Below, in pieces: positions 1 to 64,000 of a DNA stretch of 64,000 bases. This DNA is from an uncultured Eubacteriales bacterium. Its GTDB lineage: Bacteria > Bacillota > Clostridia > Christensenellales > Aristaeellaceae. The DNA lies in assembly GCA_900542395.1 (NCBI GenBank), contig UQNM01000001.1, forward strand, positions 863 to 64,862. Direction: 5' to 3'. The notes below the pieces were generated by a model. That model had not been told where the DNA came from. It saw only the letters and a list, made by a program, of their open reading frames with translations, and did no database searches. A program made the translations under genes and the position numbers. Position 1 is the first letter of the stretch. Every line of letters begins with the position of its first letter.

Positions 1-2
1 TG

Positions 3-893
3 CCGCTGTATCTCTGGAACGCCGTTTACGGCGTGGGCGCGGCGCTTTTGCGCCGTTTCGGCGGGTTTGAGCTGGGCGCGCCGCTTTCGCCCTACACCCT
101 TCTGCTCGCGCCGATCACGGACGGCGAGCACTTCGTCTGGAACCTCGGCGCGTGGTTCATCTTCCCGCTCTTCTGCGCGCAGGTCGCCTATGCGCTGATC
201 CGGCGGCTGTCCCGGCTGTGGCACGAAAACGAGGCCATGACCTTCCTGCTCTGCCTTATTCCCGGCTGCGCGGCGGTGCAGCTCTGCTTCGCGGGGCGGC
301 AGGCCGCCCTCCCCCTCTGGCTGCTGCGCCCGATGATTCTCCTGCCGGGGCTTGCGGGCGGCCAGCTCTATCGCCGCGTGCTGGAAAAGCACGACAACCT
401 GCCCACCGTGCCGTATCTGCTCTGCCTCGTAGTGCTGCGCGTGCTGCTCTCCACCCGGTACGAGAGCCTCGCGTATCTGCTCTCCAACTGCTCGTATTTC
501 GGCTGCGGCGCATTCGGCGTGTATGCGGGCGCGGCGTTGGCGATTGCGTTCTATCTGCGGATTTCCCGCCTGCTCGCGCCGCATATCGTCAAGAGCCGGT
601 TCGCGCTGGCCATCAGCCGAAACACATTCGATATTATGATGCACCACTACATGGGCTTCTTCGCGCTCGATTGCTTCTTCCTCGCGCTCAACGCACTGGG
701 GCTGGGCGCGGCGGATTTCAGTGTCCGCGCTTTCCGCACCGTGGCCAACTACATGTATGCGCCGAGCGGCCGCTCGGAATGGAACGCGCTGTATCTGCTC
801 TGCGGGCTGGCGCTGCCGCTGGGGATTGCCCAATGTCTCGGATGGGCGAAAGCCGCGCTTGGGCGCGCCTTTTTCAGGCGGAGCGCGACGTAA
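3..893 (+). CDS. polytopic membrane protein, possibly the C-terminal part of an acyltransferase-3-like protein; 5' end truncated by the window edge
   Basis: ORF is open to position 1 in frame; highly hydrophobic with multiple predicted TM segments. Confidence 0.4.
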   Translation, partial: PLYLWNAVYGVGAALLRRFGGFELGAPLSPYTLLLAPITDGEHFVWNLGAWFIFPLFCAQVAYALIRRLSRLWHENEAMTFLLCLIPGCAAVQLCFAGRQAALPLWLLRPMILLPGLAGGQLYRRVLEKHDNLPTVPYLLCLVVLRVLLSTRYESLAYLLSNCSYFGCGAFGVYAGAALAIAFYLRISRLLAPHIVKSRFALAISRNTFDIMMHHYMGFFALDCFFLALNALGLGAADFSVRAFRTVANYMYAPSGRSEWNALYLLCGLALPLGIAQCLGWAKAALGRAFFRRSAT

Positions 894-943
894 TCCGCCG
901 CCCCGCTTTATTCCGTTTTTATAGACGTCGTTTGAAAAAAGGA

Positions 944-1110
944 GCTGTCAAGCTCAATCCAGATTTTTCAAGAATCAAACAACTAAGCATTTTCAGAATA
1001 TGGGGCTTTGCCCCATCGCCCCACCAAAGGGCTTTCCGATCGCCCTTTGGAAACCTTCGGGCGAAAACTCCTAGTTTTTCTTGAAATATCTGTTTTATTA
1101 GCTTGACAGC
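944..1110. repeat. Family A MITE-like intergenic repeat, copy 1, bounded by inverted repeats GCTGTCAAGCT ... AGCTTGACAGC
   Basis: ~170 bp element with terminal inverted repeats and an internal GC hairpin (aaagggctttccg/cgccctttgg); homologous copies at 20259-20449 and 25779-25946. Confidence 0.7.
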
Positions 1111-1158
1111 TCTTTCTTTTATGCGCTTACGCGCCTATACGGCGCGTTTCCGTCCGGA

Positions 1159-1962
<804 letters not shown>

Positions 1963-2062
1963 TGGAAAGAAGCCTCCTTCTGTATATTTCCGCACGACCC
2001 GCCTTTTTTCAAAAAGGCAGCAGCCGTGTGATTGGCCGTTTTTGCCTGACCCCCGGCGCGCG

Positions 2063-2899
2063 TCAGCGCAGGTCGATCGGGTCGATGTTGTCCATGTCGT
2101 CAAATTCCTGATTCTCGCCGCACATGCCCCAGATGAAGGTATAGTTGCTCGTGCCCACGCCGGTGTGAATCGACCAGGACGGGGAGATGACGGCCTGCTC
2201 GTTGTGCATCAGCAGGTGGCGGGTCTCGGTCGGCTCGCCCATCATGTGGAAGACGACGTTGTTATCCTTGAGATCGAAGTAGAAATAGACCTCCATGCGG
2301 CGCTCGTGCGTGTGGCAGGGCATGGAATTCCAGTTGCTGCCCGGCGCAAGCTGGGTCATGCCCATGCACAGCTGGCAGCTCTGCATGACCGCCGGATGGA
2401 TGTACTGGTTGATGACGCGCTTGTTGCAGGTTTCCACGCTGCCCAGCGGGCGCTTGTTGGCCTTGTCGATGTCGATCTTGACGGTCGGATAGGTCTTGTG
2501 CGCGGGGCAGGTGTTGATGTAGAACTTGGCCGGGTCGGCGGGATCGTCGCTGGTGAAGCTCAGCGTCTTCGCGCCCATGCCGACATACAGGCCGTCGTAC
2601 TGCTTGAGATCGTACTCAACGCCGTCCACGGCGATCTTGCCCTTGCCGCCGATGTTGATGACGCCCATCTCGCGGCGCTGAAGGAACGTATCGGAGGCCA
2701 GCTCCTTGCAGCCGACCAGCTCCACGCTCTTGCTGACGGGCATCACGCCGCCGGCGATGATGCGGTCAAAGTGGGAATACGTCAAAATCGCGTCGTCCGG
2801 CGCGAACACGGTCTCGATGAGGTATTCGCCGCGCAGGCGCTCTGTCGTATAATGCTTGGCGTCTTCCGAAGCGGAAGGCTGGCGAACGGTAAGCTGCAT
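2063..2899 (-). CDS. kduI: 5-dehydro-4-deoxy-D-glucuronate isomerase (cupin)
   Basis: KduI-like sequence over its full length; start MQLTV at 2899 preceded by AGGAGG. Confidence 0.85.
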   Translation of the reverse strand: MQLTVRQPSASEDAKHYTTERLRGEYLIETVFAPDDAILTYSHFDRIIAGGVMPVSKSVELVGCKELASDTFLQRREMGVINIGGKGKIAVDGVEYDLKQYDGLYVGMGAKTLSFTSDDPADPAKFYINTCPAHKTYPTVKIDIDKANKRPLGSVETCNKRVINQYIHPAVMQSCQLCMGMTQLAPGSNWNSMPCHTHERRMEVYFYFDLKDNNVVFHMMGEPTETRHLLMHNEQAVISPSWSIHTGVGTSNYTFIWGMCGENQEFDDMDNIDPIDLR

Positions 2900-3117
2900 A
2901 GGTATGTCCTCCTTATTGATGGGTTCAAACGTCCCCTTGCTATCAGTATAACACAGCTTCTTTGTAAAAACCATAGCCGACACGCAAAATTGTTTGTTTT
3001 TTTGTTTTCCTATCGTTCACTTTTTACAAGTCGTCCGATGAATTCGCCCTGCATGACGCGCCGCGTTTCCGGTTATCCTAACGGCGTATTCCGCCCGGAA
3101 GGAGGCGCTTTTATTTC

Positions 3118-4584
3118 ATGGAGGACGACCCCATTTCGCTCAGCGGCGATTTATCCGGCGACGTCCGGGTTTTTCGCGACCGCTTCCGCGCGTCGGATAA
3201 CGCGGACGTCATCATCCGCCGCTTCCGCTCCGGCGCGTTTTTTTCCGCGCTGGTGACCATCGACGGCATGACCGACACGCGCGAAATCGACGAAAACATC
3301 CTCAAGCCGTGCATGGCGCTGCCGCACGACGCGGGGGCGGACGTTCCGCCCGAGGCGCGTGTCGGCTACCTGATGGAAAACGCCGTTTCCGTCCTGCCGA
3401 CGGAAACCAAATCGCGCTTTGACGAGCTGATTGCCGACGCGCTCTCCGGCCAGAGCGTGCTGCTCTGCGACGGCTGCGCGTGCGCCTGCGTGATGGATAC
3501 GCGCGGGTTTGAAAAGCGCGCCGTCGGCAGGCCGGAGGCGGAGCAGGTCGTCCTCGGGCCGCACGAGAGTTTCGGCGAATCCATCCGCACGAACATCACG
3601 CTGCTTCGGCGCATCGTGCAGCGCGAGGCGCTGATGACGGAATTCCTCAGCGTCGGCGGCGCGATGAAAACCCGGTGCGCGCTGCTGTATCTGCGCGGCA
3701 CGGCGGACGAGACCATGCTCGCGCGCGTCCGCCGCCGTCTGGCGGCCTGCCAGAGCGACTTCGCGCTGTCGGCGGGCGAAATCGGGCAGATCATCGAGGA
3801 TCACCCCATGGCGCTGATTCCGCAATGCGTCGCCACCGAGCGGCCGGACAGAGCCGCGTCGTTTCTGGCGGAAGGGCAGATTGTCGTGCTGACGGACGGC
3901 TCGCCGCTGGCGCTGGGCGCGCCATCGACCCTCTGGCATCAGCTCCACACGCCGGACGACGCCTCCATGCGCTGGCAGTACGGCACGTTTCTGCGCATCG
4001 TGCGGTTCACCGGCATGCTGATCCATCTGTTTCTGCCGGGGGCATACATCGCCGTTCTTCGGTTTCACACCGAGCTGATTTCGCCGATTCTGCTGGCCAG
4101 CGTCTATGAAACCAGCTCCCGCGTACCCGCGCCGATCTTTCTGGAGGCGCTGCTGATGACGCTGGCGTTCGATCTCGTCAGCGAGGCCGGCCTGCGCGCG
4201 CCGGGCGCGATGGGCAACGCGCTGGGCATCGTCTCCGGCCTGATTCTGGGGCAGAGCGCCGTCGTCGCGGATATCGTCAGCCCGCTGCTGCTGATCGTCG
4301 TCGCGGCCAGCGGGCTGGGCGGCTTCTGCATCCCCAATTACGCGCTGAGCGTGGGCATAAAGATCATTCAGCTTCTGTTTCTGACGGCGGGCGCGCTCGG
4401 CGGCCTGTATCTGATGGCGCTGCTGGGGCTTGCGCTGCTCTGCGCCGCCTGCGCGATGCGCTCCGTCGGTTCGCCGCTGACCGCGCCGCTCACGCCGAGG
4501 CGCCCCGGAAACCCGGATCTGCTGATTCGTTTCCCGCTGTGGCGGCAGAAAGCGAGGGCTTTTTTTGCAGGACGAAAGGATTGA
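3118..4584 (+). CDS. spore germination protein, GerA family A subunit
   Basis: GerAA/KA-like sequence with C-terminal TM region; GGAGG RBS. Confidence 0.8.
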   Translation: MEDDPISLSGDLSGDVRVFRDRFRASDNADVIIRRFRSGAFFSALVTIDGMTDTREIDENILKPCMALPHDAGADVPPEARVGYLMENAVSVLPTETKSRFDELIADALSGQSVLLCDGCACACVMDTRGFEKRAVGRPEAEQVVLGPHESFGESIRTNITLLRRIVQREALMTEFLSVGGAMKTRCALLYLRGTADETMLARVRRRLAACQSDFALSAGEIGQIIEDHPMALIPQCVATERPDRAASFLAEGQIVVLTDGSPLALGAPSTLWHQLHTPDDASMRWQYGTFLRIVRFTGMLIHLFLPGAYIAVLRFHTELISPILLASVYETSSRVPAPIFLEALLMTLAFDLVSEAGLRAPGAMGNALGIVSGLILGQSAVVADIVSPLLLIVVAASGLGGFCIPNYALSVGIKIIQLLFLTAGALGGLYLMALLGLALLCAACAMRSVGSPLTAPLTPRRPGNPDLLIRFPLWRQKARAFFAGRKD

Positions 4585-5590
4585 TCAGCGCGTCCGCGCC
4601 GCTTACCGCGCGCGCGCCTGTGCGGCAGGCATTGCCTGCGGCGCGCAGATTTTTGCCGTCGGCACGGGGCTGCTGCTCCCGCTTGCGCTCAACGCCGCGT
4701 ATTGGGCCGCTGTGCCCGCGCTGCTGCTGGGCGGGGTCATCGGCCTTGCCGCGCCCAAACGGCTCTCCAAAGCGCCGGGAAGCGCCTTCTGCGCGGTGCT
4801 GGCGCTTTCGCTGCTCGTCTGCGGCGCGCTGCTGCTCGGCGCGGGCGCGACGCTCGCCCAGCAGACGCTCCTGCCCAACGGCCATCTGCTGACCTGCCTG
4901 ATGCTGACGCTGGGCTTCTGCCTGCTCGCCGCGCGCCCCGGCGGCACGGGCGTATGCCGCGTGGCCTTCGCGCTCCGGCTGCTTTTGCCCATCGCGCTGG
5001 TCGTGTTCGCGGGGTTCTCGCTCTCTTCCGCCTCGGCGGCGGGGCTTTTTCCGCTCCTCGGCGCAGGCATTCGGCCGCTGCTGCTGGCCGCGCTGCTCGG
5101 CCTTTCCGCCGGTTCGCCCGCGCTGATGCTCTTTCTGCCGCCGCAGGAGCTTGAAACGCCCGCGCCCGTGCCGAAGGCCGGTTTCTTCGCGCTGCGCGTC
5201 GTTCTCGGCGGCCTGTTCGGCGTGCTGACGCTGGCCGCGCTGTCCCTGTGCAACCCCTATGAGCTCCTGCGCGATCAGCACGTTTGGGGCGCGAGGATGA
5301 CGATTCTCTCCAGCGCGCGCCCGCGCGAGGGCCTGGTGCAGGCGCTGCTGACGCTCGCCCAGCTCTTCGCCCTGCTGATCGGCGCGGTTTCCATGCTCTG
5401 CGCCGCCGCGCAGGCGCTCGGGCGCGCCTTTGCCAAGATTCAGCCGCTCAGCCTGTGGCTCTGCGCGCTGGGGGCGCTGGGGCTGCTGCTGGCCGCCGCG
5501 TTTTTCGGCATGGACGTGCTGCTGTGCGTGTCGCCGCTGCTGCTGCTCCCCGAAGGGATTCTGCTCGTTTGGTCGTTTGTGAAGAGGTGA
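4565..5590 (+). CDS. spore germination protein B subunit (GerAB-like permease)
   Basis: Polytopic membrane protein overlapping the gerAA stop codon; operon context. Confidence 0.65.
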   Translation: MQDERIDQRVRAAYRARACAAGIACGAQIFAVGTGLLLPLALNAAYWAAVPALLLGGVIGLAAPKRLSKAPGSAFCAVLALSLLVCGALLLGAGATLAQQTLLPNGHLLTCLMLTLGFCLLAARPGGTGVCRVAFALRLLLPIALVVFAGFSLSSASAAGLFPLLGAGIRPLLLAALLGLSAGSPALMLFLPPQELETPAPVPKAGFFALRVVLGGLFGVLTLAALSLCNPYELLRDQHVWGARMTILSSARPREGLVQALLTLAQLFALLIGAVSMLCAAAQALGRAFAKIQPLSLWLCALGALGLLLAAAFFGMDVLLCVSPLLLLPEGILLVWSFVKR

Positions 5591-5597
5591 CCATCCT

Positions 5598-6770
5598 TTG
5601 AAAAAATTCGGGCTGATGCTGCTCATGCTTCTCCTGCTGCTGAGCGGCTGCACCGGCGGGCAGGAGATCGAAAGCGGGCTGTTCGTCATCGCCATGGCGG
5701 TGGACGCCGCGCCGGAGGGCAACCTGACCGTCACCGTCAAGGCGCTTTCCGGCGCGAAGGACGGCGCATCGGGCGCATCGGGCGCATCGGGCGGCGAGAG
5801 CGCATCCGATTCAGAAGCCGGGCTCGAAAAGACCGAACCGGGCTATATCGTGCTCAGCGCCACCGCGCCGAGCTGCCTGCGCGCGCTAGGGCTGCTGGGC
5901 GCGACCACGCCGCGCACGGTCAATCTCTCCCAGCTTCGGGAGATTGTCGTCAGCCAGACCCTCGCCGAAACGGACGCCACGCTCTCCATCCTCAAGGAGA
6001 TCCGCGCGATTTACCGCGCCAACGGCGAGGCCGTCGTCGTCGTCACGCCGGATCAGGCGGGCGATTTCATCCGCAGACAGCGCGCCGTGCTCGGCCTGCG
6101 CCTGTCCAAATACCTCGAGGTGCTCTTTGAGCACTACGAACAGCTCGACGTCATTCCGCCCAGCCCGAGCCTCTCCGCCGTCATCGCCGCGATGGAATCC
6201 GGCACGGCCGACGCGGCGGCCGTCTATGCCGCCGGGAACGACTTTCAAAACACCCTCCTGCTGCAAAGTGAATCCGACCTCGACCGCCTGCCCGGCCATC
6301 TGCCCCGAACCGCCCCCGCGCCGAACGAATACATGGGCGCGGCGCTGTTTTCCGGCCCGCGCATGACCGGCACGCTCACCGGCAACGAGGTCAGCCTGCT
6401 CTGCCTGATGACGGGCAAGGCCAGCAAGCGCGTTTCCGTCATCGACGGCGCGCAGTATAAAACCCGGCTGCAAACCCGCGTCAAGCGCCGGATCGACCCG
6501 GACGGCACGCTCTTCGTCGCCCTGCGTCTGACGCTCACCCTCTCCGCCGGACAGCAGCAGCGCACCGGGGAGGAAATCGCCGCCTCGCTCGCGCAGGACT
6601 GCGTCCGCGTGCTGCACAAGCTCCAAGCCGCCTCCTGCGACGCGGTCGGCTTTGGCCGGATTCAGATCCGCCGCTATGCCGATATCCCCGCGTGGGAGCG
6701 CTCCGGCTGGGCGGCGCAATACAAGTCCCGCCCCGTCCGCGTGAGCGCGGAGATAAAAATCCTGCAATAG
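5598..6770 (+). CDS. germination protein Ger(x)C family lipoprotein
   Basis: Signal peptide plus lipobox LLSGC; third gene of the ger operon. Confidence 0.75.
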   Translation: MKKFGLMLLMLLLLLSGCTGGQEIESGLFVIAMAVDAAPEGNLTVTVKALSGAKDGASGASGASGGESASDSEAGLEKTEPGYIVLSATAPSCLRALGLLGATTPRTVNLSQLREIVVSQTLAETDATLSILKEIRAIYRANGEAVVVVTPDQAGDFIRRQRAVLGLRLSKYLEVLFEHYEQLDVIPPSPSLSAVIAAMESGTADAAAVYAAGNDFQNTLLLQSESDLDRLPGHLPRTAPAPNEYMGAALFSGPRMTGTLTGNEVSLLCLMTGKASKRVSVIDGAQYKTRLQTRVKRRIDPDGTLFVALRLTLTLSAGQQQRTGEEIAASLAQDCVRVLHKLQAASCDAVGFGRIQIRRYADIPAWERSGWAAQYKSRPVRVSAEIKILQ

Positions 6771-6823
6771 CGCCGGGGCAAACAGGATTTTTCGTTTCGG
6801 CAGAGAAACCTTTCTTCATCATT

Positions 6824-6948
6824 CAGACTGTAGACAAAAAGCTATTCTCTCCCCCCGAAGGGGGAGAATAGCCCTTTCCGCAAATGAAAGAATCGCTGAA
6901 TTTCCTGATTTTGCTATTCAAGTCAAGTTTGCTTATGTCAACAAGCTG
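6824..6948 (+). repeat. Family B repeat, copy 1 (candidate 5' UTR RNA element): CAGACTGTAGACAAAAAGC followed by a 13-bp GC hairpin and two further hairpins
   Basis: Near-identical copy at 55038-55162; both lie 30-60 bp upstream of hydrolase gene starts. Confidence 0.7.
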
Positions 6949-6980
6949 CTTCATCATTTTCCCATACCGAAACAGAAAGC

Positions 6981-8153
6981 GTGAATGCCATGAATTTTTT
7001 GAGCGAAGCCCAATCCCTCGAAGGCGAAATGCGCGCCTTTTTCGAGGATCTCCACCGCCATCCCGAACCTTCCCACTTTGAAAACCGAACCAATCAGCGC
7101 GTTCGCGAGCAGCTCCGCGCGCACCAGATCGACATGCTCTGCCCGAAGGACAACATCACCATCGCCGTCATCCGCGGCGCGAAACCCGGCAAGACCGTCG
7201 GCCTGCGCTTTGACACCGACGCGCTGCAAATGCAGGAGCTTTGCGACGTGCCCTATAAATCCGAAACGGACGGCCTGATGCACGGCTGCGGCCACGACGC
7301 ACACACCACCTGCGGCGTGTTCGTCGCCCGCCTGCTAAAGGCGCACGCCGACGCGCTTTGCGGCACGTATAAAATCATCTTTCAGCCCGCCGAGGAGGGC
7401 GAGCACGGCGCGGACGAGGTGATTGCCACCGGGCTGGTCAGCGATGTGGACGCCTTCTACGGCCTGCACGTCTGGAGCCTGTATCCGACCGGCACGCTGC
7501 ACGCCACGCCCGGCGGCATCTGGGCCGAGCCGGACATGTTCAAGGTTACCATCCACGGCAAGGGCGGCCACGGCGCGACGCCGGAGGTCTGCGTGGACGC
7601 GATCACCGCGGGCGCGGCGGTCGTGCAGTCCCTGCAAACCATCGTCTCCCGCTTCATCTCCCCGATGGACAGCGTGGTGGTCACCGTCGGCTCGTTCCAC
7701 GCGGGCACGCGCTGCAACATCATCGCGCAGGACGCGGTGCTGGAAGGCACGCTGCGCGCGTTTGACGACGACGTGCACCGCCGCCTGCTCGAGCACTTCC
7801 GGCGCATCATCACCGACGTGAGCGCCGCCTACGGCTGCACCGCCGAAATCGAGATCAACGAGGTCGCCGGCGTGGTCGTCAACGACGAGGCGCTCTGCCG
7901 CATCGCCAACGAATGTGCCGCCGAGCTGGTTCCGCCCGACAGGATTCAGCCGCAGCACCCCTGCATGCTCGGCGACGATTTCGCGTCCTACCGCGCCATC
8001 GCCCCGAGCTGCTTCGTGCAGGTCGGCATGCTCGCGCCGGAAAAGGATTGCCGCTACGCGCATCACCACGGCATGTTCAAGGTGGACGAGGACGTTCTGC
8101 CGCTTTGCGCCGCATGGATGGCCGCCATGGCCGCCCGCGCTGCGTCGCGCTGA
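6981..8153 (+). CDS. M20 family amidohydrolase (N-acyl-L-amino acid amidohydrolase / hippuricase type)
   Basis: Metal-binding motifs GCGHD and HGKGGHGA; 390 aa. Confidence 0.85.
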   Translation: MNAMNFLSEAQSLEGEMRAFFEDLHRHPEPSHFENRTNQRVREQLRAHQIDMLCPKDNITIAVIRGAKPGKTVGLRFDTDALQMQELCDVPYKSETDGLMHGCGHDAHTTCGVFVARLLKAHADALCGTYKIIFQPAEEGEHGADEVIATGLVSDVDAFYGLHVWSLYPTGTLHATPGGIWAEPDMFKVTIHGKGGHGATPEVCVDAITAGAAVVQSLQTIVSRFISPMDSVVVTVGSFHAGTRCNIIAQDAVLEGTLRAFDDDVHRRLLEHFRRIITDVSAAYGCTAEIEINEVAGVVVNDEALCRIANECAAELVPPDRIQPQHPCMLGDDFASYRAIAPSCFVQVGMLAPEKDCRYAHHHGMFKVDEDVLPLCAAWMAAMAARAASR

Positions 8154-8154
8154 T

Positions 8155-8176
8155 TTATCCACAGGCTTGTGGAAAA
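8155..8176. promoter_or_regulatory. Inverted pair of DnaA-box-like 9-mers (TTATCCACA ggcttg TGTGGAAAA)
   Basis: Perfect DnaA-box consensus immediately after the M20 stop; also forms a 6-bp hairpin. Confidence 0.5.
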
Positions 8177-8316
8177 TCCGCCCTAATTTTCCCCGTTTGA
8201 CCGCATCGAAATTACGATTTTTTAACGCAAATTGAAAAGGGGTTTTTCATTTCACGGCGAAAGAATACACTAGTCACAGCCGGAAGGCCGCTATTTTGCC
8301 GGGAGGAACGCACCGC

Positions 8317-8610
8317 ATGAATCCGAAACCATCCAAGCGTCAGCGCTTTAAAAACTTCATTCTCCGCCGCAAGCTGAACACGCTGGGGCTGCTCGTCATC
8401 ACCCTGATGAGCGGCCTGATTACCATTGCGTGCGCCGTTCGCGGCTTCTCGCACACCGATATCCTGATCTTCGTCACCGCGCTGCTGGTCATCCTCTGCT
8501 TTGTGCAGAAGGTCAAGCTCAGAAAGAGCTTCCGCACCCTGCCGCACCACTTCAAATCCGCCCAGCGCATCCACAGCCGCGAAAACGACACGGAAACGCC
8601 GGAGGCGTGA
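8317..8610 (+). CDS. small hypothetical membrane protein (97 aa, 2 predicted TM)
   Basis: GGGAGG RBS 7 nt upstream of ATG; hydrophobic core; bracketed by DnaA-box-like palindromes. Confidence 0.5.
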   Translation: MNPKPSKRQRFKNFILRRKLNTLGLLVITLMSGLITIACAVRGFSHTDILIFVTALLVILCFVQKVKLRKSFRTLPHHFKSAQRIHSRENDTETPEA

Positions 8611-8611
8611 T

Positions 8612-8643
8612 TTTTCCACAAAACATCCGGTTTTTGTGGATAA
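8612..8643. promoter_or_regulatory. Imperfect palindrome carrying DnaA-box-like 9-mers (TTTTCCACA ... TGTGGATAA)
   Basis: Sequence match to the DnaA-box consensus; immediately after the stop of the small ORF. Confidence 0.45.
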
Positions 8644-8672
8644 AACCGATTCGTTTCAAAACAACGCACAGT

Positions 8673-8716
8673 AAAACCGCAGCAGCGCCCGGTTCTCCGC
8701 CGGGCGCTGCTGCGGT
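8673..8716. terminator. Bidirectional rho-independent terminator (17-bp GC stem flanked by T-runs on both strands)
   Basis: accgcagcagcgcccgg...ccgggcgctgctgcggt with U-tracts; lies between convergent genes. Confidence 0.75.
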
Positions 8717-9199
8717 TTATCGTCTTTTTGTTCCCTGCCGCTCCAGCGCCAGCAGGCGGATTTTCCTGTCCACGCCCCCGGCGTATCCCGTCAGGCTTCC
8801 GTCTGCGCCGATCACCCGATGGCACGGCACGATGATGGAAATCGGGTTTCGCCCGACCGCGCCGCCGACAGCCCGCGCGCTCGCGCCGTCGCCCAGCAGC
8901 GCGCCGTATGTCGTCGTCTGCCCGTATGGGATTTCGAGCAGGCGCGCCCACACGCGCAGCCGGAACGCCGAGCCGATCAGGTGTAGCGGCGGGGGGAAAT
9001 CCGGCTGTCCGCCCGAAAAGTAGTCGTCCAGCCAGCGCGCCGTCTCGTCAAGAATCGGCGTGCGCTTTTCCTCGCGCGCCTCCGGCAGATTCGCCGCGAA
9101 ATGCCTTGCGCCGTCAAACCAGAGCCCGATCAGCCCCTGCTCGCCGGCGGCGAGCAGAAGGCCGCCGAGGGGCGAGGCGTAACGCTGCATGAAAACCAT
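8717..9199 (-). CDS. ogt: methylated-DNA-protein-cysteine methyltransferase
   Basis: PCHRV active-site motif; 160 aa. Confidence 0.85.
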   Translation of the reverse strand: MVFMQRYASPLGGLLLAAGEQGLIGLWFDGARHFAANLPEAREEKRTPILDETARWLDDYFSGGQPDFPPPLHLIGSAFRLRVWARLLEIPYGQTTTYGALLGDGASARAVGGAVGRNPISIIVPCHRVIGADGSLTGYAGGVDRKIRLLALERQGTKRR

Positions 9200-9218
9200 A
9201 GCTGAACCTCCTGCCCGC

Positions 9219-9863
9219 TCAAATCGCCTTCGGCAGATTCCACCTGAACACTGTCGCCAGGATACGCACCGCCGTGGTGATCATCATTCCCAGCCCGTAG
9301 GCCATGATTTCGCCCACCCCGGCGCGCAGCAGCAGCGCATACCCCAGCGCGCCGAGAATCGCCGCGACGGCATACACGCGCTTTTTGAGCACGAACGGCA
9401 TTTCCCGCAGCAGCACGTCGCGCAGCATGCCGCCGCCGATGGCCGTCGTCGCGCCGAGGAACGTGGTCAGGAACATGTTATCCGCAAACCCGGCCTCCAT
9501 GCCGATGCGCGCGCCGGAGACGGCGAACACGCCCAGCCCGACGGCGTCAAAGACGTTGTTGATCTGCTCGATCATCTTTTCGCGGGCGACATAGCGCTCC
9601 TTGTATACCCGCGCGATGACGAACACGACGAGCGCGCACAGGCAGGCCAGCAGCACATAGTGGAAATTGGTGAACATGCGCGGCGGAAAATAGCCGATGA
9701 GCACGTCGCGCAGCGTGCCGCCGCCCAGCGCGGTGAACACCGCCATCAGCAGCACGCCGAAAATATCCGTTCCCCGATCCACCGCGACCATCGCGCCGGA
9801 CACGGCAAAGGCCGCCGTTCCGACGGCCTCGCAAAAGCTGAAAATTCCGTTGATATCGGTCAT
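9219..9863 (-). CDS. trimeric intracellular cation channel (TRIC/UPF0126) family membrane protein
   Basis: Duplicated Gly-rich TM repeats (GGGxxRD twice). Confidence 0.75.
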   Translation of the reverse strand: MTDINGIFSFCEAVGTAAFAVSGAMVAVDRGTDIFGVLLMAVFTALGGGTLRDVLIGYFPPRMFTNFHYVLLACLCALVVFVIARVYKERYVAREKMIEQINNVFDAVGLGVFAVSGARIGMEAGFADNMFLTTFLGATTAIGGGMLRDVLLREMPFVLKKRVYAVAAILGALGYALLLRAGVGEIMAYGLGMMITTAVRILATVFRWNLPKAI

Positions 9864-11206
9864 TGTCTTTTCCTCAAAACATTCTGAACGGCTTCTTCGG
9901 CGGTTTCGCCCGTCAGCGCGCGCCGCCGCGCCGCCGCGAGCGCCTCGGCCAGTTGAGGCCCCGGCTCCATGCCCGCCGCGAGCAGCATGCCGCCGTCGGG
10001 CAGGCCGCGCGCCGCCGTCTCCTCGTAAACCCGGACGCGCCCGGTCAGAAACGCTGCTTCGCCGTCCGCGCCGCCGCTCGCGCTGCCCTTGCCCATCGTA
10101 TCGCAGACGGCCAGCAGCGCCAAATCATTCGGGCAGACGGATTCGTCAAACAGCAGGTTCGTCTCGCCCGTCTCCGCCTGCCTGTAATGGCAGACATGCG
10201 CGCGCATGTGCAGGCGGCACATGTTTTCGCAATACGCGATGATCTCGCGGTTCACGCCGAGCCGCCCCAGCATGGCGCGCGTCAGCGGTACGCCGGTGTT
10301 TTCGTGGCCGCATGCATGCCATTCGCCGTCCTCGCCCCGCGCGGTGGAGACGGCCTTGCCCAGATCGTGGGTCAGCGCCGAGAAGACGAACGCCTCCGGC
10401 CGCAACGCCCGCGCTTTTTTCTGCGCGGCGGCATGCAGCACCAGCATGCTGTGCGTGTATGCGTCGCCCTCCGGGTGATAGCGCGGCGGCTGGGGCACGC
10501 CGATGAGCGCCGCCAGCTCGCCAAACCACGGTCTGAGCGCGTCCACCCGGCGGAGCACGTCAAAAAACACATCCGGCGCGTCGCTCGCCATGGCCTTTTT
10601 CATTTCGCCCAGCACGCGCGCGGGGGAGAGCGCGTCCGTCTTCATCGTCCGCATCTTTTCAAGCGTCTTTGCATCCGGCGACAGGCGAAACCGCGCCGCA
10701 AACTGCGCGCCCCGCAGCACGCGGAGCGGATCTTCGGCAAAGCCGTCCCCCGGCACGGCGCGCAATACGCCCCGGCGCAGATCGGCCTGCCCGCCGAAGG
10801 GATCGACGATTTCCCCGGTCAGCGCATCCCGCAAAATCGCGTTGACGGTAAAATCCCGCCGCGCCGCCGCGCGCGCAAAGGGGATCGCCGGATCGAGCCG
10901 CACGTCAAAATCGCCGTGCTTCGGCCCGGTTCGCCGCTCCAGCCTCGGCACGGCCAGATCAATCCCCGCGTCCTTGAGGGAAAAAATGCCGTATCGTGCG
11001 CCGCTTTCGTCCACCTCGCCGAATTCCGCGGCCAGACTGCGCAGCGCCTGCGGCGCAAGGCCGTATACCTCGCAGTCGATATCCGCGCTCTCGCGCCCCG
11101 TCAGCGCGTCGCGCACACAGCCGCCGACCAGCATGGCGCGGCCGCCGAGCGCCTTTGCCCGCAGCGCGATTCCCCGAATCGTTTCCTGCTGAATTTCCTT
11201 CGTCAT
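9860..11206 (-). CDS. cca: CCA-adding tRNA nucleotidyltransferase with HD domain
   Basis: GGCVRD motif, DxD nucleotidyltransferase motif, HD phosphohydrolase region; ATGA overlap with the downstream gene. Confidence 0.85.
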   Translation of the reverse strand: MTKEIQQETIRGIALRAKALGGRAMLVGGCVRDALTGRESADIDCEVYGLAPQALRSLAAEFGEVDESGARYGIFSLKDAGIDLAVPRLERRTGPKHGDFDVRLDPAIPFARAAARRDFTVNAILRDALTGEIVDPFGGQADLRRGVLRAVPGDGFAEDPLRVLRGAQFAARFRLSPDAKTLEKMRTMKTDALSPARVLGEMKKAMASDAPDVFFDVLRRVDALRPWFGELAALIGVPQPPRYHPEGDAYTHSMLVLHAAAQKKARALRPEAFVFSALTHDLGKAVSTARGEDGEWHACGHENTGVPLTRAMLGRLGVNREIIAYCENMCRLHMRAHVCHYRQAETGETNLLFDESVCPNDLALLAVCDTMGKGSASGGADGEAAFLTGRVRVYEETAARGLPDGGMLLAAGMEPGPQLAEALAAARRRALTGETAEEAVQNVLRKRQ

Positions 11207-11249
11207 ACGGTCCTCTCCGTCGCTTTGGGGCGGCGCGCCGGCCGCCCGG

Positions 11250-11486
11250 TCATTCCAGCGCGCCCTGATCGCCCCGCGCGTAGGCGGCGGTGAGCACGTC
11301 GTTCATCGCGATGTGCACCGGCTTTTTTCGCCCCGCGAGCACCGCGTCAAACCCGTCCGCATCCAGATGCGTCACGCGCAGGTTGACCTTTTTCATCTGC
11401 CTGTCCGTCATCAGCACGACGCAGATTTTGCAGTCCCGCTCCAGCGAGTATTGTAAAAATCGCTCCGTCACGGCGTCTCTCTCCAT
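11250..11486 (-). CDS. small hypothetical protein (78 aa)
   Basis: Start overlaps the stop of the upstream membrane protein gene, suggesting translational coupling; no recognisable motif. Confidence 0.4.
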   Translation of the reverse strand: MERDAVTERFLQYSLERDCKICVVLMTDRQMKKVNLRVTHLDADGFDAVLAGRKKPVHIAMNDVLTAAYARGDQGALE

Positions 11487-13393
11487 CCCGCGTCGTAAAT
11501 GCGCACATCGTCGTTGGCATAGATCAGTTCATATGCTTCATCCAGCGCGTAAAGATCCACGTCGAACTCCGCGCGCTCGTAATCGCTCACGTAGATGTAA
11601 TGCACATTGTACGTTTCCAGCACATCGGCGTTCTCGCGCGGGTTTTCATAAAAGCGCCTGCAATCCGCCGATTGCTGCGAATAATCCAGCCCGTGGAAGA
11701 AGACGTACAAATCGCTGCCGCAGATAATCTGCCGCCCCGCCAGCGAGCAGACGGGGTTGATGTGCTGCTGCCCGGTCAGAAATACGTCGTCGCGGTCGGT
11801 GTTTTCCCGAATCCAGTCGCCCGCCGCAACCGCGTTGGCGGAAAAGAGCTGATAGCCGGAAACCGCCTCGCGCCCCAGCGAAAGCGCGCCGGAAAACACG
11901 CTCGCCCACAGAAACAGCCCGCAGAGCAGCGCGCGCCCCGGCAGACCGGCCAGCCGCTGCATGAGCATCGAGCCGTAATCCGCCGCGAGGATCATGGCGA
12001 ACATGAACCAGATATAAAACAGCTTGTTGTTGTCGTATTCGTTCGGCTGAAAGAGGATCGTCTCGGCGACGGCGTAGATCGCCGTCATGCCCAGCACGAT
12101 ATCCAGATTCCCCCGCTTTCGCGCGCACAGGCACGCGCAGACCGTCAGAATGAACGGCAGACCCGCGTTTTTCACCCAGAACCAGAAATAGCCGTCCTTG
12201 AGGCCGCGCCCGCCGCTGTTGTTGACCCAGTTGAACTGGAACCTCAGCGCGCCGCCCTCCAGCGTCTGCCGGACGGCGTTGCCCACGAGCTGCGGCAGCG
12301 CCAGCGCCAGCACGACGGCCAGATACAGCCCCGCGCGCAGCAGGACGCCGCACCGCTCCTCCCTGTGCTCGATGAGGTTGCCGAGCAGGTAGCCGCCGGA
12401 AAACAGCGCGAGCGCCAGAAACGTGTGCGTATGCACCAGCGGCAGCGCGGCGGCCCAGAGCGCCAGCAGCGCCGTCTGCCGATAGGATTTCTCCCGGACG
12501 GAGGAAATCAGCAGATACAGCGCCGGAATCCCCATCGCCCAGCCGCCCAGCAGCGCGCGCTGGGGGAGCATCAGATCCGCGATGACGTTTGAAAAGCGCA
12601 GGTTGAGATCGGGCTGGTTCGCCGGGGTCTTGTAATACCCGGTGAAAATCTCCCTGACGCGGGCAAAGTGATCCGCGAACGCCAGATCAAAGTCATACAG
12701 AAAGCCGAGGCCGCCGTTGAAAAAGAACAGCAGCGCCGCCACCGCGACCGCCTTGTGCCGCCCGCCGAGAATCTGCTGCGCCAGGAGCATGTAGCCCGCG
12801 TAGGTCAGCGCCATCAGCAGCGTGCCCGGCACGACGAGCGACAGGTTCAGCGGCATGCCGAGCATATAAAACGTCGTGCTCAGCGCGTCGGTCAGATACG
12901 GATAGGCGAGGCTCGTCCCCGCCAGCAGGCTGTAGCTCGGCGGAAAGCGCATGTTTTTAAGCGACGTGACAAACGACAGGTGCATGCACAAATCGCCGTA
13001 TGTCGCCTGCCCGCACCAGAGCGAGCCGTCCGAGGCGGGCATGATGTTGTGCGTATATTGCAGATAGGCCGAAAGCGCCGTCAGCGGAATCCCCACGGCG
13101 GCCATCACGGCCATCTGCCGCCTGTCCGCCGCGCTCATCCCGCAGAGCGGCGCTTTTTCCCGCGCGGCATAACAAAGCGCCGCCAGCAGCAGCGCCGCGG
13201 CGACGGCCGCGATATGCGCGGCGACGGTGAAATCCAGCGCGTTGGCGCACAGCGCCGGGAGCCCCATCTCCATCAGCACGCCCAGCGACACGCCCAGCCA
13301 CGCCCGAACGAGCGGGCTTTTCCGCGGCATGAGCCAGCGGATCATCTGCGCGCCCAGAAAACAGAACGAAAGGGTATAAGCGATTGCGATCAT
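11468..13393 (-). CDS. large polytopic membrane protein (about 12 TM plus a C-terminal soluble domain), possibly a GT-C-like glycosyltransferase
   Basis: 641 aa; hydrophobicity pattern; no confident family assignment from sequence alone. Confidence 0.55.
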   Translation of the reverse strand: MIAIAYTLSFCFLGAQMIRWLMPRKSPLVRAWLGVSLGVLMEMGLPALCANALDFTVAAHIAAVAAALLLAALCYAAREKAPLCGMSAADRRQMAVMAAVGIPLTALSAYLQYTHNIMPASDGSLWCGQATYGDLCMHLSFVTSLKNMRFPPSYSLLAGTSLAYPYLTDALSTTFYMLGMPLNLSLVVPGTLLMALTYAGYMLLAQQILGGRHKAVAVAALLFFFNGGLGFLYDFDLAFADHFARVREIFTGYYKTPANQPDLNLRFSNVIADLMLPQRALLGGWAMGIPALYLLISSVREKSYRQTALLALWAAALPLVHTHTFLALALFSGGYLLGNLIEHREERCGVLLRAGLYLAVVLALALPQLVGNAVRQTLEGGALRFQFNWVNNSGGRGLKDGYFWFWVKNAGLPFILTVCACLCARKRGNLDIVLGMTAIYAVAETILFQPNEYDNNKLFYIWFMFAMILAADYGSMLMQRLAGLPGRALLCGLFLWASVFSGALSLGREAVSGYQLFSANAVAAGDWIRENTDRDDVFLTGQQHINPVCSLAGRQIICGSDLYVFFHGLDYSQQSADCRRFYENPRENADVLETYNVHYIYVSDYERAEFDVDLYALDEAYELIYANDDVRIYDAGWRETP

Positions 13394-13399
13394 GGTTCC

Positions 13400-13921
13400 T
13401 CACTGCACCTGTTTGGTGGAATCATCCGTAATGACGGTGAAGCCCGCCTGCCTGCGGCGGCGGTGGCCGCCCGTCTCCGGGGGCTTGGGCGCGGGCTTGA
13501 CGACCGGCATGCGGCGCGTCTGCCCCAGCGCGTCGGCAAAATCGCCCTCGGGCGCGGCCTCGGTCTGCCGCTGCGCGTCGCGCTGCATGGCCACCAGATC
13601 ATCCACCGCCTGACGGCGGCGCTGCTTTTCGCTCTTTTCCGCGCGGATGCGGCGTGCGGCGGCCTCCGTGCAGATGGCCTGCCCGATGAGCTGCAAATAC
13701 ATGCGCCGCGCGCTGAGCGCCAGCAGCGCATCCGTCGCGACCGCCAGCGCGAGCAGCAGCGGCACGGCGGGCAGCCACATCATGCCCAGATACACCGCCA
13801 GCGCAAGCAGCAGCAGCGTGCCGACCGCGCCCATGACGAAATAAGCGTTTCTTGTCCTCTTCGCCTGCCTGCGAAGCGCAATGGCCGTCCTGTTGGTCAG
13901 CCGAATCGCGTTGCTTTCCAT
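13400..13921 (-). CDS. hypothetical membrane protein
   Basis: GGAGG RBS before ATG at 13921; two TM segments followed by a charged C-terminus. Confidence 0.5.
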   Translation of the reverse strand: MESNAIRLTNRTAIALRRQAKRTRNAYFVMGAVGTLLLLALAVYLGMMWLPAVPLLLALAVATDALLALSARRMYLQLIGQAICTEAAARRIRAEKSEKQRRRQAVDDLVAMQRDAQRQTEAAPEGDFADALGQTRRMPVVKPAPKPPETGGHRRRRQAGFTVITDDSTKQVQ

Positions 13922-13934
13922 AAACGGGCCTCCG

Positions 13935-14621
13935 TTATGCTCCAAGGATGGAGAGAATCAGCTTGCTGTCAAACAGCGGCGCAAGGCGCGACGCATTCAA
14001 AATGTCCGTGAGCTGCTGCACCGGCACGACCGCCTGAATGATCGGCACGAGCGCAAAGAGGATGAACAGCAGCAGCACGCCGCGCGCCAGCCCGAACACG
14101 CCGCCCATCAGCGCGTCCAGATGGCGCAGCACCGGCAGCTCGAACACATAGCAAATCAGGTGGATGACGAACGTCGCGACGATATAGCAGCCCAGAAAGC
14201 AGATCAGAAAGCTGAGGATCGAGAGCGAAACGTTGACGATCGTCTGGCTCAGCAGCGTGGCCATCGTGGTCGCGCCCGGCGCGGTGTTGACCGCGTTGAT
14301 GAACGCCGCCTGAAACTGCTCGGGGAGCTGCGCGCCGGCCATGATCTGCGTCAGCGCGCCCTGCGTCACCTGCGACACGGTAAGCAGGGAGAGATCCAGA
14401 TCCTTGATGCGGCTGCCCGCGTCGGTGTAATACATCAGCGTATTGACCAGCGTGTCGTTGCCCTGGAGCCACGCCGCCAGCGACGGGCTGACGGCGAAGG
14501 CCGCCGCCGCCGCGCCGATGAGCGCCGCCACGCTGAGCACCCCGCTGATAAAGCCGCGGTACAGGCCGAAGATCAGGCTGACCCCCAGCACCGCCAGAAT
14601 CAGAATGTCGATGATGTTCAT
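13935..14621 (-). CDS. cvpA: CvpA family membrane protein
   Basis: CvpA-like TM topology; GGGAGGAAG RBS before MNIIDIL. Confidence 0.7.
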   Translation of the reverse strand: MNIIDILILAVLGVSLIFGLYRGFISGVLSVAALIGAAAAAFAVSPSLAAWLQGNDTLVNTLMYYTDAGSRIKDLDLSLLTVSQVTQGALTQIMAGAQLPEQFQAAFINAVNTAPGATTMATLLSQTIVNVSLSILSFLICFLGCYIVATFVIHLICYVFELPVLRHLDALMGGVFGLARGVLLLFILFALVPIIQAVVPVQQLTDILNASRLAPLFDSKLILSILGA

Positions 14622-14634
14622 GGTTCTTCCTCCC

Positions 14635-15843
14635 TTAGGTCGGCAGCTCGACGACGTAGATTTCCGAGCCGGAGGCAACCACCGCGCGGTTGTCGTTCAT
14701 CATGCCCAGCACGGCCGTCACGTTGATGGGCAGGGCATAGGTGCGGAAGGTCGTATCGCCGAAGCTGCACGCATAGACCGCGTTCTGCGAGAAGCCGTAA
14801 ACCGACTTCGTGCCCAGCTTCGCGGCGATGCAGGCGCTGGGCAGGTGGATCACGCGGTCGATGCCGCCGTACACCAGACGCACGTTCGCGATGCTGATGC
14901 CCTCGCTCTGCTCCTGCGCGGGCACCAGGAGCTGATAGACCGTATTGCCGCTGCGGCTGACGTCCTCGACCGTGTAGCCGTAGATCAGCGTCGGGCTGCT
15001 CGCCTCCAGCGCGCGGTAGCTGTAATGCAGAATCTGGCGGGTGGTGACGACGTTGAGCGTGCCGTTGTCATCGTAGATCGAATAGGCGATGTGCTCGCCG
15101 ATGGAGCTTTTGCCGGTGGAGAGCTTGCCGGGCTGGAAGGTTTGCAGCTCGGTGGAGAGCACCGTGCCGGTGGTGTTGAGCCCCAGCATCCACATCAGCT
15201 CGGTGGGCTGCGTGTTGTTGGCCGTGGAGGCCATGAAGAAGCCGATATCCAGCAGCGTCTGGTTGGATACCGTGATGTTGTCTACGATCTGGCCGCTGCT
15301 GTTGATGACGGAAACCACGCCGTTGTCCGCCTCGCCGACGAACACCGCCACATACTCGTCGCCTGCGCTGGCGAACTGAACGGTGTCGCTCATCTTGTTG
15401 TTGTAGATGAGGCGGCCCCTGTTGTTGAGGATGTACAGGTCGTTGCCCGACCATGCGACGATGCGCTTTTCGGTCGCGTCGTAGTCGGCGTTGGTGCCGA
15501 TCTGATAGCTCCACTCGTTGCCGCCGGTCGCCGCGACGCAGTGCAGCGTCGTGCCGTCATAAAAAATCACGCTGTCGCCGAAGGGCGACACGTTTTGGCT
15601 GAGCGTCGCGCCGATGCGCGTCACGCGGCCGACGCCCTCGCGCGTCGAGCCAGTCAGCGCATAGATGACGCACACGATCAGCACCCCGATGAGCGCGAAG
15701 ATCAGGATCGCCATGCGGATTCTGCTCTGTATGGTGTTCTTCTTTTTATTTTTCTTCTTTTTTTGATCGTCATTCATCCCGTAGGCGTTAAACGTGGCGT
15801 TTGCGCCGGTGAGATAGGTGACGCGCCGATTTTTTCGATCCAT
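14635..15843 (-). CDS. hypothetical membrane-anchored extracytoplasmic protein (N-terminal Lys-rich tail, one TM, large N/S/T-rich ectodomain)
   Basis: 402-aa ORF with coding-like composition; promoter region contains the DnaA-box cluster. Confidence 0.55.
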   Translation of the reverse strand: MDRKNRRVTYLTGANATFNAYGMNDDQKKKKNKKKNTIQSRIRMAILIFALIGVLIVCVIYALTGSTREGVGRVTRIGATLSQNVSPFGDSVIFYDGTTLHCVAATGGNEWSYQIGTNADYDATEKRIVAWSGNDLYILNNRGRLIYNNKMSDTVQFASAGDEYVAVFVGEADNGVVSVINSSGQIVDNITVSNQTLLDIGFFMASTANNTQPTELMWMLGLNTTGTVLSTELQTFQPGKLSTGKSSIGEHIAYSIYDDNGTLNVVTTRQILHYSYRALEASSPTLIYGYTVEDVSRSGNTVYQLLVPAQEQSEGISIANVRLVYGGIDRVIHLPSACIAAKLGTKSVYGFSQNAVYACSFGDTTFRTYALPINVTAVLGMMNDNRAVVASGSEIYVVELPT

Positions 15844-16084
15844 GTCAGCATCCTTTCACGAAAGGAGAACGCCGGGCTGCCGCCCGAACTGTTTTTTTGG
15901 GCAGGCCCCGCCGTATTTTCCGCTTTTCCACTTTTGGAAAACCCACAGCGGCGCGCGCGTTTTCTTTTGGGCATTTTACGCCCTAAAAGCCAAAACCCAA
16001 AAGACTTTTGGCGCGCGTCCCGTTCTCCGGCCGCGGCCGCCGTTTTTGGGTTTTCCTCGGCTTCTCCGCAAGTTATCAACAGAC

Positions 16085-16136
16085 TTATCCACACTTCTGT
16101 GGATATTGTGGATAAATTGTGGACGAGTGTGGATAA
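16085..16136. promoter_or_regulatory. Cluster of five DnaA boxes (TTATCCACA, TGTGGATAT, TGTGGATAA, TGTGGACGA, TGTGGATAA)
   Basis: Direct matches to the TTATCCACA consensus in both orientations within 52 bp; located downstream of recF and upstream of the 15843 gene. Confidence 0.8.
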
Positions 16137-16198
16137 CTCGGGGATAAGTCCGTTTTTTGCTGTTTTTACACGATTTTGGGCGATTCCCCAAAAGTCGC

Positions 16199-17296
16199 TC
16201 ATTCCCGCGTCAGCACGCCGTTTTCCACGCGATAGACCGCGCCCTGCCGCGCGCCAGCCAGATCGGAGAGATCCGTGCAGGTCACAAACGTCTGCACCCG
16301 GTCGATCCGCTCGATGAGCTGCCGCCTGCGGCTGGGATCCAGCTCGCTCATCACGTCGTCCAGCATCAGAATCGGCGCTTCGCCGCTTTCCGCGCCGGCC
16401 AGCTCGAGCTGCGCCAGCTTGAGGGAGAGCACCGCGCTGCGCTGCTGCCCCTGCGAGGCGAACGTGCGCGCCTCTTTGCCGTCGATGGTGATGGCAATAT
16501 CGTCCCGGTGAATGCCCACGGTCGTCGTCATCCGCCGAAGATCCTCGCTCCGCGCCCGCGAAAGCCTCGCCAAAAGCGCCTCGTAGGCGTCCGGCGCGTC
16601 CGCGACCTGCGAAACATAGCGCAATCGCAGCTCCTCACGCCCGCCGGTCAGCGACAGATGCGCCGCGCACGCAAGCTCGTCGAGCCTGCCCACTGCCTCG
16701 CGCCGGTTTTCACAGATCACCGCGCCCACGCGCGCGAGCTGCTCGTCCCACATGTCCAGCGTCGGCAGCAGCGACGGGTTTCTCGCGATGTCCTTGAGCA
16801 GCGCGTTGCGCTGGTTGAGCGTGCGCACGGCGCGCTGAAGCGCGTAAAAATACGCCGGCCGGAGCTGCGAGAGCTGCATATCCATAAACCGCCGCCGCTC
16901 CGCCGGCCCGTCCTTGACGATTTGCAGGTCTTCCGGCGAAAACAGCACGCCGCAGACGTGGCCGAGCAGCTCGCCGATGCGTTCCGCCTGCCTTAGGCCG
17001 ATGCGCACGGTCTTTTTCTTCCGCTGGGTGCGGCTGAGCACCACGGCAACCTCGTGCGTGCCGTCCCGCTGCGCGGTTTTGACCGTCACGCGCGCGCTGT
17101 CCCGCCCCCACTGGATGAGCTCCTCATCGCGGGAGGTTCGGTGGCTTTTGCCCAGACAGCACAGGTGCAGCGCCTCCAGGACGTTTGTTTTTCCCTGCGC
17201 GTTCGGGCCGGTGAACACGGTCACGCCCGCGTCCGGCTCGATGAGCGCGCGTTCGTAATTCCTGAAATGGCTCAGGCTGAGCGACGTCACCCGCAT
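16199..17296 (-). CDS. recF: DNA replication and repair protein RecF
   Basis: Walker A GPNAQGKTN; RecF signature over the full length. Confidence 0.9.
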   Translation of the reverse strand: MRVTSLSLSHFRNYERALIEPDAGVTVFTGPNAQGKTNVLEALHLCCLGKSHRTSRDEELIQWGRDSARVTVKTAQRDGTHEVAVVLSRTQRKKKTVRIGLRQAERIGELLGHVCGVLFSPEDLQIVKDGPAERRRFMDMQLSQLRPAYFYALQRAVRTLNQRNALLKDIARNPSLLPTLDMWDEQLARVGAVICENRREAVGRLDELACAAHLSLTGGREELRLRYVSQVADAPDAYEALLARLSRARSEDLRRMTTTVGIHRDDIAITIDGKEARTFASQGQQRSAVLSLKLAQLELAGAESGEAPILMLDDVMSELDPSRRRQLIERIDRVQTFVTCTDLSDLAGARQGAVYRVENGVLTRE

Positions 17297-17302
17297 CGGC
17301 GC

Positions 17303-18406
17303 TTATGCGTTGAACACGCGAACCGGGAGCACCAGATACAGATAGCTGTCCCCCTCCACCGGGCAGACCACGCATGGGCTGACGTTGGAGTTGAAGCGCA
17401 TCACAATCCGGTCGTCGGAAAGCGCCTTGAGCACGTCGGTGATGTAGCGCACGTTGAAGGCGATCGTCAGATCCTTGCCCTCGGTGATGACCTGCATCTT
17501 TTCCTCCATGTCGCCCGTCTCCGAGTTGGAGCTGACCTCCAGCGTCTCGCCGTCGAGCTTGAAGCAGACCAGGTTCGATTTGCCCTCGCGGGCGATCAGG
17601 CTCGCGCGGTCGATGGCGCTGCCCAGCTCGGCGCGCTCGACCGTCACGCGGGTCTGCCATTCCTCCGGCAGAATCTGGCGGTAGCGGATAAATTCGCCCT
17701 CCAGCAGGCGCGCGACCACGCGGGTCTGGCCGATGTTCATGCGCACGTGGCTCTTGGTGAAGCACAGGGAGACGGGTTCCTCCGTATCCGCCAAAATCTT
17801 CGCAATGTCGCCCAAAACGCGGCCGCCGACGACGGCGCTGACCGGGGCGGACGGGCCGGCGACGTTCTCCTTGCGCAGCGCGAGGCGGAAGCCGTCCAGC
17901 GCGACGACGCGCATTTCGCTGGCGTTGATTTCCATCAGGCAGCCGGTCAAAATCGGACGGCTCTCATCCTGCGCGATGGCGAACAGGGTGCGGCCGATCA
18001 TATCCTTGAGCGTGTTTTGGGGGAGCTCGAAGCACTCGCCCTCGACCTGCGGCAGCTCCGGGTATTCCACCGGGTCAAAGCCGTTGATCGTGGTGCGGAC
18101 GCTCGCGCAGCGGATCGTCGCCTGCATCCGCTCGCCGATGGCGATGTCGCACGGGCCGCCCGGCAGCTTGCGGATGATTTCGCAGAGCAGCTTGCCCGGC
18201 AGAACGGCGCGGCCTTCCTCGCTGAACGTCGCGGGCAGCAGGGTTTCGATGCCCAGCGCCAGATCGGTGCAGGTGAGGCGGAGCCCTTCGTCGCAGGACT
18301 CAAACAGGATGCCTTCCAAAATCGGCTTGGTGGAGCGCACGGCCAGCGCGCGGCTGACGATGGAGAGGGCGGTATTCAGTTCGTTGGTATCGCAGATAAA
18401 ACGCAT
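17303..18406 (-). CDS. dnaN: DNA polymerase III beta sliding clamp
   Basis: MRFICD... three-domain clamp; GGAGG RBS before ATG at 18406. Confidence 0.9.
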   Translation of the reverse strand: MRFICDTNELNTALSIVSRALAVRSTKPILEGILFESCDEGLRLTCTDLALGIETLLPATFSEEGRAVLPGKLLCEIIRKLPGGPCDIAIGERMQATIRCASVRTTINGFDPVEYPELPQVEGECFELPQNTLKDMIGRTLFAIAQDESRPILTGCLMEINASEMRVVALDGFRLALRKENVAGPSAPVSAVVGGRVLGDIAKILADTEEPVSLCFTKSHVRMNIGQTRVVARLLEGEFIRYRQILPEEWQTRVTVERAELGSAIDRASLIAREGKSNLVCFKLDGETLEVSSNSETGDMEEKMQVITEGKDLTIAFNVRYITDVLKALSDDRIVMRFNSNVSPCVVCPVEGDSYLYLVLPVRVFNA

Positions 18407-18467
18407 TTTTGACAACCTCCATGGGGTAGTAGCTGTATATACGTTCAGCAGCAGGAGCCGTAGAGCG

Positions 18468-18568
18468 GTGGATAACCGGGATAAGTGCCAAAAAGCCATA
18501 CGCGGCCTGCCTTTTTTGCTGTGGATAACACTGAATAAAGCCCAAAACTATCGGCGGATTTATCCACA
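18468..18568. promoter_or_regulatory. DnaA boxes upstream of dnaN (GTGGATAAC 18468, TGTGGATAA 18520, TTATCCACA 18560), followed by an AT-rich stretch at 18700-18850
   Basis: Consensus matches; the AT-rich region resembles a DNA unwinding element (oriC dnaA-dnaN-type half). Confidence 0.7.
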
Positions 18569-18860
18569 ACGCTGTGCACAACTCGGCTCCGTCTGCCCAA
18601 AAGGGCGCTGAAACGGTATAAAAGGGCAAATTCACACCTATTCAGTATTCGCGCTGTCGGGGAAAAATCCTTCCGACGGAGGGCAAGACTTTGCCGCGCG
18701 CGTAAAAATTGAACGCGCCGCCGAACAGGGTTGAGAAAAAAGGTCGGATATGATAAACTGATAATGAAAGCGTATGTTTGATAAGCGGTGCACTTCAAAA
18801 CGCAACCTCAAATAAAATTCGAATCCCCATTTTGTCAGAAGAGAAGGAAAGGCGAGAGCA

Positions 18861-19565
18861 ATGGAAACAGTCAGAAAAACGCGGAAGCTCCCGGAGCAGG
18901 TGGCCGACAAGCTGCGGGAAATGATCATACAGGAATCGCTCAAGACGGGCGCGAAGCTCCCGGCTGAGGCGGAATTGATGGAGCGCTTCGGGGTCAGCCG
19001 CTCGACGGTGCGCGAGGCGGTCAAAATTTTGCAGACGGAGCATATCGTCGATATCCGGCAGGGGCAGGGCACGTTTTTGTGCGCCATGCCGGGGCTGGCG
19101 AGCGACCCGCTGGGGCTGCGCTTCGCCGATCAGGAGGAGCTGATCGCCCAACTGCTGGAGACGCGGCTGCTGATCGAGCCGAACGTCGCGGCGCTGGCGG
19201 CCGTCCGGCGGCAGGAAAAGCAGCTCGTCGCGATGAAGACCCTGCTGGATAAGATGGATAACGCCTATCTGCACGGCGAGGATTACACGCCGTATGATTT
19301 CGAGTTCCACAGCATGATCGCCCAATGCACCGGCAACGACGTGATGATGCGCCTGCTGCCGACGATTCACGAATCCATTCAGGCGGGCTATCACCACACC
19401 CGCCGCGTGGAGGGCAGCTATCAGCGCGCGAGCCAGTGCCATTTGGAGATGTACCGCGGGATTCTGGAGCACGACAGCGAGCGCGCGCGGCAGGCGGCGC
19501 AGCGGCACATGATGCAGACGATGCACGACTCCGGCGTGGAGGTTCCCTCGGTGCTGGTGAAATAA
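18861..19565 (+). CDS. GntR family (FadR/FCD subfamily) transcriptional regulator
   Basis: N-terminal GntR wHTH and C-terminal FCD domain. Confidence 0.85.
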   Translation: METVRKTRKLPEQVADKLREMIIQESLKTGAKLPAEAELMERFGVSRSTVREAVKILQTEHIVDIRQGQGTFLCAMPGLASDPLGLRFADQEELIAQLLETRLLIEPNVAALAAVRRQEKQLVAMKTLLDKMDNAYLHGEDYTPYDFEFHSMIAQCTGNDVMMRLLPTIHESIQAGYHHTRRVEGSYQRASQCHLEMYRGILEHDSERARQAAQRHMMQTMHDSGVEVPSVLVK

Positions 19566-20245
19566 TGGAAACGATCAAAATCATCGCCCGAATCCGCAGC
19601 GACTTTCCGCAGAAATTCGGTATTCCCCGCCAGAGCGGCGTCGTGCCGGAAACGCGCGCGGAAATCGTGTTCGAAAAGCCCTATCAAAACCCGGACGCGC
19701 TGCGCGGCGTCGAGGGCTTTTCGCATCTGTGGCTGATCTGGGGCTTTTCCGCCTGCGAGCGGGATGAGTGGTCGCCGACGGTGCGCCCGCCGAGGCTAGG
19801 CGGCAACGCGCGCATGGGCGTGTTCGCCACGCGGTCGCCGTTTCGCCCCAATCCCATCGGGCTGTCGTCCGTGACGCTTGAGGAAGTGCGGCTGCACACC
19901 CCGGAGGGACCGGTGCTCGTCGTCGGCGGCGCGGATCTGATGGACGGAACGCCGATTTATGATATCAAGCCCTATCTGCCGTATGCCGACTGCCACCCGG
20001 AGGCGACGGGCGGCTTTGCGGAGGAAAAGCGGCATTACGCGCTGGCGGTCGATTTTCCGGCGGCGCTGGAGGCGCGGATCGACCCGGCGCACCGGGCGGC
20101 GCTGCGCGGCGTGCTGGCGCACGACCCGAGACCCTCGTACCAGAGCGACCCTGAGCGCATGTACGGCGTGGCCTTCGCGGGGAAGAACGTCAAATTTACC
20201 GTCGAGGACGGCGTGCTGACGGTGCGGAAAATCGAGAAAATATAA
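19565..20245 (+). CDS. trmO: tRNA (t6A37) methyltransferase TrmO (YaeB family)
   Basis: YaeB/TsaA fold motifs; ATG overlaps the gntR stop (TAATG). Confidence 0.75.
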   Translation: METIKIIARIRSDFPQKFGIPRQSGVVPETRAEIVFEKPYQNPDALRGVEGFSHLWLIWGFSACERDEWSPTVRPPRLGGNARMGVFATRSPFRPNPIGLSSVTLEEVRLHTPEGPVLVVGGADLMDGTPIYDIKPYLPYADCHPEATGGFAEEKRHYALAVDFPAALEARIDPAHRAALRGVLAHDPRPSYQSDPERMYGVAFAGKNVKFTVEDGVLTVRKIEKI

Positions 20246-20258
20246 TATAAAGAACGAG

Positions 20259-20449
20259 GCTGTTAAGCTAACAAAACCGATATTTCAAGGAAAACTAAGA
20301 GTTTTTGCCCGAAGGTTTCCAAAGGGCGATGCGCCAAACTGGCGCCGTAAACGCTCGGAAAGCCCTTTGGTGGGGCGATGGGGCAAAGCCCCATATTCTG
20401 AAAATGCTTAGTTTTTGATTCTTGAAATATCTGGATTGAGCTTGACAGC
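20259..20449. repeat. Family A MITE-like repeat, copy 2 (inverted relative to copy 1, about 20 bp longer)
   Basis: TIRs GCTGTTAAGCT / AGCTTGACAGC; internal sequence homologous to 944-1110. Confidence 0.7.
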
Positions 20450-20475
20450 CTCGTTTTATGTCGGCGCGTATGAAA

Positions 20476-21246
20476 TCAGGAATTTTCGTCGTCCTTCAAT
20501 AAATCCTTCAGCTTCTGATCCGGCGCGGAGGCTTCGTCCTCCGGCAGATGCAGGTCGATGTGGTCGCCGGGCTGCTCCAGCGCGACGATGCGCGTCTGCG
20601 GGGTTTCCCCGGTGACGGCAAAGCGCAGCGCGACGTCCGGCCGCCCCTGAAAGTGCATCGGGATAAAGACCTTGGGCTTGACAGTCATGATGAAATAGCC
20701 CGCGCCCGCGTCGTACATGCTGCCCTGACGGGGATCGACCGGGAAAAACGCCACGTCGATCTTCTGCTTGGGAATCGGCGCGACGCAGTCGTAGAACGCG
20801 CGCTCGGCGGATTCGATTTCCGTGACGGAGGATTCGTCCCGCCAGTGCCACAGGTTCAGGTCGCCCGCGTGGAACAGCGTGACGCCCGCAAAATCGACGC
20901 AGAACGAAACGCCATCGTCCGTCGAGCCGTAGGCGTTCACCGTCAGCGCGCCGAATGTGCGCGCCTCGCCGGGGGACATGCGCACGCCCTTGTAGGGCTG
21001 CGGAATGTCAAACCCGAGGATATAGGTCGCGTTTTCGCCGCACAGATCGTAGATCGCCGGGGAAAAGTGATCGTCGTGGTGATGGCTGACAAACACATAC
21101 AGCTTTTCAAACGCCGCGAGCGCCGCCGGATCGGGCAGAGCGCGCCGATCCGGGCCGGATTCGCTGGCGTCAAAGAGCAGGCCGGTGCCGCCGAGCGAAA
21201 CGAGGAAGCCGCTTCCCCCTAAATAGTCAATCGCGATATCCTTCAT
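20476..21246 (-). CDS. MBL-fold metallo-hydrolase
   Basis: HHHDDH motif. Confidence 0.8.
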   Translation of the reverse strand: MKDIAIDYLGGSGFLVSLGGTGLLFDASESGPDRRALPDPAALAAFEKLYVFVSHHHDDHFSPAIYDLCGENATYILGFDIPQPYKGVRMSPGEARTFGALTVNAYGSTDDGVSFCVDFAGVTLFHAGDLNLWHWRDESSVTEIESAERAFYDCVAPIPKQKIDVAFFPVDPRQGSMYDAGAGYFIMTVKPKVFIPMHFQGRPDVALRFAVTGETPQTRIVALEQPGDHIDLHLPEDEASAPDQKLKDLLKDDENS

Positions 21247-21535
21247 ATCGATGCGCTCCTTTCCGTATATTCGCTCCTTTCATTTTATCCATTTTTTTCC
21301 ACTTGTCAATCTTTTTCACCGCTCTTTCTCCACCGATGCTCCATTAAGGCGGCAAAAACGGTTTGAAACGGGAATGGCTGCACCACTTTCTGTCAAAATT
21401 CGTCATAAAGTGTCGGAAATCGTGATTCGCGCGCACCCCGCCGCGTCCGGCGCGGCGGATGGGAGCGTTTGAAAATTGTCAGGCAAATTGTGTTTTTCGC
21501 CATGTTGACCGCGCCGAGATTTGGCGCATTTAACG

Positions 21536-21564
21536 TTGACACATTTTGCCGCCCTCCGTATAAT
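21536..21564 (+). promoter_or_regulatory. Consensus sigma-A promoter (TTGACA-17-TATAAT) for the marR-ABC operon
   Basis: Exact -35/-10 hexamers with 17-bp spacing, 32 bp upstream of the GTG start. Confidence 0.7.
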
Positions 21565-21595
21565 AACTCACAGTGTTAGCAAAAGGAGGGATTCT

Positions 21596-22072
21596 GTGAC
21601 AGGTAACGCCGCGCTGACGGAAGAAATGACGCGCCTGCTGGATGAACACCCGCGGGAGGCGCGGGAAAACCGTTTCAGCGCAAGCCTGTGCGGCGAAATG
21701 GCCGTGATGCGGCTTTTGCATAACGGGACAAAGAAAAAAATGACGGCGGGCGAGCTGAGCAGCAGGCTGAGCATGACCACCTCGCGCGTCGCCGCCGTGC
21801 TGGGCAGCCTTGAAAAGAAGGGGCTGCTCGAGCGCGAAAACGACGCGGTTGACCGCCGCCGCGTGCTCGTCTCCCTGACGCAGGCGGGCGAGGCGCTCTG
21901 CGAAAAGCGCAAAGCGCATTTTAAGAGCAAAATCGCGCTGCTGCTGTCCATGCTGGGCGACGACGCGCCCGAATTTGTGCGGCTGCTCGGGCGGGTGTTT
22001 GAAATCACGTCGTCCGATGCGTTCAGGCGGTGCGAGTGCATTGAAGAAGATCAGGAGGGATTCAATGGCTGA
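21596..22072 (+). CDS. MarR family transcriptional regulator
   Basis: wHTH MarR core; GTG start with AAGGAGGG RBS. Confidence 0.7.
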   Translation: MTGNAALTEEMTRLLDEHPREARENRFSASLCGEMAVMRLLHNGTKKKMTAGELSSRLSMTTSRVAAVLGSLEKKGLLERENDAVDRRRVLVSLTQAGEALCEKRKAHFKSKIALLLSMLGDDAPEFVRLLGRVFEITSSDAFRRCECIEEDQEGFNG

Positions 22073-23867
22073 AACAAAACCGGCCGGCGCAAAAAAGCAT
22101 ATCACCGGCGCGCGCATTGCGCGGGAAATCAAACAGTATAAAAAGGACGCGCTGATTTCGCCGATGTATACCGTGTGCTGCGTCATTCTCGAAATTCTGA
22201 TTCCGTATCTCACCGCGTCCATCATCGACAAGGGCATCGCCGTGGGAAACATGGCGCACGTCGCGAAGATCGGCGCGCTGATGGCGGTGATGGCGATTCT
22301 GGCGATGTTCTTCGGCGTTCGCGCGGGCGTGCACAGCGCGCGGGCGAGCACGGGGCTGGCGAGCAATCTGCGCGAATCCATGTTCGGGCGGATTCAGGCG
22401 TATTCCTTCTCCAACATCGACAAGTTCTCCACCGCAGGGCTTGTCACGCGCCTGACCACCGACGTCACCAACATCCAGAATGCCTTTCAGATGATTCTGC
22501 AAATCTGCACCCGCGCGCCGGTGACGCTGATCGTCGCGCTGTTCATGGCGTTTTCCATCAACGCGAAGCTCTCGCTCGTGTTTCTGGTCGCGATGGCGTT
22601 TCTGGGCGTGATGATCGTCGTGCTCATCCCCAAGGCGATGAAATATTTCAAGCTGATGTTCCGCAAGTACGACGCGGTGAACGGCGTGGTGCAGGAAAAC
22701 GTCGGCGCGATCCGCGTGGTCAAGGCGTTTGTCCGCGAGGATTACGAGGATGAAAAATTCTCCGGCGCGGCGAACGCGCTGTTCAAAAATTCCATCTCCG
22801 CCGAGCGCATCATCTCGTTCTCCATGCCGATCATGCAGCTCACCGTCTACGCCTGTATTCTGTCCATCAGCTGGTTCGGCGCGAAGATGATCGTGGGGCA
22901 GACCGGCCTGACCACGGGCGAACTGACCAGCCTGCTCTCCTACGTGATGAACATCCTGATGAGCCTGATGATGCTCTCCATGGTCTTTGTCATGGTCACG
23001 CAGTCCGCCGCGGCGGCGCAGCGCATCGAGGAGGTGCTCGAGGAGCAGCCGGACATCACCAGCCCGGAAAACGCGGTCAAGACCGTGAAGGACGGCTCCG
23101 TTGATTTCAGTCACGTGACGTTCGCCTATCAGCAGCGCAGCGGCAAGCCGGTGCTCAGCGATATCGACCTGCACATCCGCTCCGGCGAGACGATCGGCGT
23201 GATGGGCGGCACGGGCTCCTCGAAGTCGAGCCTCGTCAGCCTCATCTCCCGCCTGTACGACGTGACGGCGGGCGAGGTGCGCGTCGGCGGCGTGGACGTG
23301 CGCAAATACGACGTGGAGAGCCTGCGCGACGCGGTTTCCGTCGTGCTGCAAAACAACGTGCTCTTCTCCGGCACGATTTACGATAACCTCCGCTGGGGCA
23401 ATGAAAACGCGACGGACGAGCAATGCCGCGAGGCCTGCCGTCTGGCCTGCGCGGACGAATTTATCGAGCGATTCCCGGAAAAATACAACACCCGCATCGA
23501 GCGCGGCGGCACGAACGTATCCGGCGGCCAGAAGCAGCGCCTGTGCATCGCCCGCGCGCTGCTCAAAAACCCGAAGGTGCTCATTCTGGATGACTCCACC
23601 AGCGCCGTCGATACCGCGACGGACGCGAAGATTCGCGAGGCCATGCGCACCCACATCCCCGGCACGACCAAGATCATCATCGCGCAGCGCATTTCCTCCA
23701 TTCAGGATGCGGATCGCGTGCTCGTGCTGGACAACGGCCGGGTCAATGCGTTTGATACCCCGGAGAATCTGCTGAAGACCAACGCGATCTATCAGGAGGT
23801 CTACAACAGTCAGGCCGGAAGCGGCAGCGGCGACTTTGACGAGGCCGCCATGAAGGGAGGCGACTGA
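22065..23867 (+). CDS. ABC transporter permease/ATP-binding protein (exporter half, fused TMD-NBD)
   Basis: Six TM segments, Walker A GGTGSSKS, LSGGQKQR signature; AGGAGGG RBS. Confidence 0.85.
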   Translation: MAETKPAGAKKHITGARIAREIKQYKKDALISPMYTVCCVILEILIPYLTASIIDKGIAVGNMAHVAKIGALMAVMAILAMFFGVRAGVHSARASTGLASNLRESMFGRIQAYSFSNIDKFSTAGLVTRLTTDVTNIQNAFQMILQICTRAPVTLIVALFMAFSINAKLSLVFLVAMAFLGVMIVVLIPKAMKYFKLMFRKYDAVNGVVQENVGAIRVVKAFVREDYEDEKFSGAANALFKNSISAERIISFSMPIMQLTVYACILSISWFGAKMIVGQTGLTTGELTSLLSYVMNILMSLMMLSMVFVMVTQSAAAAQRIEEVLEEQPDITSPENAVKTVKDGSVDFSHVTFAYQQRSGKPVLSDIDLHIRSGETIGVMGGTGSSKSSLVSLISRLYDVTAGEVRVGGVDVRKYDVESLRDAVSVVLQNNVLFSGTIYDNLRWGNENATDEQCREACRLACADEFIERFPEKYNTRIERGGTNVSGGQKQRLCIARALLKNPKVLILDDSTSAVDTATDAKIREAMRTHIPGTTKIIIAQRISSIQDADRVLVLDNGRVNAFDTPENLLKTNAIYQEVYNSQAGSGSGDFDEAAMKGGD

Positions 23868-23869
23868 GC

Positions 23870-25771
23870 ATGATGGGACGAAACAGAAACGCCGGAAAGC
23901 CCGGCGCGAAGAACCCCGGCAAGACGTTTAAGCGCATCATGGCCGAGATCATGGGTCGATATAAGCCGCACTGCGTCGCGGTCGTGCTCTGCCTGATCGT
24001 CAGCGCGGTGGCCAACGTCTACGGCACGATGTTCATGCAGCGCCTGATCGACGATTACATCACCCCGATGATCGGCCGCCCCGACCCGGATTTCGGCCCG
24101 ATGGGGCGCGCCGTGCTCGGCGTCGCGCTGGTGTACCTCCTCGGCGCGTTCAGCGCGTGGCTGTACAATTACCTGATGATCTTCGTCTCGCAGGGCACGC
24201 TCAAAAACCTGCGCGTCAAGCTCTTTTCCAAGATGGAGCGCCTGCCGATCAAGTATTTTGACACGCATGCCCACGGCGATATCATGAGCGTCTACACCAA
24301 CGACATCGACACCATGCGGCAGATGATTTCCCAGTCCATGCCGCAGCTCATTTCCAGCGTCGTGACGATTGTGAGCATCGTGATCTCGATGATCATTCTC
24401 AACGTGCCGCTGCTGATCATCACGCTGTTCATGGTCGCCACGACGATGACGCTCTCCGTCAAGCGCATCAAGAGCGCCGGGCGCTTCTTCGTCGCCCAGC
24501 AGCAGGATCTGGGCAGGGTCAACGGCTATATCGAGGAGATGATGGACGGCCAGAAGGTCGTCAAGGTCTTCTGCCACGAGGAACAGAATTTCGCGGGCTT
24601 CAAGCAGCTCAACGATTCCCTCCGCGAGAGCGCCTACAACGCCAACCGCATCTCCAACACCATCATGCCGCTGACGATGGCGATGGGCAACCTGAGCTAT
24701 GTGCTCTGCGCGGTGGTCGGCGGCCTGCTGGCCTCCGGCGGCTACCTCGGCCTGACCATCGGCACGCTGGTCTCCTTCCTGACGCTGAATAAGAGCTTTA
24801 ACCAGCCGATCAATCAGGTCTCCCAGCAATCCAATTCCATCATCATGGCGCTGGCGGGCGCGGAGCGCGTCTTTGACCTGCTGGATGAAGCGCCCGAGGT
24901 GGATGATGGCTATGTCACCCTCGTCAACGCGAAGAAGGACGAAAACGGCGTCATCACCGAAAGCGACGGCCGCACCGGCCTCTGGGCGTGGAAGCACACG
25001 CACAAGGACACGGGCGAAACCGAGTATCGCGAGCTGAAGGGCGACATCGTGATGGATCACGTCGATTTCGGCTACAGCGACGACAAGATGGTGCTTCACG
25101 ACATCAAGCTCTACGCCACGCCGGGGCAGAAGATCGCGTTCGTCGGCTCGACCGGCGCGGGCAAGACGACCATCACCAACCTGATTAACCGATTCTATGA
25201 CATTCAGGATGGCAAGATCCGCTACGACGGCATCAACATCAACAAGATCAGGAAGGACGACCTGCGCCGCTCGCTGGGCATCGTGCTTCAGGATACGCAC
25301 CTGTTCACCGGCACGGTGATGGAGAATATCCGCTACGGCCGTCTGGACGCGACGGACGAGGAATGTATCGAGGCCGCCAAGCTCGCCAACGCGGACGGCT
25401 TCATCACCCGCCTGCCGGACGGCTACAACACCATGCTCAAGGGCGACGGCGGCAACCTCTCGCAGGGGCAGCGTCAGCTTCTGGCCATCGCGCGCGCGGC
25501 GGTCGCCGATCCGCCCGTGCTGATTCTCGACGAGGCGACCAGCTCGATCGACACCCGCACCGAGGCGCTCGTTCAGGCCGGCATGGATTCCCTGATGAAG
25601 GGGCGCACCACGTTCGTCATCGCGCACCGCCTGTCCACCGTGCGCAACAGCGACTGCATCATGGTGCTCGAACAGGGGCGCATCATCGAGCGCGGCACGC
25701 ACGACGAGCTGATCGCCCAGCGCGGCAAATATTACCAGCTCTACACCGGCGATTTCGAGGAAAACGATTGA
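23870..25771 (+). CDS. ABC transporter permease/ATP-binding protein (partner half of a heterodimeric exporter)
   Basis: Walker A GSTGAGKT, LSQGQRQL signature. Confidence 0.85.
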   Translation: MMGRNRNAGKPGAKNPGKTFKRIMAEIMGRYKPHCVAVVLCLIVSAVANVYGTMFMQRLIDDYITPMIGRPDPDFGPMGRAVLGVALVYLLGAFSAWLYNYLMIFVSQGTLKNLRVKLFSKMERLPIKYFDTHAHGDIMSVYTNDIDTMRQMISQSMPQLISSVVTIVSIVISMIILNVPLLIITLFMVATTMTLSVKRIKSAGRFFVAQQQDLGRVNGYIEEMMDGQKVVKVFCHEEQNFAGFKQLNDSLRESAYNANRISNTIMPLTMAMGNLSYVLCAVVGGLLASGGYLGLTIGTLVSFLTLNKSFNQPINQVSQQSNSIIMALAGAERVFDLLDEAPEVDDGYVTLVNAKKDENGVITESDGRTGLWAWKHTHKDTGETEYRELKGDIVMDHVDFGYSDDKMVLHDIKLYATPGQKIAFVGSTGAGKTTITNLINRFYDIQDGKIRYDGININKIRKDDLRRSLGIVLQDTHLFTGTVMENIRYGRLDATDEECIEAAKLANADGFITRLPDGYNTMLKGDGGNLSQGQRQLLAIARAAVADPPVLILDEATSSIDTRTEALVQAGMDSLMKGRTTFVIAHRLSTVRNSDCIMVLEQGRIIERGTHDELIAQRGKYYQLYTGDFEEND

Positions 25772-25778
25772 TAATGAG

Positions 25779-25946
25779 GCTGTTAAGCTAATAACACCGA
25801 TATTTCAAAAATAAAAATAAGTATTTTCGCCCCGAAGGTTTCCAAAGGGCGACCGGAAAGCCCTTTGGTGGGGCGATGGGGCAAAGCCCCATATCCGAAA
25901 TACATGGATATTTGCTTCTTGAAATGTTCGGTCTATGCTCAATAGC
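25779..25946. repeat. Family A MITE-like repeat, copy 3 (right end degenerate; possible extension to about 26048)
   Basis: Starts with GCTGTTAAGCT directly after the ABC gene stop; internal homology to copies 1 and 2. Confidence 0.6.
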
Positions 25947-26127
25947 TTCTTTTGAACGGAAAAGAAGCCGAAGAACGCCTGAAAGGTGTCCCCTGTGTGA
26001 AAACGCGGGGGATTTTTTTCGTTCGCCGGGATAAATTTGACAGCCTCATGCGTTTCTATGGTATAATCGGAGGGAAGATTTTCCCGCCGAGGCCGTCTGC
26101 CCGGCGGCAGGCAGGAGGCTGGCACGA

Positions 26128-26784
26128 TTGAATCAGGCTTGGTATCAGGTGGCGTCCATGGGCTTTGGGTATCTCAGCGCGGCGATCATCGCGCTGATCG
26201 TGCTGCTGGCCTTTCGGAAATACACGAAAGACCGCGCGCTCTGGCGGCGGGTCAAAAAGAACCTGCCGCGGACGGGCGCGGCGGGCCGCCTGATTGTGCT
26301 TTCTGCGGGGAACCGGCGGCTCCCGGCGGGAACGGAGCTGTGCGTGCCGTTTGAGGGGACGCTGGGCGGCTCGATGGGCTGCGACGTCTGTGTGCCGTAT
26401 AAAAGGGTGCACATGCGCTCGGCGTTTTTCTGGGTCGAGGGCGAGGCGCTGCACCTCGTGCCGCTGCATAAGGACGGATTTCTGGCGGATGAAACGCCGA
26501 TTGAACCGGGCGACGAGGCCATCATGCGCGACGGCGCGATGCTGCGCGTCGGCGAATTGAAGCTGGTGCTGCGGATGTATGACCGCGGCGAAGGCATTGC
26601 CGGCGCGGACGAGCCGTATGTGACCCGCGCCCGCCGCAGCAAGGCCGGACAGGGGCGCGGCGACGGGCTGGGCGCGCCGACGCGCGGCGCGATCCGCAGG
26701 GAGAAGAAGCGGATGAATCAGAGCGAAGCGGACGAGGACGAACGAGCCTCCGCCGCACAGAAGGATAAAAAGATGCGGAGGTGA
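26128..26784 (+). CDS. membrane-anchored FHA domain protein
   Basis: N-terminal TM segment and C-terminal FHA-like region (G..CDV.V....V...HA.F ... PGD...I.DG); start codon uncertain (TTG 26128 or ATG 26158). Confidence 0.65.
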   Translation: MNQAWYQVASMGFGYLSAAIIALIVLLAFRKYTKDRALWRRVKKNLPRTGAAGRLIVLSAGNRRLPAGTELCVPFEGTLGGSMGCDVCVPYKRVHMRSAFFWVEGEALHLVPLHKDGFLADETPIEPGDEAIMRDGAMLRVGELKLVLRMYDRGEGIAGADEPYVTRARRSKAGQGRGDGLGAPTRGAIRREKKRMNQSEADEDERASAAQKDKKMRR

Positions 26785-26788
26785 CGGC

Positions 26789-28312
26789 GTGGCTCCACGC
26801 AAGCGCGATGCGCAGATGCAGGAAGACGGGCAGACCGTCTATAAACCCGCAAAGAAAGCGAAAACCGTCGTGAAGGAAGAGCCGGAGGACAAAAAGCCCA
26901 TCCGCCTCAAGCCGGCGCGGACGAAAACGGGCAGGCTCAAGCCCGAAGCGGCGAAAGAAGAAAAAAAGCCGCCCCGGCGCTATGAGCCGGAGCAGAAGCT
27001 GACCGGGCGGGAGAAAAAGGAAAAGGCGCGCGCCGCCGCCGTCGCCCGCGACCGGCGCAGGGCGGTCAGCCGCGCGGGGGACGGATGCGTGACGATGATC
27101 GCGCTGCTGACGGCGGTGTTCGAGGTGCTCGGGCTGCTGCTCTGCGCGGCCAAGGCGGAGGGCGCGTGGGATACGCAGGCGGTCAAGCTGTGCATGGTCA
27201 TGGCGCCGCTGGGGCTGCTCACCACGCTGGCGCTGCCGCGGTTTCTGCCGATGGATTCGCTGGTGATGGCGCTGACGAATTTCCTCTGCGGCGTGGGCGT
27301 GGTGGTGCTCTATACGGTCTCGCCCGAACGCGGCGCGCGGCAGGCGATGTTCTACGCGATGGGGCTGGCGGCGATGCTCGTGATGAGCGAAATCGTCTTC
27401 CATGTGCGCCATTTCCGGGGGCTGACGCTGCTGGGCATGGCGCTGGGCATCGGCGCGCTGATTCTGCCGCTGGCCTTCGGCGAATGGAACAACGGCGCGA
27501 AGAACTGGGTATCCGTGCCGCTGCTCGGCTCGTTCCAGCCCAGCGAAATCGTGAAGCTCTCGGTGGTGCTGGCGCTGGCGTATTTCTTCAGCGCGCATCG
27601 AACCGTCTGGCAGATGATGCCCGCGCTCCTGTTCGCGGCGGCCTGCCTTCTGCTGCTGATGATGCAGCGCGACCTCGGCACGGCGCTGATCTATTACCTG
27701 ACGACGCTGGTGCTGTTCTACGTCGCCTGCGGCAACGTGCCGCTGACGATCCTCGGCCTCGGCGGCGGCGCGGGCGCGGCGGTGCTGGGCTATCAGATGT
27801 TCGCGCACGTCAAGGTGCGCGTGGCGATGTGGCGCAACCCGTGGAGCGACCCGACGGACAAGGGCTATCAGATCATTCAGGCGCTGCTGGCCATCGGCTC
27901 GGGCGGGCTGTTCGGCGTGGGGCTGGGGCAGGGCACGCCGGAGAAAATCCCCGCCTATTACAACGACTTTATCTTCGCCGTGGTCTGCGAGCAGCTTGGG
28001 CAGGCGTTCGGCGTGCTGCTGCTGGCGGTCTATGTGCTGCTGATTCTGCGCGGGGTGACGGTGGTTGCCCGCGCGCGGCGCTCGTTTGAGATGCTGCTGG
28101 GCTGCGGCGTGCTGGCCATGCTGGGGATTCAGACGTTTATGATCGTCGCGGGCGTCATCAAGATGATTCCGCTGACGGGCGTGACGATGCCCTTCCTCAG
28201 CTACGGCGGCTCGTCGCTGCTCTCGTGCATGGCGATGATCGGGATTCTGCACGGGGCGAGCGCAAGGGCGCAGGAAAATCTGGAAGAAGATATTCTGTGC
28301 GTGAGAGGGTGA
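26789..28312 (+). CDS. SEDS family peptidoglycan glycosyltransferase (FtsW/RodA) with a ~110-aa Lys/Glu-rich N-terminal extension
   Basis: FtsW/RodA TM core; GTG start; disordered basic N-terminus. Confidence 0.8.
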   Translation: MAPRKRDAQMQEDGQTVYKPAKKAKTVVKEEPEDKKPIRLKPARTKTGRLKPEAAKEEKKPPRRYEPEQKLTGREKKEKARAAAVARDRRRAVSRAGDGCVTMIALLTAVFEVLGLLLCAAKAEGAWDTQAVKLCMVMAPLGLLTTLALPRFLPMDSLVMALTNFLCGVGVVVLYTVSPERGARQAMFYAMGLAAMLVMSEIVFHVRHFRGLTLLGMALGIGALILPLAFGEWNNGAKNWVSVPLLGSFQPSEIVKLSVVLALAYFFSAHRTVWQMMPALLFAAACLLLLMMQRDLGTALIYYLTTLVLFYVACGNVPLTILGLGGGAGAAVLGYQMFAHVKVRVAMWRNPWSDPTDKGYQIIQALLAIGSGGLFGVGLGQGTPEKIPAYYNDFIFAVVCEQLGQAFGVLLLAVYVLLILRGVTVVARARRSFEMLLGCGVLAMLGIQTFMIVAGVIKMIPLTGVTMPFLSYGGSSLLSCMAMIGILHGASARAQENLEEDILCVRG

Positions 28313-28337
28313 TTTTATCAAGGTTATCAAGCGGCGC

Positions 28338-29723
28338 ATGCACCTGCTGACGCTGCTGCTGGTGCTGATGTTCGCGCTGGTGATCGCGTATTTCTGCTAC
28401 TCCGTCTATTTCTACGGCGGGCGCTGGGTCGCGAACCCCTATAACCCGCGCATCAGCAGCCAGAAGCGGCATGTCGTCATGGGCACGCTGACCGACAGGG
28501 ACGGCACGGTGCTGGCCTATACGGATGAGGACGGCAGGCGGCGCTACAACGGCAGCGCGGCGACGCGCAAGGCGGTCTGTCAGGTGGTCGGCGACAGCGG
28601 CGGCAAGGTTTCCACCGGCGCGGACACGTTCCACGCGCAGTTTCTGCTGGGCTTCCGCTCCAGCATCTTCGAGCGGCTGGCCGACGCCTTTACCGGCACG
28701 ACCCAGCGCGGCGACGACGTCCGGCTGACGATCTCCGAGCGGCTCTCCCGCTACATCAGCGAGCAGTTCCCCGCGGGCAAGCGCGGCGCGGTCGTCGTGC
28801 TCAATTACAGGACGGACGAGATTCTGGCGATGGTCTCCATGCCGCAGTTCGACCCGACGAACATGGATTCGGCGCTGGCGGACGAAGCGGCGGGCGCGCT
28901 CATCAACCGCGCGACGCAGGGGCTGTATCCGCCTGGCTCGACGTTCAAAATCGTGACGCTGGCTTCCGCGCTGGAAAATCTGCCCGATCTGAACGATTTC
29001 GCGTTTGACTGCACGGGCTATTATCCCGTGGGCAACTACGCCGTCACAGACGGCAGCGCGCACGGGGTGCAAACCCTGTCCGACGCATTCGCGCGCTCCT
29101 GCAACACGACCTTCGCCGCGCTCTCGCAGGATCTCGGCTATGAGATGCTGGGCAATACGGCGGAGGAGATGGGCTTCAACCGGAACTTCATGTTCAGCGA
29201 TTTGATCGTCTACAATTCCAGCTACCCCATCGACGACCTGAGCGCCGAGGATCTGGCATGGTCGGCCATCGGTCAGGGGCGCGTGCTCGCCACGCCGATG
29301 CACATGGCGCTGATCGCCGCGACGATCGCCAACCGCGGCGTGATGAACGAGCCGCGCCTCGTCGCGCAGATCACGACCGCGCAGGGCGGAAACCGCGCGC
29401 TGCTCAGCCACGCGGGCGGCAGGCGCGTGCTCGGCGAGGACGTGGCGGCGCGGCTGGAAAAAGAGATGATCCGCGTGGTCAAATCCGGCACGGGCAAGCG
29501 CGCCGCGCTGGATAACGGCTATACCGTCGCGGGCAAAACCGGCTCGGCGGAGGCCAGCAACGACAAAAGCATCGAATCACATGCGTGGTTCGTTGGCTAT
29601 ATCACCAATGACAGCGCGCCTTACGCGATCTGCGTCCTCGTGGAAAACGGCGGAAGCGGCGGCGGCGTGGCCGCGCCGCTGGCGCGGAAGACGCTGCAAA
29701 AGGCGATCCATCTGGGATTATAA
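28338..29723 (+). CDS. penicillin-binding protein 2 (class B transpeptidase)
   Basis: STFK, SCN and KTGS transpeptidase motifs. Confidence 0.85.
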   Translation: MHLLTLLLVLMFALVIAYFCYSVYFYGGRWVANPYNPRISSQKRHVVMGTLTDRDGTVLAYTDEDGRRRYNGSAATRKAVCQVVGDSGGKVSTGADTFHAQFLLGFRSSIFERLADAFTGTTQRGDDVRLTISERLSRYISEQFPAGKRGAVVVLNYRTDEILAMVSMPQFDPTNMDSALADEAAGALINRATQGLYPPGSTFKIVTLASALENLPDLNDFAFDCTGYYPVGNYAVTDGSAHGVQTLSDAFARSCNTTFAALSQDLGYEMLGNTAEEMGFNRNFMFSDLIVYNSSYPIDDLSAEDLAWSAIGQGRVLATPMHMALIAATIANRGVMNEPRLVAQITTAQGGNRALLSHAGGRRVLGEDVAARLEKEMIRVVKSGTGKRAALDNGYTVAGKTGSAEASNDKSIESHAWFVGYITNDSAPYAICVLVENGGSGGGVAAPLARKTLQKAIHLGL

Positions 29724-29743
29724 TTCAAGGAGGTTTTTTAGCG

Positions 29744-30853
29744 ATGCGCAAGAGGATTTCGGGTTTGATGGCGTTTATTTGTCTGTTGGTGGCGGCGGCT
29801 TCGGCGCTGGCGGCAGGCACGACGGTGACGACGTTCACGCCGTTTGCGGATATGGATTTCGCCGCGCAGGGGTACATGGATTTGATCACCGCGTGGGAAG
29901 ACGAAACCGGCAACATGGTGGAGGATTATTCCGGCCTGGAGGACGATCTGTTCATGGAGCAGATGCAGGAGATGGTGACCGCCGGCCGCGCGGATCTGGT
30001 CGTCGTGCCGCTGGGCAGCGGGCTGACGAAGGATCAGTTGGTCAGCGTGGACGAGCTGCTGGCCGCCGCGCCGGATTGCGGCGCGAAGCGGATGGACGCG
30101 ATGGCGGAGCGCGACGGCAGCGTGCTGCTCGCGCCGGTGCGCTTCAACTGGGAGGCGCTGTACGTCAACGCCGACGTGCTGGAGGCGAACGGCGTCGCCG
30201 TGCCGACGAATTACGACGAATTGATCATCGCCTGCGCGTCGCTGGCGCAGAAGGGGATTCTGCCGCTCGCCAACGCCATGTGCGAATGGCCGGAGATTGT
30301 GCTGGATTGCACGGCGATGATCGGCGCGCCTGCCGATCAATACGGACAGCAGACCTCGCTGGACGGCGCGAAGGCCGTGACGACGGCGCTCACGCAGGTC
30401 GGCGCGTTCGGCCTGGATCCGTGGAATCTGACGGACGAGCAGGCGAAGCAGGCGTTCATGGAGGGCGCGGCGGCGATGCGCTTTGACGGCAGCGATTTGG
30501 CCGAGCTGGTGCCCGAGGCGCGGCAGGAGCACGTCGTCGCCGTCGCCCTCGCGGGCATGGACGGGCAGGCGCGAACCGCGCTGGTCGGCACGCCGAGCTA
30601 TGGGCTGGCGCTCACCCGCGCCTGCTGGCAGGACAGTGCGCGCCGCGAGGCCGCCCTGTCTCTGGCTCAAAAGCTGCTCGGCGGCGACGGCGCGGCGATG
30701 ATTGGCGCGCCCGCGTATACGACCGCGCTGGGGAAGAGCGTGGCGCAGATGACCGCTTCGGCGACCGCCTGCGCGGGACTGCTGTATGACCTGAACCCCG
30801 ATCATTTTAACGAATGGTCGGAGAGCGTGGTTTCCGCGCTGATGTCGCTGTAA
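29744..30853 (+). CDS. secreted protein with an ABC-type solute-binding-protein-like fold
   Basis: Signal peptide; weak SBP-like composition; no cognate permease nearby. Confidence 0.5.
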   Translation: MRKRISGLMAFICLLVAAASALAAGTTVTTFTPFADMDFAAQGYMDLITAWEDETGNMVEDYSGLEDDLFMEQMQEMVTAGRADLVVVPLGSGLTKDQLVSVDELLAAAPDCGAKRMDAMAERDGSVLLAPVRFNWEALYVNADVLEANGVAVPTNYDELIIACASLAQKGILPLANAMCEWPEIVLDCTAMIGAPADQYGQQTSLDGAKAVTTALTQVGAFGLDPWNLTDEQAKQAFMEGAAAMRFDGSDLAELVPEARQEHVVAVALAGMDGQARTALVGTPSYGLALTRACWQDSARREAALSLAQKLLGGDGAAMIGAPAYTTALGKSVAQMTASATACAGLLYDLNPDHFNEWSESVVSALMSL

Positions 30854-31014
30854 TACTAATTCTTGTTAAAATGGCTTAATCCGCGCACCATCTTTTTCGC
30901 TCTGACTTTGCCTCGTTCCGTTCAACGTACCTCCAGTACGCCTCACTTCACTTGGCTTCGTCAGAACAAAAAATCTGATGCGCTCTGTTAAGCATTTTAA
31001 CTGCGAATTAGTAT
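30853..31014. repeat. ~160-bp low-GC segment bounded by 26-nt imperfect inverted repeats (ATACTAATTCTTGTTAAAATGGCTTAA / TTAAGCATTTTAACTGCGAATTAGTAT)
   Basis: Inverted repeats found by eye; possible MITE or small RNA with a long stem. Confidence 0.45.
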
Positions 31015-31024
31015 AAAAGAACAG

Positions 31025-31061
31025 AAAGAGCGCATGGCCGCGTTGGCCGTGCGCTCTTTTT
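31025..31061. terminator. Bidirectional rho-independent terminator
   Basis: aaagagcgcatggccgcgttggccgtgcgctcttt with T-runs on both strands; lies between convergent operons. Confidence 0.75.
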
Positions 31062-31153
31062 AGCGAATAGGAAATTGCATAAAATCGTCCGCGTAAGCAA
31101 AAATTTGATGCTTTTGCAGACTTCGGCGGAGGGGCAGGCGGGCTCAGCCCGCA

Positions 31154-32218
31154 TTATACCCGTTCCGCGACGAGGTCGCCCATCTGTGTGCAGCCGACCT
31201 TCGTGCGGCCCGCGGAGAAAATATCGCCGGTGCGGTAGCCCTCGTCGAGCACCTGCGAAACCGCGCGCTCAATCGCGGCGGCTTCCTGCTCGAGGCCGAG
31301 GCTGTGGCGCAGCAGCAGCGCGCCGGAGAGAATCGTGCCCAGCGGATTGGCGATGTCGCGCCCCGCGATGTCCGGGGCGCTGCCGTGAATCGGCTCATAC
31401 AGGCCGCGCGTCGTGCTGCCCAGACTGGCGGAGGGCATCATGCCCAGACTGCCCGCGATGGCGGCGCTCTCATCCGAGAGGATGTCGCCGAACAGGTTGC
31501 CGGTTATCATCACGTCAAACTGCGCCGGGTTCAGAATGAGCTGCATGGCGGCGTTGTCCACGTACATGTAGCTGACCTCGATCTCCGGGTATTCGCGGCT
31601 CAGGTGCTCGACCGTCTCGCGCCACAGGCGGCTGCACTCCAGCACGTTGGCCTTGTCCACCGAGCAGAGCTTGCCGCGGCGCTTTTTCGCCATTTCAAAG
31701 CCGATGCGCGCCAGACGCTCGACCTCCGGCACGGAATAAGCCATCTCGTCCGTCGCTGCCGCGCGATCCTCGCTGCGCCAGCGCTTGCCGAAGTAGATGT
31801 CGCCGGTCAGCTCGCGCAGGATCATAATGTCAATCGGCTTGGCGATGATGTCCGGGCGGAGCGGGCACGCGCCGGAAAGCTGCGGATGAATCGTACACGG
31901 GCGCAGGTTGGCAAACACCTGCATGCCCTTGCGCAGGGCGAGCAGCCCCTTTTCCGGGCGGCGGGCAGGCTCGACCGCGTCCCACTTCGGGCCGCCGACG
32001 CTGCCCATCAGCACCGCGTCCGCCGCGTTGCAGGCCGCCAGCGTCTCGTCCGTCAGCGGCACGCCGAATGTGTCGATGGATGCGCCGCCGAGCCTGCGCT
32101 CGTCAAAGCAGAATATGTGGCCGTATTTTTTCGCGACGGCGTTTAACACCTTGACCGCCTGCGCGACGATCTCCGGGCCGATGTAGTCGCCCGGCAAAGT
32201 GACGATATGGGCTTTCAT
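31154..32218 (-). CDS. leuB: 3-isopropylmalate dehydrogenase
   Basis: IDH/IMDH motifs. Confidence 0.9.
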   Translation of the reverse strand: MKAHIVTLPGDYIGPEIVAQAVKVLNAVAKKYGHIFCFDERRLGGASIDTFGVPLTDETLAACNAADAVLMGSVGGPKWDAVEPARRPEKGLLALRKGMQVFANLRPCTIHPQLSGACPLRPDIIAKPIDIMILRELTGDIYFGKRWRSEDRAAATDEMAYSVPEVERLARIGFEMAKKRRGKLCSVDKANVLECSRLWRETVEHLSREYPEIEVSYMYVDNAAMQLILNPAQFDVMITGNLFGDILSDESAAIAGSLGMMPSASLGSTTRGLYEPIHGSAPDIAGRDIANPLGTILSGALLLRHSLGLEQEAAAIERAVSQVLDEGYRTGDIFSAGRTKVGCTQMGDLVAERV

Positions 32219-32221
32219 GGC

Positions 32222-32722
32222 TCACGCCTTTCCCGCGATCTTTTCGCGAACGAAGTTTTCAATGCCGCCGACGGTGATGATCTTCTGGATGAACGGGGGG
32301 AACGGCGCGGCGGTGAAGCGCTCGCCGGTGGTGCGATCCTCGATCACGCCGGTATCCAGATGGACGGCCACCTCGTCGCCGTCGCGGATGGCCTTGGCCG
32401 CCGCCGGACACTCGATGATCGGCAGGCCGATATCAATCGAGTTGCGGTAGAAGATGCGGGCGAAGCTGTCCGCGATGACGAGCTGAATGCCGCTGGCCTT
32501 GATGGCGATGGGCGCGTGCTCGCGGGAGGAGCCGCAGCCGAAGTTGCGCCCCGCGACGATGATGCGGCTCGTTTCGCTCTTGCGCTTGAAATCGCTGTCC
32601 AGATCCTCCATGCAGTGAGCGGCCAGCTCGGCGGGATCGGTGGTGTTGAGGTAGCGGGCGGGGATGATGACGTCCGTATCAACGTGATCGCCGTATCGGA
32701 TGACGGTAGATTGAACGAACAT
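32222..32722 (-). CDS. leuD: 3-isopropylmalate dehydratase small subunit
   Basis: LeuD swivel-domain sequence; ATG immediately after the leuC stop. Confidence 0.85.
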   Translation of the reverse strand: MFVQSTVIRYGDHVDTDVIIPARYLNTTDPAELAAHCMEDLDSDFKRKSETSRIIVAGRNFGCGSSREHAPIAIKASGIQLVIADSFARIFYRNSIDIGLPIIECPAAAKAIRDGDEVAVHLDTGVIEDRTTGERFTAAPFPPFIQKIITVGGIENFVREKIAGKA

Positions 32723-32723
32723 G

Positions 32724-33983
32724 TTAGAGCACCTCCTCAGGCGTGGCGACGCGGCCCATGATGGCGGAAGCCGCGGCGACCGCCGGGCTGGCCAGAATGA
32801 TTTCGCTGCCGGTGTGACCCATGCGGCCGACAAAGTTGCGGTTGGTGGTGGAAACGGCGCGCTCGCCGTCGGCCAGAACGCCGCAGAAGCCGCCTAGACA
32901 CGGGCCGCAGGTCGGCATGGTGAAAATCGCGCCCGCGTCGATGAAGATATCCACCAGCCCCTCCTTCAGGCAGTCCTTGACGACCTGCTGGGTGCCTGGG
33001 ATGACGATGCAGCGCACGTGGTCGCTGACCTTGTGCCCCTTGAGAATCTGCGCGGCGACGCGCATGTCGCTGATGCGGCCGTTGGTGCAGCTCCCGATGA
33101 CGACCTGATCGATGGTCTGCCTGCACGCGCGCGCCGGACGGGTGTTTTCCGGCAGATGCGGCAGGGAGACGGTCATATCCAGCTCGTCGAGGTTGATGGT
33201 CACGGTGCGGCTGTATTCCGCGTCCGGGTCGGCCTCAAACGCCGTCCATTCGCGCGTCACGCGCCCCTTGAGGTATTCGCGGCAGACGTCGTCCACCGGG
33301 AAAATGCCGTTTTTCGCGCCCGCCTCGATGGCCATGTTCGCGATGGTCAGGCGGCCGTCCATCGGGATTTCCTTCACGCCGTCGCCGGTGAATTCGAGGG
33401 ACTGATACAGCGCGCCGTCCACGCCGATTTCGCCGATGAGGTGCAGAATCACGTCCTTGCCGCTGACCCACGGCTTCATTTTGCCGGTCAGCACGACCTT
33501 GACGGCCTCCGGCACCTTGAACCAACATTCGCCCGTCGCCATGCCCACGGCCATATCCGTCGAGCCCACGCCCGTGGAGAACGCGCCCACCGCGCCGTAG
33601 GTGCAGGTGTGGCTGTCCGCGCCGATGATGACCTCGCCGGGGGCGACGATGCCCTGCTCCGGCAGCAGCGCGTGCTCGATGCCCACGCGGCCGACCTCGT
33701 AATAGTGGACGATGTGCTGCGCGCGCGCGAATTCGCGCATCTGCTTGGCGAGCGTGGCGGCCTTGATGTCCTTGTTGGGGACGAAGTGATCCGGGATCAG
33801 CGCGATCTTCGCGGGGTCGAACACCTTGACCGCGCCCATCCGGCGAAACTCGTTGATGGCCACGGGGGCGGTGATGTCGTTGCCCAGCACAAGGTCAAGC
33901 TTGCACATGAGCAGCTCGCCCGCGCGGCAGCGCTCAACGCCGGCGGCGCGCGCGAGGATTTTTTGTGTCATGGTCATGCCCAT
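32724..33983 (-). CDS. leuC: 3-isopropylmalate dehydratase large subunit
   Basis: Aconitase-family Cys ligands; GAGGGAGG RBS. Confidence 0.9.
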
Positions 33984-34010
33984 AGCGGAAAAACCTCCCT
34001 CAAGAAAATG

Positions 34011-34290
34011 AAAAAGCCTCGCACACCTGCTTTTCGCAGGGGCGAGGCGAAAATGCCACACGGTACCACCCTGATTCGGCTCGCGCGCAAGCGCGGAAGC
34101 CCTCTTTTGCCTTAACGCGGCGGATTCGTCCTCTGCTCGGCACAGAGGCAGCTCGGGAGTGAGTTATCCCGCGTCCCCGCCGTCGGCTTGCACCGGGCGC
34201 CGACTCTCTGAAGGTCGGGGGCGCGTCTTTGTTCCGTCATTGCTTTTGCGGCTGAAAGCCGCCTTTCGCTTAAAAGCGATGTGCGATTTG
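34011..34290 (-). promoter_or_regulatory. T-box riboswitch leader (probable Leu, specifier AACUCA) with intrinsic terminator
   Basis: T-box motif AATCAGGGTGGTACCGTG (34059-34076, minus strand); terminator gcctcgcccctgcgaaaagcaggtgtgcgaggc + UUUUU at 34011-34048. Confidence 0.75.
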
Positions 34291-34296
34291 CGTATT

Positions 34297-34325
34297 ATTG
34301 TAATCCGAATGTGACAAGTTGTCAA
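34297..34325 (-). promoter_or_regulatory. sigma-A promoter TTGACA-17-TACAAT for the T-box/leuCDB transcript
   Basis: Consensus hexamers on the minus strand. Confidence 0.65.
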
Positions 34326-34334
34326 GTATGGAAA

Positions 34335-35726
34335 TCAATCCCCCGCCATGGCGCGGCGGCTCGAATGGATGAAATCGAACGAATTCAGGGTTTTACCGGC
34401 CATCACGCCGGTTGCGCGGCCGTTTTCGGCGGCGATTTCGCCGGATACGATGACAAAACGAATGCCCTCCGGCGCGGCGTCCGGGCGGCCGAGGCCGGGG
34501 AAATCCGCGCGGTCGCAAATCGTTTCGGGGTCGAAGACGAGCAGATCGGCGTCCATGCCCGCGCGGATGCGCCCCTTGCGCCCGAGCCCCATCGTCTGCG
34601 CGGGGAGGAGCGTCGTATGCGCAATCGCCTGCTCCCAGCTCAACTCGCCGCGCTCGATCACCATCTTGCGCAGATAGCGCGGGAAGCTGCCCGCGATCTG
34701 CGGGTGGCCTTCGCCGGGGGCGTAGCTGCCCGTGTCGGTGGAAACCATCGTCATCGGGTAGCGCTGAATGGTGTAGACGGCTTCCTCGCTGCCCGTGTTG
34801 ACCACCACCGCGTCGCACGGGTGCGCCGCGCGCAGGTGTTCATAGAGTGCTTGATCCGGCACGAGGCCGATGTGCTCGCCCGTGATGACCCGCAGGTGGC
34901 GCAGCTCGATGCCGTTGTCGCGCATGGTCACGGGCTCAAAGAGCGCCGAGCCGATGGAAGAACACCAATCCTTGTACATGCCGCTGTCCAGACGCATATC
35001 CACGCCGCGCGCGCGCGCCAGCTCCAGCATCTCCAGCGCCTTGTATTCGACGCCCACGCCGTATTGATACTCAAAGTGCGAGACGATCATCCGGCAGCCC
35101 GTGACCTCGGCCAGCTCGATGGCCTCGCTGAGCGAGTTGAGGTCGGTCATGGCGAACATGCGCGTGTCGATGGCGGCGGGTCTGCCATAGCGGCGCGCCA
35201 TCGTGCACAGCGCCTCCATCTCTTCCAGCGACGTGCCCGGCGCATAGCCCGGCCCGAGGGAAACGCCGGCCGCGCCGTTTTGCAGCGCGCGCTCGCAGAG
35301 GGCCTCCATCGTGTGCACCTGCGCGCGTTTGGCCGGGGCGAACAGATCGGTGGCGCCCGCCGCCTCGCGCAGCGCGCACAGGCCGATCATCTCCGCCTGA
35401 TGAATCGGAAATGCCGTCTGGCTGCGCAGAAATGCGTCTATATCCAGCGGGGAAAAGCCGCAGTTGCCGCCCACCGTCGTTGTGATGCCCTGAAGCAGGG
35501 AGAGCGTGCCGGTGTATTTGCAGCCGTCGATATGGCCGTGCGGGTCAATAAAGCCGGGGCAGACGAAGCAGCCGGAAGCGTCGATCACCCGCGCGTCCTT
35601 CGGCGCGCCCGACTGCGCCGGTTGGACGGCGGCGATGCGCCCGTCCTTGCAGAGCACATCGGCCTGAAAGCGCGACAGGGTCTCCGGGTCGATGACCGTG
35701 CCGCCGGAAATGAACAGCTTTGACAT
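34335..35726 (-). CDS. amidohydrolase-superfamily D-aminoacylase-like protein
   Basis: Metal-binding HxH (DPHGH) amidohydrolase fold; GGAGG RBS. Confidence 0.7.
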   Translation of the reverse strand: MSKLFISGGTVIDPETLSRFQADVLCKDGRIAAVQPAQSGAPKDARVIDASGCFVCPGFIDPHGHIDGCKYTGTLSLLQGITTTVGGNCGFSPLDIDAFLRSQTAFPIHQAEMIGLCALREAAGATDLFAPAKRAQVHTMEALCERALQNGAAGVSLGPGYAPGTSLEEMEALCTMARRYGRPAAIDTRMFAMTDLNSLSEAIELAEVTGCRMIVSHFEYQYGVGVEYKALEMLELARARGVDMRLDSGMYKDWCSSIGSALFEPVTMRDNGIELRHLRVITGEHIGLVPDQALYEHLRAAHPCDAVVVNTGSEEAVYTIQRYPMTMVSTDTGSYAPGEGHPQIAGSFPRYLRKMVIERGELSWEQAIAHTTLLPAQTMGLGRKGRIRAGMDADLLVFDPETICDRADFPGLGRPDAAPEGIRFVIVSGEIAAENGRATGVMAGKTLNSFDFIHSSRRAMAGD

Positions 35727-35873
35727 GGTTTTCTCCTCCATACTCCATCTTACGAACAGAAAAATATGGCGGTTCATCCGTCCTGAAAAACCCGCCCGAA
35801 ATCGGACGGGCATTTCAGGACGGGGCAGCAAAGCCGCCCCGCCCTTTTTGGCCGCACCAGCGGCCGGAAGGAA

Positions 35874-36938
35874 TCACTGCATGCTCAGCTTGAACGTCGT
35901 CCAGATATCCTGGTATTTCTGCTCGTCCTCGCTGGACAGGTTGCGCACATACTCCGCGTCGTCGATGCGGTCATAAATGCCGTTGAACACCGGGTTGTTC
36001 AGGTAGCTTTCGGAGAGGCTGGCCTTCGCCGCCTCGTTCGGGCTGCAATAATACTGCCACTCGGCGCAGACCGCCGCGACTTCCGGGCGCAGCAGGTACT
36101 GGAGGAAGCGGTTCGCGTTCTTGGCGTGCGGCGCGTTCACCGGGATGAAGCAGCCGTCGATGCCGAAGCCCAGCCCCTCTTCCGGCCAGACGACCTTCAA
36201 ATCCGGGTTGGCGTCCAGCGCCAGCGCGACGAACGGGGTGAAGGTGTAGGCCACGGCGATGTCGCCGGAAACCAGATAGTTGTGCAGGTTCTCATATTCG
36301 AGCACGTGGATGTTGCTGCGCAGCGCGTCGAGCTTTTCCGCTGCCTCCGCGAGCACCGCGTCGTCGGTGGTGTTCATGCTCTGGTGCATGGAGAGCAGCA
36401 CCATGCCGATGGTCACGCGCGCGTCGTCGATCAGGCCGAGGCTGTCCTCAAGGGACGGATCCCACAGGTCGTTGAAGCCCTTGATGTCGATTTCCACCGC
36501 GGACGGATCGTAGACGATCAGCGGAATGCCGCTCACATACGGCACGACGTACTGGTTGTCCGGATCGAAGAACTGATGGGTGAAGCCCGCGTTCAGGTTG
36601 GAATAGTTATCCACGATGGCGGGGTCGAACGGCTGCATCAGCCCGGCTTCGCGGGTGGTGTTGAGCATGTAGTCGCTGGCCAGCACCACGTCGTAATCGC
36701 TGCCGTTCACCGCGGAGAGCTTTTCATACATCTCCTCGTTGCTGGAGAAGGTCGCATAGTTGACCTTGATGCCCGTCTCCTCCTCAAACGGCTTGATGAC
36801 GGTCGAGTAGTCGATGTAACCTTCCCAGGTGAAGACGTTGAGCACGGCCTCGTCGGTCTTGTTCTCGGTCTCCGCCAGGGCGCAGCCGCCGATGGTCAGC
36901 AGCGCAAGCAGCAGGCAAAACAGTTTCTTCATGTCCAT
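35874..36938 (-). CDS. potD: spermidine/putrescine ABC transporter substrate-binding lipoprotein
   Basis: Lipobox LTIGGC; PotD-like sequence; operon with potABC. Confidence 0.8.
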   Translation of the reverse strand: MDMKKLFCLLLALLTIGGCALAETENKTDEAVLNVFTWEGYIDYSTVIKPFEEETGIKVNYATFSSNEEMYEKLSAVNGSDYDVVLASDYMLNTTREAGLMQPFDPAIVDNYSNLNAGFTHQFFDPDNQYVVPYVSGIPLIVYDPSAVEIDIKGFNDLWDPSLEDSLGLIDDARVTIGMVLLSMHQSMNTTDDAVLAEAAEKLDALRSNIHVLEYENLHNYLVSGDIAVAYTFTPFVALALDANPDLKVVWPEEGLGFGIDGCFIPVNAPHAKNANRFLQYLLRPEVAAVCAEWQYYCSPNEAAKASLSESYLNNPVFNGIYDRIDDAEYVRNLSSEDEQKYQDIWTTFKLSMQ

Positions 36939-37020
36939 GTCCCTCCTTGATTCAGGAACGATTGATCTATCTCAAACGCGGGATGCGTTTGATGCGGTTT
37001 CTTTGGGCTTTGCCCTTTAA

Positions 37021-37120
37021 CTCCTTCCGTCACGCCTACGGCGTGCCACCTCCCTCAACGAGGGAGGCAGGCAAGCGGAATACCGAAGGTCTGTCGGTGA
37101 GAATGACTGAAGGAGTCGGA
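37021..37120. repeat. Family C mosaic repeat, copy 1, in the potC-potD intergenic region
   Basis: Modules tccgtcacgcctacggcgtgcc, cctccctcaacgagggagg and ggcaggcaagcggaa..ccgaaggtct are shared with 42598-42740, 50720-50860, 56084-56268 and 61470-61575. Confidence 0.65.
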
Positions 37121-37125
37121 TTGAT

Positions 37126-37932
37126 TTATTTTAATCTCGCGTTGCTCCGGGCGGTCACCAGTTGGCTGAAGGCCACGCAGATAAAGATCACGCCGAGCAT
37201 CAGGGTGGAGAGCGCGTTGATCTCCGGTGTGCCGCCGGAACGCAGGCCGGTGTAGACCTTGAGCGGCAGGGTGGTCGTCTCCGCGCTGGTGACGAAGAAG
37301 GAGATCACTACGTCGTCAAGGCTCATCGCGGCGGAAAGCATCATGCCGGAGAGCACCGCCGGAAAGACCAGCGGCAGGGTGATGTCCTTCAAAACGCGCG
37401 CCGGGCTTGCGCCGAGGTCGCGCGCGGCCTCCGACAGCGAAGGATCCATGCCGATCAGGCGGGATTTGACGTTGATGAACACATAGGGGATGCAGAAGGT
37501 CGTGTGCGTCAGCACCAGCGCGCCCATGCCGAGCTTAAAGCCCACGGCGGTGAACACGGAGAGATACGCCATGCCCAGCACCAGCTCGGGGATCATCATC
37601 GGCAGGGTGGCGAGGGTTTCGACCGCGCCGCCGAGCTTCAGGTGTGACCGCGCCAGCCCGATTGCGCCCAGCGTGCCGATGCCGCCCGCCAGCAGGCTGG
37701 AGACGACGGCCAGAACCAGCGAATTTTTGAGCGCGTCGGCCATCAGGGCGTTGGAAAACAGGCGGCTGTACCAATCGGTCGTGAAGCCCTGCCAGCTTCC
37801 GATGGTGCGCCCGCTGTTGAAGGAATAGATGACGACCATCAGAATCGGCAGATAGAGGACGATCAGCACCAGCGTCAGATAGACGGGGGAAAAGATTTTG
37901 CGCTTTCTGCGCCGCTTCGCCTGCGCCATCAC
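37126..37932 (-). CDS. potC: spermidine/putrescine ABC transporter permease
   Basis: ABC TMD with EAA loop. Confidence 0.85.
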   Translation of the reverse strand: MMAQAKRRRKRKIFSPVYLTLVLIVLYLPILMVVIYSFNSGRTIGSWQGFTTDWYSRLFSNALMADALKNSLVLAVVSSLLAGGIGTLGAIGLARSHLKLGGAVETLATLPMMIPELVLGMAYLSVFTAVGFKLGMGALVLTHTTFCIPYVFINVKSRLIGMDPSLSEAARDLGASPARVLKDITLPLVFPAVLSGMMLSAAMSLDDVVISFFVTSAETTTLPLKVYTGLRSGGTPEINALSTLMLGVIFICVAFSQLVTARSNARLK

Positions 37933-38792
37933 ATCACCCCCAGATCATCGCCGCCGACCTTGCGATATAGCAGATAGATGCCGGCGGAAAGCGCGATGAG
38001 CACCATGCTCATCGCCGAGCCGACGTTCCAGTCGCGCACCTTGAGAAGCTGGTCGCGGATGAGGTTGCCCACCAGCACCAGACCGCCGCCCATGATATCC
38101 GACAGATAGAACAGGCCGACGCTGGGCACGAACACCAGCACGCAGCCGGCGAGAATGCCCGGCATGGTCAGCGGCAGCGTGACGGTGAGGAACGCCCGAA
38201 CGGGGCTTGCGCCCAGATCGCGCGAGGCCTCCACCAGCGTGAAATCCATCTTATCCACCGCGTTGTGGCACGGCAGAATCATAAAGGAAATCAGGCAGTA
38301 GACCATCGCCAGCAGCACCGAGCCGTAGGAGCCGAGAAACTTGATGTTTTTCTGAATCAGCCCCAGCGAGCGGAGCACGCCGTTGACCGGGCCGTTGGCC
38401 TGCAAAAGGATCTTCCAGCCGTAGATACGCACCAGCGCGCTCGTCCAGAACGGGATGATGACCAGCATCATCAGCAGCGCCTTCCATTTGCGCGGGGCGC
38501 GCGCCATGCAGTAGCCGAAGGGATAGCCCACCAGCAGGGAGATGACCGTCGTGAAGAACGCGAGCTGGAGGCTGTTGGCGAAGACCTTGAGATAATCCTC
38601 GCGCAGCAGCGCCTTGTAGTTGGCGAGCGTCAGCGGCATGCCGAATTGAAATTTGCCGCCCGTCACCAGCGACGTGCAGAGCACGTAGATCAGCGGCAGG
38701 GCGACCAGCAGCACGCCGAAGGCCGCCATCGGCGCGGTCATCAGCGCGTGGGTGCGCCGCTCGTGCGCCTGAAGGGTATTTTTACGCGCCAT
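37929..38792 (-). CDS. potB: spermidine/putrescine ABC transporter permease
   Basis: ABC TMD; start MARKNT overlaps the potA end. Confidence 0.8.
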   Translation of the reverse strand: MARKNTLQAHERRTHALMTAPMAAFGVLLVALPLIYVLCTSLVTGGKFQFGMPLTLANYKALLREDYLKVFANSLQLAFFTTVISLLVGYPFGYCMARAPRKWKALLMMLVIIPFWTSALVRIYGWKILLQANGPVNGVLRSLGLIQKNIKFLGSYGSVLLAMVYCLISFMILPCHNAVDKMDFTLVEASRDLGASPVRAFLTVTLPLTMPGILAGCVLVFVPSVGLFYLSDIMGGGLVLVGNLIRDQLLKVRDWNVGSAMSMVLIALSAGIYLLYRKVGGDDLGVM

Positions 38793-39870
38793 GGGACGTC
38801 CCCCCAATGACCGCGGCCTGCGCGGGATTCCAATACAGGTAGGCGGTGCTGCCGGGCGTGAGCGCGTCGCTGAGGCGGCCTTCGCTCGTCGCGACGGCTT
38901 CTTCGCCGTCGGGGAGGATGGCATAGGTCAGCACGCTGCCGCCTGCGTAGCGCGCCTCGCGCACGGTGACGGGCAGTTGAAAGCCCTCGACCGGCACGGG
39001 GGAAACGCGCATCCGCTCCGTGCGCACGCAGATTTCGCAGTCCTCGCCTGCGCAAAGCCGCGCGCGGGAAGCGTCCGCCGTGAAGCTGCCGCAGGCGCCG
39101 CGGATGACCGCCGTATCCTTTCCGACGGATTCCACCTTGCCGCTGAGAATGGTGGAGCGGCCGATGAACTGCGCGACGTAGTGCGTCTTCGGCTCGTCGT
39201 AGATTTCTTCCGGCGTGCCGAGCTGCTCAAAGCGCCCGCCGCGCATGACCGCGATGCGGTCGGACATGTTGATGGCCTCTTCCTGATCGTGGGTGATGTA
39301 GACGAAGGTGATGCCCAGCTTCTTTTGCAGGCGCTTGAGCTCAAGCTGCATTTGGCGGCGGAGCTGCAAATCCAGCGCGCCCAGCGGTTCATCCAGCAGC
39401 AGCAGCTCCGGTTCGGGCGCGAGCGCGCGGGCGATGGCGATGCGCTGGCGCTGACCGCCGGAAAGCTGGCTGGGCATGCGCTTGGCAAAATCCGCCATCT
39501 GCACCAGTTCGAGCATCTCGCGCACGCGCTTTTCGATGGAGGCTTTATCCATCCTGCGCACGCGCAGGCCGTAGGCCACGTTCTTTTCGACGTTCATATG
39601 CGGAAAGAGCGCGTAGCTCTGAAAGACCGTGTTGACGGGGCGGCGCTCCGGCGGCAGCGCGGTGACGTCCCGGCCGTCCAGCAGCACCGTGCCCTCGTCC
39701 GGCGTTTCCAGACCGGAGATTATGCGCAGGGTCGTCGTCTTGCCGCAGCCGGACGCGCCCAGCAGCGTGACGAACTCGCCTCTGGCGACATCCAGCGAGA
39801 TATCGCGCAGAACGTCGCCCTCGCCGAAATCCTTGGAAATGTGCTGTAAAGAAAGAAGGGTATCCTGCAT
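38782..39870 (-). CDS. potA: spermidine/putrescine ABC transporter ATP-binding protein
   Basis: Walker A GASGCGKTT, LSGGQRQR signature, C-terminal TOBE domain. Confidence 0.9.
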   Translation of the reverse strand: MQDTLLSLQHISKDFGEGDVLRDISLDVARGEFVTLLGASGCGKTTTLRIISGLETPDEGTVLLDGRDVTALPPERRPVNTVFQSYALFPHMNVEKNVAYGLRVRRMDKASIEKRVREMLELVQMADFAKRMPSQLSGGQRQRIAIARALAPEPELLLLDEPLGALDLQLRRQMQLELKRLQKKLGITFVYITHDQEEAINMSDRIAVMRGGRFEQLGTPEEIYDEPKTHYVAQFIGRSTILSGKVESVGKDTAVIRGACGSFTADASRARLCAGEDCEICVRTERMRVSPVPVEGFQLPVTVREARYAGGSVLTYAILPDGEEAVATSEGRLSDALTPGSTAYLYWNPAQAAVIGGTSHGA

Positions 39871-40023
39871 GGTTTCCTCCCTGAGTCATCAAGCCTGTGC
39901 GGGCGGGGCTTTGCGCCGCAACCCATAAAAACAGCATGATTATATGCTAGAAAAAGCGCCGTGTCAACCATAAAGTTCAGCGGGAAAAATGTGCAGGTTT
40001 AATGCAGCTAAACTTCCGGCGGG

Positions 40024-40060
40024 AAAAAGACCCTCTTTGCGCAAAAACGCGCAAGAGGGC
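40024..40060 (-). terminator. rho-independent terminator downstream of the amino-acid ABC operon
   Basis: gccctcttgcgc-guuuuu-gcgcaaagagggtc followed by UUUUU on the minus strand. Confidence 0.7.
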
Positions 40061-40074
40061 GCAGAAATGGTGGC

Positions 40075-40830
40075 TCAATCGCCACATTCTCCGGCGAACG
40101 CGCGGATGGCCGCGCTGCGGGCGCTGCCAAGCACCTCTTTGGCCGGGCCATCCTCCGCGACGAGGCCGTTTTCCATATAAATCACGCGATCCGCCACATC
40201 GCGGGCGAAGTTCATTTCGTGGGTGACGACGATCATCGTGCGCTTTTCGGCGGCTAACTGACGGATGACGCAGAGCACCTCCTGCGTGAGCTGCGGGTCA
40301 AGCGCGCTGGTCGGCTCGTCAAAGCAGAGAATTTCCGGATCCATGGCCAGCGCGCGGGCGATGGCGACGCGCTGACACTGCCCGCCGGAGAGGTTGCAGG
40401 GATACGCGCCCGCCTTATCCGCAAGGCCGACCTTTTCCAGCAGGAGCATGGCCTTCTGCTCGGCCTCCTGGCGGCTTCGATGGAGCACAAGCTGCTGCGG
40501 CGCGACGATGTTGCGCAGCACCGTGTAATGCGGAAAGAGGTTGTAATCCTGAAAGACGAGCCCCATCTTGAGGCAGAGCCCGCGCAGGTCTTTTTCCGTC
40601 CGATAGCGCGCCGCGCCATCCGCGCCAGTGGTGACCATCGCCTGACCGTCGATGCGGATTTCGCCGCTGTCGATGGTTTCAAGGTGGTTGAGACAACGCA
40701 GGAGGGTGCTCTTGCCCGAACCGCTGCGGCCGATGACGGCGACGACCTCGCCCTTGTCCACGCGCACGGTCACGCCCTTCAAAATTTCGTTGTCGCCGTA
40801 TTTTTTTCTGATGTCAATCGCCTGAAGCAT
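40075..40830 (-). CDS. polar amino acid ABC transporter ATP-binding protein
   Basis: Walker A GRSGSGKST, LSGGQCQR signature; GlnQ/HisP-like. Confidence 0.85.
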   Translation of the reverse strand: MLQAIDIRKKYGDNEILKGVTVRVDKGEVVAVIGRSGSGKSTLLRCLNHLETIDSGEIRIDGQAMVTTGADGAARYRTEKDLRGLCLKMGLVFQDYNLFPHYTVLRNIVAPQQLVLHRSRQEAEQKAMLLLEKVGLADKAGAYPCNLSGGQCQRVAIARALAMDPEILCFDEPTSALDPQLTQEVLCVIRQLAAEKRTMIVVTHEMNFARDVADRVIYMENGLVAEDGPAKEVLGSARSAAIRAFAGECGD

Positions 40831-40871
40831 GACCCTTGTTCTCCCTTTCCGTTTCCGCGCCGGAGCGCTTG

Positions 40872-41537
40872 TCAATCCTTGTAATACGCCATGCGGCGAT
40901 TGAGGCAGCCGAACACGAGCGAGACCGCGCCGTTCATCAGCAGATAGAAAAGCCCCGCGACAAAGAGCGGCTCGACGGAGGCGGTGCGGCTGGCCTCGTT
41001 CTTCGCCGCGCGGAACAGCTCGGCGACGGCGATCACGTTCGCCAGCGACGTATCCTTGACCAGCGTAATCACCTCGTTGCTGACCGGCAGCAGCACGCGC
41101 TTCGCCATCTGCGGCAGAATGACGTGAAAAAACGTCTGTCCGCGCGTCATGCCCAGCACCTGACCGGCCTCGCGCTGCCCGACGGGGATGGATTGAATCC
41201 CGCCGCGGAAGATTTCGGCGAAATAGGCGGCGTAGTTGATGGAAAAGGCGAGGATGGTGGCATTCATGCGGTCGAGGTTCACGCCCGTCAGCGTCGGAAT
41301 GGCAAAATAGATGGCGAAGATTTGCAGCATCAGCGGCGTGCCGCGCATCACCAGAATATACAGCGACGTCGGCACGCTGACGATCTTGCGCCTGCTCATG
41401 CGCAGCAGCGCCACGGCCAAGCCGAGCGGCAGGGAAAACAGCAGCGTGAAGAAGAAAATAATCAGCGTGTTATAAAAGCCGCCCGTCATGGAAAGCACGA
41501 GCTTCATAAAGGCGTCGAAATTGTTGAAGTATCGCAT
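40872..41537 (-). CDS. polar amino acid ABC transporter permease (alternative start at 41576)
   Basis: His/Glu/Gln/Arg/opine permease family; GGAGG-7-ATG at 41537. Confidence 0.8.
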   Translation of the reverse strand: MRYFNNFDAFMKLVLSMTGGFYNTLIIFFFTLLFSLPLGLAVALLRMSRRKIVSVPTSLYILVMRGTPLMLQIFAIYFAIPTLTGVNLDRMNATILAFSINYAAYFAEIFRGGIQSIPVGQREAGQVLGMTRGQTFFHVILPQMAKRVLLPVSNEVITLVKDTSLANVIAVAELFRAAKNEASRTASVEPLFVAGLFYLLMNGAVSLVFGCLNRRMAYYKD

Positions 41538-41574
41538 GAAGGCCTCCGAAAAGGTGATATGGACGGAAAGGGCC

Positions 41575-41605
41575 ATTTTCTCCCCCCTTCGGGGAGAAAA
41601 TGGCT
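41575..41605 (-). promoter_or_regulatory. Perfect 13-bp GC-rich REP-like hairpin between the SBP and permease genes (ccattttctcccc-loop-ggggagaaaatgg)
   Basis: Palindrome read directly from the sequence; related to the hairpin core of Family B repeats. Confidence 0.7.
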
Positions 41606-41610
41606 GTTTA

Positions 41611-42420
41611 TCAGTCCGCGTATTGAGCGACCAGCGTGATGTCATTGGCGAACCACTTGGCGCGGATGGTGTCCAGCGTGCCGTCTTTGAACATATCGAT
41701 GAGCTGCTGGCTCACCGCGTCGGCGAGGGTCTGTTCGCCCTTGCGGAAGGCAATGCCGTATTCCTCGGCTTCCAGCACATCGGGCAGCACGGTGAACTGG
41801 GTCGGATCGTCCTGTTGGGCGATGTAGTAATTGCCAACCACGGAGTCGATCAGCAGCACGTCGATGCCGCCGAGCTTGAGATCCATCAGCGCGGTCACGA
41901 AATCATCGTACAGCTGCGGCTCGCCGATGGCCGCCAGCAGATCGGGGTTCGCGTTCAGCACGTCCACGGAGCTGGAACCGGCCTGCGTGCCAAGCACCTT
42001 GCCGGAAAGATCCGCCTCAGAGGCGATGCCGGAATCGGAACGAACGACGAGAATCTGCTCGTTGGCCAGATACGGGATGGAGAAGGTCATCTGCTCGATG
42101 CGCTCCGGGGTCATCGTCAGACCCGACCAGATGCAGTCGATGTTTTTGCCGGAAAGCTCCAGCTCCTTGGAGTCCCACGAGACCGGCTGGAGGACGAGCT
42201 CCACGCCGAGACGGTCGGTGACTTCCTTGGCCAGATCGATGTCAAAGCCGACGTATTCGCCGTTTTCATCGACAAAGCCCATCGGCGGGTATTCCTCGTC
42301 AAAGCCCATCACGAAGGTGCCCTTCGCCTTGACATCCCCAAGGCCGGTATCTTCCGCCAGCGCGGCGGTGAAGCAGAGGGTGAGGATGGCGGCCAGCAGA
42401 GCGGCAAGCATCTTTTTCAT
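41611..42420 (-). CDS. polar amino acid ABC transporter substrate-binding protein
   Basis: Signal peptide; SBP family 3 sequence. Confidence 0.85.
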   Translation of the reverse strand: MKKMLAALLAAILTLCFTAALAEDTGLGDVKAKGTFVMGFDEEYPPMGFVDENGEYVGFDIDLAKEVTDRLGVELVLQPVSWDSKELELSGKNIDCIWSGLTMTPERIEQMTFSIPYLANEQILVVRSDSGIASEADLSGKVLGTQAGSSSVDVLNANPDLLAAIGEPQLYDDFVTALMDLKLGGIDVLLIDSVVGNYYIAQQDDPTQFTVLPDVLEAEEYGIAFRKGEQTLADAVSQQLIDMFKDGTLDTIRAKWFANDITLVAQYAD

Positions 42421-42499
42421 AAGGGATTGCTCCTTTCCGAATGACCGGCGAAGATTTGCCGGCTGTTTACTTTAATGTGTTAGCGCTTTAATGTGATGA

Positions 42500-42528
42500 A
42501 GTATACCACGCGAAAAACGGTTTGTCAA
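42500..42528 (-). promoter_or_regulatory. sigma-A promoter TTGACA-17-TATACT for the amino-acid ABC operon
   Basis: Consensus hexamers on the minus strand. Confidence 0.6.
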
Positions 42529-42597
42529 CGGGGTTTTGAAGTTTTTTTGAAAACAGTAAATGAGCAAATCCGAAATTCTGCACTAATTCCGATAACG

Positions 42598-42740
42598 GGC
42601 GCGCGATGCGCGCCTACCTGACTCCCTCAGTCACGGCTACGCCGTGCCAGCTCCCTCGAAGAGGGAGCTCTATATCAGGTTATTTCCCGTCTAAGCAATA
42701 AGTTGCACCGTACCCGTAGGGGCGCGCATCGCGCGCCCGC
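42598..42740. repeat. Family C mosaic repeat, copy 2, with 20-nt terminal inverted repeats (gggcgcgcgatgcgcgcc / ggcgcgcatcgcgcgccc), immediately downstream of dnaA
   Basis: Inverted homologue of 56084-56127; contains the gtcacggctacgccgtgcc and ctccctcgaagagggag modules. Confidence 0.7.
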
Positions 42741-42900
42741 TTTTTATGCAGAATTTGCTTTTTGCTCAATGAGTGGTGGAAAAGTTTTCCACATTCAAGG
42801 ACAAACTGTGGAAAAAAACCGACGCTGCGAAACAGCGTCGGTGGCGGAAAGCGCAGAAAACTCAGTTTTCTGCCGGAGTTGGGGCAGAGCCTCAACGTAT

Positions 42901-44226
42901 TTATTTCTCGGTGATGATCTTTTTCAGATCGGCAATCGAGCTCTTCATATCCGAAGAGGTATCGAGCATCTTGGTCACCTTGTCGCAGGAATTGATGATC
43001 GTCGAGTGATCGCGGCCGAAAGCGTCGCCGATGCGCGGCAGGCTCAGCCCGGTCATCTCGCGCGTCAGATAGACGGCGACGTGGCGCGCCAGCGCGATTT
43101 CCTTCTTGCGGGAATCGCCGCGCAGCATATCCGCGCTCAGGCTGTAATAATCGGCCACGCAGTCGATAATCAGCTCCGGCGTGATGCGCTTGGGATCGCG
43201 CACGACGGCGATATCGTGCAGCGCGTGGGAGATGACCTCCTCGTTGATTTCGCAGTGGTTCAGCTTGGCGTAGGCGTTGACGCGGGTCAGCGAGCCTTCC
43301 AGCTCGCGGATGTTGCTCTCGATGCGCCCGGCGATAAGCTCCAGCATCTCGTCGCTGATTTCAATGCCCTCGTTTTCGGCCTTCTTGCGCAGAATGGCGA
43401 TTCGGGTATCGAAATCCGGCTTCTGAATGTCGGCGATCAGGCCCCACTCGAAGCGGCTGCGCAGGCGCTCCTCCAGACGGGCGATTTCGCGCGGCGGCTT
43501 ATCGGAGGAGATGATGATCTGCTTGCCCGCGCTGTGCAGGGCGTTGAAGGTGTGGAAGAATTCTTCCTGCGTGGAATCGCGGCCGGCGATAAACTGAATG
43601 TCGTCCAGCATCAGCACATCGACGTTGCGGAAGCGGTTGCGAAATTCCACGTTCTTGTTGTTCTTGATGGCGGCGACCAGCTCGTTGGTGAACATCTCGC
43701 TGGGCAGATAGAGCATGCGCATGTTCGGAAAATGATCCTGAATGAAGTGGCCGATGGCGTGCATCAGGTGCGTCTTGCCCAAGCCGACGCCGCCGTAGAG
43801 GAACAGCGGGTTATAGGCCATGCCCGGCTGCTCGGCGACGGCCAGCGCGGCGGCGTGCGCGAAGCGGTTGGACGAGCCGACAACGAACGTGTCAAACGTC
43901 GATTTCGGGTTGAACATGTTGATGCCCTGCATCGCCGGGGCGTCTTCCTTCTTCTGGCGCTCCTGCCACTCGATGCGCTCCTTGACGCTCATCAGCTCGA
44001 TGGTCATTTCGCGCCCGGCGGCCTGACTCACCGCTTCGGTGATCATCGGCAGATAGCGCGCGCGGATGGTCTTCTCGTTAAAATCGCTGATGACCTCCAG
44101 CGCGAGCTTGTCGTCCACCACATACACGGGCTTGAGCGGCTGCTCGATCCATGTGGTATAGGAAACGTTGGCCAGCTCCTCGCGCATCAGTGCCTTGGCC
44201 TTATCCCATAATTCGATATGATCCAT
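42901..44226 (-). CDS. dnaA: chromosomal replication initiator protein DnaA
   Basis: AAA+ Walker [11 protein letters not shown], DnaA signature, C-terminal HTH; GGAGG RBS. Confidence 0.92.
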
Positions 44227-44292
44227 GGCGGAAACCTCCGTATCTTCTGCGGCGCGTGACGGCCGCTTTCCCACAATCTGTACACATATCCC

Positions 44293-44492
44293 TGTGGATA
44301 TACTGTGGATATCCACAATACTTTCCACAGCTTGTGGAAAGATAGACTCCACCTGTGGATAACTTCTTATGACAGCTTTCCTATCATATCAAAAAAAAGC
44401 CCTGTTTTCAAGGCTTTTTTGGCAGGCGGCGAAAAGAAAGAAAATGCAGCTTTCATCCGCCTGCTCTGCCGGTTCATCGCGGGTTATCCACA
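44293..44492. promoter_or_regulatory. oriC/dnaA promoter region with at least six DnaA boxes (TGTGGATAT x2, ATATCCACA, TGTGGAAAG, TGTGGATAA, TTATCCACA)
   Basis: Consensus matches on both strands upstream of dnaA. Confidence 0.8.
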
Positions 44493-44599
44493 ATATGATG
44501 TGGTCGCTGTCGATAACTGACCACAATTTTCGTGCGCAGATGGGCGGATTCCGTCATTTTTGTGTGAAATCCTGTCGGAAAATGTTTGAAAAAAATTTG

Positions 44600-45340
44600 T
44601 TAAATGTAGCCGCCGTCCACGCCGAGCACCTGCCCGGTGATGAAGGAGGCCGCGTCCGAGAGCAGAAACGCGCAGGCCTGCGCCACGTCCTGCGGCGTGC
44701 CGAGGCGGCAAAGCGGCGTTTCCTCCGCCAGCGCGGCCTTGGTTTCGTCGCTGTGCTCATCCATCATGCGCGTGTCGATCACGCCGGGGGCGATGCAGTT
44801 GACGCGCACGCCGCTGGGCCCCAGCTCCTTGGCCAGCGCGCGGGTCAGGCCGATCACGGCGGCCTTGCTGGCGGAATACGCGACCTCGCACGACGCGCCG
44901 ACGCGCCCCCACATGCTGGAAACCGTCACAATCGCGCCCTCGTTTCGAGAAACCATGCCCGGCGCAAGCGCGCGGATGAGGTAAAACATGCCGGAGACGT
45001 TCACATCCATCACCGCGCGCCACTGCGCGTCCGTCATGTCGCACAGAAGCCCGGTGTGCGATATGCCCGCGCAGAGCGCCAGCGCATCGACGCGGTGATA
45101 CAGCGCGAGCACGTCGCGGCACATCGCCTGCACGCTCCCGCTGTCGGCCAGATCGCAGAAGACCGCGTGCGCGTCGTGCCCCTCCGCGCAGAGGCGGTCG
45201 GCCAGTGCCTCGGCCTGCCGAAGCCCGCGGCAGCCGTGAACCAGAACCGTGTAGCCCTCCCGCGCCAGCTTTTCGGCGCACGCGCCGCCAATGCCGCCGG
45301 ATGCGCCGGTGACGAGCGCGATTTTTTTCTTCATATACAA
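44600..45340 (-). CDS. SDR family oxidoreductase (FabG-like)
   Basis: TGASGGIG and YSASK motifs. Confidence 0.8.
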   Translation of the reverse strand: MYMKKKIALVTGASGGIGGACAEKLAREGYTVLVHGCRGLRQAEALADRLCAEGHDAHAVFCDLADSGSVQAMCRDVLALYHRVDALALCAGISHTGLLCDMTDAQWRAVMDVNVSGMFYLIRALAPGMVSRNEGAIVTVSSMWGRVGASCEVAYSASKAAVIGLTRALAKELGPSGVRVNCIAPGVIDTRMMDEHSDETKAALAEETPLCRLGTPQDVAQACAFLLSDAASFITGQVLGVDGGYI

Positions 45341-45426
45341 AACCTCCGTGGTTTTCCCTGTCGCTTATCGGCTTGACGGAATCAGCCGTCATGCTCTATT
45401 ATAAGGAAAAGAACGGAGGAATCAAG

Positions 45427-45768
45427 ATGGCTTATCAGATTTATTGCGGAAAAGGCTTTGACACCCAGAAGGCCGAGCGCTTTTTTAAGGAGCGCCGCGT
45501 CGCGTATCAGCGCGTGGACGTGCTCAAATACGGCATCGGCAGGCGGGAACTGGAGAGCGTCGCCGCCGCGGTCGGGCTGGACGCGCTCTGCGACAAGGAG
45601 AGCAAGGCGTATCGCGAAAGCGTGATCGCCTACACCCAAAGCCGCGATTCGATTCTCGCGGGGCTGATGGAAAAACCGCAGCTCCTTCGGCTGCCCATCG
45701 TCCGCGACGGCCGCCGCGCCACCGTCGGATATCGCCCGGAAATCTGGGAAGAATGGCTGAAGGGCTAA
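45427..45768 (+). CDS. ArsC/Spx/YffB family protein
   Basis: Thioredoxin-like ArsC-family N-terminus (IYCGKG); GGAGG RBS. Confidence 0.65.
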   Translation: MAYQIYCGKGFDTQKAERFFKERRVAYQRVDVLKYGIGRRELESVAAAVGLDALCDKESKAYRESVIAYTQSRDSILAGLMEKPQLLRLPIVRDGRRATVGYRPEIWEEWLKG

Positions 45769-46322
45769 TCCACAGGCGTTTCCTGCCCGCTGGCGTCGAA
45801 AATGCGCGTGCCCTCGCACGTCAGCAGCAGCGTGCCCACGCGCCATGCGTCCGTCTTTAAGCAGCGCGCCTTGTCAGCCCCGGCGACGACGTAGGCGTAT
45901 TTGCCGTCTTCGCTGTCTTGATAAAAACGGGCGGAAAAATCCTGCGTATCGGTGGAGACCGTCACCGTCAGCAGCGGCTCGCCGCGCGGCTCAAAATCCT
46001 CGCAGGGGATGAAGCAATCCGCCGTCAGTTGGTCGAGCAGCGTGGAAAAAACCTCGCCGTCGGCCTTCTGCCCGTTGACGCTCAATTCGCCGCGCACGCT
46101 GAAATCAAACGCGCAGTCGTCCCCGGCGCGGATGTGAATTTCCGAAATGTCCGAATCGGTCAATTCCGGAAAGAGCAGGCGCTCGTCCGGCAGCTCGCCG
46201 CTCGTCGCCTCGCGTGCCGGCGCGTCGGGCGCGGAGAGCGTCTGCGTCGATTTGTTTCCGGCGGGCAGCAGCATGAAACCCAGGAGACAAACCGCCGCCA
46301 GAGAAAAAATTCGCTTCGCCAT
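45765..46322 (-). CDS. hypothetical secreted protein
   Basis: Signal peptide; no recognisable motif. Confidence 0.45.
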   Translation of the reverse strand: MAKRIFSLAAVCLLGFMLLPAGNKSTQTLSAPDAPAREATSGELPDERLLFPELTDSDISEIHIRAGDDCAFDFSVRGELSVNGQKADGEVFSTLLDQLTADCFIPCEDFEPRGEPLLTVTVSTDTQDFSARFYQDSEDGKYAYVVAGADKARCLKTDAWRVGTLLLTCEGTRIFDASGQETPVD

Positions 46323-46554
46323 GCGGCGCGCCCCCTTTCCAGCCTTGCGTGGGGATATTATAGCGCGCGGATGTAGCAGGGAAGCAATGAAAATGAAACA
46401 AAAATGTGAACTCTTTCCACCGGATTCTTCCCACCGCGGCGGGCGGCGCAAAGCCGCTTGACAGGCGCTGGGCAAGTACGTTACAATGGAGCGCGGAAAG
46501 CCCCCGCGCGGAACGGCGGGGCAGAACTTTGAAAAGACGGAGTGTTTCGAGAGC

Positions 46555-48492
46555 ATGGTTTTAAAGCATCATACCCTCAACCCGTTCGATCGCAAGCCGC
46601 AGGGCGCGGTGGCGACGGGCGGACAGGTTCGGCTGCGTCTGACGGTGGAAGATGAACAGGCGCCGGTTGAGCTTTTTTTGCGTGTCTGGAATGGCGATGA
46701 GCGCCGTTATCCCATGCGCCCGCTGGGATTGAAGGATGGCAGAATGATCTATGAGGCGCAGATCGGCGTGGGCGATAAGCCCCGGCTGCTCTGGTATCGG
46801 TTCGAGTGCGAATACAAGGGCGAGCATGTGGTGCTCGGCGCGCCGGGGGATCACACCGGCTGCGGCGAGGGCGTGATGGGGAGCGAGGAGAGCTTCCAGA
46901 TCACTGTTTACGATGCGGCCTACGACACCCCCGCGTGGATGCGCGATGGCGTCATGTATCAGATCATGGTGGATCGCTTCTGCCATGGCGAAGGCACGGA
47001 CGCGCTCATGCACGCCAAGGACGGGCAGAATATCATCCTGCACGAGGATTGGAATGAAATGCCCTTCCTCAACATCGCCGAAAACGGCGACAACTTTGCC
47101 AACGACTTCTTCGGCGGTAATTTGGAGGGCGTGCGGCAGAAGCTGCCGTACCTCAAGCAGCTCGGCGTGAGCGTGCTGTACTTCAACCCGATCTTCTGCG
47201 CGCGCACCAACCACAAATACGACACGAGCGACTATCGCAGGGTCGATCCGATGTTCGGCGACGAGCAGGCGCTGGCACGCCTGTGCAAAGAGGCCGAGGC
47301 GCTGGGCATGCGCGTGATGCTCGACGGCGTGTTCTCCCACGTCGGCGACGACAGCCTGTATTTCAACCGCCGCGGCACCTACGGCGAGCACGTCGGCGCG
47401 TATCGCGACCCCGATTCGCCGTATTACAAATGGTTCACCTTCCGCCATTGGCCGGACGATTACGAGTGCTGGTGGGGCTTCAAAACCCTGCCGAACGTCA
47501 ACGAAATGGACGAGGATTATCGCCGCTTTATTCTGGAGGACGATGATTCCGTCGTGCGCCACTGGGTCAGAAAGGGCACGAGCGGCTGGCGGCTGGATGT
47601 GGCCGACGAACTGCCGATGCCGTTTCTGCGCGAGCTGCGCAGGCAGGTCAAGGACGTATCCAAGGACGCGGCGGTGCTCGGCGAGGTCTGGGAGGATGCG
47701 AGCCACAAGGTCGCCTACGGGCAGATGCGCTCCTATGTGCTCGGCGACACGCTGGACAGCGTGATGAATTACCCGCTCCGCGACGCGCTGATCGCGTTTC
47801 TGATGGCGCAGAAGGACGCGGCAGCCGTCGCCAAGGAGCTTTCCTCGCTGGCGCAGAATTATCCCAAGCCGTTCCTCTACGCGCTGATGAACCTGATGGG
47901 CAGCCACGACAGGCCGCGCATCCTCAACGTGCTGGCCGGAAACGACGGCAGCGATATTCCCCGCAGCCAGCGCGCGGATCACCGCCTCTCTCGGGAGGAG
48001 CGCATGATCGGCGCGCTGCGCGAACAACTGATGCTGCGGTTTGTGTTCAGCGTACCGGGCATGCCGTGCATCTACTACGGCGACGAGGCGGGCGTGGAGG
48101 GCTGCGCCGACCCGTTCTGCCGCCGAACCTATCCGTGGGGGCGCGAGGATCAGGATATGCTGGCGCGCTACAAAGCCATGGCCGCCATGCGAAACGGCCA
48201 CCCCGTGCTGAAAACCGGCGAATGTGCGTATATCGCGCCCTGCTCGGCTGTGCTGGGCGTGATCCGCAAAAACGAAAACGGGAAGGATGCGTTCGGCAAA
48301 AAGGCCGAAGACGCCTGCGCCGTGACGCTCATCAACCGCAGCGCCAGAGAGGTCGTCGTCTACCTGACGAGCGCGGACGTCTCTGGCGCGCAGACGCTCG
48401 TTTCTGACGACGGGCAGATTTTTACCGCCCGAAGCGGCGCGTTCAGCGTGAAGATCAAGGGCTTGCAGGGCATGACGATGTTCGCGATGTAA
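46555..48492 (+). CDS. glycoside hydrolase family 13 (neopullulanase/cyclomaltodextrinase-like alpha-amylase)
   Basis: GH13 conserved regions (GWRLDVADE, EVWED, FLGSHD-like). Confidence 0.85.
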   Translation: MVLKHHTLNPFDRKPQGAVATGGQVRLRLTVEDEQAPVELFLRVWNGDERRYPMRPLGLKDGRMIYEAQIGVGDKPRLLWYRFECEYKGEHVVLGAPGDHTGCGEGVMGSEESFQITVYDAAYDTPAWMRDGVMYQIMVDRFCHGEGTDALMHAKDGQNIILHEDWNEMPFLNIAENGDNFANDFFGGNLEGVRQKLPYLKQLGVSVLYFNPIFCARTNHKYDTSDYRRVDPMFGDEQALARLCKEAEALGMRVMLDGVFSHVGDDSLYFNRRGTYGEHVGAYRDPDSPYYKWFTFRHWPDDYECWWGFKTLPNVNEMDEDYRRFILEDDDSVVRHWVRKGTSGWRLDVADELPMPFLRELRRQVKDVSKDAAVLGEVWEDASHKVAYGQMRSYVLGDTLDSVMNYPLRDALIAFLMAQKDAAAVAKELSSLAQNYPKPFLYALMNLMGSHDRPRILNVLAGNDGSDIPRSQRADHRLSREERMIGALREQLMLRFVFSVPGMPCIYYGDEAGVEGCADPFCRRTYPWGREDQDMLARYKAMAAMRNGHPVLKTGECAYIAPCSAVLGVIRKNENGKDAFGKKAEDACAVTLINRSAREVVVYLTSADVSGAQTLVSDDGQIFTARSGAFSVKIKGLQGMTMFAM

Positions 48493-48562
48493 GGGCAAAA
48501 GAAAAAGAGACCGAAAGGCCTCTTACAGATTGTAGACAAAAAGTAAAATTCAAGTTTTTGGG

Positions 48563-48598
48563 AACAGGCGTGATTTCGGTCACGCCTGTTCCGCTTTT
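48563..48598 (+). terminator. rho-independent terminator after the GH13 gene
   Basis: gaacaggcgtga-uuucg-gucacgccuguuc followed by CGCUUUU. Confidence 0.7.
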
Positions 48599-48789
48599 AG
48601 CGGTTCGTCCACGGGAATGTATACTTGCTCCCATTGTCACAGGCTACGCACATATCTTTGTTCATGGTTTTTCTACCTCTGCACACAGTTTCAGTGCTGT
48701 TATTTTTGCTTTTATCAAGAAAAGTCCTTTTCATCTACGAAAAAAATGATCCGTATCGGCCGATTCCAGTTCCTGTTGTCAGGCATAAC

Positions 48790-49569
48790 TTACCCCTCTG
48801 ATTTTAGAATATGTTCTCGAATTACTGTTTCATGCTCTTGACAATAGGCGTAGCTGCTTCGCATAAAATCTTCAATATTTTGGCTTCTGTACATAGCGTC
48901 CAATGTGTCAAGAATAGGTTTCCCATCTACCATCATATCGAAGAAATACGGATAGACACATCCACCGTTTTCTCTCGGGAAATATGGGTTGATGGAGCTG
49001 ATCCGCTTATCTCTCATCACGGATTCGACCACCATTTCGCTCAATATCCATTTGAGTGAGGGACGCTCATATTCGTCGTAGTTATCTCCAAACAACTGGT
49101 TCCATACATAGAACCAAATAAAGTGTATGATCTCATGTATTCCACCGCCAATGGCACCCTTTGCGCTATTCAAATAAAATGTGTCATAGCAGTGCTCTTT
49201 TAGAAAACGCGGCTCAATAGGGTTCAAACTCAAATTGCAACGCAGGTCATTAAACAAGCCTGTGCAATCTATGCCGAAAGCCTCTGATAAAGCGGCTGTA
49301 ATCTGCGCTTTGCAAGCGTTCCAGTGATGAGAATATAAGGTCACCTTCTCGTTGATTGTGTTCTCCGACTCAGCATACGCAGCCCTCATGGCACGTTCAA
49401 TGTAGTCTCTTCTTTCTGCAATTGGCAAACTTATGTAGAATGCCTTATCAAGCTGCGGGTAGAAATGGTATAAAGGTTCAGACCAGAATTCAGCTTCTCC
49501 TTCGGCCTGAAAATGCATGATACTCTGAATCATATAATCGACACCGGGATTTATAAATGTAACCTCCAT
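48790..49569 (-). CDS. hypothetical protein with HExxH motif (possible DUF2268-like zincin) in a low-GC islet
   Basis: HEIIH motif; AT-rich codon usage unlike the neighbouring genes. Confidence 0.5.
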   Translation of the reverse strand: MEVTFINPGVDYMIQSIMHFQAEGEAEFWSEPLYHFYPQLDKAFYISLPIAERRDYIERAMRAAYAESENTINEKVTLYSHHWNACKAQITAALSEAFGIDCTGLFNDLRCNLSLNPIEPRFLKEHCYDTFYLNSAKGAIGGGIHEIIHFIWFYVWNQLFGDNYDEYERPSLKWILSEMVVESVMRDKRISSINPYFPRENGGCVYPYFFDMMVDGKPILDTLDAMYRSQNIEDFMRSSYAYCQEHETVIREHILKSEG

Positions 49570-49750
49570 AAATTGTTCACCTCTCCCGTTCATATATATA
49601 CACAGCATAACACAGCAATCATTTCATTTTCAATAGGTGCGACGGAAGTTATTGCCATTTAGCGACATTGTTTTGCGCCCAAACAGGTGATTTTCAACCC
49701 TTAGCTGTATAAAAACAGGCGGCACCCAACCGAAGCTGAGTGCCGTCTGT

Positions 49751-50638
49751 TCACCGCTCAAACGCCATATCCAGCGCGGTCTGCCAGACCTCGTCCGGCT
49801 CAAGGCTGGCGGCGCAGGGCTTCTGCGCCCACTCGATGGGGCCGTCGTCCTCGCCGGGGATGCTGTGCCACGGCTCGACGCAGATGAAGCGCATCGGCTT
49901 TTGCGGCGTGGACCAGATCAGCGTGTACGGGAAGTTTTCGATATCCACGCGGATGCGGCGGCCGGTGTCGCGCTCCAGCACGCAGATGGATTTGGATTTG
50001 AGGTTCACCATGCAGTGGCTGTCGCGCGCAAACAGTTCGGCGCTCAGCGGGATGCGGGTGACGTTGCGGGCGAGGTAGTAATCCGGCGCGGCGCCGATGA
50101 GCCCGTTCGGCGCGGTGTTCAGGCACAGCGGGGATTCCACCGTGTCAAACAGAATGTCGTAATCCGCGTCGGTGTGTTTGTCGTCAAACGGCAGGGTGAA
50201 GCCGGGGTGGAAGCCCAGGCCGAAGCGCAGGGTCTCCTTGCCCGTGTTGCGGACGCTGACGGCGTGGCGGACGCGGCGGCCTTCGAGCGAGAAGGTCGTG
50301 CGCAGCGCGAAATCATACGGCCAGACGGCGCGGGTCTCGTCGCTTGAAAGCAGCTCGAAGGTCAATTCGCGCGCGGTCCGGTTCAGCAGGGCATGCTCCA
50401 TGTCGCGGGCGAAGCCGTGCTGGCCGCCGGCGTAGATTTTGCCGTCCTCCGCCTTGAAATGGCCGCCCGTCAGCTTGCCCGCGTAGGGAAAGAGGATCGG
50501 CGCGTGGCGGTTCCAGACGGTGGGATCGGCGCACCAGATCATCTCGCTTCCGGTGGCCAGATCGACGGCGCTGACCATTTCCGCGCCGAGGGAATCGACG
50601 GTCAGGCGGATGAACTCGTTTTCAATCGTGTATTGCAT
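49751..50638 (-). CDS. aldose 1-epimerase family protein
   Basis: Galactose-mutarotase-like fold motifs; terminator hairpin downstream. Confidence 0.75.
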   Translation of the reverse strand: MQYTIENEFIRLTVDSLGAEMVSAVDLATGSEMIWCADPTVWNRHAPILFPYAGKLTGGHFKAEDGKIYAGGQHGFARDMEHALLNRTARELTFELLSSDETRAVWPYDFALRTTFSLEGRRVRHAVSVRNTGKETLRFGLGFHPGFTLPFDDKHTDADYDILFDTVESPLCLNTAPNGLIGAAPDYYLARNVTRIPLSAELFARDSHCMVNLKSKSICVLERDTGRRIRVDIENFPYTLIWSTPQKPMRFICVEPWHSIPGEDDGPIEWAQKPCAASLEPDEVWQTALDMAFER

Positions 50639-50719
50639 AATAACCCCCTAAGATATAGGCTTTAAGATGATGCGCGATTTAATGCCTTCGCGAGGAGAAG
50701 AAGGAATGGAAAAAGAAGG

Positions 50720-50860
50720 ATGCCTCCCTCTTTGAGGGAGATTAGCTTTTTATCTACAGTCTGTGCCTCCCTCTTTGAGGGACATCGAATCTGTTGCCGC
50801 CTGTGGCGGAAACAAACAGATGAAATGCCGAAGGTTGGCACGACGAAGTCGTGACGGAAG
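50720..50860. repeat. Family C mosaic repeat, copy 3 (also contains an inverted CAGACTGTAGATAAAAAGC module of Family B)
   Basis: Two cctccctctttgaggga hairpins and a ccgaaggttggcacgacgaagtcgtgac module. Confidence 0.6.
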
Positions 50861-50863
50861 GAG

Positions 50864-51877
50864 TTACAGCAGCGTGATATGCGCGTCCTCAAAGACCTTG
50901 CGGGTCTGCTCGTTCCAGATGGAGGACTGAACCTCGCCGATATGCGCCTTGCCCAGCAGCAGCATGCACAGGCGGGATTGACCGATGCCGCCGCCCATCG
51001 TCAGGGGAAGCTGGCCTTCCAGCAGCATCTTGTGGAACGGCAGCTTGCGGCGGTCGTCGCAGCCCGCCAGCGTCAACTGACGATCCAGCGATTCCGGGCT
51101 GACGCGGATGCCCATGGAGGAGATTTCCAGCGCGCTGTCCAGAATCGGGTTGTAGAACAGGATATCGCCGTTCATGTCCCAATCGTCGTAATCCGGCGCG
51201 CGGCCGTCGTGCGGCTTTCCGGAGCGCAGCTTGCCGCCGATGCCTTGAATGAACACCGTGCCGTGCTTCTTGGTGAACGCATTTTCGCGCTGCTTGGGCG
51301 TGAGATCAGGGTACAGATCCTCTAGCTCCTGCGCGGTGACGAAGGTGACGCGGCGGCGCAGCAGCGGGGTATCGCATAGCTGGGGATACTTGCCGCGCAC
51401 GGTGAGCTGCGTATCGCAGATGCAGGAGACGATGTCCGTCACCGCCTGATGCAAGGTGAACAGGGTGCGCGCCTCCGGCGTGATGACCTTCTCCCAATCC
51501 CATTGATCGACGTAGACGGAGTGCAGATTATCCAGCTCCTCGTCGCGGCGGATGGCGTTCATGTCGGTGTAAATGCCCTTGCCGGGGTGGATGTCGTAGC
51601 GATAGAGCGCCATGCGCTTCCACTTGGCCAGAGAATGGACGACCTGCGCGTTGGCGTGCGCGCAGGGGATATCGAAGCCGACCGGGCGCTCCACGCCGTT
51701 GAGATCGTCGTTCAGGCCGGAGGACGGCTCGACGAAAAGCGGCGCGGACACGCGGCGCAGATTCAATTCGCGGGAGAGCGCATCCTGAAACACACGCTTA
51801 ATCAGGCTGATGGCGCTCTGCGTTTCATACAGCGAAAGGTGCGGCGCATAGCCCGCGGGAATAAAAGACTGACCCAT
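50864..51877 (-). CDS. asnA: aspartate-ammonia ligase
   Basis: AsnA-type class II synthetase-like sequence; 337 aa. Confidence 0.8.
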   Translation of the reverse strand: MGQSFIPAGYAPHLSLYETQSAISLIKRVFQDALSRELNLRRVSAPLFVEPSSGLNDDLNGVERPVGFDIPCAHANAQVVHSLAKWKRMALYRYDIHPGKGIYTDMNAIRRDEELDNLHSVYVDQWDWEKVITPEARTLFTLHQAVTDIVSCICDTQLTVRGKYPQLCDTPLLRRRVTFVTAQELEDLYPDLTPKQRENAFTKKHGTVFIQGIGGKLRSGKPHDGRAPDYDDWDMNGDILFYNPILDSALEISSMGIRVSPESLDRQLTLAGCDDRRKLPFHKMLLEGQLPLTMGGGIGQSRLCMLLLGKAHIGEVQSSIWNEQTRKVFEDAHITLL

Positions 51878-51946
51878 CGGAAATCCCCCTTTTGATATCG
51901 GTTATATCGCGATTATACCGCGATTGCGCACGGGGCGCAAGCAAAA

Positions 51947-53623
51947 TCAATCGCCGTGCAGGGCGAAGAGCGCCGCGCCGAGCGCGCCGCAGAGATCCGG
52001 GTTTTCGCTGATGAAGAGCTTTGCACCCAGCTTCTCCTCCAGCGCCTGCACAACGCCCCGGTTCCGCGCGACGCCGCCGGTCATCATATAGGGCGGCTGT
52101 CCCTTGGCGCGCGCGGCCATGGCGGCCGTTTTCCCGGCGATGGATTGGTTCAGCCCGTGGATGATGTCGCTGTCCGTGTGGTTGTCGGCGATCAGCGAAA
52201 TCACCTCCGATTCGGCGAACACCGTGCACATGCTGGAAATGGTCAGCTCCTTTTCCCACGTCAGGCCGCGTCGGCTCATCTCCTCCATATCCAGTTCGAG
52301 CGTGCGCGCCATCATTTCCAGAAACCGCCCCGTTCCGGCGGCGCATTTGTCGTTCATCATAAAGCCGGAGACATGGCCGGTTTCGTCGAGGTTGATGACC
52401 TTGCTATCCTGCCCGCCGATGTCGATGATGGTGCGGACGGCGGGGTTCAGCGCGTGCGCGCCGCGCGCGTGGCAGGTGATTTCGGTTTTGGTTCGCGTGG
52501 CGAAGGGGATGTTGTTTCGGCCGTAGCCCGTCGCGACGATGGCGGAAAGGGCGTCCGGCTCGATGTGCAGCGTCCGGCAGACGGTTTCAAGCGCCGCCTG
52601 CGCGCCGACGTGCGCGCGCGGGCCGGTTCGGACGATGGCGAAGGCGAGCATGGCTTCGTTTTCATCCAGCACGACCATGTTCGTCGTCGTCGAGCCGCTG
52701 TCGATGCCCGCGAAGTATTTTTTCCGCGCCGCTTTTTCGGCGGCGGGCGGCTGGTTGCCCGCCTCACCGTCCGGCGCAGTCAGGCCGAGGCGCTCGCGGA
52801 AGGCCTCCAGCCGCGTGGAAAGCTGACCCGGCGCGGTCAGCGTGTAATCCGATTCGATTTTCAGCAGCGCAGCGGCGCTTTTCGCCTTCAGATCGGCGTA
52901 TTCAAAGCCGTAATAATCGCAGAATTTGACCGTGTTATAGATGATGCCGCGGATGTTCTCGTTTTCATACAGCGCGCGGCGCGACGCGATATCCGTCATG
53001 CGCATGCAGGGCGTTTGGCGAAGGAGCGCGCCTGCGTACCAATCCATCAGCGCCTCGAAGGAGAAGCCGGCGGCTTCCTCCGGCGGGTCTTCCAGCGTCC
53101 GCAGGCCGCTGCATGTCAGGTTTTCCACCGGGATGGGGAATGCGCAGCGAATCTGGCCGAGGAGCTGGGGGCTGACGCGCGCGCCGAGCACCGCGATAAA
53201 CGGCTCGCGCGGCGGATGCGCGCTCGAGTGATTCCGGCAGGCGGCGAAGAACGCCTCTTTGGAAAACGCCCTGCCCGTGTACGCGCCGTAAGCGTCGGCG
53301 AAGCGGATCAGCTCCCGCGTCAGGCGCGCGCGGGCGCAGGCCGCGTCGTCGTGCGGCAAATCGAATTGAAAGAGAAAGCGCTGCCTGCCCGCGTCCTGCA
53401 GCACGTCGCAGATTCGCCGCGTCGCGTCGCAGCAATCCGTCAGCACCAGCTCGTCCGTGTCGAGCGCCTGCGTCAGCAGCGCCTTGGCGTGGCAGCAGAC
53501 GTTGGCGTGGGTCATCGTTTCCGCGCGGGAAAAATCCGCCGTCTCCGCGTCGAGCAGCAGCGCCTCTTCGCCGTAGGCCGCGACCAGCTCCACCGGCGCG
53601 TATTTGCAGCTATACCCGATCAT
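51947..53623 (-). CDS. 2-hydroxyacyl-CoA dehydratase-family subunit fused to a CoA-substrate-specific enzyme activase (HgdC/BadF ASKHA ATPase)
   Basis: N-terminal HgdB-like region; C-terminal activase motifs (GIDSGSTTT ... GALGAALFA); ATGA overlap with the upstream gene. Confidence 0.7.
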   Translation of the reverse strand: MIGYSCKYAPVELVAAYGEEALLLDAETADFSRAETMTHANVCCHAKALLTQALDTDELVLTDCCDATRRICDVLQDAGRQRFLFQFDLPHDDAACARARLTRELIRFADAYGAYTGRAFSKEAFFAACRNHSSAHPPREPFIAVLGARVSPQLLGQIRCAFPIPVENLTCSGLRTLEDPPEEAAGFSFEALMDWYAGALLRQTPCMRMTDIASRRALYENENIRGIIYNTVKFCDYYGFEYADLKAKSAAALLKIESDYTLTAPGQLSTRLEAFRERLGLTAPDGEAGNQPPAAEKAARKKYFAGIDSGSTTTNMVVLDENEAMLAFAIVRTGPRAHVGAQAALETVCRTLHIEPDALSAIVATGYGRNNIPFATRTKTEITCHARGAHALNPAVRTIIDIGGQDSKVINLDETGHVSGFMMNDKCAAGTGRFLEMMARTLELDMEEMSRRGLTWEKELTISSMCTVFAESEVISLIADNHTDSDIIHGLNQSIAGKTAAMAARAKGQPPYMMTGGVARNRGVVQALEEKLGAKLFISENPDLCGALGAALFALHGD

Positions 53624-54906
53624 GCGTCCATCCCCTCCAGTTGTTCCAGAAACGCGCCGACGCGCGTGACCATCTGCCCGTCCGCGACGTTTCGGCTGTC
53701 GCAGCCGTCGCCGTCGAGCACCAGCGTCGGCAGACCGGCTTCCTCCAGCCTGCGCTTGGCGAGTGTGGACAGCCCCATCGTCTGCTTGCAGCCCCAGTGG
53801 CAGAAGAGGATCACGCCGTCCGCGTTCAGCTTTTTTGCCCACGCGATCGCGTTGTCGATGCGCCGCGCGGCGCTTCCGCCGTTCACGTTGGCGAGCAGCC
53901 GCCGCGCCATGCTTTCAAACGGCTTTTCCGGGTCGAGCGCCGTGAGCGAATCGAAGGTGAGGTCGCAGCCGACCAGCTCGCATCGGTTTTCCGTTTCGAG
54001 CATCCGGATCATGGAATCCTGCCAGTTGGGCAGGGTGTGGATGAAGAAGATGCGCTTGCGGCGCGTCGTCTCCCGCCGGGGCGCGCGTCTGGCGGTTTCA
54101 ATCAATTCGCGGACGTAGTTTTCGCCGTCCGCGTGGCCGAGAAGGCAGTGCGTCGCAATCAGGCTGCACAGTTCGCCCGTCATCGTCGTGTCCTGCGTGA
54201 CCTCCGCGCGCAGGGCGGCATATTCGCGCATCAGCTTTAGCGTGCGGTCGGCGCAGGCCATCGACTTGCGCAGCTTCGCCTCGTCGAGCTTTCGCCCGGT
54301 CAGGGCTTCCAGTCTGCGCGTCATGCCGCGAAGCTGGTCGGCGACATAGGCCACGGCGTCGTCGTCCGCGCGGCCGGGCACGTCGATGATCGTCAGCGGC
54401 GCGGGATAAAGCGCGGCCAGCCGCCGGAAGGAGAGCTGGTTCGCGTCGCAGGCGAGCGTCGTTCCGGCGATCATCAGCGGCTTGGGCAGCACGCCGGTTT
54501 CCGCCATGCCGAGCATCGTCTTGTGATAGGAGCAGAAGCTCTCCGGGATGCCGGAGACCTCCGCGCGCTCGGCGAAGACATGCTGGCAGGCTGTGCAGGC
54601 GACGTAGACGGAAAGCCCCTCCGGGAACATCGGCGTGAGCCCCATCGCGTGCAGCATTTCGCACGGCATGAAGATATTGACGCATACGGCGCGCTCGGGA
54701 TGGCGAAGGCCGCACACAAGGGAGCGGGCGACCGCGCCGTTCATCCGCGCGTAGGCGGATTTGGCGTCCGTCAGCCTTTGGCATTTTCCGGAAAAGCGCA
54801 CCCACGAATAGGCTGCCGTCAGCATCCGGCGCGCGCGGCGGGGATGGGGCGCGACCTGAGCGGAAATCATGCGTCCGAGGGTTTCGATATAGCTTTGCAT
54901 ACACAC
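53620..54906 (-). CDS. 2-hydroxyacyl-CoA dehydratase family protein (HgdA/HadB-like)
   Basis: Cys-rich dehydratase-family sequence (PF06050-like). Confidence 0.7.
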   Translation of the reverse strand: MCMQSYIETLGRMISAQVAPHPRRARRMLTAAYSWVRFSGKCQRLTDAKSAYARMNGAVARSLVCGLRHPERAVCVNIFMPCEMLHAMGLTPMFPEGLSVYVACTACQHVFAERAEVSGIPESFCSYHKTMLGMAETGVLPKPLMIAGTTLACDANQLSFRRLAALYPAPLTIIDVPGRADDDAVAYVADQLRGMTRRLEALTGRKLDEAKLRKSMACADRTLKLMREYAALRAEVTQDTTMTGELCSLIATHCLLGHADGENYVRELIETARRAPRRETTRRKRIFFIHTLPNWQDSMIRMLETENRCELVGCDLTFDSLTALDPEKPFESMARRLLANVNGGSAARRIDNAIAWAKKLNADGVILFCHWGCKQTMGLSTLAKRRLEEAGLPTLVLDGDGCDSRNVADGQMVTRVGAFLEQLEGMDA

Positions 54907-54933
54907 ACCCGTTTCAGCAGAATAACGAAACCA

Positions 54934-54961
54934 TTATAAATTCTGTCCCCCGGCGCGTCAA
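54934..54961 (-). promoter_or_regulatory. sigma-A promoter TTGACG-16-TATAAT for the dehydratase operon
   Basis: Hexamers on the minus strand upstream of 54906. Confidence 0.5.
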
Positions 54962-55037
54962 GGCGGCAGGATTGGCCGCTTTTCATTCGTCTATTCTTTT
55001 GATATAATAGCAAAACGGAAGAAATGATCCGAAGCTC

Positions 55038-55162
55038 TCAGACTGTAGACAAAAAGCTATTCTCCCCCCGAAGGGGGGAGAATAGCCCTTTCCGCAAATG
55101 AAAGAATCGCTGAATTTCTTGATTTTGCGATTCAAGCCAAGTTTGCTTATGTCAGCAAGCTG
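55038..55162 (+). repeat. Family B repeat, copy 2 (candidate 5' UTR element), downstream of an extended -10 sequence TGATATAAT at about 55000
   Basis: About 95% identical to 6824-6948. Confidence 0.7.
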
Positions 55163-55221
55163 ACTGAGTGCGTTCAACGGCAAAAACAATCCTCAAAAAA
55201 AGAAAAGGGAGAGGGACTGTG

Positions 55222-56058
55222 ATGAAAAGGATTTTAGCATGCGTCGCGGCGCTGGCGACGGGCTGCATCATGGCGCTGACGGGCTGCGCCGCGCGGGCGC
55301 AGGGCGTGACGGTGACGTTTTACGACATGGGCAAGGCCGACGCGGCGCTGATTACGGCGGAGGACGGCTCGCGCATCCTGATCGACGCGGGCACGAACAA
55401 GGGCGGCAAGAAGCTGGCCGAGCGCTTCGCCGAAGAAGGGATTGAGCGGATCGACGCGATGATTATCACCCATTTTGACAAGGATCACGTCGGCGGCGCG
55501 GATAAGATTCTGGAAAGCGTTTCCGTCGCGCGGGTGATTCTGCCGCAATACGAAAAAGAGAGCAAGCAGTACGCGCAGTTCATGGAGGCGCTGGAGCAGA
55601 GCGCCCAAACCGAGCGGGAGATTCTGCCCGCGGGGGGCGAATGGTCGGCGGAATTCGGCCAGACGCGGCTTCGCGTGACCGCCGCCGAGCGGACGGATTA
55701 CGGCGCGGACGAGGAAAATGATTTTTCGCTCGCGACCTACGTGACCTACGGCGAAACGAAATTCCTGTTTCCCGGCGACGCGGAGGACGCGCGGCAGACG
55801 GAGCTCCTGCGCGCGGGGGATATCGACTGCGATGTGCTGAAGGTGCCGTATCACGGGCGGCTGGTGGATGCGAGCGCGGCGTTTTTGGCGGCCTGTTCGC
55901 CGAAAATCGCGTTTATTCCCGACAGCGACGAGGAAGCGGCCAGCCCGATGGTCGTGGCGATTTTGAAAGAGCTGGGGACGGATGTGCACAGCGGCCGGGA
56001 TGGGGATCTGGTTGTGGTTTCGGATGGAAAAGACGTTTTTGTGAAGCCCAATAATTGA
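55222..56058 (+). CDS. MBL-fold metallo-hydrolase lipoprotein (ComEC C-terminal-domain-like)
   Basis: Lipobox LTGC; HFDKDH motif. Confidence 0.75.
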   Translation: MKRILACVAALATGCIMALTGCAARAQGVTVTFYDMGKADAALITAEDGSRILIDAGTNKGGKKLAERFAEEGIERIDAMIITHFDKDHVGGADKILESVSVARVILPQYEKESKQYAQFMEALEQSAQTEREILPAGGEWSAEFGQTRLRVTAAERTDYGADEENDFSLATYVTYGETKFLFPGDAEDARQTELLRAGDIDCDVLKVPYHGRLVDASAAFLAACSPKIAFIPDSDEEAASPMVVAILKELGTDVHSGRDGDLVVVSDGKDVFVKPNN

Positions 56059-56083
56059 GTAAAAAGAAAATTCTGAAAAAAAC

Positions 56084-56268
56084 GCGGGCGCGCAATGCGC
56101 GCCCCTACGGGTACGGCGCAACTGATTGCTTAGGTGGAAAATAACCTGCATAAAGGAGCTCCCTCCTTGAGGGCGTGGAGCTTGTCGCCCGCTGTGCGGG
56201 AGGCAGGCAAGCGGAACGCCGAAGGTCTGGCACGGCGTAGCCGTGACTGAGGGAGTCAGGTGGGCGCG
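56084..56268. repeat. Family C mosaic repeat, copy 4 (longest copy)
   Basis: gcgggcgcgcaatgcgcgcccctacgggtacggcgcaact plus ctccctccttgagggcg, ggcaggcaagcggaacgccgaaggtctggcacggcgtagccgtgactgagggagtcagg. Confidence 0.7.
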
Positions 56269-56284
56269 CATAAAGAGGAATCGT

Positions 56285-57043
56285 ATGAAGACAGACGAAC
56301 AAAAGCTGAATATTGTCGGCGCGGCGGCGCAGCTCCTGCTGGAAAACGGCAGCGAAACCTACCGCGTGGAGGAAACGGCGCGGCGCATGGCAAGGGGCTT
56401 CGGCATGGAGCAGGTCAACATCGCGGCGTTCCCGACGTCGGTTTTTCTGGAGGCGGACGGGCGCGCGTGCGTGCGGCGCATCAGCCGCCGCGGCACGAAC
56501 AGCCGGCGCATTGCGATGGTCAACGAAATCTCCCGCGAGGTGGAGCACGGCAAGCTCAACGCCGAGCAGGCCGAGCGCGCGCTGGAACGGGCGCGCAGCA
56601 CGCCCGGCTTTTCGCAGCGCGTCCTGATTCCCGCCTACGCGCTGGCGGCGGCCAGCTTCTGCCTGCTCTTCGGCGGCGACGCGGCGACGTTCGGCGTGAC
56701 GTTCGCCATCGGCGTCATCGTGCAGGCGGTTCAGCCGTGGTTTGCGCATATCCAGATGGGCGTGCTGCTGGGCAACTTCGTCGGCGGCTGGCTGACGGCG
56801 GTGCTGGCGCAGATGCTGCAAATCGCGCTGCCGGTGTACAACGTCAACGCGGCGATCATCGGCGGCATCATGCCGCTGCTCTCCGGGCTGGCGATGACCA
56901 CCGCCGTGCGGGATACCGTGTACGGCGATCTCGTTTCCGGCATGGCGCGCGCGCTGGAGGCCATGCTGCTGGCGACCGCCGTGGCCATCGGGGTGTACAC
57001 CGGCCTCAAAATGGCCGCGATGATGGGAGGGATCGCCCTGTGA
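56285..57043 (+). CDS. threonine/serine exporter family protein (ThrE N-terminal half, DUF1212-like)
   Basis: Topology and family-like sequence; AAGAGGAA RBS. Confidence 0.7.
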   Translation: MKTDEQKLNIVGAAAQLLLENGSETYRVEETARRMARGFGMEQVNIAAFPTSVFLEADGRACVRRISRRGTNSRRIAMVNEISREVEHGKLNAEQAERALERARSTPGFSQRVLIPAYALAAASFCLLFGGDAATFGVTFAIGVIVQAVQPWFAHIQMGVLLGNFVGGWLTAVLAQMLQIALPVYNVNAAIIGGIMPLLSGLAMTTAVRDTVYGDLVSGMARALEAMLLATAVAIGVYTGLKMAAMMGGIAL

Positions 57044-57507
57044 TGCGCACCATCATCGTCGCGGCGCTCGGCGCGTTCGGCGGCACGCTGGGCTACGCCT
57101 ACATCCTCAACGCGCCGAAAAACACGATTCTGCCCGCGTCCTTCATCGGGCTGGCGGGCTACATGGCCTATGTGCTGCTGGGCATGGCGGGCTTTGGCAC
57201 GATGTCCGCGTATTTTCTCTCCACGGTGCTCGTCTCGGTGGTCTGCGAGCTGCTGGCCCGCAAAATGCGCACGCCCGCCACGATCCTCCTGCTCAGCGCG
57301 CTGGTGCCCCTCGTGCCGGGATATAACTTCTATCTGGCGATGCTCGCGCTGGTGGAAAACCGCGGCGCGGCCGCCGCGCGGGAGGGCATGGTCGCCGTGC
57401 AGATCGTCGCGGCCATCGCCGTCGGCGCGGCGGTGACGTCCGTGATCTTCCGCGCGCTGGCGCAGCGGGGAAAAAGGGAGGCGAACTCCCCAAAGGACGC
57501 GGCCTGA
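57043..57507 (+). CDS. threonine/serine exporter family protein (ThrE C-terminal half, DUF3815-like)
   Basis: Four TM segments; ATG overlaps the previous stop (TGATG). Confidence 0.7.
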   Translation: MRTIIVAALGAFGGTLGYAYILNAPKNTILPASFIGLAGYMAYVLLGMAGFGTMSAYFLSTVLVSVVCELLARKMRTPATILLLSALVPLVPGYNFYLAMLALVENRGAAAAREGMVAVQIVAAIAVGAAVTSVIFRALAQRGKREANSPKDAA

Positions 57508-57631
57508 AATCGGCAAACCGCAAAATCCTGATGGATTCGCCGGGAAGCGGCAGGAATACGGCGGCGCGGCGAAGAATAGAAAATAAGTTACCCTTTTTAC
57601 GGTTTAATATTTTTGGAAGCGGAGAGATTTT

Positions 57632-60600
57632 GTGGCTGAAGGTATGGAGATCATCCGGCGCATCACGCCGGAGGAGGAATACAACGCGGGGCTTGTGATT
57701 TTCCGTCAGGGAGGCGTGCATCCCCTCGAGGATGAAAACGGTTTTCTGCGCTACGCGGTCGATGGCGACCCGAGGCGCATCGTGCGCGTGGGCGCGACGA
57801 CCAAGCTGAGCGGGCGCTGCTCGTGCGATTTTTTCGGCAACGTGCATAAGCCGTGCCGCCATCTGGCCGCGGCGATGATGCAGGCCATTTCCACCGGCGC
57901 GATCGAGGAAATGCGCCGCCGCCGCGCGCGGGAGAACGCGGGCGCGCTGATGGGCACGCTGCAAAGCGCCCTGCCGATGGAAACGCCGCTGGAAATGGAG
58001 ATCACGCTGCGGCTGCTGGGCGAAAGGGAGCCGGTGCGCGTCTCCCTGCGCGTCGGGCAGGAGCGGATGTACGTCGTCAAATCCATGGCGCAGTTCCTGC
58101 GCGGTTTGCAGGAAAAGACGGCCATCGCCTTCGGCAAGGGCTTCGTGCTCGAGCCGGAGTGGATGGGCTTCACCGGCGTGGACGCGAAGATCATCAAGCT
58201 CCTGCAGGACGCGGCCTACGTCTGCCAGCTGGAAGGCAAGCTCGTGCAGACCGGATTGGACGCGAAATACCTGACCGTGGCGGATCGCTTCGTGCCCCGG
58301 CTGATGCAGCTCCTGATGGCGCGCCCGTTCAAAATCTCCTTCGGCGAGGAGGTCGTCAGCGTGCCGAGCGTGTTCGACGGGCAGGTTGAGCTGCTCTTCG
58401 GCGTGTTCGCCAGCGGACGCGAGCTGGAGGTGCGCGCGCAGATGCCCAAGAGCCTGCGCATGCTGGACAGCGAATGTACCTACGTCTATTGCGAGGGCGA
58501 CGTGCTCCGCCTGCCGGAGGCGCAGCGGGGCATTGTCCGCGTGCTGCTCTCCGCGCAGGCCGGGCCGGGCGCGCCCGCCGCGTTCCGCTTTGACGCGCAG
58601 CAGAGCACCCGCGTGATCTCCGACCTGCTGCCCGCGCTGGAGCGCGCCGGAACGGTGACGCTCGACGGCGCGCTGGCCGAGCGCATCATCCGCCGCGAGC
58701 TGAAGGTGCGCGCGTATTTCGACCGGGAGAACAATCTGGTGCTCTGCCGCGTCGCGTTCCTCTACGGCGACACGGAGATCGACCCCTTTGCGCCGCAGGC
58801 CGCGCCGGTGGAGGGCGACGAGCGCATCATGCTGCTGCGCGACGCGGCGGCCGAGCGCCGCGCGCTCGATCTGCTGGCGGCCTTCGGCTTCCGTATGCAG
58901 AAGGGGCGCGTCATCCTCGGCGGGCAGGAGCCGATTTACCGTTTCCTGACCGAGGGCATCTATCGGATGCAGGAAAACGCGGAGGTCTACTGCTCCGACG
59001 AGTTCCGGAAGATGACCCCGCGCAAGCCGCACTTCGTCGGCACCCTGCGCATGCAGGACGGCGCGCTGCGGCTGGAGATGACCGAAAACGGCGAGCCCGC
59101 GCCGGAGGTCGTCGATATTCTGCGCGCGCTGCGCGACCGCAAGAAGTATTTCCGCCTCAAGGACGGCTCGTTCCTCGACCTTTCGGAGATGGACGAGTGG
59201 CGCGAGATGGCGGAAGCCGCCGTCGGCAGCGAGACGGGCGAGCCGGAGGACGAGGAAAGGAACGCGCGCGGCGTGATGGAAATCGCCACCTACCGCGCGG
59301 CGTACATGACCAGCCTGCTGGAGAGCGGCGGCATTCCCGTCAAGGTTGAGGACAGCGTGAAGAACATGGTCGGCAGCCTGCAGGACGACGGCGAGCCCTG
59401 CCCCGCGCCGCTGGATCAGCTCCTGCGCCCGTATCAGATGCGCGGCTTCATGTGGATGCAGGCGCTCGACCGGCTGCACATGGGCGGTATTCTGGCCGAC
59501 GATATGGGTCTGGGCAAGACGCTGCAGGTCATCACGCTGCTGCTGTGGGCAAAGCGCCGCGGCGACCAGAACGCGGCCTCCATCGTCGTTGCGCCGACGT
59601 CGCTGGTGTACAACTGGATGGCGGAAATCGCGAAATTCGCGCCCGAACTGCGGTGCGCGGCGGGCGAGGGCACGCAGGCTCAGCGCGCGCAGACGATTGC
59701 GCGGCTCAGCGGCGAAAACCGCGATGTGGACGTCTATCTGACGAGCTATCCGCTGATCCGCCGCGACATCGGCCTGCTCTCCAAGGTGCCGTTCCGCTTC
59801 GCGATTCTCGACGAGGCGCAGTATATCAAAAACGCGATGAGCGTCGGCGCGGGCGCGGTCAAGCAGCTCAAGGCGCAGACGCGGCTGGCGCTGACCGGCA
59901 CGCCGATGGAGAACCATCCGGGCGAGCTGTGGTCGATCTTCGATTTCGTGCTGCCGGGCTACCTCAATTCGTTCGCGCAGTTCATGCATCGCTTCGGCAC
60001 GGGCGAGGAGGCCGACGTGCTGCGCAGCCGCATCCGGCCGTTCCTGCTGCGCCGCCTGAAGGGCGACGTGCTGCGCGAGCTGCCGGAGAAGGTGGAGATT
60101 ACGCTCACGGCGGACATGACCGAGGAGCAGCGCCGCGTCTATCAGGCCAGCCTGCTGCGCCTGCGCCCGCAGGTCGAGGGCATGTTCAGCAGCAACAACC
60201 GGATCGAGATGCTGGCCGCCATCACCGAGCTGCGCCAGATCTGCGGCCATCCGTCGCTGGTTCTGCCCAGCTACGCGGCCTCGAGCGGCAAGCTCGACCT
60301 GCTGCTGGACGTGCTGCCCGGCTCGCTGGAGGCGGGGCACCGCGCGCTCATCTTCTCCCAGTTCACGCGCATGCTCAAAATTTTGCAGCGCAGGCTGGAG
60401 GCCGTCGGCATCTCCTGCATGTATCTGGACGGCGAAACGCCGCCCAAGCGCCGCATCGAAATGGTGCAGCAATTCAACGCGGGCGAGGGTCAGGTGTTCC
60501 TGATTTCGCTCAAGGCGGGCGGCTCCGGCCTCAACCTCGTCGGCGCGGACACGGTGATCCACTTCGACCCGTGGTGGAACCCGGCGGCGGAGGATCAGGC

Positions 60601-60793
60601 GACCGACCGCGCGCACCGCATCGGCCAGAAGCACAAGGTCACGGTCATCCGCATGATTACGCGCGGCAGCATCGAGGAGCAGGTCGTCAAGCTCGGCGCG
60701 AGAAAGCGGGAGATGTTCGACCAGATGATTACCGCGGGCGAGGCCATGCCGACCCAGCTCACGCCGGAGGACATCCGCGCGCTGTTTGATTGA
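57632..60793 (+). CDS. SNF2-family helicase with N-terminal SWIM zinc finger (YwqA/RapA-like)
   Basis: SWIM CxC...CxH; SNF2 motifs DDMGLGKT, DEAQYIKN, LTGTPMEN, QATDRAHRIGQ. Confidence 0.85.
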   Translation: MAEGMEIIRRITPEEEYNAGLVIFRQGGVHPLEDENGFLRYAVDGDPRRIVRVGATTKLSGRCSCDFFGNVHKPCRHLAAAMMQAISTGAIEEMRRRRARENAGALMGTLQSALPMETPLEMEITLRLLGEREPVRVSLRVGQERMYVVKSMAQFLRGLQEKTAIAFGKGFVLEPEWMGFTGVDAKIIKLLQDAAYVCQLEGKLVQTGLDAKYLTVADRFVPRLMQLLMARPFKISFGEEVVSVPSVFDGQVELLFGVFASGRELEVRAQMPKSLRMLDSECTYVYCEGDVLRLPEAQRGIVRVLLSAQAGPGAPAAFRFDAQQSTRVISDLLPALERAGTVTLDGALAERIIRRELKVRAYFDRENNLVLCRVAFLYGDTEIDPFAPQAAPVEGDERIMLLRDAAAERRALDLLAAFGFRMQKGRVILGGQEPIYRFLTEGIYRMQENAEVYCSDEFRKMTPRKPHFVGTLRMQDGALRLEMTENGEPAPEVVDILRALRDRKKYFRLKDGSFLDLSEMDEWREMAEAAVGSETGEPEDEERNARGVMEIATYRAAYMTSLLESGGIPVKVEDSVKNMVGSLQDDGEPCPAPLDQLLRPYQMRGFMWMQALDRLHMGGILADDMGLGKTLQVITLLLWAKRRGDQNAASIVVAPTSLVYNWMAEIAKFAPELRCAAGEGTQAQRAQTIARLSGENRDVDVYLTSYPLIRRDIGLLSKVPFRFAILDEAQYIKNAMSVGAGAVKQLKAQTRLALTGTPMENHPGELWSIFDFVLPGYLNSFAQFMHRFGTGEEADVLRSRIRPFLLRRLKGDVLRELPEKVEITLTADMTEEQRRVYQASLLRLRPQVEGMFSSNNRIEMLAAITELRQICGHPSLVLPSYAASSGKLDLLLDVLPGSLEAGHRALIFSQFTRMLKILQRRLEAVGISCMYLDGETPPKRRIEMVQQFNAGEGQVFLISLKAGGSGLNLVGADTVIHFDPWWNPAAEDQATDRAHRIGQKHKVTVIRMITRGSIEEQVVKLGARKREMFDQMITAGEAMPTQLTPEDIRALFD

Positions 60794-60825
60794 CGGAAGC
60801 GACACAAAGAGGGTATAATACAGCC

Positions 60826-61464
60826 ATGAAGCACATCATTTGGGATTTTAACGGCACGCTGCTCAACGACGCGCAGCTCTCCGTCGATCTGGACAACGAC
60901 GTCTTTGACCAGATCGGTGTGCCGCGCATCACGCTGGCAGATTACCGAAACAACATGACCATGCCCGTGCGGGATTTTTATCCGCGCGTCGGCGTGGATT
61001 ACGCCAAGCACAGCTACGAGGAAATCGCGCGGCTCTGGCTGGATGAATTCAACAAGAGGGCGGTCGGCGTGGGGCTGATTCCCGGCGTGCTGGAGGCGAT
61101 TAAGGCGCTGCACGCGCAGGGGCGGAGCCAGTCGGTGCTCTCCGCGTCGTATGAGCCGTCCGTCCGCGCGCAGTGCGCCGCGCTGGGGCTGACCCCGTAT
61201 ATGAAGGATATCAGCGGCCTGCAGGACGAGAGCGCCGGCAAAAAGACGGAAATCGGCCGACGGCAGCTCCGGGAGCTGGGGCTGACCGGCGCGGACGTGG
61301 TGCTCGTGGGCGATATGCTGACGGACGCGCATCTGGCCGAGGCGCTGGGCGCGGACTGCGTGCTGGTTTCCTGGGGGCACAACGATTTGAAGCGGCTTGA
61401 ATCCGCCGGTCTGCCGGTGGCGCACAGCGTGGAGGCGCTGGAAAACATTCTGGCGAAATCCTAA
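60826..61464 (+). CDS. HAD-superfamily hydrolase
   Basis: DFNGTL motif I, S/T motif II, K...GD motif III/IV. Confidence 0.7.
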   Translation: MKHIIWDFNGTLLNDAQLSVDLDNDVFDQIGVPRITLADYRNNMTMPVRDFYPRVGVDYAKHSYEEIARLWLDEFNKRAVGVGLIPGVLEAIKALHAQGRSQSVLSASYEPSVRAQCAALGLTPYMKDISGLQDESAGKKTEIGRRQLRELGLTGADVVLVGDMLTDAHLAEALGADCVLVSWGHNDLKRLESAGLPVAHSVEALENILAKS

Positions 61465-61469
61465 AATTT

Positions 61470-61575
61470 ACGCCTTCCGTCGCTGCGGCGACGCCTCCCT
61501 CAAGGAGGGAGGCATTGAGATAAAGGCTCCCTCTTTGAGGGGGCTGTCGAGCGGAGCGAGACTGAAGGAGGAAGG
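61470..61575. repeat. Family C mosaic repeat, copy 5 (short), just upstream of radC
   Basis: ccttccgtcgctgcggcgacgcctccctcaaggagggaggc and ggctccctctttgaggggg. Confidence 0.6.
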
Positions 61576-61583
61576 AGAAGCAC

Positions 61584-62396
61584 ATGAGCGAAAAGGCTGT
61601 CCACGCGGGACATCGCGCGCGGATGAGGGAGCGGTTCATCAAGGAGGGGCTTTCCGGCTTTTCCGAGCATGAGGTGCTCGAGCTTTTGCTCATGTTCGCC
61701 ATCCCGCAGCGGGACGTGAACCCGCTGGCGCATCGGCTGATCGACCGTTTCGGCTCGCTGAGCGCCGTTTTGGAATCCTCTCCGGCGGAGCTGACGCGGG
61801 TGGACGGCGTGGGCGAAAACGCCGCCGCGCTGCTGAGCCTGATGCCCCAGCTGATGGGCTATTATCAGCACAGCGCGATGGGCAGAAAGCCCGTCATCAC
61901 CAACCTGGCCGAGGCGAGAAAATACGCGGGCGCGCTGTTCTTCGGCCTGCATGAGGAGCGCGTCTACATGATCTGCGTGGATCAGAGCGGGCGCGTGCTC
62001 CACCCGGCGCTGATGCATCGGGGCACCATCGATCAGGTGCAGATTTACCCGCGGGAGGTCGTCGAAACCGCGCTGCGGTATCACGCGCATGCCGTTCTGC
62101 TGGCACACAATCACCCCAGCGGCATGGCCGAGCCCTCGCAGGACGACTATGATTCCACCCGCGCGGTGATCGGCGCGCTGAACGTGATCGGCGTCCGCGT
62201 GATCGACCACCTGATTTTTGCCGGGAACAGCGTCTATTCCATGACGCAGAACAGCCAGTTTGACGGGCGGCAGGATGAGCGGGAAATCAGCTATATCATG
62301 CGCAGCCGCAGTGTGCCCGGTCGGCGGGGGACGCTGCGCGAGGAGCAGGAGGACGAGCTGATTGCGCTTAAAATGGACGAATGGAACGGAATTTGA
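61584..62396 (+). CDS. radC: RadC-family JAB/MPN domain protein
   Basis: HNHPSG JAMM motif; N-terminal HhH domain. Confidence 0.8.
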   Translation: MSEKAVHAGHRARMRERFIKEGLSGFSEHEVLELLLMFAIPQRDVNPLAHRLIDRFGSLSAVLESSPAELTRVDGVGENAAALLSLMPQLMGYYQHSAMGRKPVITNLAEARKYAGALFFGLHEERVYMICVDQSGRVLHPALMHRGTIDQVQIYPREVVETALRYHAHAVLLAHNHPSGMAEPSQDDYDSTRAVIGALNVIGVRVIDHLIFAGNSVYSMTQNSQFDGRQDEREISYIMRSRSVPGRRGTLREEQEDELIALKMDEWNGI

Positions 62397-62420
62397 CGCG
62401 GAGGAAAAGAGGCGAAAGCG

Positions 62421-63011
62421 ATGAACGTTTTGAGGAGGCTGCTGATGGTGCTTGCGGCGCTTGTTTTGTTCGGCGCGGTCTGCGCGGCCGGGCTGGTCGG
62501 CTTTGTCTATTACAAGGAGACGCATCTGCCCCCGGTCGGCGAATTTGACACCATCATCGTGCTCGGCGCACAGGTCAAGGCGGACGGCACGCCCTCCGTC
62601 GCGCTGGAAAGGCGGCTGACGGCGGCGCTGGAGGAATACCGGAAGCAGCCGCGGCTGATGATCGTCTGCGGCGCGCAGGGCAGCGACGAGCCGCGTGCGG
62701 AGGGCGACGTGATGCGCGACTGGCTGATCGCGCACGGCGTTGCGGCGGCGGACATCGAGGCGGAGACCGATTCGTTCAACACGCGGCAGAACCTCGGCTA
62801 CGCGCAATCCATCATGGACGACCGCAGGCTGACGGCGGCGCTGATCGTCACCAGTGATTACCACGTGCCGCGCGCGCTGGCGCTGTGCGAGCAGGTCGGC
62901 ATCGTCGCCAGCGGCAAGGGCAGCCCCTCCAAGCCGGAATATTTCATCAAAAACCATCTGCGCGAGGGGCTGAGCTGGATTAAATTTGTATGGGAGAGTC
63001 GGCATGAATAA
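62421..63011 (+). CDS. YdcF/DUF218 (SanA-like) family protein
   Basis: N-terminal TM segment plus DUF218 core. Confidence 0.65.
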   Translation: MNVLRRLLMVLAALVLFGAVCAAGLVGFVYYKETHLPPVGEFDTIIVLGAQVKADGTPSVALERRLTAALEEYRKQPRLMIVCGAQGSDEPRAEGDVMRDWLIAHGVAAADIEAETDSFNTRQNLGYAQSIMDDRRLTAALIVTSDYHVPRALALCEQVGIVASGKGSPSKPEYFIKNHLREGLSWIKFVWESRHE

Positions 63012-63723
63012 GGAGAGACTGAAGACCGGGCTGGAGATGATGGGCGTTGCGGCGGACGAAACCGCGCTGGATCGCTTTGAAGCCTTTCACGCCATTCTGG
63101 ATGAATACAATGCGCGCATGGATTTGACCGCCGTGCTGGACGAAGACGAGCGCGTGGATCGCCACGATCTGGACAGCGCCGCGCCGCTGGCGCACGGGCT
63201 GCTGGCGCAGGGTGCGAAGGTCATCGACGTCGGCACGGGTGCGGGCTTTCCCGGCATGCCGCTGCTGATTCTGCGCCCCGATCTGCAAATCACGTTTCTG
63301 GACGCGCTGAACAAGCGCATCCTGTTTCTGGAGGACGCATTGAAGCGCCTCGGCCTGACGGCGGCGACGCTGCACGCGCGCGCGGAGGACGCGGCCAAAA
63401 TGGCGGCGCACCGCGAGCAATACGACGCGGCGGTTTCCCGCGCGGTCGCAAACGCGGCGACGCTGGAGGAGCTGACGCTCCCGTTTGTCAAAAAGGGCGG
63501 CGTGGCGATTGCGTGGAAGGGCCCCGGCGTGGCCGACGAGCTGACGGCGGCGCGGCGCGCGGCGTTCCTGCTGGGCGGCACGGTGCGCGGCACGGTGGAT
63601 GCGCCGATCCCCCGCCGGGCGGACTGGGCGCACGTGCTGCTGCTGACGGATAAGACCGGCACGACCCCGAAGGCGTACCCGCGCAAGGCCGGAACGCCGG
63701 GGAAAAAGCCGCTCGGGATGTAA
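63004..63723 (+). CDS. rsmG: 16S rRNA (guanine527-N7)-methyltransferase
   Basis: GidB-like SAM methyltransferase motif VIDVGTGAGFPG. Confidence 0.85.
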   Translation: MNKERLKTGLEMMGVAADETALDRFEAFHAILDEYNARMDLTAVLDEDERVDRHDLDSAAPLAHGLLAQGAKVIDVGTGAGFPGMPLLILRPDLQITFLDALNKRILFLEDALKRLGLTAATLHARAEDAAKMAAHREQYDAAVSRAVANAATLEELTLPFVKKGGVAIAWKGPGVADELTAARRAAFLLGGTVRGTVDAPIPRRADWAHVLLLTDKTGTTPKAYPRKAGTPGKKPLGM

Positions 63724-63741
63724 AATGGGAAAGAAAAAAAT

Positions 63742-63779
63742 GCCCATGAACCGGGAAGCCGGGTTCATGGGTATTTTTG
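63742..63779 (+). terminator. rho-independent terminator after rsmG
   Basis: gcccatgaaccgggaagccgggttcatgggt followed by UUUUU. Confidence 0.8.
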
Positions 63780-63784
63780 AGTGC

Positions 63785-64000
63785 GCCCGGCGGCGCACGT
63801 TTCTAAAGGGTGAAAGACCCGAATCCGCCCGGTAGCGGGAAGGAGATAGCCGAAGGCAAGGGTGTCCGTCGTGAGGCGGAATCTGAAGGAAGCCGGATGT
63901 GGGAACAGACTAACCACGGGCAAACCTCTGGCCTGACGAACAGAAACCGCATAGAAGGCTATATGCGAGGGTAAGGCTGCTCAACAAGTCGAAGCCCAAT
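63785..64000 (+). ncRNA. possible 5' part of a structured RNA or riboswitch-like leader (unidentified; truncated by the window end)
   Basis: No credible ORF; GC-rich hairpin (gugcgcc-cggc-ggcgcac) followed by conserved-looking purine-rich motifs (GGGUGAAAG, GCCGAAGG, GGGUAAGGCUGC); class not assignable by eye. Confidence 0.25.

Follow-up and report, generated by a model that had tools for sequence, protein, structure and literature searches.

Within a human-gut bacterium that is uncultured and Christensenellales-related (GC content ~62%), dnaA is separated from dnaN and recF by 24.5 kb (dnaN start to dnaA stop). The origin of replication seems to have remained beside dnaN after this separation, because the GC skew minimum falls in dnaN, no skew switch occurs at dnaA, and the only DnaA-box and trinucleotide module lies in the dnaN leader. 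The explanation that we regard as probable for the whole pattern is an ancestral split, with the origin in the dnaN leader, dnaA as a stand-alone gene, and a DnaA-box array near recF as an auxiliary element. A dnaN-linked origin with a separated dnaA is unusual in Firmicutes but is known in cyanobacteria.

The analysis covers a 64-kb stretch of this genome (hereafter, the window). Profile-supported gene calls bear out the distance of ~24.5 kb given in a preliminary description of the window, and place the relevant genes as follows.

16199-17296, minus strand: recF (TIGR00611, 365 bits).
17303-18406, minus strand: dnaN (TIGR00663, 291 bits).
18861-30853, almost all plus strand: GntR, TrmO, an MBL-fold gene (on the minus strand), MarR, two ABC exporters, a 218-aa protein, SEDS, PBP2 and SBP.
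31154-42420, all minus strand: amino-acid ABC transporter, potABCD, amidohydrolase and leuCDB.
42901-44226, minus strand: dnaA (441 aa; TIGR00362, 515 bits), apparently monocistronic.

The dnaA gene starts with an ATG at 44226 that is preceded by a GGAGG ribosome-binding site, and an identical protein is found in 4911 gut-metagenome collection blocks. The intervening DNA had been described as one strand block; it consists of two opposed blocks that converge at ~31 kb. The first is transcribed away from dnaN, and the second has the orientation of dnaA and is head-on to any fork arriving from dnaN. The protein previously named as the FHA member of an FHA-SEDS-PBP2 module (26128-26784) has no Pfam match.

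The separation of dnaA from dnaN is real and not a misassembly. The dnaN-to-potA layout is reproduced on an independent contig (L103) and the leuC-to-dnaA layout on six others (L001-L006). L001 and L098 derive from one 217-kb scaffold, on which the kduD-dnaA distance is 44.9 kb, compared with 42.3 kb in the window. A wrong join of two contigs between dnaA and dnaN, raised earlier as a possible cause, is excluded and retains a negligible probability: the whole interval is covered by overlapping independent metagenome contigs from different samples and assemblers, as long as 960 kb.

By comparison of loci, the split is a derived state, because ~70 diverse loci keep dnaA adjacent to dnaN while the examined clade members do not. 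The adjacent loci include two MAGs from more distantly related Christensenellales (L084 and L085), and their dnaA-dnaN spacing is 140-660 bp, with one exception at 3.2 kb. Among the clade members examined (DnaN 60-92% identical to that of the window), dnaA is never immediately upstream of dnaN, down to the lowest identity. One relative, L096, carries dnaA 8.8 kb from dnaN, with MFS-GH2-LrgAB as cargo. No dnaA was found within 10 kb upstream of dnaN in L093, L097 and L232, or in the 0.5-5.7 kb of upstream sequence covered in the remaining clade loci, and no dnaN lies within 10 kb at the dnaA locus of an 86%-identical species (L101). The genes in the gap differ from those of the window in L093, L094, L096, L097, L231, L232, L234 and L101. 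Adjacency in the outgroups, together with variable distance and cargo within the clade, supports the earlier suggestion of a rearrangement or insertion that split an ancestral dnaA-dnaN locus. With the relatives likewise split and the skew minimum at one site only, the arrangement is a lineage architecture and not a single-genome anomaly.

Cumulative GC skew, calculated over at most ~73 kb of this genome and over loci of 17-21 kb in the informative relatives rather than over a whole replicon, has its minimum at 17827 in the window, inside dnaN, and at 10685 on another contig of the same species (L007). Five relatives were informative (L093, L094, L096, L097 and L232; L231, at 13 kb, was counted as uninformative). 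The minimum lies at 10077 in L093 and at 10462 in each of L096, L097 and L232, where dnaN occupies 10001-11104, and at 6755 in L094 (dnaN at 5700-6809). L096 carries dnaA on the same locus, and its minimum sits at dnaN, not at dnaA. A per-gene change-point fit favors 12.5-18.5 kb (RSS ~160-174) over 42.5-44.5 kb (RSS 272-276). Genes from 31 to 44.3 kb (11 block genes plus dnaA, n = 12) have a plus-strand GC3 skew of +0.133 (p = 0.0015 against 0), a sign shared by the genes beyond dnaA (+0.084) and opposite to that of the genes left of dnaN (-0.047; p = 0.005). The skew remains weakly negative in an 8.8-kb extension leftward of the window, and neither the window nor L096 shows a polarity switch at dnaA. 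The skew of the leftmost genes (1-5 kb) is not clearly negative. Local fluctuation also occurs, as the L101 minimum coincides with no DnaA boxes. Rightward of the proposed origin, only about half of the genes are oriented co-directionally with replication, a weak bias for a Firmicute.

DnaA boxes (TTATCCACA, at most one mismatch) number 27 in the 64-kb window, compared with 4.3 expected, and none of 100 shuffles reached 27. The separate clusters reported at the two genes were recovered, upstream of dnaA at 44293-44362 and 44484-44516 and upstream of dnaN at 18467-18568. The latter lie in a dnaN leader of ~270 bp (18407-18673) that is conserved in relatives despite differing upstream genes, and that contains the following elements.

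18616-18673, minus strand: distal AT-rich element, GGAAGGATTT...CGAATACTGAATAnGnnnGAATTTGCCCTTTTATAC.
18520-18582, unstranded: three DnaA boxes, comprising an inverted pair TTGTGCACA-N4-TGTGGATAA (18560-18582) and TTATCCACA (18520-18528).
~18490-18517: conserved hairpin, CAAAAAAG...CTTTTTTG in the window and CCAAAAAG...GGCTTTTTGG in relatives.
18435-18484, minus strand: candidate unwinding module (BUS), with tandem boxes, a spacer, a trinucleotide run and a short AT element.

The distal element is conserved in eight lineages and recognizable in L234 and L236, again with different upstream genes. In the candidate unwinding module, the tandem boxes TTATCCCGG (18476-18484) and TTATCCACC (18467-18475) are followed by a GCT spacer, the run CTA CGG CTC CTG CTG CTG (18446-18463) and the AT element GTATATAC (18435-18442; a short TATATAC), which shortly precedes the dnaN ribosome-binding site. 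This is the sole site in 64 kb where a box is followed by at least four YTN trios within 16 nt. Across the eight lineages the module varies mainly at the third trio position. The trios in the species of the window are CTG and CTC, not the preferred CTA and TTA; in the lower-GC relatives L234 and L236, textbook trios occupy this position (CTA TTA CTC CTA TTT, and CTC CTT CTT CTA TTT CTT). The module is collinear with the dnaA-dnaN spacer modules of L084 and L085 (box, box, GC spacer, CTA trios, AT-rich stretch), with an AT-rich element of ~8 bp after the trios versus 14-26 bp in the outgroups. We predict that duplex unwinding occurs at this module. The dnaN ribosome-binding site lies within 15 bp of its AT-rich element, and the conserved sequence could therefore be a dnaN promoter and leader; a simple scan for a consensus dnaN promoter found none. 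The position of the functional DUE, called unclear in the preliminary description, can be narrowed to the dnaN leader. The AT-rich stretch at 18700-18850, reported there as the one expected between dnaA and dnaN, is not conserved in relatives and holds a divergent GntR promoter match (18731-18759).

The surroundings of dnaA contain the following elements.

44484-44516, unstranded: two distal DnaA boxes, between the stop of an SDR gene and its terminator-like hairpin.
44383-44411, minus strand: dnaA promoter-like site (TTGAAA, 17 nt, TATGAT, preceded by TG; 10/12 matches in a consensus scan).
44268-44362, unstranded: dnaA-upstream cluster of five boxes (at most one mismatch) and ~3 weaker ones.
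42818-42842: dnaA intrinsic terminator, within an element at 42775-42842.
42775-42815: three TTTTCCAC-type DnaA boxes downstream of the terminator.

The upstream cluster is the richest adjoining a replication gene. The 86%-identical species (L101 and L102) has similarly placed box clusters, and L101 has boxes at 9710 and 9743, corresponding to the distal pair. The promoter match lies upstream of the main cluster, which places the boxes within the transcribed leader, and because of this position the cluster is most likely an autoregulatory operator of dnaA; it may also be a relic of an oriC1-type half. The downstream side of dnaA had been described as running straight into a repeat and an amino-acid ABC operon, but it is not empty: the terminator is followed by the three TTTTCCAC-type boxes, which are not conserved in L096 or L101. 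A whole-window scan found no box-plus-trio module at dnaA.

The densest array in the window, with five boxes at no more than one mismatch, lies downstream of recF.

16073-16136, unstranded: four head-to-tail boxes ~10-11 bp apart, then two inverted boxes; no trios.

The preliminary description did not discuss this array, although the region it reported starts at 16085, within it. An array of 5-7 boxes is kept in this position by all examined clade members whose locus extends past recF (L093, L094, L096, L097, L234 and L236). In none of 60 canonical dnaA-dnaN-recF loci do the 500 bp downstream of recF hold three or more boxes (mean 0.47); those loci have a mean of 5.6 boxes upstream of dnaA, close to the number in the array. 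DnaA-box clusters in B. subtilis are said to titrate DnaA. The array may be a second half of the origin that is new in the clade.

We propose that in the ancestor of the clade a break immediately 3' of dnaA split the canonical dnaA-oriC-dnaN unit, and that the gap would later have been filled with differing chromosomal genes, reaching 24.5 kb in the species of the window. DnaA would bind the tandem boxes at 18467-18484 and extend as a filament across the CTN run at 18446-18463, and the duplex would open at and beyond TATATAC, immediately before the dnaN ribosome-binding site. The leftward fork would then pass dnaN-recF, and the rightward fork would pass the GntR-to-PBP2 block and run head-on into the leu-pot-ABC-dnaA block. 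The dnaA gene would be a stand-alone, self-terminated unit, most likely autoregulated through the boxes in its own promoter leader. The recF-downstream array, 2.3 kb away, would serve as an auxiliary DnaA-binding site, either replacing the lost nearby oriC1-type half or acting as a titration or regulatory cluster.

A more specific version, tentative and less likely than not in our assessment, is a bipartite origin around dnaN-recF, in which the array substitutes for oriC1/incAB, and DnaA at the two clusters draws the 2.3-kb dnaN-recF segment into a loop that aids opening at the module near dnaN. This reading refines the explanation above and does not contradict it. It fits the constant place of the array in the clade, its absence from canonical loci and its box count, and C. 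difficile oriC2 requires oriC1 for unwinding in vitro (PMC7561715). However, the array may just as well control the 402-aa gene that lies downstream of it or serve to titrate DnaA, and in B. subtilis boxes 6 and 7 alone are cited as members of the basal unwinding system (PMC7561715).

It is improbable that the origin is still at dnaA, formed by the upstream cluster, the three downstream TTTTCCAC boxes and an AT-rich spacer, with the dnaN boxes only regulating dnaN-recF transcription. The richness of the upstream cluster, AT-rich 40-mers at 44359-44398 and 42466-42505, and a tally of gene calls (~60% co-directional for an origin at 44.4 kb versus 52%) are consistent with such an origin, but the skew switch and the box-trio module are both lacking there, the downstream side of dnaA differs between species, and the AT-rich stretches coincide with terminator and promoter matches. 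We consider similarly improbable a long-range bipartite origin in which looping over ~25 kb lets the cluster upstream of dnaA act together with the dnaN module. Both clusters are kept within the clade, and two clusters are normal for canonical Firmicute origins (PMC7561715). Yet the separation varies between 8.8 kb and more than 24 kb, the cargo is unrelated, the promoter-leader position suffices to explain conservation of the dnaA cluster, and a nearer conserved array is present at recF. Thus, the lineage-specific bipartite origin with halves ~25 kb apart that was put forward initially is unsupported: the distance varies, the skew switches only at dnaN and the dnaA cluster fits autoregulation.

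Compared with the bipartite oriC of other Firmicutes (incAB-dnaA-incC in B. subtilis, oriC1-dnaA-oriC2 in C. difficile), the module proximal to dnaN shares the oriC2/incC order of DnaA boxes, tandem boxes, GC spacer, 5'-CTN-3' trios and an AT-rich stretch facing dnaN (matched to the C. difficile oriC2 layout; PMC7561715), and dnaA retains an upstream cluster resembling oriC1/incAB. Unlike in those origins, the distance to dnaA and its cluster is 24.5 kb instead of 0.2-0.4 kb, the AT-rich element is reduced to ~8 bp and an extra array lies downstream of recF. The neighbors of dnaA are the SDR gene and an ArsC/Spx-like gene instead of rpmH-rnpA. The module agrees with the published search rule for basal unwinding systems (box with at most two mismatches, spacer of 0-16 bp, at least three trios, conserved central base, tandem second box; PMC8287927) with a spacer of 9 bp, but its third trio position is G or C in this GC-rich species, CGG interrupts the run after the first CTA, and the AT-rich tract after the trios is very short.

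In the cyanobacteria Synechococcus elongatus PCC 7942 and Anabaena PCC 7120 the origin also adjoins dnaN with dnaA apart. The history proposed for them matches the one proposed here: the origin lay ancestrally in the spacer between dnaA and dnaN, and dnaA was later translocated (PMC4009838). They belong to a different phylum. In the clade of the window, dnaA has kept its side and its orientation and lies at a distance of only 9-25 kb; the boxes of the window mostly follow the consensus TTATCCACA, not TTTTCCACA, and the recF-downstream array is present. E. coli also has its initiator gene tens of kb from the origin, with oriC ~42 kb from dnaA-dnaN-recF-gyrB. There, it is the origin that has moved, and dnaA has remained with dnaN, whereas in the window dnaN would be kept with the origin and dnaA lies apart.

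In the window, gene calls (GC3-based calling and NCBIfam profiles) place dnaA, dnaN and recF on one strand, with the start of dnaN 24.5 kb from the stop of dnaA. The genes and the blocks between them are as follows.

16199-17296, minus strand: recF (TIGR00611, 365 bits)
17303-18406, minus strand: dnaN (TIGR00663, 291 bits)
18861-30853, almost all plus strand: dnaN-side intervening block, with GntR, TrmO, MarR, two ABC exporters, a 218-aa unknown protein, SEDS, PBP2 and a solute-binding protein
31154-42420, all minus strand: dnaA-side intervening block, with leuB-D-C, an amidohydrolase, potD-C-B-A and an amino-acid ABC transporter
42901-44226, minus strand: dnaA (TIGR00362, 515 bits)

The preliminary description had dnaA about 24.5 kb from dnaN-recF, and this is borne out by the gene calls and profiles and by overlapping independent contigs. 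The interval is tiled by L007-L012 (dnaN to PBP2), L103 (dnaN to potA) and L001-L006 (leuC to dnaA), loci on other contigs, and a single 217-kb scaffold carries both L001 and L098 at the expected spacing. Misassembly as the cause of the split is thus excluded over the entire interval. The same description put the intervening DNA in one strand block and an FHA protein ahead of SEDS-PBP2; the DNA forms two opposed blocks, and the supposed FHA protein (26128-26784) has no Pfam match at E <= 0.01. No integrase or transposase genes were seen in the interval and housekeeping genes (leuBCD, potABCD, SEDS-PBP2) are present, thus we reject its interpretation as a mobile element. An Rfam search of 15-46 kb gave no matches. 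The window DnaA is identical to a protein found in thousands of gut-metagenome assemblies (record name 'Christensenellales bacterium') and 91% identical to that of Candidatus Ventricola intestinavium.

The baseline of canonical loci came from a search of genome contigs with DnaA (relatives at most 53% identical among the matches listed). In about 70 listed loci, drawn from a wide range of Bacillota and from further phyla, dnaN begins 140-660 bp after dnaA, with one exception (3.2 kb). These include L084 and L085, from more distant Christensenellales MAGs, whose DnaN proteins are the most similar to that of the window (44%) within this set. Among the relatives examined with DnaN 60-92% identical, dnaA is directly upstream of dnaN in none. 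The downstream order is constant in all of them (dnaN, recF, a 400-aa unknown protein, CvpA, a 641-aa membrane protein). A second DnaN search, with the most distant relative as the query, mostly recovered the known set, along with two 60% relatives (L234 and L236). Gene content on the upstream side of dnaN in these relatives is as follows.

L093 and L231: GntR-TrmO
L232: formate/nitrite transporter and transketolase
L094: LrgAB
L234: TrmO alone
L096: MFS, GH2 and LrgAB, then dnaA 8.8 kb upstream, in the same orientation as dnaN
L097: SNF2-RadC-GidB; DnaN identical to that of L096

Despite identical DnaN, L096 and L097 (locus coordinates 1-8000) show no likeness once the upstream distance from dnaN exceeds 2 kb (dnaA-MFS-GH2 versus SNF2-RadC-GidB), which indicates that the left flank of the origin has been rearranged even at or near the strain level. 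An 86%-identical species (L101) keeps ArsC-SDR-dnaA and the upstream boxes; the genes downstream of dnaA differ. Given the unsplit loci and the split clade with its variable cargo, we infer, in line with the earlier suggestion of an insertion or rearrangement, that a break in the common ancestor of the clade separated the once adjoining dnaA and dnaN, and that the gap has since been a hot spot where ordinary chromosomal genes are gained and exchanged.

DnaA boxes (TTATCCACA, at most one mismatch) number 27 in the window versus 4.3 expected. They include the following groups.

8155-8176 and 8612-8643: inverted box pairs
16073-16136: five boxes downstream of recF
18467-18568: cluster upstream of dnaN
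42785-42815: three weak boxes just past the dnaA terminator
44293-44362 and 44484-44516: cluster upstream of dnaA

Thus dnaA and dnaN each retain a box cluster, as originally described. A promoter match for dnaA (44383-44411: TTGAAA, 17 nt, TATGAT, with TG upstream; a consensus match only) is followed by the main box cluster (44268-44362), and a strong terminator lies past dnaA (42818-42842). With its own promoter match and terminator, dnaA looks like an autonomous unit with a leader covered by DnaA boxes, and these consensus matches suggest the usual geometry of autoregulation. The three weak boxes past the terminator show no conservation in L096 or L101. The spacer between this terminator and the ABC operon ranges from 277 to 701 bp among strains. 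It holds a 142-bp MITE-like element (42597-42738; also at 56086-56104) with perfect 18-bp terminal inverted repeats, GGGCGCGCGATGCGCGCC.

The approximately 270 bp upstream of dnaN (the dnaN leader) are kept in eight lineages regardless of the gene farther upstream. Toward dnaN, the order of elements is as follows.

18616-18673: AT-rich element CGAATACTGAATAnGnnnGAATTTGCCCTTTTATAC
next: inverted box pair
next: single perfect box with a hairpin
18467-18484: tandem boxes TTATCCCGG and TTATCCACC
next: GCT
18446-18463: CTA CGG CTC CTG CTG CTG
last: GTATATAC, then the dnaN ribosome-binding site

A basal unwinding system consists of a DnaA box (5'-TTATCCACA-3', at most two mismatches), 0-16 bp and at least three consecutive DnaA-trios in which the central base is conserved (PMC8287927). 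The leader conforms to this rule, with TTATCCACC, a 9-bp spacer and CTC CTG CTG CTG (18446-18475, minus strand), and also agrees with the trio of C. difficile oriC2, 5'-CACCTACTACTATTACTACTATGA-3' (PMC7561715). A second tandem box, TTATCCCGG (18476-18484), abuts TTATCCACC and is kept in the eight lineages. This is the only site in the 64 kb where a box is followed by at least four YTN triplets within 16 nt; the scan found none at the dnaA clusters or the recF array, and a visual and scripted search for trio runs in the clusters downstream of recF and upstream of dnaA was likewise negative. Between species the CT of every triplet is invariant and changes fall mostly at the third base, as DnaA-trios (3'-GAN-5' on the other strand) would be expected to show. 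A metagenome scan with a 17-base trio pattern returned 120 stretches, of which only 17 were true dnaN leaders; these belonged almost exclusively to the same species.

Textbook trios occupy the same position in both 60% relatives, which have lower GC: TTTTCCACA TCTTCCACA GGA CTA CGT CTC CTT CTT CTA TTT CTT in L236, and CTT CGT CTA TTA CTC CTA TTT in L234. The same element order occurs in the dnaA-dnaN spacers of the unsplit outgroups, as TTATCCACA GTATACACA CGC CTA CTA CTA CGA CGA ATA ATA then TTTATATATATAAC in L085, and as TTTTCCACA ATATGCACA GCGC CTA TTA CTA TAA CTA AAA and then an A/T tract of 26 bp in L084. Past the trios, the window has an AT-rich stretch of only 8 bp, GTATATAC, before the dnaN ribosome-binding site, whereas these outgroups have 14-26 bp of pure A/T. 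Because the AT core abuts the ribosome-binding site, a promoter or leader role may account for some of the conservation; no consensus promoter for dnaN emerged from a simple scan. The trio site is outside the 25 least stable sites of the window in a nearest-neighbour stability scan (40 bp), which is non-discriminating because most intergenic DNA of this GC-rich genome is rich in A and T. The stretch at 18700-18850, initially taken as the AT-rich one expected between dnaA and dnaN, is rejected as the unwinding element, as it is not conserved and bears a GntR promoter match.

Strand composition also points to an origin at dnaN. In the window, cumulative GC skew is lowest at 17827, within dnaN, and minima at 10685 in L007 (another contig of the same species) and at 10077, 6755, 10462, 10462 and 10462 in five informative loci each fall within dnaN. 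These five loci were counted as four related species, L096 and L097 encoding identical DnaN. The most telling is L096, because dnaA is present on the same locus, yet the switch is not at dnaA. When per-gene skew was regressed on coding strand and side of a candidate origin, the fit was best at 12.5-18.5 kb (RSS ~160-174) and far poorer at 42.5-44.5 kb (RSS 272-276). The 12 genes at 31-44.3 kb, including dnaA, have a plus-strand GC3 skew of +0.133 ± 0.025 (p = 0.0015); the skew beyond dnaA has the same sign (+0.084), and that left of dnaN the opposite sign (-0.047, p = 0.005). In the 8.8 kb past the left edge of the window the skew is still weakly negative, the whole covering ~73 kb of the replicon here and tens of kb overall, a scale at which local fluctuation is possible. 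To the right of the proposed origin, only about half of the genes are co-directional. In L101, cumulative skew reaches a local minimum at ~15200, 4 kb past dnaA on its downstream side, where genes converge and DnaA boxes are absent. This is probably a rearrangement scar and shows that skew over 20 kb is noisy.

The candidate oriC at dnaN thus coincides with the switch in strand asymmetry in the window, L007 and the five loci, and the change-point and GC3 tests agree. The preliminary description considered the position of the functional unwinding element unclear; the box-trio module and the skew minimum in dnaN narrow it, the most likely site being 18435-18484, adjoining dnaN. Relatives share the split and have a skew minimum at one site only, which by the criterion of the preliminary description makes the arrangement ordinary lineage architecture. 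A single bipartite origin with halves ~25 kb apart, one of its two suggestions, is not supported.

The box array downstream of recF comprises four head-to-tail boxes at approximately helical spacing and two inverted boxes. Down to a DnaN identity of 60%, every examined clade member with a locus extending beyond recF has it. Among 60 canonical dnaA-dnaN-recF loci, not one has at least three boxes in the first 500 bp after recF (mean 0.47); for the same loci the mean box count is 5.6 on the upstream side of dnaA and 3 between dnaA and dnaN. Thus the array is clade-specific and so far seen only in split genomes. It may replace the lost neighbouring origin half, for which it is a testable candidate substitute, or it may serve in DnaA titration or regulation. 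A joint reading, which we put forward as tentative and rather doubtful, is that dnaA and oriC1 were displaced, that a new recF-downstream array of 5-7 boxes became the second half of an origin bipartite around dnaN-recF, and that all that is left of the unwinding module is its boxes, its GC-rich trios and an AT core of 8 bp overlapping the dnaN leader. If this were true, nature would have tested, in the rebuilt origin, what in a bipartite origin can be replaced. In the clade, recF and the array are always followed by a protein of ~400 aa (14635-15843 in the window) with only a sub-threshold PQQ_2/BamB-like match.

From its sequence, the element at dnaN is predicted to function as an ordinary DnaA origin, with unwinding at a box-trio module. 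Its setting differs from that of Firmicute bipartite origins, where the context is rnpA-rpmH-dnaA-dnaN and where, in C. difficile, opening in vitro requires both origin halves (PMC7561715). This context, with boxes flanking dnaA, is taken as the conserved Firmicute origin in studies of B. subtilis and C. difficile. Here, SDR and ArsC-like genes lie upstream of dnaA, an ABC operon lies downstream and dnaN is 24.5 kb away. In oriC1-dnaA-oriC2, boxes lie on both sides of dnaA, and the downstream side carries the trios and the unwinding element; here there is an upstream cluster, and downstream of dnaA only three weak boxes, with neither trios nor an unwinding element and with no conservation in L096 or L101. 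Origins linked to dnaN are known from cyanobacteria, and the proposal that dnaA was translocated there out of an ancestral dnaA-dnaN origin has been made before (PMC4009838). The window matches that architecture (a box cluster and predicted origin adjoining dnaN, with dnaA apart), although the phylogeny is not shared, and is thus a useful extension rather than a surprise. No report of a dnaN-linked, dnaA-split origin in Clostridia was found in the literature searched, of which coverage was incomplete. What matters here is mainly that, in nature, a Firmicute origin can have its halves uncoupled, along with the clade-specific recF-side array. Proximity of the halves is not obligatory, given that a very common human-gut Clostridia lineage has dnaA and its cluster moved by 9-25 kb or more. 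Origin finders and peak-to-trough growth-rate estimators that take dnaA as their anchor would be off by ~25 kb in placing the origin of these genomes, and annotations should set it at dnaN.

Several other features were identified. A small ORF (8296-8610), right behind a gene for an M20 peptidase, lies between the inverted box pairs at 8155-8176 and 8612-8643. In two split relatives, L093 (4354-4384) and L094 (3016-3047), the region of this peptidase again has a box pair close by; in L094 it abuts the 3' end of the peptidase gene, though the gene is placed differently relative to dnaN. A low-GC stretch (0.50 versus 0.62) at 48000-50000, between alpha-amylase and aldose-epimerase genes, has strain-variable content (NUDIX in L001, a methyltransferase in L002, an acetyltransferase in L003). 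A spore germination operon of the GerA-GerB-GerC type (3118-6770, Pfam) suggests sporulation. The Spo0A-box consensus is TGTCGAA, and TGTCGAT, which overlaps the DnaA-like box at 44508-44516, resembles it.

Follow-up and report, generated by a model that had tools for sequence, protein, structure and literature searches.

A two-gene module of the BCR/HAD/DCCP superfamily in an uncultured Eubacteriales bacterium, predicted to encode an ATP-driven iron-sulfur enzyme

The window analysed here is a stretch of 64,000 nucleotides of contig UQNM01000001.1 from an uncultured Eubacteriales bacterium. It carries two overlapping genes on the minus strand, which together make up a module of about 3 kb. 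Gene A (53620..54900) encodes an alpha-like subunit of 426 aa, and gene B (51947..53623) encodes a protein of 558 aa, in which a short HGD-D domain is fused to a BadF/HgdC-type ATPase. The sequence-only reading had found both open reading frames on this strand and had started gene A at 54906. The frames and the strand stand, but the start does not; the gene A frame can be extended to a GTG at 54906, but homologues begin at the ATG at 54900 (consensus MKKYIE...), and gene A was therefore taken as 53620-54900. The ATGA stop/start overlap of the two genes, also noticed earlier, is present at 53620..53623 (minus strand) and is predicted to couple their translation. A putative sigma-70-like promoter, TTGACG-N17-TATAAT (54933..54961, minus strand), lies upstream of gene A and has 11/12 matches; four such sites occur in the region, against 0.8 expected. 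Its -35 and -10 sequences are those proposed before, whereas the spacer is 17 nt and not 16 nt. asnA (50864-51877, minus strand) is co-directional with the module, as had been stated, and passes the TIGR00669 equivalog cut-off (329.5 bits against 292.8). The sole terminator candidate between gene B and asnA is a weak stem of 5 bp that overlaps the stop codon, and asnA is preceded by a TATAAT box whose -35 is poor. In 10/86 loci, all of them close relatives, asnA comes after the module, and because the adjacency is limited to these, a link between asnA and the module was rejected as incidental. An Rfam scan of 48-57 kb found no leader or riboswitch. A long plus-strand ORF (51956-54118) looks like an antisense shadow, since the antisense ORFs group in clusters solely where they mirror genes A and B; such shadow ORFs are typical for 62% GC DNA. 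The features of genes A and B are far beyond chance, and neither the window nor the fetched loci contain a further activase or HGD-D copy.

Gene A covers the whole Pfam HGD-D model (PF06050) with E=4e-70. In profile searches against the PDB, gene A matched HadB (9e-21), BzdO (7e-15) and DCCP (8e-12). The AlphaFold2 model of gene A (pLDDT 91.5, pTM 0.91) keeps the N-terminal helices and the helical middle domain, and its top Foldseek match is again HadB (TM 0.76-0.81), with an identity of only about 19% in the structure-based alignment. Thus, gene A is HgdA/HadB-like, as first proposed, in that its best PDB relative is HadB by both sequence and fold. C123, C151 and C371 of gene A are 100% conserved in 86 loci and align with Cys95, Cys128/129 and Cys380 of BzdO. 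These three invariant cysteines match a predicted catalytic open-site [4Fe-4S] cluster. The residue after the third cysteine is Lys in gene A and HadB, and Glu in BzdO; the conserved residues of gene A are mostly polar. The core subfamily conserves three further cysteines, C80, C367 and C400, at 94-98%. The idea that gene A holds a second double cubane was rejected, since these cysteines are off the distal-ligand positions of DCCP and BzdN and are lost in distant paired homologues. They are probably accessory.

The N-domain of gene B (aa 1-285; 52769..53623, minus strand) is a trimmed DCCP/BzdN-like beta subunit. Residues 1 to about 285 match HGD-D (PF06050) with E=1e-29 to 1e-30. In profile searches against the PDB, DCCP (1.5e-29) came before HadC (5e-14) and BzdN (3e-9), and Foldseek ranked DCCP 6ENO first, followed by BzdN and HadC. 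The fold matches of gene A and of this domain to HadB, BzdO and DCCP lie at TM 0.67-0.81. In this domain, the N-terminal helix is missing, as is the larger part of the helical middle domain; the missing parts correspond to DCCP residues 1-73 and about 214-258. Nevertheless, the domain keeps a six-cysteine double-cubane motif. Using the ligand lists of PMC11971306 (Bzd) and PMC7317905 (DCCP), C6, C43, C65, C171, C206 and C235 were aligned with Cys36, 73, 100, 263, 293 and 327 of BzdN and with the DCCP ligands; C64 is also present. The cysteines of this domain are 100% conserved in 81 loci and 92-100% conserved among 38 representatives of 50%-identity clusters. The invariant C6, C171 and C206, cysteines that HadC is without, occupy the distal-subcluster positions of DCCP and BzdN. 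In the HMM alignment to 6ENO/7YYL, the equivalent of the non-ligand Cys94 of DCCP is absent. Therefore, the domain keeps all six cysteines for a predicted [8Fe-9S] double cubane. The sequence-only reading had described gene B as an HgdB-like subunit joined to an HgdC/BadF-type activase; the fusion is confirmed, but the HgdB-like assignment gives way to DCCP as the closest relative and to the six-cysteine motif. Cysteine ligands for the clusters, on which that reading depended, are present in both genes.

A flexible linker (aa 286-302; 52718..52768, minus strand) joins the two domains of gene B. Its pLDDT in AlphaFold2 is below 50 at residues 286-299, and this stretch is variable and gappy in the homologue alignment. 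The C-domain (aa 303-558 and the stop codon; 51947..52717, minus strand) is an ASKHA archerase/activase. Residues 303-555 match BcrAD_BadFG with 2e-59, and the domain scores 245 bits with TIGR00241 'acyl-CoA dehydratase activase', whose cut-off is 125. It matches HadI, MbdQ and HgdC with E=1e-56 to 1e-61 (HadI, E=3e-61), with both cluster cysteines aligned, and is 42% identical to these three proteins in structural alignments. C427, C466 and the ATP motifs GIDSGST, DIGGQD and TGGVA are invariant. These results bear out the claim that gene B contains an electron-injecting activase and, as judged from sequence, the domain is a complete archerase. C427 and C466 would ligate a [4Fe-4S] cluster bridging two activase domains.

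The fused architecture is not rare, although it had been called uncommon. A homologue search with gene B gave 6,954 matches, and the best 120 all have the architecture of about 550 aa; homologues of this length number in the thousands. A search with the N-domain alone found 900 clusters at 50% identity, and at least 557 species genomes contain a relative of gene A. Fused homologues of 545-585 aa are found in Oscillospiraceae and Lachnospiraceae, and also in Eggerthellaceae and Spirochaetes. Carriers include the amino-acid fermenters Aminicella lysinilytica and Hornefia butyriciproducens. The fusion was already described in a 2020 review as class III DCCP, 'abundant among firmicutes' (PMC7317905). 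ORFs were called in 80 genome loci and about 20 metagenome loci and compared all-against-all for clustering. Both genes are present in 81/82 informative loci, the 4-nt overlap is kept in 63/81 homologous loci, and the two genes remain paired at identities as low as 33-39%. They thus form an obligate module. Fused homologues at a greater distance (29-32% identity) occur on their own, with no alpha gene, indicating that the beta-type domain evidently can work without alpha.

Gene B closely resembles class III DCCP (Jeoung, Martins & Dobbek 2020, PMC7317905), a class that is itself uncharacterised. A class III protein is one chain of about 550 aa containing a DCCP domain and its ATP-dependent reductase, with the six double-cubane cysteines present and Cys94 absent, and both are true of gene B (PMC7317905). 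The best solved relative of the gene B N-domain is DCCP, from the DCCP/DCCP-R system of Carboxydothermus hydrogenoformans (PDB 6ENO, 7YYL). These likenesses, together with the stand-alone distant homologues and with an absence of conserved pathway neighbours that would suit a stand-alone reductase, favour a DCCP-like enzyme that reduces small molecules, such as substrates of the acetylene, azide or hydrazine type or other refractory compounds, with detoxification as a possible purpose. Catalysis would then take place at the double cubane of gene B, and gene A would serve as a structural or electron-transfer partner. We regard this as very unlikely. A partner goes unmentioned for class III DCCP in the review PMC7317905, whereas here a HadB-like three-cysteine subunit is co-encoded in 81/82 loci, which implies a heterodimer in contrast to the homodimeric DCCP. 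Alpha is obligatorily co-encoded and translationally coupled in this subfamily, and it retains the three-cysteine open site and the full helical domains, which form the substrate channel in HadB and BzdO, while beta lost most of them. In BzdNO, moreover, the double cubane is an electron store rather than the active site (PMC11971306).

The module has two homologous subunits of the HGD-D fold (PF06050) and an ASKHA ATPase with two cysteines per monomer, and it is an uncharacterised variant of the known BCR/HAD/DCCP superfamily. None of the models for characterised dehydratases or reductases comes near its cut-off: HadB gives 84 bits against 750, HadC 41 against 700, BzdO/BzdN about 30 against about 450, the Bzd/Bcr equivalog models 20-30 bits on gene A against 420-490, BzdQ 178 bits on the activase domain against 380, and the NCBIfam double_cubane model 63-69 bits against 350. 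The class I benzoyl-CoA reductases BzdNOPQ/MbdONPQ (PDB 8S02, 9GAI; PMC11971306) also combine a three-cysteine [4Fe-4S] subunit with a six-cysteine [8Fe-9S] subunit, a match at the motif level only, and their ASKHA ATPase with a bridging [4Fe-4S] cluster is permanently associated, as it is by fusion in the module. However, they have two distinct ATPase subunits (P and Q) where the module has one fused domain, the beta subunit of the module is without the helical bundle, alpha is nearer to HadB than to BzdO, and no aromatic-degradation genes lie near the module. Class I BCR membership thus fails on the four subunits with two ATPases, on equivalog similarity and on the aromatic-degradation context.

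The module was also compared with (R)-2-hydroxyisocaproyl-CoA dehydratase HadBC and its activator HadI (PDB 3O3M, 4EHT), and with HgdAB/HgdC. The module might be a classical (R)-2-hydroxyacyl-CoA dehydratase of amino-acid fermentation with the activator fused to beta, in which one electron serves many turnovers. Alpha is most HadB-like in sequence and fold and shares the three cysteine ligands and the Cys-Lys motif with HadB, the activase matches HadI strongly, in public annotation both proteins are named as dehydratase, and several carriers, including the two named above, ferment amino acids. This reading is nevertheless distinctly improbable. The HadB and HadC scores lie far below the equivalog cut-offs, and clear orthology to a characterised dehydratase with its pathway genes, which was to be looked for, was not found. 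Gene B has the six-cysteine double-cubane motif, but HadC has three cysteines, with a [4Fe-5S]-type cluster. The Had activator is a separate, transiently binding protein, and not a fused domain. The had and hgd operons contain genes for CoA-transferase and acyl-CoA dehydrogenase/ETF, which are absent at the module. Annotation of the neighbours between 21.9 and 63.7 kb showed no CoA-transferase, acyl-CoA dehydrogenase or ETF gene, in agreement with the earlier observation, and neither these genes nor a 2-hydroxyacid dehydrogenase gene was adjacent in the annotated part of the window or in about 100 related loci. Besides genes A and B and their antisense shadows, there is no conserved neighbour, the most frequent one occurring in 11/86 loci; the neighbours are housekeeping genes that differ by clade. 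This agrees with the earlier remark that the module may not belong to a classical fermentation pathway.

Taken with the comparisons above, these data make it fairly probable that the module encodes one self-contained, ATP-driven, low-potential iron-sulfur enzyme with a BzdNO-like layout and a HadB/BzdO-like alpha subunit, with reduction favoured as its reaction. The enzyme would be oxygen-sensitive. As archerases are homodimeric, two gene B chains would dimerise via their activase domains, sharing one [4Fe-4S] cluster, to give an (alpha-beta-activase)2 complex. Reduced ferredoxin or flavodoxin would load the activase cluster, and ATP hydrolysis would push the electron uphill into the double cubane of beta, which could store more than one electron; the double cubane of BzdN stores at least 2 electrons (PMC11971306). 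The electron would then pass to the [4Fe-4S] cluster of alpha, where a substrate carbonyl at the free iron may form a ketyl-type radical. In BCRs, the ATPase is stably bound in the complex and ATP is consumed stoichiometrically, whereas a catalytic electron suffices for HADs (PMC9351452). Stoichiometric ATP-coupled reduction, possibly followed by dehydration, seems more likely than classical 2-hydroxyacyl-CoA dehydration, because the cluster layout and the tethered ATPase resemble BzdNO/MbdONPQ and DCCP rather than the dehydratases using a catalytic electron. A fused activator alone does not prove stoichiometric use of ATP. A dehydratase-type reaction is also plausible, as alpha is globally closer to HadB and has Lys after its third cysteine. 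As no pathway gene is conserved beside the module and its surroundings are of the housekeeping kind, the substrate is more likely to be a common metabolite of the cell than one that is fermented, and the module is probably a reductase, possibly with dehydration, acting on such a metabolite.

One tentative direction for the substrate, a weak lead, is membrane lipids. FakA lies 26-93 bp upstream of the module in L018, L024, L027 and L030, DegV/FakB abuts or overlaps the module start in L020 and L034, a PlsC-type acyltransferase overlaps the module end in L026, L029, L031 and L032, GlpP is upstream in L079-L082, and FabH and FabF follow the module in L100. These lipid genes adjoin the module in separate clades, and they would suit a lipid-ester reductase akin to PlsA/PlsR or Ger, which would convert a glycerolipid acyl ester to a vinyl or alkyl ether with two ATP-energised electrons and dehydration, or carry out another acyl-chain modification. 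PlsA/PlsR and Ger also belong to the BCR/HAD superfamily as one- or two-gene units joining activation and reduction/dehydration domains, PlsA/PlsR being a two-gene unit of strict anaerobes including Clostridia, Eggerthellales and Coriobacteriales; like the module, they are common among strict anaerobes and have no other pathway genes conserved around them. The chemistry proposed for PlsA/PlsR is two one-electron reductions and then dehydration, and a dehydratase-like alpha with a two-electron-storing beta fits this. In addition, PMC13274423 (2026) relates PlsA-like homologues with a single activation domain to plasmalogen production in Bacillota, as a correlation and a putative role. However, the architecture differs. 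PlsA/Ger has two tandem PF01869 domains and PF09989 (DUF2229), about 1,400 aa in total (PMC13159169), whereas the module, compared with this described architecture, has one PF01869 and two PF06050, and PF09989 gave no match in genes A and B even at E<=10. Membership in PlsA/PlsR was rejected on this architecture. The lipid neighbours occur in only about 15/86 loci, perhaps in 4 independent events, and the category was chosen post hoc, with p about 0.01 as a rough estimate before correction for that choice. In other clades, aconitase/IDH, MTA phosphorylase, H+-PPase or sugar regulators adjoin the module, and the mostly polar conserved residues of alpha speak against a lipid. Overall, a lipid-ester reductase is an unlikely, tentative reading.

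Some of the chemistry of benzoyl-CoA reductases, 2-hydroxyacyl-CoA dehydratases and double-cubane enzymes is among the most reducing in biology. Hundreds of anaerobe species carry the module, abundant Clostridia of the human gut among them, and it appears to combine a predicted double cubane with a dehydratase-type active site. Being also compact and self-contained, it would be a tractable system in which to study the purpose of double cubanes and the coupling of ATP to electron transfer by a tethered activase. Should the lipid reading prove true, the module would also bear on ether-lipid synthesis by gut bacteria. It is conceivable, if quite doubtful, that the module is the first example of an unrecognised class of heterodimers widespread in gut anaerobes, in which a HadB-like [4Fe-4S] subunit and a minimal [8Fe-9S] subunit with its own ATPase carry out ATP-driven two-electron reduction and dehydration of a membrane-lipid ester, providing a PlsA-independent route to plasmalogens or ether lipids or a related acyl modification; a second defined physiological role would then be known for the double-cubane cofactor. 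Since the architecture is already in the literature as class III DCCP, the module is a good target rather than a surprise. As for the source of electrons, ferredoxin and a four-subunit 2-oxoacid:ferredoxin oxidoreductase are encoded directly after the module in one distant locus, where they are a plausible electron supply.

The module consists of two overlapping minus-strand ORFs (53620-54906 and 51947-53842) in the window, whose GC content is about 62%. A sequence-only reading had placed the first gene (gene A, the alpha subunit) at 53620-54906; the ORF has this extent, but homologues begin at the ATG at 54900, so that gene A spans 53620-54900 and encodes 426 aa. Gene B (beta subunit and activase, 51947-53623, minus strand) starts at the ATG at 53623 and encodes 558 aa. 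The stop codon of gene A and the start codon of gene B overlap as ATGA, as that reading had described, and a GGAGG precedes the gene B ATG; the two-gene module is a real feature. The Pfam domain HGD-D spans gene A end to end (4e-70). In gene B, residues 1 to about 285 match HGD-D and residues 306-554 match BcrAD_BadFG (2e-59), and TIGR00241, "acyl-CoA dehydratase activase", scores 245 bits against a cut-off of 125. The family had been assigned broadly correctly. A promoter-like TTGACG-N17-TATAAT is located at 54961-54933 on the minus strand; the site is the one reported before, but its spacer is 17 nt rather than 16. A 720-aa ORF on the plus strand over the module DNA was rejected as an antisense shadow when ORFs of homologous loci were compared. 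The divergent intergenic region also holds a strong terminator-like hairpin (55062-55082, minus strand) with an 8 bp stem, a TTCG-type loop and a T-run, some 100 bp upstream of the promoter, and there is no upstream minus-strand gene for it to terminate.

The N-terminal domain of gene B had been called HgdB-like. It does belong to the HGD-D family, but a profile of 15 diverse sequences matched the double-cubane cluster protein (DCCP) of Carboxydothermus (6ENO/7YYL) at 1.5e-29, compared with 5e-14 for HadC and 3e-9 for BzdN among solved structures. DCCP has six double-cubane ligands, on which gene B C6, C43, C65, C171, C206 and C235 align, and the same residues align on BzdN Cys36, 73, 100, 263, 293 and 327, the BzdN ligand list being taken from PMC11971306. 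The profile alignment showed no counterpart in gene B of the non-ligand Cys94 of DCCP. These six cysteines and C64 are present in 100% of 81 loci, and among 38 distant representatives their conservation is 92-100%. C64 and C65 (window 53429-53434) form an invariant Cys-Cys-Asp motif, in which C65 alone aligns with a DCCP/BzdN ligand; C64 is extra, fully conserved and specific to the gene B family. Membership in the 2-hydroxyacyl-CoA dehydratases (HAD) was rejected because the beta cysteine pattern is wrong: HadC has only three of the six positions, the proximal ones. Compared with DCCP, the domain is missing residues 1-73 and about 214-258, or, compared with BzdN, residues 1-32 and about 167-226, and these missing segments make up most of the BzdNO four-helix bundle, which shapes the CoA channel in that enzyme (PMC11971306). 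In the AlphaFold2 model of gene B, two helices connect a pair of alpha/beta subdomains, and residues 286-299 form a disordered linker to the ATPase. In Foldseek searches, the N-domain resembled DCCP more than BzdN and BzdN more than HadC, and the C-domain matched MbdQ, HadI and HgdC. The cluster cysteines of this ASKHA activase, or archerase (C427 and C466), and its ATP motifs are invariant. The N-domain is thus better described as a predicted minimal double-cubane subunit.

Gene A is closest to a dehydratase subunit. Its profile matched HadB (9e-21) better than BzdO (7e-15) and DCCP (8e-12), and its AlphaFold2 model is confident (pLDDT 91.5, pTM 0.91) and has HadB as the best fold match (TM 0.76-0.81), followed by MbdO and BzdO. 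The model retains the helical middle domain and, at the N-terminus, long helices. C123, C151 and C371 are invariant; in the alignments their counterparts are the ligands of HadB and, in BzdO, Cys95, Cys128/129 and Cys380. Three further cysteines, C80, C367 and C400, are 94-98% conserved across the 86 loci, which represent the core subfamily. HadB has Gln, Met and Ala in their place; they are not at DCCP distal-ligand positions, and distant paired homologues no longer have them. They are regarded as accessory; possible roles are an extra metal site, a thiol donor of a proton or H atom, or a disulfide.

Of the 86 loci with a gene A homologue, 81 have a fused gene B homologue next to it downstream, and the two genes overlap by 4 nt in 63 of these 81. 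At four of the other five loci the contig comes to an end, and one (L076) genuinely lacks a downstream gene B. At L076 (9983-14500), the gene A homologue carries insertions, downstream sequence is ample, and an opposite-strand membrane protein gene comes next. Upstream of fused homologues with 39%, 36% and 33% identity there is still an HGD-D gene of about 425 aa, but two with 32% and 29% identity have no HGD-D alpha gene next to them and stand alone (L095, 6001-7653, and L098, 939-2654; 550-571 aa). Because pairing is kept at 33-39% and lost at 29-32% identity, the window family appears to be a heterodimeric branch beside a stand-alone branch.

The fusion had been considered uncommon. This does not hold, since a search with gene B gave 6,954 matches and the architecture has been described: Jeoung, Martins and Dobbek (2020) defined "class III" potential double-cubane cluster proteins, abundant in Firmicutes, in which six coordinating cysteines are kept, the seventh is missing, and enzyme and reductase are joined in a single chain of about 550 aa (PMC7317905). 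Thus, the fusion is neither rare nor unnoticed. Gene B has every feature stated for class III, but an obligatory alpha partner is not in the published description (PMC7317905). The published category probably mixes both branches, because the 29-32% homologues have no alpha gene, and the stand-alone branch is a better fit to a homodimeric class III DCCP than the heterodimeric window family. The obligate HadB-like partner of a class III fusion is new relative to the literature examined. The best 120 of the 6,954 matches (58-99% identity, 545-585 aa) all have HGD-D plus BcrAD_BadFG, come from Oscillospiraceae, Butyricicoccus, Dysosmobacter and Lachnospiraceae, and, where named, are called "acyl-CoA dehydratase activase". 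The gene B N-domain alone gave 900 clusters at 50% identity. Gene A patterns matched at least 557 species genomes; the matches listed include Eggerthellaceae and Spirochaetes (Treponema, Rectinema), and the cultured carriers Lawsonibacter hominis, Aminicella lysinilytica, Hornefia butyriciproducens and Anaerotardibacter muris. Genes A and B (426 and 558 aa), though different proteins, share one 90%-identity cluster whose 4,725 metagenomic members are not a count of one protein; read-through or fused gene calls, such as 519-530-aa products, may be behind it.

With two HGD-D units and an archerase, the module belongs to the superfamily of benzoyl-CoA reductases (BCR), HAD and DCCP (BCR/HAD/DCCP). 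Membership in any characterised dehydratase or reductase family was rejected, as equivalog models were far below their cut-offs and pathway context was absent. From the alignments, we predict that alpha holds a [4Fe-4S] cluster with an open site, that beta holds an [8Fe-9S] cluster and that the ATPase carries a bridging [4Fe-4S] cluster. The same layout has been solved in BzdNO and MbdONPQ, whose double cubane receives electrons from the ATPase module and stores two or more of them (PMC11971306). Through the pairing, a compact module of two genes, common among gut anaerobes, is predicted to have a BzdNO-like arrangement of clusters. In BCRs the ATPase stays in a stable complex and ATP is spent stoichiometrically, whereas in HADs the activator is bound transiently and one electron is recycled (PMC9351452). 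Because the covalent tether and the predicted double cubane resemble BCR, analogy leans towards a stoichiometric reductase. Dehydration chemistry is still in play because alpha is closer kin to HadB, and reduction followed by dehydration would use both BCR-like and HadB-like features. Archerases such as HgdC and HadI are homodimers, and from this the simplest assembly would be (alpha-beta-activase)2. Ferredoxin would be a likely electron donor, with circumstantial support from L100 (3078-7946), where genes for a ferredoxin, a four-subunit 2-oxoacid:ferredoxin oxidoreductase, FabH and FabF directly follow a distant paired module. The anaerobic plasmalogen synthase PlsA/PlsR resembles the module as a self-contained BCR/HAD-type unit widespread in anaerobes, and its proposed chemistry is two reductions, then dehydration. 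PlsA/Ger is defined by two PF01869 domains plus PF09989 (PMC13159169), an architecture that the module does not have. In a 2026 study, PlsA-like homologues with a single activation domain correlated with plasmalogen production in Bacillota, their roles being left unassigned there (PMC13274423).

Beyond genes A and B no neighbour is conserved, the most frequent one occurring in 11 of the 86 loci. CoA-transferase and acyl-CoA dehydrogenase genes, reported as absent before, and ETF genes were indeed not found among the neighbours at the window locus or the other loci. The co-directional asnA (50864-51877, minus strand; TIGR00669 above cut-off) is genuine, but its association is incidental, as it is found downstream of the module in 10 loci, all from the nearest relatives. 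Gene B and asnA are separated by 69 bp (51878-51946) that contain a GGGGGA ribosome-binding site and a perfect TATAAT with a poor -35 (TTGCGC, 17-nt spacer); asnA may use its own weak promoter plus read-through from the module. In other clades, aconitase and isocitrate dehydrogenase genes inside a ribosomal-protein cluster, or LacI/TetR regulators, lie upstream of the module, 5-oxoprolinase genes or sulfatases lie beside it, and in another clade an MTA-phosphorylase-like gene follows it. In Eggerthellaceae (L086/L087, 5217-13723; also L040-L046), a tight co-directional run that interrupts the ribosomal protein genes between L11/L1 and L10/L12 encodes isocitrate/isopropylmalate dehydrogenase, an 881-aa aconitase, alpha, beta-activase and a 590-aa membrane-anchored protein without a Pfam match, with gaps of 8-10 bp between aconitase and gene A and 10-14 bp after gene B. 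Membrane-lipid genes are tightly linked to the module in separate clades: FakA lies 26-93 bp upstream in 4 loci, DegV/FakB abuts or overlaps the module start in 2 loci, a PlsC-type acyltransferase overlaps its end in 4 loci, GlpP is upstream in 4 loci, and the FabH and FabF genes at L100 are a further case. This recurring theme is suggestive but weak, amounting to about four independent events in a category picked after seeing the data.

The neighbours of the module in the window are housekeeping genes (amylase, aldose epimerase, MBL-fold protein, ThrE, SNF2 helicase, HAD hydrolase, RadC). Since dnaA (42901-44352, minus strand) and rsmG (gidB; 62986-63723, plus strand) are both in the window, the module lies near the replication origin region of the chromosome; the minimum of the cumulative GC skew is at about 16-18 kb, not at dnaA. 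Between the alpha-amylase and aldose-epimerase genes there is a low-GC island of about 1.2 kb (48500-49700; 37-47% GC versus about 62% around it), containing a 272-aa minus-strand ORF (48790-49608) with no Pfam or NCBIfam match. The island looks like a recent insertion, because in L004 and L005, relatives with 84% identity, only some 140 bp separate the two flanking genes.
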